A stretch of DNA of 49,313 bases from Nanobdellota archaeon (lineage in GTDB: Archaea; Nanobdellota; Nanobdellia; Woesearchaeales; JBHPGL01). Location: contig JBHPGL010000001.1 in the NCBI GenBank assembly GCA_042570655.1, forward strand, positions 1 through 49,313, given 5' to 3'. Position 1 is the first letter of the stretch; every line of letters begins with the position of its first letter. This document shows, piece after piece, positions 1 to 49,313 of this stretch. A model generated the notes under the pieces. The model saw only the letters and a list, made by a program, of their open reading frames with translations, made no database searches and was not told the origin of the DNA. The translations under genes were made by a program, and so were the position numbers.

Positions 1-62
1 TTAGAATTATATAAAAATAAATCGTCATTCTCTTTATCATAACTAAAATTATATTTTTGCAT
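1..62 (-). CDS. partial CDS, 5' end only (runs off the left edge); possibly a DUF2283-like small protein
   Basis: ATG at 62..60 on the minus strand, open to position 1. Translation is MQKYNFSYDKENDDLFLYNS... The YDxExDxL[FY] start recalls DUF2283-family proteins (from memory). Only 20 codons are visible. Confidence 0.25.
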   Translation of the reverse strand, partial: MQKYNFSYDKENDDLFLYNS

Positions 63-143
63 TTTTAACCTTTTTTTCAATAATATATTGCCAACGTCTA
101 TTAATCTTAATTATAGTGCAAATAATGCATTTATTATTTATTG

Positions 144-692
144 TTAGATATATTTCAATAACAATTTTATCTTATTTGCAAAATCAACTGCCTGCTCACG
201 AATATCTTCTGCTAATCTCTTTTCAAATAATTTATGAATGTCATAACACGCTTTTTCTCTTAATTCTTTTGAAGCACCAAGAGTTTCAATATCTTCTCTG
301 TCTAAAGAACTTGCAATTAGTTCAACATCTTCTTTATCGAGTGCATTTTGTGAATGGTAATGATGATAAATCAAAAAAGATAGAGTAGCAGAGTGATTTT
401 TTGAGGTAAATCCTTCTTTACATATTAAAGCTAAAGCTGCATGATAAATCGCATAATAATAAATCCCAATTACCCAATCATAAAAAGTATCCCCGCCAAA
501 AACATCTGGAATTTCATCTTTATGTTTTTCAATAATCCAGTTAGCAAAAGTTAAATTGTGGTCTGTTCTTCTTAAATGCAATTTCGAATCATCAGAGCTT
601 TTCTTAAGAATCCTTTTCCTAATGTAATTGTCCAGCCAAAATTTACACTCTTTCTTATCTTTTAACCAAAGCTTCCAGTTAGGCTTCTTCAT
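144..692 (-). CDS. HEPN-domain protein, partner of the upstream nucleotidyltransferase
   Basis: ATG at 692. It overlaps the upstream gene by 14 nt (679..692), and GGAGG lies about 11 nt upstream inside that gene. The helical core AIYHAALALICKEGFTSKNHSATLSFL resembles the HEPN (PF05168-type) core. I found no exact R-x(4-6)-H motif. Confidence 0.7.
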   Translation of the reverse strand: MKKPNWKLWLKDKKECKFWLDNYIRKRILKKSSDDSKLHLRRTDHNLTFANWIIEKHKDEIPDVFGGDTFYDWVIGIYYYAIYHAALALICKEGFTSKNHSATLSFLIYHHYHSQNALDKEDVELIASSLDREDIETLGASKELREKACYDIHKLFEKRLAEDIREQAVDFANKIKLLLKYI

Positions 693-1269
693 CTTTTAAC
701 TGCCTCCACCATTCAACTCCAATAAGAATAATTTTGTCTTTCTGAAGTTTTTTGAAAAACTCTTTAGTTGAATTATGAAATGAATCCTTAAATGAATGAT
801 AATCAAGATAAACAGGATTTAATTGTGTATTGGTTTTCATGCCTATCTTTTTCGCAGTATTTTCAATTTGTTTGGAATTCTCAATTTTCTGGAGAACTAA
901 TAAGATATCAATATCTGAATTCTTGGTATAAGTATTATTGGCATAAGAACCAAAAATGAGGACAATAAGGGGTTTCTCTTTTAATTCTTTTAAGAGATCT
1001 CTTATAGATAATTTTATCTTTACCGGAAGTCTTTCAAATCTAGAATATTCAACAATGGAAAGTGCTGGACTAAGCCCTTCTTTTGAATAGTCTAAGAAAT
1101 AATTAATCTGATTTCCTGCTTTTTGTTTCTTAATCAGTGTGTTTATTTTTTGAAGCGCATAATCTATTGAGGGCATACCTAATTTCAATTTTTTGGAAAG
1201 TTCCCTCTTATGAATTCCAGGATTGAGGTAAATTTGTTCTAATATTCTAATTTCAGTGTTGTCATACAT
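679..1269 (-). CDS. winged-HTH fused to a minimal nucleotidyltransferase (MNT)
   Basis: ATG at 1269. The N-terminus has an HTH-like segment (IRILEQIYLNPGIHKRELSKKLKLGMPSIDYAL). This is followed by the G-S-x10-D-x-D signature FGSYANNTYTKNSDIDILLV. It is translationally coupled to the HEPN gene. Confidence 0.8.
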   Translation of the reverse strand: MYDNTEIRILEQIYLNPGIHKRELSKKLKLGMPSIDYALQKINTLIKKQKAGNQINYFLDYSKEGLSPALSIVEYSRFERLPVKIKLSIRDLLKELKEKPLIVLIFGSYANNTYTKNSDIDILLVLQKIENSKQIENTAKKIGMKTNTQLNPVYLDYHSFKDSFHNSTKEFFKKLQKDKIILIGVEWWRQLKDEEA

Positions 1270-1386
1270 TTTATATCAATTGTCATATATAATATATCAA
1301 TAATATATAAATATTTGTATTTTTATACATCAAATATGGGTATTATTGGTTTTATTATAATGAATTCTTATATCTTAAATATTTTC

Positions 1387-1404
1387 CTATATAGATCTAT
1401 ATAG
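1387..1404. repeat. perfect 18-bp palindrome CTATATAGATCTATATAG, with a third TATATAG half-site at 1408..1414; function unknown
   Basis: Read directly: the sequence equals its own reverse complement. It lies between the methyltransferase stop (1457) and the MNT start (1269), about 120 nt upstream of the wHTH-MNT gene. Confidence 0.8.
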
Positions 1405-1456
1405 AGGTATATAGTTTTATTCTTGTTGAACATTTTACTTAAAGGATTTGCTGATG

Positions 1457-2686
1457 TTATTCTTTTCTTTTGAAAATTAAGTAATCTGTAGAAATCAATT
1501 TTTCAGCTAAATATTCCCAGAATTCTATTACATCTTCTTCTGTCATGTCGAGTTCAATTTTTACTTGATCTAATAATTGTTTGATTGTCTTTTTACCGTC
1601 GATATTTTTAAGCATAAACTTATTAAAATCTGTAAAGGGAATTTCGAAGTTTGTTGCATAATTAAATTGTAGTCTTTCCCCTTTTTCTAAAATATTAGGT
1701 CCAAGGACAAAAAATAAAATTGGACAATATTTAGATGGATCTTCTTTAAGATAGTTTGTTTTAATTACATCTCTTTTACTCACTATAAAACTATGTTTTG
1801 CAATTTGTCCATTAATTAATTCTGAAATTGCCATTTGATCTTTAACGGGTGATTTTTTTATTTTATTTAGTAATTCCTCATCTTTAATATATGATTTTGG
1901 GTCATAATTATATTGGTCATAAATATGGACTAATTTAAGTTCACAACCTTCGACCCAATCATAGAATTCTTTTACTGAAAAAGCCCTATCTTGCGAATGT
2001 AAATAAAGATCATAAACTCCAATGTCGCCCATTGATTTATCATCCTTTAAAAAATTCATAGTATTCCAATGTTTTTTACCATAACTTGAAATAATTGATT
2101 TTGTATTATCTATCTTTTTTTGAATATCTGTTTCGTTTTGGTTTATTAATTTCATTAATTCCTGAGTCATATAAACAGTTGTTCGACCATATTTTCCATA
2201 AATCATTATTGAAATAAAACCGTCGTCTTTTAACACTGATTTTAATGCGTTTAAACCTTCTGAAGGATCTTTTAAATGATGTAATACTCCTGAAGAAATA
2301 ATATAATCAAACTTCTCCAAATCCATTTTTGGTAGATCAAGTAATGAACCTTCAATGAACTTTATATTTGTAAGACCTCTAATTTTACATCTTTCTTTTG
2401 CAATATCTAAAGATGCTTCTGAAAAATCAATTGCTGTTACAGTTGCACCTACTTTTTTTAATTGTTCTGCTATAAAAACAGTTGAATCTCCTGTACCACA
2501 ACCAGCATCTAGAACTCTAAAATTTTTATTAATAATATTTTTACCTTTAAAAAAGAATCCATTTAATTTATCAAGATTGCCAAAATTTGTTCTTAACAAT
2601 CTTTTTTTTTCATCTTCAGGGTTTCTTTTTGGATATGGATATCCTTCATATTGATTTTGCACTTCTTTTAGAGTCATATTTAGCAT
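1457..2686 (-). CDS. class I SAM-dependent methyltransferase with an extra C-terminal domain
   Basis: Motif I is VLDAGCGTGDSTVFIAE, and a downstream YIISSGVLHHLKDP is present. ATG at 2686. A second ATG at 2677 sits about 26 nt downstream of a TTATATAA box (2702..2709), so the mRNA may be leaderless from 2677. Confidence 0.85.
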   Translation of the reverse strand: MLNMTLKEVQNQYEGYPYPKRNPEDEKKRLLRTNFGNLDKLNGFFFKGKNIINKNFRVLDAGCGTGDSTVFIAEQLKKVGATVTAIDFSEASLDIAKERCKIRGLTNIKFIEGSLLDLPKMDLEKFDYIISSGVLHHLKDPSEGLNALKSVLKDDGFISIMIYGKYGRTTVYMTQELMKLINQNETDIQKKIDNTKSIISSYGKKHWNTMNFLKDDKSMGDIGVYDLYLHSQDRAFSVKEFYDWVEGCELKLVHIYDQYNYDPKSYIKDEELLNKIKKSPVKDQMAISELINGQIAKHSFIVSKRDVIKTNYLKEDPSKYCPILFFVLGPNILEKGERLQFNYATNFEIPFTDFNKFMLKNIDGKKTIKQLLDQVKIELDMTEEDVIEFWEYLAEKLISTDYLIFKRKE

Positions 2687-2755
2687 AAAAAATGATTTTA
2701 TTTATATAATTTTTCATTGATAAATATTTATATTTAGAAATAATGGTTCTTATTT

Positions 2756-2790
2756 AAAAAAAGAAAAAAAAAGAAAAAAATTTATTTGTT
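2756..2790 (-). terminator. oligo-T (archaeal-type) terminator after the S-layer gene
   Basis: On the minus strand the stop codon is followed by AACAAATAAATTTTTTTCTTTTTTTTTCTTTTTTT, with several T runs of 7 or more. Confidence 0.5.
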
Positions 2791-5235
2791 TTATGGTACT
2801 GTAACAACAGCGTTGTCGATTGTAGTTCCAGATACTTTTACTTCAGTTGTTCCTTCAGGTAATGAGCTCAGTTTTGATTTCATTCTAACTACTCTAGCTG
2901 CTCTCATTGTGTCGTCTCCGTTTGCACCTGCTACTAACATAGCAACTTTACTACCATATGCTTTCATTTTAACTAGTGCTTCACCTGTAACGAATCCTTC
3001 TGTACAAACTGCAGGGTTACCCATAAAGTCGTCAGATAGTTCGTTAGCACATGGACCACCTACTAAAATCATATTTTGGTCGCCTAAGTTACCAGCATCT
3101 TTAGCAAATTTAGCTGATCCTACATCAATCATTTGGATTGTGCAAGATTGTCCGCTTGATCCGCCAGATTTAATAGCGCTTACTGGTGCTATAAATACGT
3201 TTGCTACTGTTTCTTCTTCAGGATAGACAACACTTACATCATCTTTATTGTCACTGTCCCAAGTGAAGATTGCTCCCCAATTGTTGTTATCAAGACCAAT
3301 TTCAATATCTGAGTCTTCTTCTGTTGGGCTGGTTGTAACATCGTCTACTCCACCGACATCTTTTTCAATTTCCATGTCGTTGCTTCCATCATCATCGAAA
3401 GTCCATACTCCTAGATCTCCACCGTTATCATCAAAGAATCCTACGTTGGTTTCTGTACCTTGGATTTCAATATCGATTTCTCCTGCTTTTGATGTTTCAA
3501 AGTCTGCATTTGCTTCGTCTCCTACATATCCATCATTCATATCAAATGTTAACCGGATATCATTAGCATCTGCATTACCATCATAATCACCTAATGCTTC
3601 GGTAATTGTCAAATCTGCAAATCCTAAATCAACTACTGCTGTATAATCTTGGTCGTCCCATGTTTTTCCTGTTGTTAGATCTTTTAGGTCTATTTCATCA
3701 GCGGTTGCATCAAGGTCTGTTATTTCAATTATTCTTGCTTCTCCACCTGATCCTACAACTAACAACAAAGTGTCTTCACATGCAGTTTCCAAATCAGCTG
3801 CAACTGCTACAACTGCGGCACCTTTACTTCCATAACAACCGTCACCGTCTGCTATCATTAGATTACCATTTGCTGTTACTCCTACTGCTGCAATACCGTC
3901 TTGAACAACCCATCTTAAAGTACTAGCTGCAAGTACTTCATCTCCAGGAAATACATTTGTTCCATCATTAATAAATGGAATTTCTAATTCATCTCCTCTG
4001 TTGTTAAGCAAAGTCAGTTCACCATCATCACTTGATGCTTTCATATCCATTTCTTCTGTTGTTTGTGAGATACTGTCGAAATCGATTTTCCACTGACCAA
4101 ATACTGGATCAATCCATTCTCCGCCAATTGGAACAAAGATATCATCTTCAGGTGTATATACTACATTAAATCCATCCCAGTCATCATTGTTACCTGTTCC
4201 TGTGATAGTTACAGCTGCACCTTCGATTGTAGATCCGCCAACTTTAGCATCTTCACCAGTTTCTAAAATGATTTCCATAGCTCCTAAGTTAACTTCACAA
4301 GCATCTGTATCTTGTGTTGCACTGTGTACAGCAATTGCATCTGTTACACCAACTTCAACACCATTAATTGTTGCTGTTTGGTCTAAGTCAATCCATTTTG
4401 TTGTTCCGTCAACACTAACACCACATGCTTCTTCGTCATCTGCAACATCAATTAATTCAACTTCGTGTTCTACACCGCTGATAATTTTTGTTATAGGAGA
4501 ACCTTGTGTCATCCACATAACTGTGTCACCAGCCATTAAAGTAATTTTAGTTACATCGTCGAAAGTTGCGTCAACTTCGATATCTGTTATTGTATAATCT
4601 TGTCCTTGGATCATAATTTTTGTTCCTTCAAGATCGTCTGCTGCTGTAGTTGCTGATGTTCCATCATAATCGATTTCATCATCCATATCTAATGTGAATG
4701 TATATAAACTAACATCATCATTTATTTGGATGTATGTTGCTGTTGGTTCATTGTCATCTTCTGAATCTGCTGCAAATAGAAGGTCTGCGTTTAAGTTAGT
4801 AAATGCAATTTCTTGCGTATACTCTTCTTCATTGTCATTATTACCTTCTGTGTCATCATATTCACCGTCCATTAAAAGATCTAAATCGTCGCTTGTTAAT
4901 GTTGAGTCAATATCTTCAATTTCTTCACCATAGTTGAAGTCTTCTCCAGGCGCATCAATTAAGACACCTTCGTCGATTGTTGGTGCACTGCCAGCAATGT
5001 CAGTACAAACTTTTGTTTCGTATTGTAGTCCAACTGCTAAGTCTACAGCACCTAATGTGTCTGCGGAAATAGAATTTGTACCTACTACTATCCAAGCATC
5101 GAACTGTCCGTCTTTAACAAACGGTTCAGGATAGTCGTTCAAATCGTAAGCCATAGCTCCTAAGATTGATGCTCCTACCATAGTAACAGCAGCTCCTAAT
5201 GCTAAAACTTTTTTAATTCCTCTTTTTACTCTCAT
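2791..5235 (-). CDS. S-layer protein (Methanococcales-like N- and C-terminal domains), very acidic
   Basis: GGAGGTG lies 5 nt upstream of the ATG. The signal peptide is MRVKRGIKKVLALGAAVTMVGASILGAMA/YD. The N-terminal YDLNDYPEPFVKDGQFDAWIVVGTNSISADTLGAVDLAVGL and the C-terminal NMILVGGPCAN...MLVAGANGDDT resemble archaeal S_layer_N and S_layer_C domains (from memory). The middle is rich in D, E, T and G. Confidence 0.8.
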   Translation of the reverse strand: MRVKRGIKKVLALGAAVTMVGASILGAMAYDLNDYPEPFVKDGQFDAWIVVGTNSISADTLGAVDLAVGLQYETKVCTDIAGSAPTIDEGVLIDAPGEDFNYGEEIEDIDSTLTSDDLDLLMDGEYDDTEGNNDNEEEYTQEIAFTNLNADLLFAADSEDDNEPTATYIQINDDVSLYTFTLDMDDEIDYDGTSATTAADDLEGTKIMIQGQDYTITDIEVDATFDDVTKITLMAGDTVMWMTQGSPITKIISGVEHEVELIDVADDEEACGVSVDGTTKWIDLDQTATINGVEVGVTDAIAVHSATQDTDACEVNLGAMEIILETGEDAKVGGSTIEGAAVTITGTGNNDDWDGFNVVYTPEDDIFVPIGGEWIDPVFGQWKIDFDSISQTTEEMDMKASSDDGELTLLNNRGDELEIPFINDGTNVFPGDEVLAASTLRWVVQDGIAAVGVTANGNLMIADGDGCYGSKGAAVVAVAADLETACEDTLLLVVGSGGEARIIEITDLDATADEIDLKDLTTGKTWDDQDYTAVVDLGFADLTITEALGDYDGNADANDIRLTFDMNDGYVGDEANADFETSKAGEIDIEIQGTETNVGFFDDNGGDLGVWTFDDDGSNDMEIEKDVGGVDDVTTSPTEEDSDIEIGLDNNNWGAIFTWDSDNKDDVSVVYPEEETVANVFIAPVSAIKSGGSSGQSCTIQMIDVGSAKFAKDAGNLGDQNMILVGGPCANELSDDFMGNPAVCTEGFVTGEALVKMKAYGSKVAMLVAGANGDDTMRAARVVRMKSKLSSLPEGTTEVKVSGTTIDNAVVTVP

Positions 5236-5646
5236 CTAAACACCTCCGTGTTTAATTTTGTGGCATTTAAGCCTTGAATATCAAACCTCACGGCATGATT
5301 TATTATCGTGCTCTAAGCAAAAATTATATATGCTCGCAAGCAAAATATAGCTTTATTAAAGTAACTCACCGTCTAATAATTAAGCTACTTAATGTGTTTA
5401 TTTTTTCTTTAATTTATAAAGATTTCGCAAGTCAAATCTCGAAAATCATAGTTATATTTCTGAAACCTTTGAATTTAAAAGAATTAAGCTCTGAAAAGGG
5501 TTTGTTACTCTAGAATAGTAATTTGGTAAAATAGGTAAAAAATACCCTAATATAGTATTTCGTATACTTATTTGGTCTTTGTTAATTTGTGGCATTTTAG
5601 TGATATTTTTCATCTTATCGACGGTAATTTTCTATTATATTTAAAA

Positions 5647-5693
5647 TTTTTCAAAATTTTGATTATATTTTTTAGTTTTTCAAAATTTTGATT
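5647..5693. promoter_or_regulatory. two direct copies of TTTTTCAAAATTTTGATT, each containing the perfect palindrome TCAAAATTTTGA (operator-like)
   Basis: The copies are at 5647..5664 and 5676..5693, with palindromes at 5651..5662 and 5680..5691, 29 bp apart. They lie in the divergent S-layer/Nudix intergenic region, about 60-100 nt upstream of the Nudix ATG. Confidence 0.5.
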
Positions 5694-5750
5694 TAATTCT
5701 GAAAATGAAAATCAAAAGAATTAAATACTACTTTGGAGTAACAATGGTTC

Positions 5751-6356
5751 ATGGTTGATAAAGACGGAATAAATGATGGGAAAGAAAAAACTTATGAAGA
5801 AATAAGTGAAGAGATTGTCGATGTAGTAAATGTATATGACGAGATAAAGGGGCAAATGCCAAAGAAAGTATGTCATGAAACAGGATTATGGCATAGAGGT
5901 TCTTCTGTTTTTGTATTCGAAGATAATTCATATGAAGATATTGCATTACAAAGGAGAAGTAAATATAAGTCAAGTAATCCATTAAAATTATGTGTTCCTG
6001 GAGGACATGTTAGTGCTGGTGAGACTTATTTGGAAGCAGCTCAAAGAGAATTTGTTGAAGAAATGTATGATAGTGTTGATCATGAAAAAATATTTACTGA
6101 TGAATATCAAAATAAAATGAGTAATTTGGTCTTCGAAGAATTGTTTAAAATTCAAAAAGATCTCGACAATGATTATGAGTTTATTACTGTTCATAGAGTT
6201 ATAGATCCTGGTCCATTTAATCCAGATCCTCAAGAAGTTGATGAAATTTTTTTTATGAATGTTTATGATGCTGTCAAATTATCTCAAGATAAACCAGGAG
6301 AGTTTAATGGTACATCTGTATTATTATTGGAAGAGTATGCTAAGAGATACTTATAA
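5751..6356 (+). CDS. Nudix hydrolase
   Basis: The Nudix box GGHVSAGETYLEAAQREFVEEM fits G-x5-E-x7-REUxEE. ATG at 5751. Confidence 0.85.
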   Translation: MVDKDGINDGKEKTYEEISEEIVDVVNVYDEIKGQMPKKVCHETGLWHRGSSVFVFEDNSYEDIALQRRSKYKSSNPLKLCVPGGHVSAGETYLEAAQREFVEEMYDSVDHEKIFTDEYQNKMSNLVFEELFKIQKDLDNDYEFITVHRVIDPGPFNPDPQEVDEIFFMNVYDAVKLSQDKPGEFNGTSVLLLEEYAKRYL

Positions 6357-6417
6357 TAGATAATAAATATATAGATGATTATTGTTAATTCTAAACATTC
6401 ATAAAAAATGAGGTTAA

Positions 6418-6603
6418 TCAAAGTCCTTTATTATTAAAAACCCATTTCCATAATGGAATAAATTTAATCTCACCATCTATTTTAGCAGTATTTTTTGTTA
6501 ACAATATTAAATTTTTACATTTTTTAAATTTAGTTTTAAACTCAATTAAGGATTTTGTTTCCCTTTTTTCAACATCATCATAATCTTCCATTAAATCTAC
6601 CAA
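6418..6603 (-). CDS. hypothetical small protein (weak call)
   Basis: The track ORF starts at TTG (6603); the first ATG is at 6591. There is no SD and I recognise no motif. It would be antisense to a + strand hairpin plus T5 at 6608..6627. Confidence 0.25.
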   Translation of the reverse strand: MVDLMEDYDDVEKRETKSLIEFKTKFKKCKNLILLTKNTAKIDGEIKFIPLWKWVFNNKGL

Positions 6604-6607
6604 TCAT

Positions 6608-6627
6608 CTACCAAATTGGTAGTTTTT
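6608..6627 (+). terminator. hairpin CTACCAA-A-TTGGTAG followed by TTTTT (possible + strand terminator)
   Basis: Arms of 7 bp at 6608..6614 and 6616..6622, then T5 at 6623..6627. It is about 250 nt downstream of the Nudix stop. The function is uncertain. Confidence 0.3.
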
Positions 6628-6768
6628 ATTATATAATTGTATTTCTAAATTAATATTAACGTTCTAGTTTAAAATTTAAATAAATTATCCTTAATTTTAT
6701 TATTAATTAAATCTATTTAATATACTTTTAAAAAAATTATCAAAAATAATAATAATTCTGCACAAAAT

Positions 6769-6783
6769 CGAAACATTTATAAA
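6769..6783 (+). promoter_or_regulatory. BRE/TATA-like promoter box CGAAACATTTATAAA (copy 1)
   Basis: An A-rich BRE-like CGAAA is followed by TTTATAAA (6776..6783). This would place a transcription start near 6806. Confidence 0.45.
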
Positions 6784-6822
6784 TGGTTTGGGGTAAAGCA
6801 GTATACAAAAAGGTATATTAAG

Positions 6823-6837
6823 CGAAACATTTATATA
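6823..6837 (+). promoter_or_regulatory. BRE/TATA-like promoter box CGAAACATTTATATA (copy 2)
   Basis: Matches copy 1 at 14 of 15 positions and lies 54 nt downstream of it. The TATA box is TTTATATA at 6830..6837. This would place a start near 6860. Confidence 0.5.
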
Positions 6838-6859
6838 CTAGGGTGATTATACTACTCTT

Positions 6860-7172
6860 TAGATACGTTTAGTGTACATCCGCACCCTTGTGTAGTAATT
6901 CATTATTCATGTTCCTTAACCGAGTTAAGGGATTTACATTCAAAGAGGCTCTCCTTACCCTAGAATCTATATTCTAAAGCCCTTCCCTCATTCCCTCAAT
7001 TCTAGGAGAGCCCTTTCTATTCACAATTAATGGTTTGCCATAATCTTTCACTCAACTATAAAATTGGTAGACCATTATTAAAAAGAGGTGGATCAGCTAA
7101 GGTCATCGACTTTAGCTTACTTCATAACGGGTCTTGCTGGACAGTAGAATCTGTCCAGTTAGCCCATCACAT
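6860..7172 (+). ncRNA. candidate structured non-coding RNA of unknown family (boundaries approximate)
   Basis: It lies in a 742-nt gene-free gap, is locally GC-enriched, and follows two promoter boxes. Helices: 6914-6920/6924-6930; 6942-6954/7005-7016 (one bulged A) stacked on 6961-6966/6999-7004; 7028-7040/7065-7077 (13 bp); 7095-7104/7108-7117 (10 bp); 7137-7144/7151-7158 (8 bp). Three pairs are G:U only on the + strand. Confidence 0.4.
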
Positions 7173-7345
7173 TTATGAAATAACAGAAAATCAGAGACAT
7201 TAGAGAAACAAAATTTGAAATAATAGACAACTGTGATTAAAATGAAATCAAAAATATTATCAATCATAAAAGACACAAATTTGGCTTGGGTCATAATAGG
7301 TATGGCAGTTTTATTTAAAATTCAGCAAATCCTAATAAAATAGAG

Positions 7346-8596
7346 ATGAATCCAATGAATTTGAATGAACTCGAAGTCAAGGTATATAATAATACATTTT
7401 CTAATGATCTTTTTGATAAGAATAAAAATAGACTTTTAATAAGTTCTGGTACACAATTTGATAAAAAATATATTGATATGTTGTTAAATAGAGGGTATAA
7501 AGTTAATATTGAACATGTTGATTTGCCAAATAATGATATAAATGGAATTGATGAACCAAAATATGGTATTCTTGATTCCAGAATGAATTCTTTATTTAAT
7601 GTTGTACATGAGGATCATTTTCATTCGGAATTAGGTCTACAGATGTTATATGATGTTAGAAAGAATAAAGAGATAGGTCAGGAAATAAATAAAATCATAG
7701 TCGGTGATTTTAAAAAAACGTTCATGGGCAACATGTTTTTTGATTCTATAGACTGTATTAAAACAATGTTATATACAATTGCAAACAAGGAAAACAATAC
7801 TAATAAAAAGGCTTCAAAAGAAGGGGTTTTGCAGACTTATGAAAATAAAATTAAAATTGCTTTAGACGAAGAACTTGAAAAAGATCCCATGACTCATGTT
7901 TATCTTGAATCTTTAAGAGTTTATCAAGGAGATTATACTTTCTCACATTCATTATTTGTAGCAAAATGGGCTATAACACTTGCTAGTTCATTGAATTTGT
8001 ACAGTAAATTATTTGATTTAGATCTATTTTTTAATTTGGAAGAAACTTGTATTGCTGCACTAACCCATGATATTGGTAAGTTAGATAAAGATATCCAAGA
8101 TATATTATATATTAAAGAATGGACTAAAAAAGAAGTAGATCTCATGAAAAAACATCCTATTATCGGTAGAGATATGCTAATGGATAAGTTAAATATTGTT
8201 GGGAACAAAGCTGTTAAAAGCGCATATGAACACCATGAAAAGTTTGACGGTTCTGGTTATCCTAAAGGAAATGGAAATGTGGATATGATGTCTGCTTTAG
8301 TATCAATAGCTGATAAGTTTGATGCTATTTTCTTTAAAAGATTTTATCGGAAAAAAGAATTTACCATTCCTGAAGCTATTAATATTTTAATAAAAGAAGT
8401 TTATGGAGATAATTCAACTTCAATATTTTATAATAAATATTTTATGAACAATGGTGAAATTATTGATAATGGTATTAATTTAGGTGTTTATGATCCATTT
8501 TATGGTCCATTAAGCATGTTGTTTAAGATTACTAAATTGAAAGAAGTTATTTATTCTAAAGATTTTAGGTATGAGTATTTAATGGATGTTGCGTGA
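7346..8596 (+). CDS. HD-GYP domain protein (c-di-GMP phosphodiesterase-like) with an uncharacterised N-terminal domain
   Basis: Motifs seen: HD (AALTHDIGK), HPxxG (KKHPIIGRDML) and HHExxDGxGYP (EHHEKFDGSGYPKG). A TATA-like TTTTATTTAAAA (7309..7320) lies about 30 nt before the ATG, so the gene appears to have its own promoter and a very short leader. Confidence 0.85.
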   Translation: MNPMNLNELEVKVYNNTFSNDLFDKNKNRLLISSGTQFDKKYIDMLLNRGYKVNIEHVDLPNNDINGIDEPKYGILDSRMNSLFNVVHEDHFHSELGLQMLYDVRKNKEIGQEINKIIVGDFKKTFMGNMFFDSIDCIKTMLYTIANKENNTNKKASKEGVLQTYENKIKIALDEELEKDPMTHVYLESLRVYQGDYTFSHSLFVAKWAITLASSLNLYSKLFDLDLFFNLEETCIAALTHDIGKLDKDIQDILYIKEWTKKEVDLMKKHPIIGRDMLMDKLNIVGNKAVKSAYEHHEKFDGSGYPKGNGNVDMMSALVSIADKFDAIFFKRFYRKKEFTIPEAINILIKEVYGDNSTSIFYNKYFMNNGEIIDNGINLGVYDPFYGPLSMLFKITKLKEVIYSKDFRYEYLMDVA

Positions 8597-8620
8597 AGAG
8601 TTCTATTATTAAGTTCTTAT

Positions 8621-8650
8621 TAAAAATTTAAAAGAAAATAAAAAAATAAA
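8621..8650 (-). terminator. oligo-T tract after the 1033-aa gene
   Basis: On the minus strand the stop is followed immediately by TTTATTTTTTTATTTTCTTTTAAATTTTT. Confidence 0.45.
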
Positions 8651-11600
8651 TTATTTGGTTTTAGTCTTAATTTTTCTGACCATCAAGATCAAAAATCCAA
8701 TTCCAATTATTGCTAATAGTTCTAATACTAAAAATGCAATACCAGACCCACTTAATATAACGTTTCCGGATAATATACTGGATTTTGATTTTTCTTTTGC
8801 CTTATCTGACGCTCGTTCTGCTGCTTTTGATTTTTCTAATGCTGGTGTCATGTCTGATCCAATTTTTGAATTGATTTTATGACTTTTTCCAATACATTTG
8901 CCATTTTTATTCAATTTACCTTGGCAGATGTCCATTGTTACATCAGTATCATCTGGTATTGAACCAACTTCAACAACTCTAAACTGCAATACTTTTGTTT
9001 CTCCTGCTACAAATGTTTCTAAGCATCCTTCTATAGGTTCATAACCTTCTGGTACTTCTAAACAAACATCAACTGTCCAATCACTGTCACTAATAAAGAT
9101 GAATGGATACAGTTCTTCAGTTCCAGACCAAATAACATAATCAGGTTGGATTATTTCCAAATAAGAACCTTTGACTTCCTTTTTGTTTCCAGGAAGTTTT
9201 TTCTTACCACCACCATTTAGGTCAGGTACTTCTAACAATTGCAGATGTTTTTGTTTTAATTCTCCTAAAAGCAGATCAGAAGCACTAACACCAAGGTGTT
9301 TATCGTCGATGATAAATGTTGATCCATCAATTGTTAAATGTCTTCCAATAATCAGATAATCGCCTGGTTCTAATCCAATGATACAAATTCCGTCAGATCC
9401 AGTTATACATCCCCCTGCTGGTTCGCAGTTTTCATTTATATCAGGATAATTATGCCAGCTTATTCCATAACTAGCCGCACAACTTTCATCGGATTTATCA
9501 TATGCAGCCACAAACAATCCTGATAGTGGATATTTTACAGATCTTGGTTTTTTAGTTGTTTCTTCTATTGTATGTTTTACTGCAAAAACCTTTATTCCAG
9601 AAGGACAACCATTATAAGCTTCTGATCCTGCTGTGGTTGGACATTGATCAATTGGACCGCAATCTCCACCTTCTGCATTTAAACCATCACCATCTTCATC
9701 AGTACAAGTTGGACCGCATGATCCTGGTGTAAATGTGTAGATGTCGACTGTCAGACTACTGCCACCTTCACCTAAAGCAGTCGGTCTAATTTCCCATTTG
9801 TCATCAATATTAGAAGAGCTTCTAACACAAATAGGATATGGACCCATTACAGGCATCATTCCTGGTGCTCCATCTGGACTTGGTGCAAAATCTTCTGGAA
9901 GAGCTATTGCACAATCTATAGCTATTCCACCTGGTCCCATTGCAAAATCTAGAAGCATTCCATCTGCTGTTCCTGGTAGTAAGAAACCACCCATAATTGC
10001 CCAATCAATTAATTGTTGAACTGCTAATGCAGTTGTTCCACTAGGGTCTGAGAAGAACCAAAGGTCAGATGTTGGTGCACTTAATGCAACTCCTTCATCA
10101 TCATCGAATGCAACATCATTTACAAAATCTATTGCGGCCAGTAATACCTTTCCAGAAACTACTTGAGTATATATTGGATCTGGTAATACTGCACCAACAC
10201 ATTCTCCCCAAACATAACCTAATTCATTTTCTATACATGTTTGTGTTCCTAATTCACAAGCTGTTGGACCACCACAATCACTTGTTTCTCCAAGAGTACA
10301 TTCATAGATCATACAATCTTCTGGACAGTTAAGTGTATCCTCACCGCTTTCTTCATCACAAATACCGTCGCCGCAGTTAATGCCACAAGGGATACACATT
10401 GGTGCTGGATCACATTGTGAGCCATATACAAAGCCGCAACAGCATTCCCATTCTGCACTTGCGCATCCTTTACCGTCTCTAAAACAACCATTGCCACAGT
10501 CATCAGGACAGTTGTTGACGTCTTCATCTGGATCACAATTACCATCACCACAATAAGCTTCTTGACCGCATTTATAGCCAGATGAACACTCGCTTGTGTC
10601 TACATTATAAGCTTGTCCTGAACAACAATCTGCTATTTCTTCAGAATCTTCTGAACATTGACCGTCTTGTGTGCAGCATTCATCAAAACAAGTTTTCCAA
10701 TATTCATAATTTTCTCCTGAATTATCACATTCTCCATTACCACAATAGAAATCATAGGTAGCACAACCACCAATCGCGTCGCCTGGTGCTCCATTATCAA
10801 GCCAATCACTTGCTGTATTACAATAATTGTTTATTCCAACACAATTAGTACAACCACCATTTTCAACATCAAAATCATTTCCAGTTCTTAGATAATTGTT
10901 CTGTGCTGTTAAACTATCTGAATTGAATATATAAACACCTGTTAATCCACCTATAACTTCGTTATTATCGATTAAAATATTACTTCCTGAAACTCTAAGT
11001 CCAATAAAATTAGTAGATGTAGGATCTGCATTTATATTATTATTTTGAATAATTAAATCATTTCCTATTGCTGTAATTCCATTTGTTGCACTATTAAAAG
11101 TATTATCAGCAATTGTATTGCCATTACCCGACACACTTATTCCATCAGAACCTTGGAAAGTATTATATTGAACAGTTCCAGTATTAAGAGTAACACTTAA
11201 ACTTTTTCCATTAAAATTATTGTTGGTTATGAATGAATTTGAACTTGCAAAATCTGCATTATCCCTGTCAATTAATATTGCAATAACATCATTAAAAGTG
11301 TTACCATCTATCAGAGCATTGCTTGTATACTCCAGATCAAGTGCATTATCTGTAAATCCTGTAAATGTATTTCCTATAATTCTTATATCATTAGAATCAA
11401 CATTATCTTCTATACCATAAGTAGCACCATTACCTTCAAACTGACAATTTCTAATCTCAATATTATCAGGAGTACTAACACCTACATCTTCACGCAAACT
11501 AATCGCGTTCGTATAAGTAGGGTCGAGGATAACTCGATAATTGTTACATTCAAGAACAACTCCTGTTCCATGTATTGTGAAAGCAGTCCATCCGGGATTA

Positions 11601-11752
11601 GAAGAGCAATCCATGTCTTCTGACAATATATATGTATTGCCTGAAGTTAATGCTTTTCCACAATTTGCTGATGTTAAATATTCTGTTGCAGCACTTGCGC
11701 TGCTTATTAAAAATATACTTAATAACAATAGAATTAATTCTCTAATCCTCAT
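8651..11752 (-). CDS. secreted, C-terminally membrane-anchored beta-helix / Cys-rich surface protein (1033 aa from the ATG at 11752)
   Basis: The track ORF starts at TTG (11794). The ATG at 11752 has GGTGAT 3 nt upstream and gives a signal peptide [25 protein letters not shown]. Parallel beta-helix (NosD/CASH-like) N-rich repeats cover about aa 40-330. CG[DN]GxC[DE]...NCP[DE]DC cassettes follow (CGDGNCDPDEDVNNCPDDCG, CGDGICDEESGEDTLNCPEDC). The C-terminus has a TM helix IAFLVLELLAIIGIGFLILMV followed by RKIKTKTK. Confidence 0.85.
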   Translation of the reverse strand: MRIRELILLLLSIFLISSASAATEYLTSANCGKALTSGNTYILSEDMDCSSNPGWTAFTIHGTGVVLECNNYRVILDPTYTNAISLREDVGVSTPDNIEIRNCQFEGNGATYGIEDNVDSNDIRIIGNTFTGFTDNALDLEYTSNALIDGNTFNDVIAILIDRDNADFASSNSFITNNNFNGKSLSVTLNTGTVQYNTFQGSDGISVSGNGNTIADNTFNSATNGITAIGNDLIIQNNNINADPTSTNFIGLRVSGSNILIDNNEVIGGLTGVYIFNSDSLTAQNNYLRTGNDFDVENGGCTNCVGINNYCNTASDWLDNGAPGDAIGGCATYDFYCGNGECDNSGENYEYWKTCFDECCTQDGQCSEDSEEIADCCSGQAYNVDTSECSSGYKCGQEAYCGDGNCDPDEDVNNCPDDCGNGCFRDGKGCASAEWECCCGFVYGSQCDPAPMCIPCGINCGDGICDEESGEDTLNCPEDCMIYECTLGETSDCGGPTACELGTQTCIENELGYVWGECVGAVLPDPIYTQVVSGKVLLAAIDFVNDVAFDDDEGVALSAPTSDLWFFSDPSGTTALAVQQLIDWAIMGGFLLPGTADGMLLDFAMGPGGIAIDCAIALPEDFAPSPDGAPGMMPVMGPYPICVRSSSNIDDKWEIRPTALGEGGSSLTVDIYTFTPGSCGPTCTDEDGDGLNAEGGDCGPIDQCPTTAGSEAYNGCPSGIKVFAVKHTIEETTKKPRSVKYPLSGLFVAAYDKSDESCAASYGISWHNYPDINENCEPAGGCITGSDGICIIGLEPGDYLIIGRHLTIDGSTFIIDDKHLGVSASDLLLGELKQKHLQLLEVPDLNGGGKKKLPGNKKEVKGSYLEIIQPDYVIWSGTEELYPFIFISDSDWTVDVCLEVPEGYEPIEGCLETFVAGETKVLQFRVVEVGSIPDDTDVTMDICQGKLNKNGKCIGKSHKINSKIGSDMTPALEKSKAAERASDKAKEKSKSSILSGNVILSGSGIAFLVLELLAIIGIGFLILMVRKIKTKTK

Positions 11753-11812
11753 AATATCACCTTTTTTTTTAAATATTAATAATAATTTTAACAATGTAAA
11801 AAAGAGGCATAT

Positions 11813-11872
11813 ATAAAAGTTGCTATAAAAGTTGCTATAAATATTGTTATAAATGTTGTTATAAAAATTTGA
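11813..11872. repeat. 12-bp tandem repeat x5, degenerating (ATAAAAGTTGCT x2, ATAAATATTGTT, ATAAATGTTGTT, ATAAAAATTTGA)
   Basis: Read directly. It lies 60-120 nt upstream of the ATG at 11752 of the beta-helix gene, on the minus strand. Confidence 0.85.
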
Positions 11873-11986
11873 TAATTTAAGTTAATCAGGGTAAGAAAAA
11901 ATAATAGAATAAGAAAAAATTAATCTAATTTGCACTATACTTATTGTTGTTTCTTGTACTTTACTTATTACTATTTCTATCAGTTT

Positions 11987-12277
11987 TTATTTCATTGCTT
12001 CCAAACAAATTTGCTTAAATTCATCACTTGCTTTGTCACAATAACTTGCATCACCAGAATCCATCGCTAAAACAGTATAACAGTAATCATTTAATTCTTC
12101 AGCTGTCTTATCAGGGTTTTCAGCTTTAATGCCTTCAACACATTCGTCCATGGTTATTGAGTCATCATCTGTAACTGAATTACTGTTTACTTCTGAGGAT
12201 TGATTATTGTTGCAACCACCAATAATTAGTGTTAGTACTATAAAGACTAAGATTATTGCTGTAATTATCTTTTTCAT
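11987..12277 (-). CDS. small secreted / lipoprotein-like protein
   Basis: GAGGTGA lies 4 nt upstream of the ATG. The N-terminus MKKIITAIILVFIVLTLIIGGC/NNNQ has a lipobox-like IGGC. The mature part is acidic and has 5 Cys after the lipobox Cys. Confidence 0.6.
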   Translation of the reverse strand: MKKIITAIILVFIVLTLIIGGCNNNQSSEVNSNSVTDDDSITMDECVEGIKAENPDKTAEELNDYCYTVLAMDSGDASYCDKASDEFKQICLEAMK

Positions 12278-12317
12278 TAAATCACCTCAAGTTTAATAAA
12301 TATTGTGAATATTATCA

Positions 12318-12343
12318 TATTTTTTAATAATAAAATAAAAAAT
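12318..12343 (-). terminator. T-rich tract directly after the giant-gene stop
   Basis: On the minus strand, TAA is followed by ATTTTTTATTTTATTATTAAAAAA. Confidence 0.4.
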
Positions 12344-15300
12344 TTAACAAAGTTCTCCTGCATCTTTACTTGTTCCTGAAATAACGGTAAAGTCTCCCAT
12401 TGTTAATTCAGGGTATATTGGTTGTGAACAAGAGGTATGGATTTTTATTGCCAGCACATCATCATACCAGGCAGATATTTCTGAGCTCATTGTATTGTCT
12501 GATCTTATTCCTGTAAATGAAATTTGTTGTCCTGTTGTTACAGATCCACTATAAAGCACTTTTTCTGCTCTTGCATCTTTCCCTTCATATATTGTTAAAT
12601 TTGTATTTAATCCATTATATTCAAGATTTAATTGGGTTACACCACCATGACACGCACAGCCATTATCTATAGCACATTTTGTTACTAATTCACCGCTTCC
12701 ATCTTCTACAACATTTGTGATTTCCCATCCGTCAATAAGTTGTCCTTCTGCTAAACATTTTGAACATGAGGTATGGATCTTTACATAATTTCCTTGACTA
12801 TCTGCCAATTCAGTATCTGATTTTATTGGATCAATAGTAATCAATTCACCTGCTGGTGAACGTACAGATAATGAATCAATACAGTTAGTATCCTTTTCAA
12901 AACATTTTGATGCCATTTCTCCTGTTGGATCTGCCAATTCTGTTACAACCCATCCATTGTCGTAAAAATTTTCAAACAGACAATCATTACATTCTGTATG
13001 GATAGATTCTGAGTTACCTTGGTTATCTGTAAATGATGTATCTTTTAATATTGCTGTTGCTGTCAATTCTTGTCCTGTAGGTGATCTTACTGTTATTGTA
13101 TCAAGGCAGCTTTCATCAGAAGTAGATGCACATTTTGCAACTAGTTTACCTTCTTCATTCTCAATAACATTATTAATTGTCCATCCATTAGTCATAAAAC
13201 CGTCATATAAACATCGTGAACAAGATGTATGGATTTTTACATAATTGCCTTGACTGTCCCAAAACTCTGTGTCAGATTTAATTGGATTGACAGTTATTGT
13301 TTCTCCTAATGGAGATTGCATTGTTAATGAGTCAATGCAATTGCCATCCTTTTCAATGCATTTTGCTTCCATTAATCCACTGGTATCAATAATGTCAATT
13401 ACTGTCCAACCTTCTTTTTGGTAGTTGTCAAAAAGACATTCATTGCATTCTGTATGGATTTTTACTGAGGATCCATAACTGTCAGTAAATATTGTATCTT
13501 TATCTCTTGCATTTCTTGATACTGTTTCGCCATTTGGCGATAATACTGTTACTGAATCTAAGCAACTTTCGTCGTGTGAATAACAATAGTTTGATAATCT
13601 ACCATCTTCAGTAATACTGGTTATTGTCCATCCATGGTTTTGGTCACCAACATCTATACATGTTCCACAAGATGTATCTAAAGTTAATGTTTCATTTGTT
13701 ATTGGGTCGATAAATGATGTTACTGTATTTGATACTAAATCGCCTACTGCTGAAAGAGGTATTCCTGAAGGTCCTTCAACTGAAATTTCACTTATACAAC
13801 TTGTTAAAGTAATATCTTCACAGTTTTTATTCTTGTTAAGATATTTCCATGCTTTCTTATATCCGTCGATCTTTTTCTTATTTTCTGTTTCTGATTCTGC
13901 TTTGTTGAACTTTTCTGTTGCCTTATCCTTATCACTTCCATCTGGAGCTTCGTTGATAGCTGTTAAAGCAATTAATCTATCTGCTTCAACTATGTCTTCT
14001 ATTAATGGAGCAAGTAATGGCACTAATGCTGGATCATTAATTTTTTCTAAATGATATACAGCTTTCTTTTCATCGTCAAACACTTTATGACCATGTTTAC
14101 AATGTAGATGCACTGAATCATACCAGTATATTTTGTCATCTCCACCAAGGACTCTGTTACCTAAACTTAATGTTAATTCTTTAATTGAATAATCTAATTC
14201 TTTTCGTGCTTTATCATCACTAGTTGTTAATGTTTTTAATATATCTAATACATCTTCTTTTAATGTACCTGAACAACCTTCATCAATTACACCATCACAA
14301 TCATCATCAACATTATTACAGATTTCTACTGCTGCTGGATTAATATTTGGATTATAGTCGTTACATTCTCCACCATCAATAATCCATGGACAGATTATGC
14401 TTCGTGTTTCGTCCCATGAAGCCCATTCTTCATCTGTGACATAAGAGTCTCCGTCAATATCTCCACAGAAATCGTCACAATCCAATTCGTAATCGTCAAA
14501 TGGATTACAGTTTTTATTTATTGGAAGATGGTCTGTGGAACAAATATCGAATGCGTCAGGATTTTCCAGTGGATCATAATCATTACAATCGTCGTCAACA
14601 ATTAAATATCCTGGAGGTAATTCGCAAACTATTTGGGTATTTGTTAAGTTACCGAAATCATCCTCGTCATTATCATAATATACTGTTATTGGAGGTAATT
14701 CATCGCAATTATCTATTAATTGACCGTTAATACATTCAAGGAGTCCTGTATTAGCACAGAAACCTAAACCGCAATGGGTTACTGAAGGTTCATATTCGTC
14801 ATCAATTATTCCATCACAATCATTATCTATTCCGTTACATATTGCATCTAGTTCACCTGGGTTAATATCAGCATTATTATCGTCACAGTCAAAATTACTA
14901 TAATAATCGTCTAAATCATTGTCAATATCAACTTTAATTATTTCTGATTTAATAGTTTCAACATTACCTGCAATATCAATTGAATGATACCTTACATAAT
15001 ATACACCAAATGTTGACATATCAAATTGGCCGTCATAAATTTCATTAGGTACGCATGTTCCTGCTTGATCAACACAATATTTTATTACATCAATTTCTGA
15101 AACTGCATCTGTTGCTGATAATGAGACTAGTGCTGGAGAATAATACCAATCGTCATAAGGTACATCTTCAAATGTTCCGTCAACTGTGATAGTAGTTACA
15201 GGCGGTGTTATATCCACTAAGATTTGAACTGTATCAAATGATGTTAATCCTGCTAAGTCCCAGCATTGTACTGAAAGGTTATGATAACCTTCAGGTATTG

Positions 15301-18300
15301 TTAAAGTTGCTGTTGCTGTACCTGAAACTAAACCATCCCCTGCCATTTCTTGCCATGGAGCGTTATCATATCTTGCTTGACAATTAACTTCATAAGTATT
15401 TCCATAATCAGCTTCAACATATATTGATTGTGTTGTAAACATTTGTCCTGCATTTGGAGCAATAATACTTACACCTGGTTGTTCTGTATCTACCTTCTTA
15501 CATATTTCATTAGATATTGAATAATGTTCAAGATTATCATATGCTCTTAACTGATAACAATATTCTGTATCTGTGAATAAACCTGTATCAACAATTGATA
15601 ATGCAGATAGGTCTCCATTCTGTTGAGTATATGATTCAGTAATACCAGCTGCTGAGTCGGCTGTTGCTTTTCTCCACAACTCATAATGACTTAATCCTGA
15701 ATTATCAGGTAGAGGCAAGTCTTGTACAGCTATCCATGATAAGCTAATATTACCACTTGTACTCCAAAGACCTGTTGGATCTGTCACTGATAATGTTGAT
15801 TGTTGTGGTTCACTTAAATCAATCTTAACAATTGCTGATTTAGTTAATTCAGCATTTCCACCAGGTACATAACCTGAATTATCAACACTATAATATCTTA
15901 TATAATTAATTCCTTCTTGACTTATAGGTACAGGACCTGTATACATATCAGATGGTAAACATGTATCTAATTGATCAACACAATAATATGTTGTTATTGG
16001 ACCACAGCTTTCAATCGGATCAGTTGCTGTCAATGTTACTGAAACTGATGAACCTTGCCAATCTGATAAGGCGTTATCAGATGTTGTTGGTGCTGTTTGA
16101 TCATTTTCATCAACTAGTATATTACAATTATCATCAATTAAATTACATACTTCGTCTGCGCCTGGATTAATATTTGCATTTGTATCGTCACAATCTTCTA
16201 AATCAGGTATTGGACATGAGGATACGTCTGTACCTGCTGCACCATAACCATCTTCATCATTATCTTCACATGTCAGTTCTGGACATCCACCATTAAATAA
16301 TGGACCTGCTTCGTTTGGACAATCGTCACATACATCGCCTAAACCATCTAAGTCTGTATCTATTTGATTTGGATTTGGATCTGTTGCACAATTATCTGGA
16401 GGTTCTGGAATTCCGTCATCATCGTCGTCAGGATAATCTGTCATATCGGATACAACGAATTTACCTGTCCATCTCCAATTCTTAGCTGCACACACACCTT
16501 GGTCTGCATCACAATAATATGTGATTTCTTGCCATTGGCCACTTGTTACATTAAACCAGAACATTACAGGTTCTGTACCTTCTTGATTTTTAGTTTTTAG
16601 ATAAACTAAAACATTTCTATCTGGTGTATGTTGGTTTTCTGGACCGATACTATACACAGCTGACATTGGTATACCATATGGGAATGAATAAGATTCTGTT
16701 ACATATGCATAACCATTAGCTACATCTACACCTTGATTATCATATACCCAAGATGTATGGAACGTTGACCAACAATAAAGATATTTGCCTTGATAATATC
16801 GGCATTTTGCTTGATCATTTTTATGTTGGTTTTGCATATAGAATGCATCCAATTCATATCTGGAAGCAAACGGATCAAAATCACTTGCATCTGAAAACGG
16901 TGGATTATAGTTACCCCAAAAGTTTGGTAAACCTTGAGGATGTCTAATAATACTGCCTGTTTCTGGACTGGAATACCAGTAATCCTGGATATTTAACAGA
17001 TTAGTTGAATAGATTGTACCGTTAACCATATTGATTCCTTCATTAACTTTAAACGCTTGCATTCTATTAATCTCTGAATTGATTAATGGACCACCTAACG
17101 AATCAACGTAAGATGTTGATGTAAATTTAATATAGTTGTCATATGAATTGGTTGCATCTATTAAGGTTGAAATAAAATTATATTTACCTGAATAAATAAA
17201 GTTACCGCTACTGTCATCCAAGATAATAGCTGTTCCTGCATTATCAAGTATTGATGGGTCATAACCTTTTACACCTTTCTTATTATTCAAATAGATTGTT
17301 CGAATATCATTATCATTTGAATCTGGTCCGTAATAAATTCCTGCTGTTGTAAAGTTTGCAATGAAATTATAGTATAAGACTATTTGAGGATTTTCTTGAC
17401 CATTTTCGTATGACTTAATTGCTGTATCTGATTGGAAGATATGGCAACCAAACATTTTTATTAAATCTGTTTCAGGTGCTTCATCATAACCTAAAATAAA
17501 TGAATCTGTATCATAGTTACCTATGATCTTTGAACCTGAACAATAAAGTTCACTATCTACAATTACTGAAGTGTCTTCAGGAAGATAATATGTACCTGGA
17601 CACAAGACTGTTGGTTCTGTTATATGATCTGTATAATATTGGCCTGTTCCAAATGGTATTTTCTGACTTGTATTCAACACATAACATGCAGTTGCAACAG
17701 CATAATGATCGTTACAATCTGATACTGTAAAATTACACCAATTATTTTCACAATCTGCTGGATAAGGACTCCATATTTCTGTTTCTGAATCTAACACATA
17801 AGTGTATACTTCTGAAGGTAAGAAACCATTTGGATATTTTACCTGTACAAACATACCGCTTGAACAGTCTAAATCTTCACACTGTGAATCTTTAATATCT
17901 AAACTTGCTGCTCTTACTACTACTGATGAACCTATCACATCGTTAGGGAAGATTTCTTCCAATAAGACATTTGTATCATCTGCAAATGTGCCTGCAGGTA
18001 TTTGTGCCCTAACTCTATTTGCACCTGTTCTCATTAATCTTGATTCGCCTGATGGAATATTTCTTTGTCCTTTACTATCAATACACCAATTTGAAGCATC
18101 TTCTACACAGATATCTTCTGCATTAATTATTCCGTCATTATCATAGTCTACATCCATTTCTGGTGGAATTACTGTTAAACATTGTGGATCTGAAGGTTCG
18201 CCTGGAACTATGACAACTGGTTCAGTTGTATCACATACATCACCCAATCCATCACCATCTTCATCTTCTTGACCTGGATTCCATATACTTACACAATTGT

Positions 18301-21300
18301 CACAAGAATCACCTATATCATCTTCATCTTGATCTGGTTGCGGACCTGGTGGGATCCATGCTTTCATATCAAACAGTAATCGACCATTATCTTTTCTCAT
18401 ATTTGATACTTCCCATTTTTGATCTGGATCGTCTACCAATCTCATACATGTTGGACTAAATCCTCCTGGCATTCCTAATGCTGAAATATCTGTTAATAAA
18501 CCTACAGGATATACTGGACCGTCATAATCTTGACCTTGTAAATCATCATACATGTATTGTGTGAAGAAGTTTGCATCTACATTTGGATCGTCACAACTGA
18601 AATACATTTGTGGTACTGGACCGTCTCCATTCCAATCACCCATCAAAGCTAAATTAAATGCAAATTCTACGCCAAGTGATTCATTAAAGTCACCAATTAC
18701 ATTTAATCCCATATCTAAAAGGAAATCAATGGTATTTGATGCTGTTAATCCTGGTGCTGTTGGAGGTGGTAGTTGTTCATATACACATTCATCACATTGA
18801 TCACGACATTGTTGATCATCACTATCCCATTCACAAGGATATTCTGCTGAATCTTGATTACCACAATGATCGGTATATAAAAAGTAACTATCTTCACATA
18901 ATCCTTCATTATTTCCAATTGAACCACAATCTTGGAAATTATTTCTTTGACTGCAATCTATTGGGGCATCTCCTCCTGGAACTTCTACAAACCACAACAC
19001 TGCATCTGGATTATCTCGTAAATAATAACCTTCTGATTTTAATAATTCGTCTGAAGGTATCTGACCACTAAATAATCCGTTTATATCTACTCCTACATCT
19101 AAATCGCCAGGTAACATTTGAACAAAGAAGCCTGGTGTACCTGGATTATAAATAGATGGACAATTGTCACATTCATCACCATAACCATCTGTTAAAGTTG
19201 CCCACATACAATTGTCAGCTGCACAAGTTTCTTCATCGCCATGCGAATAACAAGGGCCTACTATTGGTGGAAGATCATAAATAAAGTTGTCAATTGTTAC
19301 AATACTATTTTGATATTCGCCAAAGTCAATTAAACCAACAATTCCATAATCATATGGTAGTTCAAATGAACAGATTTCATTTCCATCTATCAAGAAATGA
19401 AGTTCTCCATTGGTTTGTAAAATTGCTACTGTTCCTGATGCTGTTGCTAGAGATTGATCACAAACTACATTTGGACCGAAATCTCCAAATCCGTCAATTA
19501 CTAGAACTGCTGGCGATCCTCCATAATCTGCAACTAATTCTATTATAATTGGTCTTGCACCGTCTCCTAAACCATCGGATATTATAAGACCTGGCATTGG
19601 TCCTTGACTATCAACTGAAATATCGGCTTGGAAAATAAAGTTTTGTGTAAAGTCTCTTATACTCGAATCTAACAATAAGACTAATGGGAATCCTCCTGCT
19701 TGCGCTGTTCCACTTATTTGTAAGTAACCATTAGACAAGTCAGCATTTAAACTTGGATCAATTTGACCGCCTGATAAAGAGTCCATATAATCAAGATCGT
19801 TGAAATCTTCAATTAATGTATCTACATCTGGTATTTGACATGAAGTTAATGCGTCTGAATCTGCTTGACCTACTTCAGAATATTGATATGCGTCGAATGT
19901 TGCTACATTATTTGTAAAGTCAATGTTTCTAATTTCCCATTTTAAATTTGGATCTGCTTCTGATCTTACACAGAATTGTTCTGAGCCTAAATCAAAGAAT
20001 AATCCTGGAGGCATATCATTTCCACCTTCAAATTCTGTACACTGATTTCCTTGACAATCGCCTGAACAACATGTACTTCCATCAGTACAAGAATCGCCAT
20101 TTCTTCCGCATGTCTGCATAAACATAAATTCATCAAATGTATAATAATCGTCTTCTTCTGCATCTTCACATCCTGGGAATTCTGGTGGACCATCATTTCC
20201 TGGAGTCATTGCAAATTCTAATCCTTCTGATTGATCCCAATCGCCTGTTATTGGTGGTAAGAATGTTCCATCTAAAACTCTCCACCCCATTGAGGATGCA
20301 ATTATTTGTTGATATTCGTCATCAAAACTACAACCATTTCCATTATTATAACATTGAGTATTATCGCCATCCCATTCACAAGTATTGAATTGATTGTCAT
20401 TTTGGTTCCATTCATACGCATTATCACAATCTTGTTCTGGTACTTGATCGCAACTTGCATAACCTAGATCAACTACATCTTGTTTATTACCGCAATAATC
20501 ATCATTTGGTACTGGTAAATACCATAGATAATGATCTGCATCTAACATTTGACCTGCTGATCTTTGTACATCAAATATACCTGAATTGAAATCTATAGCT
20601 GAAGTTAATGGCATTGTTGTTATTTGTGTAAATGGTTCTGGTGCTGCATTAAAGTTGTCTGGACATAAGTCACATGCATCTCCATATCCATCTGAAACTG
20701 AAAAGATCTTACATTGATCGTGTAATTCACAAGTTGTTTCTGGATCTTGGTTTTCACAAATTGCTCCGTCGTCAAACGGACTAACATATGTATAATTTTG
20801 TCCTGGACCATTTGCTATGAACACATCTCTATATATTTCATATTCAAATGAACCTTCTCCTGCTTTATCTGCTATTGCATCAAGGAAAGCATCTGGATCA
20901 ATTGCATAGAATGTTGCTTTTAAAGTCATGAAACCTGCATCAATTTCCACAATCATTAAATCAAGATTTTCTGTTCCATCAACACCATATCTTGGATTGT
21001 TTTGACTTGGATCTAATATTAGATCATAATCAGTTATGATTTCAATGCCTTCATCTCCTTCAATATTGGTTACATCTAATACATTATGTCTTGGATCTCC
21101 ATCGCCTGAGAAATCATATGTTTCTCCATTATAATCTACATAGGCAACTGTCATTCTATACGCATCATTACCATAATCATAGACTAATTCTGGTTCATAA
21201 ATTAAACCTTGACTGATTGTTGGAATGCCTCTATTTGTACAAGCTGCAAATGCATCGCTATCTGCTTGATCTGGATTGTAATCTAATGGACAATTATCAA

Positions 21301-24300
21301 TAGCTTCTGGCACTCCATCACCATCTTCATCATCTCCTGAACATCCTACTCCGTCAACTTCTGTTCCTTCTGGAGTATCTGGACATTCGTCTCGATCTGA
21401 TTCTGATGCTTCACAGTATGGATCTCCTTGACCACCACAATCTGAATCTCCATGATTATCGCAACCTGGTGGACAATTTCCATCGCCACTATGGCAACAA
21501 TCTTGTGGACATTCGTAACCGTTTTCTGATCCTTCACAATTACCATCTCCACATGAAGATTGTTGAGCGCCTGCTCCTACTAGGTATAGATTACCGCTTG
21601 TATATTGAAGTTCAAATAGATAAGTATATTTATTCCATGTTCCTGTATCTGCTAATGTAGCTACATCATTTGATTGTTCTGTCCATTCTAATTGTTGGAA
21701 ACCATTTCCACTATCAGCAATAAAGATATAACTTAATTCTGCCCAATCACAATTTTGTCCCATAATATAAACTAATTTGTATTGAATATATCTTCCTGTT
21801 AATGAATTTGGATAATCTTCTCCAATATAATATGGACCATCCCATTGACCCCATGATACTCCATCATTTGAAGTTCTTGCATAATATTTAATTATTTTAT
21901 CATTTTGTGGATCATAATCTCCTCCCGATCCCATTGAGTTCCATTCATGTTCATTTACACCTGAATCAATTACAGATGAGATTAATTCTCCTCTTGTTTG
22001 TGCACTACCACAATTTGGATGATTATTGCATCCATAACCTGAAGCACATCCGCCATTAGGGTATCTTCCAAATTCACAATCTTCTCCGCTTTCTAAGAAT
22101 GAACATGCTCCTGGAGAGTTAGCTTGACATTCTGAATAAACATCACAAGATTCACTTGGATTTGAATTTTGTGAACAACATCCATCTGTATCTTGAGATG
22201 GTATATTACAAGCACCCACAGGTATACATGTTCTTGGATCTGGTAGACATGAATTTGTATTATGATCACAAATTCTTGAACAGCAATCTTCATCAACTGT
22301 ACAATATCCTGTTCCTATATTACATGAATCACATTGACCCATTTCACAGATTTCAGATTCAGGACATTCATAATCGTTTTGACAAGTAGGTGCACAATCG
22401 CCATCTGTTGCATCTATATATCCGTCACAATCATTATCTTGTCCATCTGAACAGCTTATTTCAGGTGATTCATAATATCCTGGTGTACCAAAGTTACAAC
22501 CTGCACATTCTAGAATATTTTGATCACAATATAAACCAACATCACAATCATTATCTTCAGTACACATTTCTCCTGATTGATATCCTCCCATTGTAGCGAA
22601 TCCGCTGATTGATAATGACCAACTTAATTGAGGAACTGCATCAAATGCAACTACTCTAGTTCCTCCGCCTGATCCACTATCACAAACTTGATCACATGCA
22701 CAATCTGCTAATGATTGGCCTGGGTTATAATTTAATGATGGCATACTGCTTAAATCATATTGGGTTGCAACATAATTGTTTGGTATTCCGCCATTATTTG
22801 CAAAGACAAGGCCAGGAATACCTGTTACACAACCTGCACCATCTAACATTGGTACAATATTTTGTTCCATATTTGTGTCAACATATAATGTAGCTTGACC
22901 ACCAAAACCAATATTTGCTGCACATGGATCTAAATCATATAAATATAATTTCCAATCTGTTGTTCCATCTACACCTGGTATCTTAGTTGGAACACCTTCA
23001 TCAATATCTAAGATATCTCCACTTGTTGGATCAACAACAATTAAACCTGGATATGAAGGATCTGTATATACTGTCATTTCATAATCTGCATTTTGTGCAA
23101 CTTGATCGCAAATTGCTGGAGTTACGTCACATACACAATCACAAACATTACCTAAACATTCAATTGGAGCGTCATCAGAATCGCAACATTCATTTGTTTG
23201 ATCGCAATATTCTCCTAGATTTGTACAATCGCCGCCACTATTTTCTTGGCAGGAATTACTTCCATAATCCCAGTTACAATTACCATCTGTCATTCCATTA
23301 CAAATATAATCTGCATTTATTGTATGACAGCCTTCTATAGATTCTTGACAACTTCCATCCCAATAACAAGGTGAGTTCATATCATTTTCACAACAAGATT
23401 GGTCTGAACAGAATGCTGAACATGGAGGCATATCTCCGCCGCTTCCGCCACTTTCTCCACATGAATTACTTCCATAATCCCAGTTACAATAACCATCTGT
23501 CATTCCATTACAAATATAATCTGCATTTAATGTATGACAGCCTTCTATAGATTCTTGACAACTTCCATCCCAATAACAAGGTGAGTTCATATCGTTTTCA
23601 CAACAGGATTGGTCTGAACAGAATGCTGAACATGGAGGCATTTCATCTCCACCGCCACTTTCTCCACATGAATTACTTCCATAATCCCATTCACAATTGC
23701 CACCTGTCATATCATTACATATAAAATCGGCATTTAATGTATGACAACCTTCAATATTTTCTTCGCAATTCATTCCACTCCAATAACAAGGTGAGTTCAA
23801 AAAGTTTTCACAACAGAATTGGTCTGGACAGAATGCAGAACATCCTGGCATATCTCCGCCACCACCTTGACAACCGCCATTACAATGTAGATTATAAGGT
23901 CCGCAACCTCCCATAGGTTCGCTACCACAACAACAATCATATCCGTTTGGATCATTTGAACAACCATCTTCTATACATCCACCTGATCCGCAATCTGAAT
24001 CGGAATAATCTCCTTGACATGATCCTTGACAACCATTCCATCCATTTCCATCACAGTTATTACCGTAGAAAATACAAGAGGTACTATGATCTCCATCACC
24101 TGGATTGTAAGAAAATCCGCATTCAATACCTCCTTCCCAACTGCAAGGCACATATCTTTGATCTCCTGTAGCAAATCCAAATGAACCATCACATTGACCT
24201 GGATCATTAATATCATTACAATTTCCACCATTTGGTGCAAATGTCATACCTTCACATGATGGAGATGAAGGTCCGCCTGATCCGCCAGAAGTACAAACTC

Positions 24301-27300
24301 CTGTCATGGTTTGTTGATCCCAATCACAATATTCGCCAGGACTACAATCATTATCTCCATTACATGAAGATCCGCCTTGATCATAAACAGTTTGGTCACC
24401 ATCACAGACACCATCTCCATCTGAATCTGCATCGTATGGATCTGTTCCTTCATCATTTTCTGTACAATCATCTATTCCATCGCCGTCTGAATCTGGACAA
24501 TAACAAGGATCTTCATCTGTTTGATCATCACAATCATCATTAATTCCATTACCACAAACTTCTTGTGCGCCTGGATTTATATTAAAATTACTACCGTCAC
24601 AATCATGTCCATCATATGCACACCCACTTGATATGTCGCAATTTGGACATAAACCATAACCGTCTCCATCATTATCTTCACAATATCCTTGTTGACATAG
24701 TGGATCTCCACCACAATCAGGATCGTCACAATCTGTTGCTCCATCTTCATCATTATCAGTTCCATCATTACAATAAGCTTCTGGAGTACAATCTTGTTGA
24801 CATTCTTCTTGCCATTCACAGTTGAAATTTCCGCAATTACTACAAGCTGGATCACTGTCACAATCATCATCTGAACAGTCTGCCTGATAGTCACAATCGT
24901 TATCTTTACCTTGATCATCACAAATTTCTTGTGCACCTGGATTGGTGAAGAAATCATTATCATCACAATCAAATACACATAATGGTTCGTCTGATTTTAA
25001 CATACAATTATATGATTGTTCATCAAACCAACAATCTGAATTTTGATAACATAGAGCTCTTTCTAAACCGCCACAAACATCAAAGCAACCTTGAGTTTGT
25101 CCACAATCTGGATCTTGATTGCATAAACCTAAATCATTATAACCTGGACAATCATCTACACTTGATGAACACCAACCATTAATTGGATTTTCTGGTTCAT
25201 AATAATTCCAATAACATCCAACATTTTCACATGGTCCTTGATCATTTATATTAGAGCATGTTTGAGAATAATCTGGGAAACATTCTGCAGGACCTGATTC
25301 ATATATACAATATTGGTCATTGTTACAATTTTGTTCATCTAAACCCCAACAATATTGTGGTTCTTCTGAACAACTTCCTCCTCCCATACCGTCACCATTC
25401 CAGAAACATCTTGGATTTTGGTTATTACAATTTGTTTCATCACCATAATTAGAACAATGTTCATTCCAAGTAGCAGTACAATAATCCATTGAATAACAAA
25501 CTGGATCATTATCACATGATGGTTGATCACCATATTGGTTGCATGGATTATCTGTACAATATGATCCCATCCAGAAACAATTATTATTTTCACAGTTAGG
25601 TTGGTCTTGGAAATTATAACAATCTCTGCTAATTGTTCTTGAACAATAATTATCTCCATCACTGTCACATGCTGGATATTCGTCAGTTATACCATTACAA
25701 TTGTTATCCATCCAATCACATGATTCTTGAACACCTGGATTTATTTGATTATTGTTATCGTCACAATCTGTTCCGCCACAATTTTCATCTTGATATGTAT
25801 CTCCATCATTATCCCAACATGAAGGTTCGCATGCAGGATTTCCATCACAATCTGTATCATCACAATCTGTAAATGTATCCTGGTCATTATCTGCTCCATC
25901 ATCACAATAAGTTTCTGAAGCACAATCCTGTGAACATTCTTCACCATAAGCACAATCGCCATTTGGACATGTTGCTGGTTCTTGTCCGCATCTATAACAA
26001 CCATCCCAATATCCTACACCATTACAGCAAGATGCTGGATCATTGTCATATGAACAAAATCCATCTTGAATACAACACATTGAATAATAAGCACAATCTG
26101 TATCCACACAATCAGTTAAAGTATCTTCATCATTATCTACACCATCATCACAATAATCTTCATTTCCACAATCTTGTTGACAGGATTCAAACATTTCACA
26201 AACACCGTCTGGACATGTTGATGTACAATATGGAGATGAGTCACAATCTGAATCGTCGCAATCAGTAAATGTATCTTCGTCGTTATCTGCTCCATCATCA
26301 CAATATCCTTCACCAGCTACACAATCTGCTGCACATTCTTCACCAGATTCACAAAAACCGTTTGGACATGTTATACATGCTCCATCTGTATCACAATCTG
26401 AATCATCACAATCTGTGAATGTATCTTCATCATTATCTACACCATCGTCGCAATGAGGTTCTGGATCACAATCTTGTTGACATTCTTCTCCAGAATCACA
26501 ACTTCCGTCAGGACATGTTGGTTGTGAACATATTGGGAAAGGTGAACAATCATCATCATTACAATCTGTAAATGTATCTTGATCATTATCTGTTTGATCT
26601 TGACATCTATTAAATGAATCATCAATACAAATATTATTTACATTACAATATGCATATTCTGGACAATTTGCATCTGATTGACATACAATACAATCTAGAT
26701 CTGATGCACAGTCTGAATCGTCGCAATCTGTTTGACCATCTTGATCATTATCGGTTCCATCACCACACCAAGTTTCAGGTGTACAATCATCTGCACATTC
26801 TTCACCATAATCACAACTTCCATCTGGACATGTTGATTGAACGCATACTTGAGTACTTGCACAATCTGTATCATAACAATCTGCTGGACCATCTCCATCA
26901 TTATCCACTGAATCTGAACATCTGCTTTCGCCATTATAAACACATTCATAATTTCCTGCAGTATTACAATAAGAATGTTCTGGACAATCTTGATCTGTTG
27001 CACATTGTCCTTGTATACAAGATGGATCAGAATCACAATCTGTATCGTCACAATCGGTATATGTATCTTGATCGTTATCTGCACCATCATTACAATGGGT
27101 TTCTGTTTGACAATCTGTTGAACATTCTTCATAATATTCACAAAGTGTATTTCCACATTGACATGATGGATCCATTGAACAATCTGTATCGTCACAATCT
27201 GTATAAGTATCTTCATCATTATCAAATCCGTCTGAACAATAAGTTTCAGCTGTACAATCTTCTGCACATACTTCAGTTATTGCACAATATTGGTCTGGAC

Positions 27301-30300
27301 ATGTTACTGGTTGACATGCTGGATGACCATCACAATCTGAATCATCACAATCAGTATTTGTATCTTGATCATTATCTACTCCATCTTGACAATATTGTTC
27401 TGATGAACAGTCCATTCCGCAAGCTTCTCCTTCTGCACATGAACCGTCTGGACATGTTGGACAATCAACTAAACAATTATTTGAATTTTCAGTTTGACCT
27501 GGATCCCAATATTGTTGATTACATATTGCATCGCCACAAACACCTAAACAATCGTATGCACAGTCTGAAACTGATTCCCATGCATCACAAACTTGATCAT
27601 TGTTACATTGTAATGGTGCGTTTTGTAAATAACTGAATGTATTAACTTGTATTTCCCAATAATCCCAATTCTGTGAAGCTGAAGGACCATTTTGATAATG
27701 CCAAATGTCTGCAGTTTCTGTAACATCTTCCCAGATAATTCCGTCTGGTGAATATGATAATGTTTCACCTGCACAATTTGCATTTTCACATCTGATTCTA
27801 ACAGTTACTGATCCTGTAAATGATTGGCCATGAGGAAGTAGTTCAACAATATCATTCCCATTTGAATAAGATCCTATAGATCCTGCTGGTATTTCATTTA
27901 CTTCAATTAAAGTAGGAGTTGATAATGCTGTTGGAGGAATAATTACAATTGATTCATGTGTTTGTAAAGTTCCACCTGTTGAATCTAATAATCTATCTAC
28001 GGATGTTGTCCAAGTACATAATGCTTGATTATTACCTGGATTCATTACACCTGTCCTTGTACAACACATATCTGCATCATAATTAGTTACTTGATATCCA
28101 TTTGTAATGTTTGAATCATGGAAGTCATGTACTGATAAATAACATGAACAATCACTTGCACAATTATAAATATCGTCACATTTTTCTTGTCCTTCAATTG
28201 TTGCATCTCCACAAATACCACTTGTTGATGTGGTAGGTCCACAAGGACCATTGCTTGTTGGATTATATTTATCTGAATTATATCTAATTGATGGTAAATT
28301 TGCAATATCTAAATTAGTATCTGAAGTTGATCCAAAATCATCTGAATCATGGATCTTTTGAGATTCTATACCTAAACATGTTCTTAAAATATCTCCATTT
28401 GGATTTGTTAAGTCTGGATAATTTCCTCCTGGCGCCGGAGAATTACTTTCAAAATAATTATTTTCAAATTCGTCTGGTTGGATTGGATTATACAAATGGT
28501 CTCTTATATCGACAGAAAATTGAGCATTATTTGCATTTCTATTGAAATTGTTATTATTTATATAAATGTGATTTGTTCCAAAACCACTTTCTTCTGTATA
28601 TTTTAAAGAAACACCATTATTGAAATCGTTATAACTTATTGTTACATTTCCACCTAAAGGTTCTCCTATTTCTGTATGTATATCAAAAATGTTATTTGTA
28701 ATTTCAATATTTCCCAATTGATAATTTGTTTCCATTGCTTGAGTTTCTAATCCAGCTTTAAAATGGTTGCCGTCAATAATATAATTATGGTATGCTTGTC
28801 CAGCTGTATTTAATGCAATACTAGCTGATACAGTTGCATCAAAAATGTTATTTCTAAATTCAATATTTTTCACATGAGTCGAAACGATATGCCCACCTGG
28901 TGATTGCGTATTAACAAATGCACAATTTTGTACAACTACATTTTGTGGATCTGGTTCACCATTAAACATTCCTTCTGAATATACTGGACCTATAAATAAT
29001 GAAGCTGGTCTATAATCGCCACTATCAATTCCTTGTACTGCATAACCGCCACAATCAAGTGTTACATCAGAGGTATTAATAATTAAAGCGGTACCTGAAC
29101 ATCCTGCAACATTTCCTGTTAATACTGTATTTTGAGATATTATCATCCCACATAATGGACTTGGATCTTCTTCACCTAATCCATAATCTGAGAAATGTGT
29201 TGTTGTAAATGTTATTTGACCTGGAACTGATTTATCTACAGATGAATCTTTCCACTCTACCCAATCGATTCCATTAAAATATAATATGTTTAATAAGGCA
29301 GGATTTTGATGTGCTGCCTGATCATAATACATTGTTACTTCAACAGGTCCATTAAATACAATTCCTTCTGGTAAGAAAGTATATTCTGAAATTGTAGTTC
29401 CTGAATTTGATCCTATTTGGAAGTTTGAACCGCTTCCAATATTTTCTATGCCTATAGTTGTATCATATAGTAAGTCTCCTGTATTATATGTAATTTCAAC
29501 TTGTGTTGAAGCTGTACCTTGAGTTATTGTTCCACCTGATGCTGGAATAAGTAGTTGCGATATTGTTGGAGTACAATCTATACCGTTAGTTCCTGGGCAG
29601 AGATCGCATATATCATCAATTCCATCTACATCTGCATCATTATTTAAATTAATATCTAATACGCATGAGTCACATGCATCTCCTATTCCATCTCCGTTAG
29701 ATATAACAGTTGAAGTCGATGTTGAAACTCTCATTTCTGTATGGTATACTCCACCTTCAGGAGTTGCGATTTGGACTGTACGCCAATATCTATGTGAACC
29801 TACACTAGACCAACTTGCTGAATGCCAACCTTCAGTTGATACAACAAGACCACTATAAGCTACAAACCAATTAGAACCATCATCCGAATATTTAATTTCC
29901 CAAGTTGCGCCACCTGCATCTCCAGGACCAAAATTATATTCCCATTTTATTAAAGGTTGTTCGTTACCTGCACCAAGGTCTAATTGTAAAAATTTACCTA
30001 TTAATGCTTGATCTGTATGGAAACCATAGGTTCCTATATCGCCATCAAGTAGATTTGCAGCATTCCAATCACCTAAACCATCGTGCCCAATCATTGAAGG
30101 TGCCAATTCAACTTTTATTGTTGACGCATATACTCTCATTTCTGTATGGTATACTCCACCTTCAGGCGCAGCTATTTGAACTGTTCTCCAATATCGATGA
30201 GCACCTACATCATTCCAGGTAATGGAATGCCAACCTTCTGTTGTTACAATAAAATTAGTAGCTGCAACATGCCAATTAGAGCCATCATCTGAATATTTGA

Positions 30301-33300
30301 TTTCCCAGGTTGCACCACCTGCATCACCTGGACCGAAATGATAATCCCATTTTATTAAAGCTTGTTCGTTACCTGCACCAAAGTCTAATTGTAAATATTT
30401 ACCACGTAAAGCTTGATCTGTATTGAAACCATAGGTATTTATATCGCCATCAAGTAGATTTGCAGCAATCCAATCACCTAAACCATCGTGCCCAATCATT
30501 GAAGGTGCCAATTCAACTTTTTGTGATGACACATAAACTTTCATTTCTGTATGGTGAACTCCTGATTCAGGTGCAGCGATTTGGACTGTTCTCCAATATC
30601 TATGAGCACCTACATCATTCCAGGTAATGGTATGCCAACCTTCTGTTGTTACAACAAAATTAGTAGCTGCAACATGCCAATTAGATCCGTCATCTGAATA
30701 TTTGATTTCCCAGGTTGCACCACCTAAATCGCCAGTACCAAAATAATAGTCCCATTGTATTAAGGCTTGTTCATTACCTGCACCTAAATCTAATTGTAAA
30801 TATTTACCACGTAAAGTTTGATCTGTATTGAAACCATTTGTATTGGTATCTCCATCTATCAAATTTGCAGCATTAAAATCACCTAACCCATCATTTCCTA
30901 ACATAGAAGGTGTTAAACTTATTTCAGAACCACTTATAATTCTATCACTATCTTCTTGACCTGGATTTGCAATAGTTGGACAATTGTCGTCTACATCATT
31001 AATTCCATCTCCATCATTATCCAAAGAAGGTGCTTGACATACATCATTAGTACATATATTTGTAGTACAATCATTATTAATTATACATGATTGACCTTGT
31101 GAACATTGTCCACATATTAAACCACCACAATCTACATCTGTTTCATCTTGGTTTTGGAAACTATCAGTACAGGATGGAACTAATTCACCTTCTGCATATT
31201 CTGAGAAGTGTGTTGTAGTAAATGTCATTGTTCCTGCAACTGGATCAACTGTAACAGGAGTGTCTGTCCATTCTTCCCATGCTGGGGTTGCTTCATTATA
31301 ATATAATACTTTTGGGTTAGGATTTGATATTGGATCATACATTAATGTTATTGTTACTGGACTTAAGAAATTAATTCCATCAGGTGTGAAACTAAATTCT
31401 TTAACTAAACTATATGTTTCAGTTCCTATTGAAATTGAACCTACACCTGGTGACTTTTCTATTGCAATAGGTTTATCTACAGACAATGCATTTGCAGGTA
31501 TTTCCACTTTTGCATTACCAGCATTAATTCCTGTACTTACTGATCCTCCTAAATCTTTATCAACAGGTTTTTGTACAATATTATCACAATCTCCATCACA
31601 AATATCTGGTCCTGGAATACAGTTTAATGATTCCATTGCAGCAGTTGTTGATCTGTCAGCACCAGCTGGAATTTCAACTTCAATTGCATCACCGCCTGCT
31701 TTAATATCATATAAAACACTTCTACCATCAGTTAAAGTTATTGGAATATGTTCATATGTAATATATTTACCATCTATTGGATCTGTTCCTTGTAAATAAG
31801 CCCAATGGCCGCTTGGAGAAGAAATGATTGTTCTTTGTCCGTTTATTAAATTTGTAAATGCTGCAAATGAATCTGATCCTGTATCATAATAATGTGCAAT
31901 TAAATCACCTTCAATTACGTTATCTCCATAAACTTCTTCATAGTCTCCTACTGGAGTTAATACTGTTAATTCTTCTGTTATTAAATCATATACAGCTATT
32001 ACATTATTAAATGTTGCTGTATGCACAAAATTCATAGCAATTTTATCATCTGAGATTGGATAATTTGGATAAGGTGCATAATACATCTGATATCCTGCTG
32101 GAGGAAGTATTTCAACATGTGTTCCTGAATTAATATCATAATATCCTAAATCTGTTTGAGTTTCATAAACAATGATACCATTCTTAACTGCTCCTTTTGG
32201 TAAGTTTATATTTGTCTTTCCTGCTGGAGTAATATCATATGATAATCCAGAAGAGATATCAAAATATCCAATTTTATTTGCTTCTTTAAATGCAATAATA
32301 TCTCCATCAATTGGAGCTATAGTTATACCTGGATTTGTAAATCCTACTGGATGAGGAATATTTAATCCTGTATTTGTAGCAATTTCATATAGAACTAATC
32401 CTCCAAGATGATCATATACTACATAACCATTTTCGATTGAATCTTTAACAATAGATACACCGCCGCCAAAAAGAGGTAGAACCTCATATGTTCCACTTTG
32501 AATATCATATACTGCAGCTGTTCTTGTAACACCGTCCATATAAGTATATAATATATAGTCTCCATCAATATCTCTTGCATCTACATTTGTAGCACCACCT
32601 GGAATAGGTAATTTTGTTGTTAATCCGGTTTCAACATTATAGAATGCACCATGACTTGCTGAAGCATATGTATATTTGAATAAGAAAATTCCATCTTCAT
32701 AATCTTTACCATCCAGATTAGTTGCTGGTAAGTCTGGAATCGGTATATCAATAGGTGTATTTGGAGGATTAATTAAACTAAATCCTGCATCATTCCATGA
32801 AGATAAACCATATTCATAAATTATATTTACACCGCCGTTTAATGATCCTGTACCATCACAGATTCCATCATGATCTGAATCTAATTCTGTTATACAAGCT
32901 GGACAAATATCTCCGCCGCAATCAATATCTTCTTCATCTTGATTTAATATTCCGTCAACACAACTTTCAGGGATTCTGAAGTTGTGGATTGTACCATCAT
33001 AATCTACATATGTATCTGCATCATTTCCGGCACCTAAAGTAGGTGTGTCGCCAACGTTAATACTAGCTGTAGCTCCGTTATTGTTTGGATCAAAATAATC
33101 AAGATTAATATTAACATTTTGTAGCCAACATCCTGCATTTGCATCACTGAATTTTAACCTTAATGGACCTTCTCCAGTTGGTAAAGTTAATGGAGCTGGA
33201 TCATCTGCATATACTATTCCTGCCATTCCTGCATGATAAAAATAACCATATTGTACTGCTCCTAAATCATCATTTCTTAAATAGATTTTCCATGAAGCAC

Positions 33301-36300
33301 AACCGTTTGCAATTGCGTTTGCATTTGTACCTGCTGCTACGTTTACATCTTTTACCCATAATGCTCTACCTGAACTAGGTGTACCTAATCCGAACACTGA
33401 GAAATGTGTTGTTTCAAATGTTAATGTTCCTGCAATATCATCAATTGTAATTGGTGTTTCTAACCATTCCACCCAACCAGGGATTGATGTATCATAATAT
33501 AATACTGCTGGATTTGGATTTGCAACCGGATCATAATGCATTACAACTGTAACTGGTTGTTCAAATGTAATTCCTTCAGGTGAGAATGTATATTCATCTT
33601 CAACTGTAATTGAAGTTGTACCTGAAGCAAATGAACCTGATCCTGGAGTATATTGGATTCCAATATCTGTTTCAGCAGCTAAATCTCCATTATCAAAATT
33701 AATATCTACCTGTTGAGGTGCTGTTCCCTGAGTAATTGATCCACCTGCTGTAGGGATAGAAACTTGTGATGCATCTCCTGCACAATTATTACCTGAACTT
33801 CCAGCACATAAATCACAAACATCACCAACACCATCAGTATCTGTATCTGTTTGACCCACATTTGAATCAACAGGACAATTATCTGTAGTATCTGGTACTG
33901 TATCATCGTCATCATCATTATCACAAGCATTACCTATACCGTCGCTATCTGTATCTGCTTGACCTGAATTTGCAACATAAATACAATTGTCAACCAATGC
34001 ATTTATTCCGTCACAATCATTATCATTAGCACAAGCTGGTGCTGGTGCTGAAGATGATAGTAAATTAGCAATATCTACTACACCATAAGCAATATCATCA
34101 TTATTATCAAATATTTTAGGTTCAATTATTAATAAGTCAGTTGTTCCCCACCAATTTGATCTTGCATTAACATCTGCTGGTTGACCATTAAATAAATTCA
34201 TATAACCATTACTATGTAAATTATTATAAGAAATAATATTGTCTGATGAACTTATACCTAAGTTTTCATATAAAGCAATACCTCTATTTAAACCAATTAG
34301 ATTATTATAATCAATTATATTATTACTAGAAGATCTAAAGTAAATACCATCCGCATTAGCGTGATTACTATTTATTGTATTTCCTCTTATTAAATTATTA
34401 TCAACACCGTCGTATAATTCCATTCCTTTATAGAAATTGTTAATTTCGTTATTTTGAATCTGTGAATTTATTATATAACTATACCAAATTCCAACATCTA
34501 CATAAGCAGAAGTTCCGACAAAATTAATAACGTTATCTTCAACAATATGGTTGCCTCTAATATTACCGCTATTAGCTGATAAAGAGATTCCATGCGCTCT
34601 CTTTACATTAATTACGTTATTATTAATATTTGCACCATTCACTGTATTAATCATAATTCCTTTTCCAAAATTGTCAATTACACAATTTTGAATTGTGAAA
34701 TTATCTCCATAAACTAACAGAGCTGCGTCATTATTTCCACCATCACCGCTAATAGTATGACCTTGACAATCTAATACACTATTTTCAGCATAAATATCTA
34801 AACAATATTCTGTTGTTGATATATCGCTATCTAAATAATAAATAGTATTATCGTCGTGAAGATAATTACCAAAACCGCAATCTGCTACAGCATCACCTAT
34901 ACAAACAATGTCGTTATTATCAGTATAACCGCTACAATCATTATCTATTCCATCATCACATGTTGTTTCGGTTGCTTCGTAATTTGGACTGCCTGAACAA
35001 GGTTTACAATAACCGCCTGCACCCATGTCACAGAATAAACCTATGTTACATTCTGAATCATCAGTACAAGGTTCGTCAATCATTGCTGCTCCATATGTTG
35101 AGAAATGGGTTGTTGTGAATTTTAACTGACCATCTGTTCCTTTATCTACAGCTGATTCTACCCAAAGTTCCCATTCTAGTGATACATCATTATAATAGAA
35201 TACATCTATATCTGCTGGTTGTATTGTTGGGAAATCATAATATAGAATTACTTCAACTGGTTGCGCAAAGGCAAGATCTTCTGGAGTAAATGTATATTCA
35301 TCAATTGTAGTAAATTGGTCAGGACCTATCATGAAAGTTGATCCGCCACCATTATATTCTACTCCTATTTGTGAATCGTATTCTAAATCACCATTGTCAA
35401 ATGTTAAATCTACTTGTTGAGGTGCTGTTCCTTGTGAAATTGATCCACCTGTTGTAAGTATTACATCCTGAGATGCTGTTGCTGAACAACCGTCACCTGA
35501 ACTACCTGGACATAAGTCGCAAACATTACCTACTCCATCTGTATCATCATCTTCTTGTAAATTATTTGCATCGTTTGGACAATTATCATACGGATCATAA
35601 TGTCCGTCAAAGTCTGAATCTGGAAGTTCTTGTTCACATCCATCTGCTGGATTTGTGTTTTCATCTGTCCAACCAAAGTCACAGCTGCTAATTGTACAAC
35701 TTCCTGCTGCACATCCTGCTGTTGCATGATTTAAGCTACATACAACTCCTGTTGGAACATCATTTGTTTCTCTTGTATATGTAGTTGCACCTGCACCTCT
35801 ACTAATTGTATATTCTACATCATAATAACCTTGAGTTTTACCTGTAACTGAAACAGTTTTTGATTTTTGTCCTGCTCCTTCTAGATATTCTGCTTCTGCA
35901 TCAATTCCTGTTGATGATGCGCCATTATATACTAATCCGAATGAAACTTCGTTAAATTGACATGAACTTCCTGCTTCATATACTATTTGAAGGTCATCAG
36001 CTGCTGCTGCACTTATAACTACAAAACACATTACTTGTCCATCTATTGTTACTTGAGTACAAGTACCACTACAATCATATCCACGTGGACTATGTGAAAC
36101 ATAATCTCCACCTGAAAAACATTGTCCCATACCGGAATAATCTGGTTCTAAAGCTGCCAATGTAGTTGCACCTGATTTAAATAAATATTGATAATCACCA
36201 CACGAAGGTTTGTTACCTGTTGGAGCAATTATATCATCAACTGAACTAACTTGTAACTTAGCTCCCATTGAAACTGTTTTTGAAGGTAGTTCAACTACCA

Positions 36301-39300
36301 CATTATCTGAAGCGCCGTCAAAGAATGTTATATCTAATGAAGCGTCATTATAAATTACATCTTGATCATCTGCTGCTAATGAAATATATAAGTCTTCAAG
36401 TGCTCCTAATGAATCTTGGTCAACAAACAGAGCTGCTCCACCATTATTTTTAATCACACCTAAGAATTTACCATTTGCAGATTTAATTTTATATTGATAA
36501 TCTAAATTTGTTGGAGTTGTTCCTGTAAATGTTGCATCTGTAATATCTGTTCCTTGAGGTTGATCGATTGATGCACAACCACCACAGTTGTTTACATCTG
36601 TATTTGAATCAACATCACAACCTGTTGCAGGGTTAAAGTCGCAATCTAATAAACCTGCATCACAATCACAAACATTACTACAACCATCTCCACTAATTAA
36701 ATTTGAATCGTCACATTGTTCAAACAATCCACCTTGAATAATTCCGTCACTACATTCTTCAATTAGACATGTTGCTGAACAACCGTCTTCTGCAATTGTA
36801 TTACCATCATCACATGTTTCTGCACATTCAGTTGTTGTATCTCCACAAACATTATCAAGTCTTGTACAATCGCCTTTACAACCATCACAATCAATGTTAT
36901 TACCATCATCACAAGTTTCTGGACCGTTTGTAGTTCCGTCTCCACAACTTTCTGTAGGTACACAAGCGTTCCATCCGTCACATGTTGGATTACATGTTTG
37001 TGATCCTGGATATCCGCCTGTTGTACAACCTTGACTGTCTCCTAATTCACAGACTTCTCCAAGTCCACCTTGAATAATTGAATCTCCACAAACTTCATCT
37101 TTACATGTTGATGAACAACCGTCTTCATTAATTAAATTACCATCATCACATTCTTCACCAATTCCAGCTTGAATTGTTCCATCACTACAAAATTCTATGA
37201 TACATAAATCTGAACAACCATCTCCTGAAATTTGATTACTATCGTCACATTCTTCACCAGGATCTTGAATTCCATTACCACATGCGTCTGCGCATGTCAT
37301 TGGAAGTAAATCATGGCCAAGGTATGGTTCGTAATCGATTAAACCTGGATTTTCTCTCAGTTCGTTTTCAATACTGAATGGACCTGTACAATGTTCAATA
37401 TTAAAATAATTGTTTTCAGCAACAATATTATCTGCTTGTGCATTAAATATATTACCATTATGATGATAAATCTGGTTATATTGTATGGTATTTCCTGTAC
37501 TTGTACTTAACAAATATATACCTGCACTTGGAGCCCATGATGCTGGTGTTGTTCCTGTTGCAGTTATATTGTTATATTCTATTATATTATCTCTGGAACC
37601 TGATAAAGATATTTGTCTACCTACTGAAGAACCATAAGGAACTCCATTATCTATCATTGTATTCGAGATAATAGAGTTATTAATAGCGTTAAACATTTCT
37701 ATTCCCCATTTTGTAGCATTATATATATAGTTATTTTGTATCAAATATCCGTTAGATAAAGTTAATTCTATATTAGTAACTAAGCTATTTAATATCTGAT
37801 TGTTTTGAACGATGTTTGGAACTACATCTATAATATTTCCTGCTCCAGATAAAGCAAGACCAACATTATTATCTTCAAGTAAATTATTTTCAATAACAGT
37901 ATTTCTATCACCATTTAATTCAATTCCTATATCCAAACCTTTCAAATGACAATTCCTTATTGCATTATTTGCAAGTTCAATACGGTTAGATGTTCGTTCT
38001 TTACCATAACTTAAAATACCCACACCTTCAGGTGTTACATGATTAATTTCTTCAATTTTATAATCTTGACAATCTAATGTCAAATCAACACCTTCTAATA
38101 TAATACATTGAGATATAAGATCAGGTGAATCCCAATCAATATTAGCAGTTAAGAATATATCAATATTATCTTGGATAATATGTGTACAACTATTAATGTT
38201 TAAACAATCTACTCCTGGAATTGAATCTGAACCGTCACAATCTTGATCTATTCCATCACCACAATAATCAGTTGCTGTTGGATTAATATTTGGATCTGCA
38301 TCATTACAATCTGTTGTACCTGGATAACCATCATTATCTGCATCACTTGCTTCTGTATATGTTGCACCTAGGAATGGAATAAAGTCAATTGATCCTGTAG
38401 TTGTTGCATCAATTTCAGGTTCTGTTGTTAATCCCCAATAATTGTATTCTGCATCAATTTGCCCAGATAATGTTTCATGTATGTTTTGTGTAACACCTAA
38501 ATAAGTATTATCATAAATATTATTTAAATGAACTTCTGCATCACCTGTATTAATTAAAATTCCTTCAGGTGAATTTTGATAAATGTCGTTCTGGATAATT
38601 TCATTTCCAGTTGAAAATATTAAATAAATTCCTGCATGTTGGCCGTGTGTGCCATTTCCATTATCAAATATTTTATTTAATTCAAATAAATTATTATTAC
38701 TTGATGAAGCAATTATACCTTTATCAGCTGCATTTTTAATTGTATTATTATATATATAATGGTCGTCTTGTCCCATTTGGATATTTTCTCTAAATCCATC
38801 AATAATACAATTTTTAACAGTTGTTCCTGAATTTGAGATTGTTTGAATTCCACCACCTTCACCAGTCAGAGCTGCTGTAATTGTATGGCCTTGACAATCT
38901 AAAACTGCATCATCAGCATAAACTTCAAAACATTGAATTGCATTAACATCATTTTGTAAAGTATATATACCTGTTCCTCCTAATTTTCCGCAAGTTGTAA
39001 TTGGTCCTGGACATAAACTTCCTTCATCAACTGAACCATCACAATTATTATCAAATGTGTCACAATAAACTTCTGGAATACCTATAGATGAACCATCGCC
39101 TGCATCACAGTCGCAAAATGCATTTCCATTTGTAGGATATATGTTTGCATTTATATCATTACAATCAAATGCTCCTAATGGACATTCTGGAACTGAACCT
39201 AAATATTCCATTGAACCATCACAATAATCATCTCCATCATCGTCACAACCTTCGTTAACACTACCATCACAATTGTCATCATAATTTGAGCCATCACATC

Positions 39301-42300
39301 TTTCTGGTTTACCTGGATTAATATTTACAAGTGCATCATTACAATCTATTGGTCCACATGATCCTCCTTCTACATAATAATTATCATTGTCAACATCTGT
39401 ACAACCTACACAAACACTATCTTCATCAACTGAACCATCACAATCATTATCAAGACCGTCACAGATTTCTGCTGAACCTGAACCAATTAACGGATCTGTA
39501 TCATCACAATCATCAATTCCACACGCTGCTCCATTAGTACTAATAGTATCTCCATCACCATCGCTGTCTACACATTGTGGTGTACAATCAATTGAAACAC
39601 CGCCTGGATATGGTAAGTGTAAAAATGGTTCTCTACTAATTACTGTTATATATCTAATATAACTATCAATTGTTGCACAGTCTGTTATTCCCCAATAATT
39701 ATTTTCTGCTGTAAGTTGATTTCCATAAATTGCAGGATCTTGATTGTCTATATGGTATCTTGGTCCTGGTGGAAGAACTGTCCAATCAAAATTATTCTGT
39801 GAAATGTTTGCTCTTGGAGTTTGAGTTAATGTATAAATGCTTCTTTGTTGTGTAATAAAATCATTTCTTAAAATTTGTGCAACTGTATTATCTGGATACA
39901 TTACTGAATGATACCCTCTAAGCATTATACCAGTATTACCTAAACTTGTAGGATGATCGTTAAATATATTGTCAGAGATTTCAGCAATTATATAAAGATC
40001 AATTCCTATATAAGAATCAAAATCATTTCCTGAAATAATGCTGTTTCCATTTGCACCTTTAAGCATATAAATCCCATTATATCCACTATTTTGAGTATAA
40101 TAAGAAGGTGTAAAAGTAAGGAATGAATTATTAATGATTTGGATGTCAGTAATATATCTGTCTGCTGGATCTGATCTTACATATATTCCTCTATAAAAAC
40201 CTGAGATATCACAATTTTTTATTGTTACGTAATCTACATCATCATTGATATCAATTCCAACATCATTTGATGCAGGATCGTTATAAGAACCACCATACCC
40301 ACTTCTATAAGATAAATAAATATTGTTATCTTGACAATCTAGAACAACATTATCTGCTGCAATTGTCATACATGATCTTTTACCCTGAATATCTGCTGAA
40401 ACAGTATAAGTTCCTGGTTGATCTATTAATGTACAATCAACTAAATTGTTACAACCTTCGTCAATTAAACCATTACAATTATCATCAAACACATTTCCAC
40501 AGATTTCTGCTGCACCTGGATTTACTGCGCCTGCATTATCATTACAATCGTTATCACCTAATTTCATCATTGAATTATAACCTGGTCCTCCACAATAACC
40601 GTCTCCATCTTGATCATTATTTAGACTTGAAGGACATTGGTCACAAGCATCGCCAACTCCATCACCTGCTGCTCTTACAAAAATTGAAACTGCGTCAACA
40701 CCATAATATTGATCATAATAAACCCGCCAATTTGTCACATATACTTTTCTACCATTACTATCAACTGCAATCCCTATTGGACCTGTTAATTTATCTTGAT
40801 TTGAACCCCATTGTAAATTACCTTCTTCACCGAATTTTTCAATGAAAGCACCTGTTTTTGTAAATACAAAGATTTTATTTACACCAGCATCTAATGCTTG
40901 ATTGGTATTACCTAAAGCAATATAAACATTGCCAACATCATCAATCGCCATATCTTTTAACATATCATCTGCATTAAGCATTCCTAAAGTACCTGGATTA
41001 TCACCAACTACATCCCATCTAGTAATAAATGTACCTGTTGAATCAAATACATGAACTTTGGAAGAACCGCCATCTAAGATATAAACATTATCATCACTAT
41101 CTAATTCAATATCTTTATAATCGGGGATTTCTCCTAATTTTAAACCAACATTAAAATTCCATTTTGAAATGAAGGTTCCTGTTGAACTAAATTTTTTTAC
41201 TGCTAAATTTGCACTATCTAAAATAATAACATTTCCTAATGAATCTGTAGTAATTCCTGCTGGACTAAATTGGTTATCAGCTGATCCGCATGAACCGAAT
41301 TCTGAATCATAATTTCCATTTGCATCAAAAATAATTACTTTACATGTTGCTGCATCTACAGCATATACATAATTACCTGAAGGACTTACTGCAATTTTAC
41401 CAATACTAGTAAATAAACCATTTCCAAAAGTTATTGCAGATGATCCTCCTAGATTTGTTCTTGTAATCCAATCATTATCATAATCAGTAATATAAACATA
41501 ATCAAGGTTACTTACTACTATACCATATTTTTTACCTGCAACTGGAACGTCTGAATGAATATATGAACCATCACTATCTCTTTGATTTGGGTTTGGATCA
41601 TCAACACAATTATCATTAATATCAACAATACCATCTGAATCTGAATCTAAACAATTTGGATCAAGGTCGCAATTTGAATCAGAACAATCAGAAGTGCTGT
41701 CACAATCATTATCTAATGTATCTGTACATGAAGTTTCAGGAGTTTCTGTTGGTGTTCCTGGTGAACAAGCTGTTTCAACGCCTGCAACACAAGTTGAACC
41801 TGTATTACCTGCTGTACATACACCTGGTAAATAACAAGCTGTGTCTGAAACATAATCTTCATCTGCTGGTCCGTCACAATCATTATCAATATTGTTACAA
41901 GCTGCATCTGGTGCGCCTGGATAAATGGTATTATCGCCATCATTACAATCAACTGGACCGCATGGTCCTCCTGTAATATTATAACCATCAACATCACCAT
42001 CTACACATGTAACTCCTGTTAATGCAACTAAAGAACCGCCAGGATATTGTGAATCATAAACTGGTTCAATATAAACTGTACCTTTTGATGGATCTGTTTC
42101 AGAATCATATATTTTTGGAAGAATATCGTTTCCTGTTGTAGTACCCCAATAATTATGTGAAAAGTTAACATCAGTTGGATTTTCATTGTATACAAGCCAA
42201 TCAATATTAGCATGATCATATAAATTATTATTAATTATATCACCAAAAGTTGAACAATCTCCATAAGCCTGAATAATATATGCCTTAGAAATTGTACCTT

Positions 42301-44905
42301 CATCTGTTGGCTGGTAAATTTTATTTTCTTCAATTAGGTTATTTGTTTGAGAAGAACAAGTTATTCTAAAACCTTCCAAATTAAATCCACTAATAGTATT
42401 ATTATAATAAATATTATTACTTCCAACTGTTATAATACCTGAATTTCCTCCTTCAATAAGATTATGTGCAATATAATTTCCATTTTTATTTGTATCAGCT
42501 GCAGGACTAATACCTAAACCACCGCTTGAACTATAAATCTTATTATATATAATAGTGTTGTTATCATTATAATGTCTTAGTGCAATTCCTCTCACAGCAT
42601 TTATAATTGTGTTACCTTCATATGTATTATTGTAAGGATTGTTTGGATTAAAATTTCCATAACTAAATATACCATTATTTGAATAACCTGTAGTAATATT
42701 AATAATGTTATTTCTAATTATATTGTGTCTTGTTGCTCCACCAGTTTGAATTACTCCAAAATCAGAAAGTGATTGATCTTTTGACATTCCATAAAAATAA
42801 TTATTTTCAATTAAGTTATATGATGGAGCACCCATATAAAGTGCATAATTTTGAGCTACAGGAAGGAATGTATTATCATGAATGTAGGAATTTATACCCC
42901 TAGCTGAGATTCTAAAAGTGACATCACAATTTCTTACTTCTGTATTAGCAATACCTGTTGAAATATCAACATGATATAATGAATTACCTTGACAATCAAT
43001 TGTAATATCATCTGCACTTACTGTACAAGTACCTGTTATATCACTTGTTAAGATATATGATTCGCCTGCAGTTGTTAAATCTCCGCAAGAGAATAATGTA
43101 ACTGGACAACCATTTCCTGGATATACTGCTATATTTGTATCATCACAATCGCCGCCGCCATTTGGACAAGTAGGAGGGTTGCCGGCAAATCCCATGTTTT
43201 CGTCACAATAATCATCTCCATCATCATCGCAACCTTCATCAATTCCGCCTACACAATTATTATCTATTCCATCACAAATTTCTGTTTGACCTGGATAAAC
43301 TTGATCATTACCATCGTCACAATCTGTTGGTGAAGTGAATCCATCTGAATCACAATCAGAACCTTCATCAATATCTCCATCACAATTATCATCTATATAA
43401 TTACATGCAATTTCTGATGCTGCAGGATTAACTGCTGCAATTGTATCGTCACAGTCTCCTCCTGCAATTGTACAACATTGTGTTGCTGTTTCAGAACATG
43501 AATAAGAAGCTGCACGGGTAAATGAAGCATCACAATAATCATCTTGATCATCATCGCACCTATCTAAAGTCATTGCAGGATAGTTTAAGAATGTATTATC
43601 CCCTGTTGCTGGATTAAGATCATAATAACCACTTGGAGCTGTTGGATTTCCATTATCACAATCTGAATCTATTCCGTCACCGCATGTTTCTGGTGCTCCT
43701 GGATAGATATTTGGATTCGCATCATCACAATCTTCAGCTATACCATCTGGTTCAGTAGGACCAAAAACACAACCAGATCCTGCAGATACTAGATCGTTAT
43801 CATTATCTTTACAAGGACCGTCATGTACATAATCAATTTCTGCACTTCCAATAACTTTAATATCAAAAACATCTGTTGGGGAATCTAAACCTTCAATATT
43901 AATATAAACTTTATCATAATCATTTGAACTTACCTGAACAGTTCCAACTAAAGAAGATGTTCCTTGTTTGTAAACTTCTAATATTGCAGAACCTTTAATA
44001 TTAATATCTATAATATAGTCATTATCTAAAACTTCTTCAAAAGTTGCTCTAATATATTGACCATTGTTAACAACTTGTGATAAACCATCATTTTGAACAC
44101 TTAACTCATCAAAAACATTTGCAATTAAAGAATAATCTGAATTTAAATATTCAGCATTTATAATCTTAATATCAACTTCAGCATAACCAGGATCGCCTGG
44201 TGTTAATGTAAAAGTATAATCTTGACCTTCAACTATATCTTGTAATTTTACCCAGTTACCATTACATGTTTCAGTATCATAATCCCATTCTGCACATTTC
44301 ATTAATACATCTCCTTGCGCAGTTGCAGTAACTGTAGCAGTTGTGAAATCAACCTGCGGGTTGATTGCGTAAACATTATTAAATCCATCTTCTTGGACTC
44401 TTTGATCTAATTCAACAAAATCTTCAATGTTAGAAACAACGTCAACATCATTAAATTCTATTGACTTAACTTTATGTTGTTTTGGATTAACTTTAACCTT
44501 ATGTTTTCCAGGAGCAACATTTGCATTATGAGTTTTTCCAGAACCAGAATAAGTAGCTCCATCATTAATTAATAAATCAGAATCAATTAATTGGCCGTCA
44601 TGATTTTTTGCGGCACCATTAATGTCAACCGTACCTTGTGCAGTAACTTGACCGCTAATTGCTGATCCTCCACTAACAATATTATTTGAATCTGAATCGA
44701 TTGCTGTATTTAATAAGGATATCATTTTATTTGCTAAGCCACTCAAGAAACTATTTGAGTTATCTTGGCTATCGGGGGACATAGCTGACGCTAGACCTAT
44801 GTTACTTACTGATAAGAGGACGATGGTAATTAGTGTGAATAAATTTTGGAAAACCACACTTGCACTTGATTTTAAATTTTTCTTTTGTCCTCTTTTTTTA
44901 TACAT
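12344..44905 (-). CDS. giant secreted mosaic surface protein, 10,853 aa (putative adhesin / glycan-binding fibre)
   Basis: A single open frame of 32,562 nt. GGAGGT lies 8 nt upstream of the ATG at 44905. The N-terminal signal or anchor is [27 protein letters not shown]. The protein shows coherent domain-like sequence throughout, and every other track ORF in this span is a short low-complexity shadow. I saw no C-terminal TM segment and no protease-type motif (HExxH or GDSGG). Confidence 0.9.
12347..13830 (-). repeat. giant protein: C-terminal array of about 6 ~75-aa units carrying the IHT[SE]C motif, organised as a 152-aa A-B super-repeat
   Basis: A units have KIHTSCS[RK]CL and B units have [KS]IHTECN[ED]CLF. 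The phase marker TATGGAT at 12772 and 13228 gives an exact 456-nt super-period. The protein ends ...[33 protein letters not shown] with no hydrophobic anchor. Confidence 0.75.
13830..14280 (-). other. giant protein: the only clearly alpha-helical, K/E-rich, Cys-poor segment
   Basis: Contains [34 protein letters not shown]...[19 protein letters not shown]...[26 protein letters not shown]. Confidence 0.5.
14930..16100 (-). other. giant protein: Ig-like / FN3-like domain run
   Basis: The FN3-like segment is [27 protein letters not shown]...[16 protein letters not shown]. It is flanked by Ig-like units such as [24 protein letters not shown]...[11 protein letters not shown] and [20 protein letters not shown]...[12 protein letters not shown]. 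Confidence 0.55.
16900..17610 (-). other. giant protein: beta-helix module 7 (divergent)
   Basis: Cap [15 protein letters not shown] ... end [13 protein letters not shown]. Confidence 0.5.
18340..19195 (-). repeat. giant protein: unknown ~285-aa module, copy B
   Basis: Starts [15 protein letters not shown]... and contains [40 protein letters not shown] and LLFDMK. These are collinear with copy A. Confidence 0.6.
19275..19830 (-). other. giant protein: LamG / concanavalin-like domain (tentative)
   Basis: Contains [26 protein letters not shown]...FIFQADISV...GLIISDG...[13 protein letters not shown]...VTIDNFIYD. Confidence 0.45.
19850..20700 (-). repeat. giant protein: unknown ~285-aa module, copy A
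   Basis: Starts [15 protein letters not shown]... and contains [40 protein letters not shown] and ATFDAY. It is a paralogue of copy B. Confidence 0.6.
23270..23890 (-). repeat. giant protein: three tandem ~70-aa Cys-rich repeats; the two distal copies are nearly identical at DNA level
   Basis: Phase-equivalent points are at 23270, 23480 and 23687 (periods of 210 and 207 nt). Copies 23270..23479 and 23480..23686 differ by 4 substitutions plus a small linker indel. The protein unit is [37 protein letters not shown][LI][12 protein letters not shown][YN][10 protein letters not shown]. Confidence 0.85.
24990..25630 (-). repeat. giant protein: irregular Cys/Trp knot-like repeats (C...C.n...C[FY]W), about 6 units
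   Basis: Examples are [42 protein letters not shown] and [17 protein letters not shown]. Confidence 0.5.
25790..27560 (-). repeat. giant protein: array of about 10 tandem ~50-aa, 8-Cys modules (unassigned family)
   Basis: Consensus is TCPDGSC..GEEC..DC..E.yC.DG.DND.DT.TDCDD.DC...P.C. An example is [48 protein letters not shown]. Two variant units ([13 protein letters not shown]..., [13 protein letters not shown]...) are interspersed. Confidence 0.75.
28400..29160 (-). other. giant protein: beta-helix module 6
   Basis: Cap [15 protein letters not shown] ... end [11 protein letters not shown]. Confidence 0.6.
29720..30935 (-). repeat. giant protein: three tandem 135-aa discoidin / F5-F8-type-C-like domains (exact 405-nt period)
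   Basis: The phase marker TCATTTCTGT recurs at 29731, 30136 and 30541. The protein copies share AANL[IL]DGD..T.GF.TDQ.L.GK[YF]LQLD[LF]GAGNEQ.LI.W[DE][21 protein letters not shown]...[18 protein letters not shown][KR]V. Confidence 0.75.
31650..32720 (-). other. giant protein: second propeller-like repeat region (unassigned family)
   Basis: A roughly 45-aa periodicity with ...G..I.Y....g.....vYDi.tG....l. Examples are [56 protein letters not shown] and [27 protein letters not shown]. Confidence 0.5.
34070..34895 (-). other. giant protein: beta-helix module 5
   Basis: Cap [15 protein letters not shown] ... end [19 protein letters not shown]. Confidence 0.65.
36570..37290 (-). repeat. giant protein: Myxococcus-type Cys-rich repeats (C-x-DG-...-E-x-CDDGN-...-DGCS-x-C), about 6 copies
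   Basis: Examples are [56 protein letters not shown] and [29 protein letters not shown]. Confidence 0.7.
37330..38215 (-). other. giant protein: beta-helix module 4
   Basis: Cap [15 protein letters not shown] ... end [20 protein letters not shown]. Confidence 0.65.
38340..39010 (-). other. giant protein: beta-helix module 3
   Basis: Cap [15 protein letters not shown] ... end [15 protein letters not shown]. Confidence 0.65.
39600..40440 (-). other. giant protein: beta-helix module 2
   Basis: Cap [15 protein letters not shown] ... end [17 protein letters not shown]. Confidence 0.65.
40680..41570 (-). other. giant protein: NHL-repeat beta-propeller
   Basis: About six repeats of the type GNVYI.D..N..V.VF...G.F...W. 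Examples are [47 protein letters not shown] and [23 protein letters not shown]. Confidence 0.7.
42040..43100 (-). other. giant protein: beta-helix (NosD/CASH-like) module 1
   Basis: Starts with the cap [15 protein letters not shown], continues with N/I/G-rich PbH1-like repeats, and ends with the cap [18 protein letters not shown]. Confidence 0.7.
44783..44905 (-). other. giant protein: N-terminal signal peptide or signal anchor
   Basis: A basic N-terminus ([12 protein letters not shown]) is followed by a roughly 24-aa hydrophobic stretch ending in ASA. Confidence 0.7.
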
Positions 44906-44974
44906 TAAAATCTACCTCCGATTATAATTTTAATTTTATGAATAGAATGAATTCTAATATTTTTAAATTTTACA

Positions 44975-45199
44975 ATTTCCTCTTTATGCCCTTGGGGTAA
45001 ATGCATTCCTCAATTCCCTCTTTTTTAAATTTAATCCCAAGAAATTTATTTTAAAATTTTACATATCAATATTTCCCTCAAAATAATGATAAAGTCAATA
45101 AATTTCCCTCGATAATATTACTTTTTCCAGTTCCCCATAGGACTTTGTGTTAGAAACGTAAACCAGTATATTATTGTGTACAAAGCCCTAACTTTCCTC
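44975..45199 (+). promoter_or_regulatory. cluster of six same-orientation ATT[TC]CC(C)TC motifs between the giant gene and alaS
   Basis: Motif starts are at 44975, 45005, 45013, 45071, 45102 and 45193. Two copies sit in longer direct repeats: TCAATATTTCCCTCAAAATAAT (45066..) and TCAATAAATTTCCCTCGATAATAT (45095..). Confidence 0.35.
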
Positions 45200-45282
45200 A
45201 GTAATATATAAATATCATAATTATTGTTTATCATTTAAATACTTTTCGGTTTTGACTTTTTTCAATAATTTGCATTAACCAT

Positions 45283-45298
45283 AAACATTATATATAAA
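45283..45298 (+). promoter_or_regulatory. alaS promoter (BRE/TATA-like AAACATTATATATAAA)
   Basis: The TATA box starts at 45288, 31 nt before the ATG. There is no SD upstream, so the mRNA is probably leaderless. Confidence 0.5.
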
Positions 45299-45318
45299 TA
45301 ATAAAACTTTTCATAGAT

Positions 45319-47901
45319 ATGAAGTCAGATAAAGAAATCAAGAAAGAATTTAAAGTTAAGGCAAGTAAAGATCCAGATAAATATTATCCGACTGAAGTTT
45401 TAAAGAAAGAAGGGTTTTCAAGAAAACAATGTAAAGGTTGCAACTTATTTTTTTGGACAACTACAGACGATGAAGTTTGTGGAGATTCAACTTGTTCAGG
45501 AGGATTTAGATTTTTTGATAATAATCCTTGTAAAGAAAAGTTAAGTTATTTGGAAGTTTGGAAGAAATTCTCGTCGATGTTTAAAAAATTAGGTTATACT
45601 CCAATTAAAAGATATCCTATAGTTGCAAGGTGGAGGGCTGACATGGATTTTGTAATTGCAAGCATTACAGATTTTCAACCTTACGTGGTTAGCGGTGAAG
45701 TTGATCCGCCGGCAAATCCATTAGTTGTTCCGCAATTTTGTTTAAGGTTCGTCGACATAGATAATGTTGGAATTACTGGAAGTCATAACACTTGTTTCAA
45801 TATGATTGGTCAGCATACTTTTGTTCCGCCGGAAAAATGGGATCAAGGAAAAGTTTTTTCTGACATAAAAAAATGGCTAAACGATGGAATGGGTCTTGAT
45901 GATTCTGAAATAAAATTTCATGAAGATGCTTGGGCAGGTGGCGGCAATTTTGGACCATGCATGGAATTTTTTAGTCGAGGAGTTGAAATTGGCAATCAAG
46001 TTTATATGTTATATGAACAAACTAATGAAGGTGTAAAAGAATTAAAATTAAAAGTTTTAGATATGGGAATGGGAATGGAACGTTGTGCTTGGTTTAGTCA
46101 AGGCACACCAACTATTTATGATGCTACATTTCCTGAGATTGTTAAAAAATTAAAAAGTGCGACAAAGGTAGAGTATAATAAAGATCTTATGAAAAAGTAT
46201 GTTCCTTTTTCTGGAATGTTAAATATCGACGAGGTTGAAGATATTGATAAAGCTTGGGAGATTGTTGCAAAAAAAGTAGGAACTAGCGTTGAACAATTAA
46301 AAGATGAAGTTTTGCCAATGGCTGCAATCTATTCTATTGCAGAACATGCTCGTGGATTATTGATTGCATTAAGTGATGGAGCTTTACCTTCAAATGTTGG
46401 TGGCGGATATAATCTTAGAATTTTAGTTCGGAGAATATTTTCTTTCATTGATAAATTTGAATGGGACATTTATCTTCCTGATGTATGCAGATGGCATGCA
46501 GAAGATTTGAAAAAAGTATTTCCTGAACTAATGGAAAATCTCGACGAAGTTGAAAAAATATTAAACGTTGAAAAAAATAAATATGAAAATACTAAACAAA
46601 AATCTAAAAAGATTGTTGAAAAAATTATTAAGGAAGATGTTGATACTAAAAAACTTTTAGAGTTGTATGACAGTCATGGAATTGCGCCTGAAATAATTTC
46701 TGAAGAAGCAAAAAAATTGGGCAAGATAATTAAAGTTCCTGATAATTTTTTTATGTTAGTTACAGAAATGCACGAGAAAAAAGAACAAGTGCATGCTACT
46801 AAAAAAGAAGTTGAAATTGATGTTGAAGGGATGAATGAAACTAAGGCAATGTATTTTGATGATTGGAAAAAACTTAAATTTGATGCAGCTGTTTTGAAAG
46901 TTGAAGATGATTATTTAATTCTTGACAAAACTTCATTTTATCCTACTTCAGGAGGACAGTTGCATGATGTTGGTAAGATCGATGATGTAAATGTTGTTGA
47001 AGTTATAAAATCTGGAAATGTTATTTTACATAAAGTTGAAGATGCAAGTAAGTTTAAACTAGGACAAAATATTAAGGGAGAAGTAGATCTTGATAGAAGG
47101 AAACAATTAGCACAGCACCATACTGCCACTCATATTATTAATGCAGCTGCAAGAAAAGTTTTAGGAAAACATATTAATCAAGCAGGTGCAAAGAAAACTG
47201 AAGAAAAAGCTCACATTGATTTAACTCATTTTGAAACTTTAACAGAGGATGAAATTGTAAATATCGAGAAGGAAGCTAACAAAATGGTTAAGCAAGGAAT
47301 TGAGGTTAAGAAAGAATTTTTATCGAGAAATGAAGCTGAGAAAAAATTCGGAATGACAATTTATCAGGGTGGCGCCGTAGCAGGAAAAATTATTAGAATT
47401 GTAGAGATCCCTGAAATTGATGTAGAATGTTGTGGAGGAACACATCTTAACAACACAAAAGAAGTTGAAGATATAGAAATAATAAAATCTACAAAAATTT
47501 CTGATAGTATTGTAAGATTAGAGTTTGCAGCAGGGAAGGCTGCTTCAAAAGAAAAAATGAGAGAAGAAGGCATTCTAAAAGAGACAGCTAAAATATTAAA
47601 TGTTTCTGCGGAGGAAGTTCCTATTAGAGCAGAAGAATTATTCAATGAATGGAAAAAGATGAGAAAAATAGTTAGAAAAATAAATAAACCAGATATAATA
47701 CTTAAATTAAAGAGTGGAGAAATAAGATTAATTGAGATTAAAAATCTTCCGAGAGGGAAAATCAAAGGAGATTATACAGCATTATTAGCGAAAACAGCTA
47801 CAATTTTTAATACTCAAATTGAACATGTTCCTAAAACAGCTATTCGTTTCTTAAGAGATTTAGAAAAATTTCATAAACAAATAGAGAAAAGCCTAACTTA
47901 A
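45319..47901 (+). CDS. alaS: alanine--tRNA ligase, archaeal type
   Basis: The N-terminus has FSRKQCKGCNLFFWT...CGDSTC and RYPIVARWRADMDFVIASITDFQPYVVSGEVDPPANPLV, typical of archaeal AlaRS. Editing-domain metal ligands HHTATH and CCGGTH are present. Confidence 0.95.
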   Translation: MKSDKEIKKEFKVKASKDPDKYYPTEVLKKEGFSRKQCKGCNLFFWTTTDDEVCGDSTCSGGFRFFDNNPCKEKLSYLEVWKKFSSMFKKLGYTPIKRYPIVARWRADMDFVIASITDFQPYVVSGEVDPPANPLVVPQFCLRFVDIDNVGITGSHNTCFNMIGQHTFVPPEKWDQGKVFSDIKKWLNDGMGLDDSEIKFHEDAWAGGGNFGPCMEFFSRGVEIGNQVYMLYEQTNEGVKELKLKVLDMGMGMERCAWFSQGTPTIYDATFPEIVKKLKSATKVEYNKDLMKKYVPFSGMLNIDEVEDIDKAWEIVAKKVGTSVEQLKDEVLPMAAIYSIAEHARGLLIALSDGALPSNVGGGYNLRILVRRIFSFIDKFEWDIYLPDVCRWHAEDLKKVFPELMENLDEVEKILNVEKNKYENTKQKSKKIVEKIIKEDVDTKKLLELYDSHGIAPEIISEEAKKLGKIIKVPDNFFMLVTEMHEKKEQVHATKKEVEIDVEGMNETKAMYFDDWKKLKFDAAVLKVEDDYLILDKTSFYPTSGGQLHDVGKIDDVNVVEVIKSGNVILHKVEDASKFKLGQNIKGEVDLDRRKQLAQHHTATHIINAAARKVLGKHINQAGAKKTEEKAHIDLTHFETLTEDEIVNIEKEANKMVKQGIEVKKEFLSRNEAEKKFGMTIYQGGAVAGKIIRIVEIPEIDVECCGGTHLNNTKEVEDIEIIKSTKISDSIVRLEFAAGKAASKEKMREEGILKETAKILNVSAEEVPIRAEELFNEWKKMRKIVRKINKPDIILKLKSGEIRLIEIKNLPRGKIKGDYTALLAKTATIFNTQIEHVPKTAIRFLRDLEKFHKQIEKSLT

Positions 47902-49250
47902 TATTTTAGAACTTCTTTATCCCAAATTTCTACTCCTTTTCTTTTAGCTAAATTCTTTTGATGTTCTGTAAGTTTCTCTTTTGTTGCAAATATTGCTCTA
48001 TCTACGTCTAGAATTTCTTTTGAAAAAGCTAGCGAAGTTAAATATGGCACATATTTCTGATGTCTTACATTTCCATTTCTCTTGGTCATTTGTTCTTTAC
48101 ATTCAACAATAATTTTTTCTTTCCCATTACTTGCAAATATATCTGCTTCTAAATATTTTGTTGTCCTTAAAATAGCATTTTTATCAAGCAAACCTGCATT
48201 TAGAATTGTTGTATACCCTTGACCATTAAGAATATTACTAATTTTTGATTCAAAGTCATTACCACTGGTTGGTTTTTTATAAAGATATACAACTTCAGGG
48301 TATTTTTCTGCAAGAGCCCATCTTTTATCCTTGAACAAATCCCCAATTATCTTTTTGTTAGCGTCAAAGTGAATTAGTCTGATATCATCTTTTTGCAATT
48401 TTTTAAAGAAATGAGATAATTGTTGCAGTAGATAGCTTGAAATAATATTTTTTCTAAAATTTCTATGAATGGTATGCTTACTGACACCAGCTAAAACAGC
48501 AACTTGATCTATTGATAGGTTATAATTACTAATTATTTTTAGCATATCAGAAACAGTAACTTTATCTTTCAAACATTTTAAATCATTATTTGTAGTGCAA
48601 TTATTGAAATTATATACTTTGATCTTTATACGTTCTGCGTAATGTTTTAGTTCTTTAGGATCTATATTTATTATCAATTCAGCGTTTGAAAAACCATACG
48701 TTTTTTTCAAAAACCATATTTCTTCAATTGTCCTTCTTAAGAAACTAGTAACCCATCTACGAGGTTGATTTCTAAAAATCGTTTCCACTTCTTTAATTTC
48801 AATTAAAGTGGGTTTTGGTTTGAGTTTTATTATATCTAAGAAAGCATATTCTTCCAAATCTTCTGAATAAGTAACTGGATTTAACCATAGTTGATTATTT
48901 TTATTTAATTTCTCAAAAACAGTTTTTTCAAAATTATAACTTTTGTTCAAAGAAGTTTCGATATTAAAACCCACAACACAAGGACATTTTTCAGGTTTCC
49001 AATTTAAAAATTGATTTATTTTAAGAATAATAGAAGGTGATTCAAATGACCATTGAAGTTTTCCATCGAATGCTAATTTTATATTTTCTTCAGCTTCATT
49101 AACAATATCAGCATTAATATTGATTTTTTTTAAGATATCTAAATATTTATCTTCACTTATTTTTCTAATACTAGAGGATCCTAAAAGTTTTTGAATTTTA
49201 TTCAAATTAATATTGATTAAATCAGATAGATCTTTTTGGGTTAATTCCAT
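47898..49250 (-). CDS. HTH protein with a C-terminal Mrr-like (PD-(D/E)xK) restriction-endonuclease-fold domain
   Basis: The internal HTH is LSIDQVAVLAGVSKHTIHRNF and the N-terminus has an XRE-like LTQKDLSDLI. The C-terminus reads FESKISNILNGQGYTTI...LEADIFASNGKEKIIVECKEQ...AIFATKEKLTEHQKNLAKRKGVEIWDKEVL, which matches the Mrr_cat pattern (D...E-x-K). Its stop codon overlaps the alaS stop. Confidence 0.7.
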   Translation of the reverse strand: MELTQKDLSDLININLNKIQKLLGSSSIRKISEDKYLDILKKININADIVNEAEENIKLAFDGKLQWSFESPSIILKINQFLNWKPEKCPCVVGFNIETSLNKSYNFEKTVFEKLNKNNQLWLNPVTYSEDLEEYAFLDIIKLKPKPTLIEIKEVETIFRNQPRRWVTSFLRRTIEEIWFLKKTYGFSNAELIINIDPKELKHYAERIKIKVYNFNNCTTNNDLKCLKDKVTVSDMLKIISNYNLSIDQVAVLAGVSKHTIHRNFRKNIISSYLLQQLSHFFKKLQKDDIRLIHFDANKKIIGDLFKDKRWALAEKYPEVVYLYKKPTSGNDFESKISNILNGQGYTTILNAGLLDKNAILRTTKYLEADIFASNGKEKIIVECKEQMTKRNGNVRHQKYVPYLTSLAFSKEILDVDRAIFATKEKLTEHQKNLAKRKGVEIWDKEVLKY

Positions 49251-49313
49251 TTTTTCCCTTATATAAGATATAACTGAACCATAATAATCATTTAAAAGGT
49301 TCTCTTTTCTAGC

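Follow-up and report, generated by a model that had tools for sequence, protein, structure and literature searches.

A 10,853-residue exported mosaic protein of a Woesearchaeota-type archaeon is a candidate calcium-stiffened adhesion fiber

The 49,313-nucleotide window (the whole stretch of DNA that was analysed) carries a complete coding sequence for a giant protein of 10,853 aa on its minus strand (12344..44905, closed by a single terminal stop codon). With a probability of roughly 55%, the product is an exported, extremely acidic, disulfide-rich adhesion fiber of ~1.17 MDa that is stiffened by Ca2+ and sits at the cell surface of a DPANN archaeon of the Woesearchaeota type. An adhesive or glycan-binding fiber had already been proposed in the initial annotation of the sequence, and this remains the best reading since binding modules are present and no enzyme family is detected. 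All features of the giant gene described below lie on the minus strand, and their window positions are given in brackets after the residue numbers.

The open reading frame is a genuine gene. A GGAGGT Shine-Dalgarno-like motif can be read 8 nt 5' of the ATG (44914..44919), and an in-frame stop two codons 5' of this first ATG means that the start cannot be extended. The stop codon is directly followed by ATTTTTTATTTTATTATT, and the T-rich tract at this place (12326..12343) is a candidate archaeal oligo-T terminator by its sequence. The Shine-Dalgarno motif, the N-terminal signal or anchor and the T-rich tract had been listed in the initial annotation for the single long frame, and all were found. 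The per-codon stop probability on the minus strand is 0.082 and an open frame of this length is expected by chance at ~1e-401; the longest rival frame in the span, also as annotated, is an antisense one of 340 aa (26614-27636) opposite an acidic repeat array. Relative synonymous codon usage (RSCU) of the giant gene correlates with that of the flanking genes at 0.90-0.97 in each 1,000-codon block, and its GC3 is 0.10-0.18 along the full length. Internal DNA repeats are all short and at most 93% identical, and two form tandem arrays (210 nt x2.9 and 405 nt x2.9). The uniform codon usage and the limited identity of the repeats do not suggest a chimera. The frame could still be an artefact, either because misassembly, or the collapse or expansion of repeats, joined two or more genes or strain variants, or because a decaying pseudogene is open by accident. 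The locus has no independent assembly, the giant protein and the neighboring alanyl-tRNA synthetase (AlaRS) are both missing from the public collections searched, and the copy number of the two tandem arrays could be miscounted. However, 10,853 open codons at an 8% stop frequency can neither arise nor persist by chance, and codon usage, GC3 and repeat identity are as expected of one continuous gene. Additionally, the module order is colinear with that of an independent protein (P0246) over 2,700 aa, and an artefact is thus very improbable. An Rfam search of the whole window gave no match.

The giant protein has a mass of 1.17 MDa and a pI of 4.05, and is rich in Asp (11.9%), Gly (10.0%), Asn (8.2%) and Cys (5.4%, an even total of 584 residues). 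Composition, pI and the N-terminal signal agree with its earlier description as an acidic, Cys-, Asp-, Asn- and Gly-rich secreted mosaic. Residues 1-41 (44783..44905) form a Sec-type signal peptide or an uncleaved N-terminal anchor with a basic n-region, a hydrophobic core and an A-S-A motif. In a Kyte-Doolittle scan the sole hydrophobic, TM-like segment lies at about residues 13-44 and no second TM element is seen. A cell-side anchor is not evident if the signal peptide is cleaved; the relatives described below end in a C-terminal TM anchor. Searches of all segments against Pfam and NCBIfam returned no enzyme or ATPase family, and neither HExxH nor Walker A motifs were found, which bears out the earlier statement that no catalytic motif is obvious. 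For about 74% of the residues there is no match to a curated family, and an enzymatic domain that escaped recognition may lie among them.

The N-terminal half is a chain of binding-type modules. After a head that matches no family (residues 42-392; 43730..44782), the first of six cassettes combining MopE-like repeats with a right-handed beta-helix occupies residues 529-959 (42029..43321; internal HMM 158 bits, MopE by Pfam). A six-bladed NHL beta-propeller (residues ~1128-1390; 40736..41524) follows, which had been recognised from the sequence and is confirmed by Pfam NHL/DUF5128 and by PDB matches to the NHL domains of Thin and TRIM2 (E 1e-22). Cassette 2 (residues 1454-1771; 39593..40546; internal HMM 213 bits), cassette 3 (1931-2188; 38342..39115; Pfam NosD and internal HMM) and cassette 4 (2200-2538; 37292..38308; Pfam Beta_helix and internal HMM) lead to four to five copies of myxo-type cysteine-rich acidic repeats (TIGR02232/DUF4215; ~2540-2750; 36656..37288). 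Cassette 5 (3300-3625; 34031..35008; internal HMM and a weak Pfam NosD match) is followed by the thrombospondin type-3 (TSP3) calcium-binding repeats predicted earlier (~3625-3703; 33797..34033), which match Pfam TSP_3 (PF02412) at 51.7 bits, above the gathering threshold, and the PDB structures of COMP (3fby, E 5e-27) and TSP-2 (E 4e-23). Internal repeat comparison shows that the surrounding span (29132..35632) contains four copies of a ~180-aa module (residues 3092-3288, 3662-3853, 4414-4587 and 5068-5258), with a fifth at residues 8900-9082 (17660-18208). Each copy consists of a TSP3-type prefix and an unplaced ~130-aa beta domain with an 11-letter ending, and the prefix alone is recognised in the PDB. 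Three tandem discoidin domains (F5/8 type C, NedA-like galactose-binding; residues 4657-5061; 29723..30937) are as first described: PF00754 scores 64.3 bits against a gathering threshold of 28.2 in three stretches, and the three 135-aa copies correspond to the 405-nt DNA repeat (copies 79-86% identical). Cassette 6 (5251-5499; 28409..29155) is found by the internal profile only (135 bits).

Seven beta-helix modules had been counted initially, of which six hold. Two score above cutoff in Pfam (PF13229 and PF05048 NosD, 99 and 92 bits), a third falls below it (18.9 bits, cutoff 23.6), and the internal profile finds all six. The seventh candidate (9085-9480) was rejected since its hhalign probability of 0.2% equals that of the negative controls. 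The estimate of at least 15 MopE-like repeats is matched by 15 full and 2 partial copies in the internal HMM search; PF11617 (Cu-binding_MopE, gathering 27 bits) scores 147.8 bits over the first 5,000 residues and 76 bits in the C-terminal part. The repeated motif is C-DD-x6-PG-x2-E-x-C-x-DNDCDG. Beta-helix modules can be polysaccharide-cleaving enzymes instead of binders, and six of the NosD/pectate-lyase type could belong to an attack protein that cleaves host envelope polysaccharides through them or through undetected domains in the unannotated 74%, the remainder serving for targeting. Such a depolymerase would follow the presumed action of phage tailspikes or of the Omnitrophota 'archaeovorins', and predatory Omnitrophota giants do combine binding modules with degradative domains. 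Yet Pfam and NCBIfam detect no glycoside hydrolase, lyase, peptidase, transglycosylase or methylase family, there is no HExxH motif, and PDB sequence searches return TSP3 and NHL only, making this function improbable.

The center of the protein holds ten ~50-aa repeats of 8 Cys each (residues 5816-6360; 25826..27460), and an eleventh copy lies at residues 6689-6738 (24692-24841). A novel Cys/Asp domain was considered for this array and is rejected because the array matches NCBIfam NF033662, the acidic double-disulfide repeat (32-aa unit; 153.4 bits, E 8e-46, curated cutoff 41), in 11 stretches within residues ~5800-6800 and in a weak extra copy at 1054-1085. About 330 proteins carry NF033662. 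At least five module types had been called unplaceable; part of this material, namely this array and the TIGR02232/DUF4215 block, belongs to curated families. As judged from its profile, the NF033662 array is homologous to the Ca2+-binding C-rich domain of teneurins. Teneurin C-rich domains are the only PDB matches of the 11-repeat profile (Ten4 7plp, E 1.5e-7 and 3e-4; Ten2, 8e-3; Ten-m, 0.017), and Foldseek superimposes the modelled repeats on the teneurin domain with an rmsd of 0.7 A over 31 residues. Confidence in the AF2 model of three repeats is only moderate (pLDDT 62), and it is therefore the sequence profile that mainly carries the teneurin link. When the repeats are mapped against the published teneurin-4 Ca2+ ligands (PMC9058538; alignment A2), E835, D840, D843, N844 and D845 correspond to E21, D26, D29, N30 and D31, and D847, D851, D854 and D856 to D33, D37, D40 and D42. 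Eight of these positions are invariant across the 11 repeats, and E21 is nearly so. Teneurin C838, C852, C857 and C863 are kept as C24, C38, C43 and C49, but the C858-C869 pair is missing; this leaves two disulfides instead of teneurin's three (1-3, 2-5, 4-6), in agreement with the name 'double-disulfide'. The likeness, in profile and structure, covers the 3' half of each repeat, and each repeat has an extra 4-Cys N-terminal half. Teneurin has one C-rich copy, between the EGF repeats and the TTR/FN-plug/NHL/YD superfold, while the giant has 11. Membership of the giant among teneurins or bacterial teneurin-like proteins (TLPs) is rejected since the YD shell is absent; Pfam and NCBIfam searches detect an NHL propeller and no FN-plug or RHS/YD family. 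The homology connects a curated but functionally unstudied prokaryotic repeat to the solved three-calcium C-rich domain of animal teneurins, and predicts ~3 Ca2+ per NF033662 repeat.

The giant might instead be a surface protein that scavenges or sequesters copper or another thiophilic metal, given the 17 MopE-like repeats, whose Pfam name is 'Cu-binding_MopE', and the high cysteine content. However, conservation in the repeats falls on Asp, Asn and Glu in a TSP3- or teneurin-type Ca2+ geometry and not on His, Met or free Cys, and in the MopE-like repeats on acidic residues together with Cys in a disulfide-like pattern. The cysteines are even in total and invariant in position within repeats, and the NCBIfam name implies that they are structural. 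A metal-scavenging role would therefore be surprising.

Further along the chain, residues 6361-7220 (23246..25825) are again Cys-, Gly- and Asp-rich, with 3 MopE-like repeats, three 70-aa Cys repeats (7011-7220) and no other family match. They overlap a Pfam-dark third (residues 6895-9600; 16106..24223) that is colinear, at about 24-53% identity, with residues 731-2523 of P0246, a 2,927-aa protein from ENA metagenome contig k141_4919490, which carries archaeal genes. This third has just two real relatives, P0246 itself and P0250 (2,397 aa; MFC1697572.1, 'LamG domain-containing protein [Nanoarchaeota archaeon]'). They share with the giant the unannotated modules J (7639-7790), A (7893-8040) and B (8072-8373 and 8573-8886), Cys-rich knots, TSP3 and MopE repeats, and an N-terminal signal or hydrophobic segment. 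Both are 3.7-4.5 times shorter, however, and end in a C-terminal TM helix and basic tail that the giant does not have, while lacking its NHL propeller, discoidin triplet, 11-copy acidic array and DUF7467-type C-terminus. An AF2 model of modules A and B was of low confidence (pLDDT 58.5), and no Foldseek match to it had E<0.5 or a probability >0.33. A LamG-like domain proposed at first is not confirmed, as neither Pfam (even at E<=1, residues 8390-8545) nor PDB sequence searches match it, although such searches could miss a remote jelly roll. The FN3/Ig-like domains stood in part: two OmpL47-type beta-barrel domains (residues ~9612-9697 and 9922-9992; 14930..16072), also seen as an internal repeat, flank an FN3-like stretch and score 72 bits against a cutoff of 40, but no Ig family exceeds threshold and the Ig/FN3 matches within residues 9600-10000 are all below it. 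The only Lys/Glu-rich segment of the protein (10210-10365; 13811..14278) is unplaced and, by its sequence and composition, probably helical. Five ~76-aa 4-Cys tandem repeats (10369-10749) and a DUF7467-like terminal domain complete the chain (12347..13801); matches of the 76-aa repeats to designed WD40 proteins were dismissed as spurious, being sums of individually insignificant PDB matches with the wrong period.

Homology searches used 2,000-aa and 545-aa query segments of the giant protein. Near-full-length homologues, had they been described, would have ended the claim of novelty; homologues cover at most 18% of any 2,000-aa segment, and no match listed exceeds ~3,500 aa or comes from a named haloarchaeon. 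The top matches for the N-terminal 2,000 aa and the acidic array are bacterial MopE-related surface proteins, among them MYXO-CTERM proteins of Myxococcota, and related proteins from unbinned metagenome contigs. These proteins of 350-3,500 aa share single modules with the giant (MopE repeats, NosD-type beta-helices, acidic double-disulfide and myxo cysteine-rich repeats) but not its overall architecture; those with a named source are bacterial, and some carry MYXO-CTERM or T9SS-type sorting signals. When metagenomes were scanned with six peptide patterns drawn from a unique stretch of 1,200 aa, the generic TSP3 pattern alone matched, and five unique 8-mers were absent. No orthologue was found by these searches or in 80 related loci.

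The organism is, as judged by its AlaRS gene, a Woesearchaeota-type DPANN archaeon, which bears out an earlier conditional guess. This archaeal equivalog (45319..47901, plus strand), divergent from the giant gene, serves as the taxonomic anchor, and its closest relatives are from Woesearchaeota/Nanoarchaeota MAGs. Downstream of the giant gene and co-directional with it (8651..12277, minus strand) are two envelope-type ORFs, one encoding a 96-aa lipoprotein-like product (11987-12277) and the other an exported beta-helix protein of 1,047 aa (8651-11794). The latter has a TM segment and a basic tail at its C-terminus, and its beta-helix is homologous to the cassettes of the giant (hhalign probability 95%, E 3e-8). 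An S_layer_C-domain protein is also encoded downstream on the same strand. A synteny comparison with related MAGs, suggested in the initial annotation, did not recover the giant gene: no open frame at 80 related AlaRS loci exceeds 1,225 aa, and tblastn with the giant and all flanking proteins gave 0 matches there. The gene cluster could belong to a structural envelope or matrix system in which the giant is a self-directed coat, sheath or biofilm component and not a host-binding adhesin. Such a role has been proposed for halomucin of Haloquadratum walsbyi (~9,159 aa; Bolhuis 2006, as cited in PMC10266531), likewise a giant secreted archaeal protein but from a free-living haloarchaeon, in which it would be protective and mucin-like. 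Acidic Ca2+-binding repeats also suit the cross-linking of a matrix, and the nearest NCBIfam TSP3 model is a myxobacterial cell-cell cohesion protein, although it scores only 82 bits against a cutoff of 350. However, lattice or coat proteins do not typically take the form of a single, very long mosaic that lacks periodicity and carries diverse lectin-like modules, and the giant is absent beside AlaRS or elsewhere in the 80 related genomes. This lack of conservation is more in keeping with an interaction protein that evolves fast than with a core component of the envelope, and we regard an envelope role as unlikely.

As an adhesion fiber, the giant would be carried across the membrane by its N-terminal Sec-type signal, which may be kept as an anchor, or the mature protein may be held by non-covalent contacts. 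Outside the cell, disulfides and the loading of dozens of units with Ca2+ (the 11 acidic double-disulfide repeats at ~3 Ca2+ each by homology, the 17 MopE-like and many TSP3-type repeats) would rigidify the chain into an extended rod. Ligand-binding modules along the rod (six beta-helices, the NHL propeller, three discoidin domains, the OmpL47-type barrels and several unplaced beta modules) could then provide multivalent binding to glycans or proteins of another cell or surface. The most likely target would be the host of this presumably episymbiotic archaeon, and host attachment has been assigned to such proteins in the DPANN literature (PMC10266531; PMC7414124).

Export is additionally suggested by N-glycosylation sequons. 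The giant protein contains 29 N-x-S/T sequons where 117+-9 are expected, a depletion of about fourfold, and two neighboring signal-peptide proteins have 0 each against 5.4 and 9.7 expected. Cytoplasmic neighbors match expectation. The depletion is absent in P0250 and only mild in P0246, and one large neighboring protein in a related locus is sequon-enriched. It appears to be a signature of exported proteins at the giant locus and is counted as support for export. Sequon avoidance offers a cheap, sequence-only marker for the proteins that this organism exports, and it may reflect an N-glycosylation system that is active and subject to unusual selection.

The giant adds an unusually large member to an already known class of proteins and, contrary to what had first been supposed, sets no size record among archaea. 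West-Roberts et al. (2023, bioRxiv 10.1101/2023.11.21.568195) reported archaeal proteins of >10,000 aa, mainly from Asgard archaea, and a 9,409-aa nanohaloarchaeal protein had already surpassed halomucin, the size yardstick of the initial annotation, as the largest from cultivated archaea (PMC10266531). What is known of how large archaeal proteins can be is therefore unchanged. This nanohaloarchaeal protein, SPEARE-type SVXNc_0300, has an ectodomain proposed to bind the host (PMC10266531). Both it and the giant are DPANN genes for a very large, acidic (pI ~4), signal-peptide-bearing ectodomain. SPEARE consists mostly of ~75 tandem Ig-like domains and WD40 propellers, unlike the modules of the giant, and closes with a TM helix followed by a cytoplasmic VirB4/TraG-like ATPase (PMC10266531); the giant lacks both. 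A second VirB4 ATPase gene lies downstream of SPEARE (PMC10266531), where the giant has the lipoprotein-like ORF and the beta-helix protein. SPEARE membership is rejected due to the different topology and the missing ATPase. The second category of Omnitrophota giants combines dockerin with TSP3 repeats (West-Roberts et al. 2023, bioRxiv 10.1101/2023.11.21.568195), and these are, like the giant, non-periodic mosaics of >10,000 aa with TSP3 repeats, long beta-helices and carbohydrate-binding modules. Another likeness is that the organism is ultrasmall and depends on a host or prey, as is presumed for the archaeon, but Omnitrophota giants are bacterial and reach 30,000-85,000 aa. Glycosyl hydrolase, glycosyltransferase, peptidase, methylase and NUDIX domains characterise their main class, the 'archaeovorins', and Pfam and NCBIfam detect no such domain in the giant.

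A more far-reaching and distinctly tentative reading joins these observations into the largest DPANN protein yet seen, a Ca2+-rigidified host-capture tether accompanied by undescribed selection against surface N-glycosylation. If true, a Woesearchaeote would possess a lineage-specific tether several hundred nanometres long, comparable to the cell diameter, and the fourfold sequon avoidance would be specific to exported proteins, where it may keep binding faces bare or economise on glycans. Woesearchaeota are abundant, almost entirely uncultivated DPANN archaea whose host associations are poorly known. With a typical DPANN genome taken as ~1 Mb, the giant gene would represent roughly 2-4% of the genome, a share that makes it a strong candidate for a cell-cell contact molecule. 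The giant protein thus provides a concrete target for the study of cell-cell contact in Woesearchaeota.

The 10,853-aa giant protein is encoded by a single open reading frame at 12344-44905 on the reverse strand, which runs for 10,853 codons with one stop, at its terminus. An in-frame stop two codons before the ATG rules out any earlier start, and both signals described in the initial annotation are present: an SD motif (GGAGGT, 44914-44919, 8 nt ahead of the ATG) and a T-rich tract (ATTTTTTATTTTATTATT) directly 3' of the stop codon. Given a per-codon stop probability of 0.082 for the base composition of this strand, the chance of a frame remaining open that long is about 1e-401. The longest competitor is indeed a 340-aa ORF (26614-27636, forward strand), antisense to an acidic double-disulfide repeat array rich in Asp and Cys codons. 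Heavy use of GAT, GAC and TGT codons in the array leaves the opposite strand without stops and thus, judging from codon content, the 340-aa ORF is a composition artefact and no gene. Codon usage is uniform along the giant gene; each of eleven 1,000-codon blocks has an RSCU correlation of 0.90-0.97 with the pooled flanking genes, and GC3 of the blocks is 0.10-0.18. The internal DNA repeats are short and diverged; the best two arrays hold 2.9 copies each, one of a 210-nt unit (23253-23866; 88% matches, up to 93% between pairs) and one of a 405-nt unit (29725-30892; 79-86%). The copy number of these two arrays could be slightly off in the assembly; nothing within the sequence suggests a chimeric join, and we infer that the ORF is continuous. 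That the whole frame is an assembly artefact is very improbable.

The gene for AlaRS (45319-47901), divergently transcribed from the giant gene, matches the archaeal equivalog TIGR03683 with 871.5 bits (cutoff 744.7). When one genome per GTDB species is considered, the best AlaRS relative is 71% identical and most are 53-64% identical, and the closest belong to MAGs labelled Woesearchaeota, Nanoarchaeota/Nanoarchaeia and Aenigmatarchaeota. The organism, which the initial annotation treated as DPANN-like only conditionally, therefore belongs to the Woesearchaeota type of DPANN archaea and has no close sequenced relative. Automatically submitted TPA MAGs named "uncultured Methanosarcinales archaeon" (L001, L003, L006, L010 and others) carry AlaRS that are 53-71% identical and interleave with those of Woesearchaeota/Nanoarchaeota MAGs; judged by this gene, the names given to organisms in that batch do not look reliable.

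Directly downstream of the giant gene lies a 96-aa lipoprotein-like ORF (11987-12277, reverse strand) whose signal ends ...LIIGGC. A 1,047-aa beta-helix protein (8651-11794, reverse strand) has a signal peptide, a C-terminal TM helix and a basic tail, and further downstream the same strand encodes an S_layer_C-domain protein with a signal peptide. The annotated TTG start of the 1,047-aa protein probably lies upstream of the true one; the signal peptide begins at an internal Met. Its beta-helix is homologous to those of the giant protein (hhalign probability 95%, E 3e-8). The envelope-type downstream genes and this homology therefore indicate that the giant gene heads a small envelope gene cluster. 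A self-directed component of the envelope or matrix is a possible but unlikely reading of a protein encoded in such a cluster.

Elsewhere in the window, a HEPN-domain gene and a nucleotidyltransferase gene (144-692 and 679-1269, both reverse strand) overlap by 14 nt. The nucleotidyltransferase is of the MNT type with an N-terminal wHTH and the HEPN match is below the Pfam cutoff; the arrangement is the one usual for HEPN/MNT toxin-antitoxin pairs. Convergent with AlaRS, and overlapping its end by 4 nt, a gene at 47898-49250 (reverse strand) encodes a protein of 450 aa that has an Mrr_cat restriction-endonuclease domain at its C-terminus. The ORF-free gap at 6357-7345 contains a GC-richer island (~6860-7200, forward strand; 0.37-0.40 versus 0.09-0.25 around it) that folds into five stable hairpins (MFE -92.8 versus -64.2+-4.9 for shuffles, z -5.9; reverse strand z -2.8). 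It matches no Rfam family even at E<=1 and contains no tRNA, and is a candidate for an unclassified structured RNA.

The giant product (1.17 MDa, pI 4.05) is acidic and rich in Cys, Asp, Asn and Gly, as first described (D 11.9%, G 10.0%, N 8.2%, C 5.4% or 584 Cys), with only 3.3% K+R. Its modules were identified through curated families (Pfam, NCBIfam) and PDB sequence matches. Where at least 15 MopE-like repeats had been claimed, 15 full and 2 partial copies are found. Six of the seven proposed beta-helix modules are supported, as cassettes in which a right-handed beta-helix follows a MopE-like repeat (residues 529-959, 1454-1771, 1931-2188, 2200-2538, 3300-3625 and 5251-5499), while the seventh is not; Pfam detects two of these beta-helices above cutoff and a third weakly, and an internal profile detects all six. 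The NHL propeller (residues ~1128-1390) is recognised by Pfam and by PDB matches to Thin and TRIM2 (E 1e-22), the TSP3 repeats (strongest at 3625-3703, others scattered) by a match to COMP (E 5e-27), and the three discoidin domains stand in tandem at residues 4657-5061. The curated families add four to five myxo-type cysteine-rich acidic repeats (DUF4215/TIGR02232, residues ~2540-2750). There are also two OmpL47-type beta-barrel domains (residues ~9612-9697 and 9922-9992; 72 bits versus a cutoff of 40), and at the C-terminus a DUF7467-like domain follows five related repeats of 76 aa with 4 Cys each. A ~180-aa module, present in five copies, combines a TSP3-type prefix with an unplaced beta domain. 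The proposed LamG-like domain finds no support, and the FN3/Ig-like domains are represented by sub-threshold matches. Curated-family matches cover only ~26% of residues, leaving roughly three quarters without a fold assignment, and Pfam gives zero matches over residues ~5100-9500. Consistent with the initial annotation, the protein has no Walker A, HExxH or enzyme family. An attack protein would be expected under one alternative to bear a depolymerase, but degradative families are entirely undetected and this reading is improbable.

Among the module types that could not be placed initially, a Cys/Asp array has now been assigned. A ~50-aa repeat with eight invariant cysteines occurs eleven times, at residues 5816-6360 (positions 25826-27460) and 6689-6738, with the consensus xTCPxGxCxxxEECxxDCxxExYCxDGxDNDxDTxTDCDDxDCxxxPxC. 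The unit is not recognised by Pfam; it corresponds to NCBIfam NF033662, "acidic double-disulfide repeat" (153 bits, 11 stretches). About 330 carriers of this unit occur in a collection of 5.8 billion proteins, mostly hypothetical proteins of 350-950 aa, and those with a named source come mainly from Myxococcota, plus Planctomycetota and one CPR bacterium (Candidatus Peribacteraceae; P0023, MDD4318746.1). In the CPR protein the complete 50-aa unit (~59% identity) adjoins DUF4215 repeats as in the giant protein, and the myxobacterial homologues are far more distant (~30%). This is a hint that modules have passed between ultrasmall bacteria and archaea that occur together.

Searched with a profile built from the eleven repeats, the whole PDB yields only teneurins (teneurin-4 C-rich domain, 7plp, E 1.5e-7). 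The AlphaFold model of the repeats (mean pLDDT 62, acidic halves 70-78) superposes on 7plp with an rmsd of 0.7 A over 31 residues. In the 1.5 A teneurin-4 structure, three Ca2+ are held by E835, D840, D843, N844, D845, D847, D851, D854 and D856 (PMC9058538). These ligands align, in order, with E21, D26, D29, N30, D31, D33, D37, D40 and D42, which are exactly the invariant or near-invariant non-Cys columns of the repeat. Of the six cysteines in teneurin the repeat keeps four, and it lacks the third disulfide, which agrees with the name "double-disulfide". By sequence and model, the prokaryotic repeat is evidently homologous to the animal C-rich Ca2+-binding domain and retains every Ca2+ ligand, from which a load of about three Ca2+ is predicted for each repeat and about 30 for the array at residues 5816-6360. 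The teneurin papers examined (including PMC9058538) derive the FN-plug/NHL/YD superfold alone from bacteria, regard the C-rich domain as like no other known fold and make no mention of prokaryotic homologues of it; thus the homology, a side result here, may be under-appreciated. The acidic, Ca2+-type ligand pattern speaks against the giant protein being a metal scavenger, a reading with very little likelihood.

The Pfam-dark third of the protein was compared exhaustively by HMMER (query residues 7621-8820) with 1.84 billion representatives. Nearly all of the 241 matches arise through one TSP3 stretch, and the one true relative is P0246, a 2,927-aa metagenome protein (E 7e-59) whose residues 731-2523 are colinear with residues 6895-9600 of the giant protein. 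Its 52-kb contig carries archaeal genes for an RFC-type clamp-loader subunit and an AsnC-type HTH protein. A second relative, P0250 (2,397 aa, MFC1697572.1), is annotated "LamG domain-containing protein [Nanoarchaeota archaeon]". Both share with the giant protein the unannotated modules J, A and B, but unlike it they close with a TM helix followed by a basic tail, an anchor that the 1,047-aa neighbour also has. A low-confidence model of A+B (pLDDT 58.5) matches no known fold. Upstream of P0246 lies another large gene (L136:1-5561, forward strand; 3,333 aa recorded, exceeding the fetched locus), of which the visible 1,852 aa have no detectable similarity to the giant protein; tandem large surface-protein genes may be common among these archaea. 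In a word-indexed search, residues 7251-9250 retrieved five matches at 1-4% coverage; the N-terminal 2,000 aa retrieved MopE-repeat proteins of 1,100-3,500 aa covering <=18%, and none of five unique 8-mers occurs in the metagenome contig collection. A comparison with 80 related genomes through their AlaRS loci revealed neither a giant gene nor any similarity there. The homology searches found no near-full-length homologue, the finding that would have refuted the novelty first proposed. By these comparisons the protein is a lineage-specific mosaic of widely shared extracellular modules.

The N-terminal signal or anchor sequence noted initially is the sole hydrophobic segment in the protein. N-x-S/T sequons are depleted fourfold (29 versus 117+-9 in 50-aa block shuffles), with the control tripeptides N-x-[AG], D-x-[ST], Q-x-[ST], N-x-[DE] and N-x-C at expectation. 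Sequons are absent from both neighbouring signal-peptide proteins (2791-5235 and 8651-11794; 5.4 and 9.7 expected) and at expectation in five cytoplasmic neighbours. The depletion supports, as an independent sign, an extracellular location. The relatives do not share such a strong depletion: P0250 is at expectation, P0246 is mildly low, and the large gene product next to P0246 even has an excess (132 versus 56 over the 1,852 aa visible). This suggests that selection in this particular organism acts against N-glycosylation of surface proteins.

That DPANN and other ultrasmall symbionts have giant surface proteins is well established. The SPEARE-type proteins of nanohaloarchaea reach 9,409 aa and consist of Ig-domain arrays followed by a TM helix and a VirB4-like ATPase (PMC10266531), whereas none of these features was found when tested for in the giant protein. 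Contrary to the initial annotation, it is not an archaeal size record because archaeal proteins of >10,000 aa, mostly from Asgard archaea, were reported before (West-Roberts et al. 2023, bioRxiv 10.1101/2023.11.21.568195). It is longer than the largest protein reported from cultivated archaea and may be the largest so far seen in DPANN. The gene is real and remarkable, and is one more case of an already known kind of protein. In the favoured reading, to which we assign a probability of roughly 0.55, the protein would be exported via Sec, its chain would be stiffened by Ca2+ and disulfides into a modular fibre, and its lectin-like and beta-helix modules would make it adhere multivalently, the most plausible partner being the host of a DPANN episymbiont.
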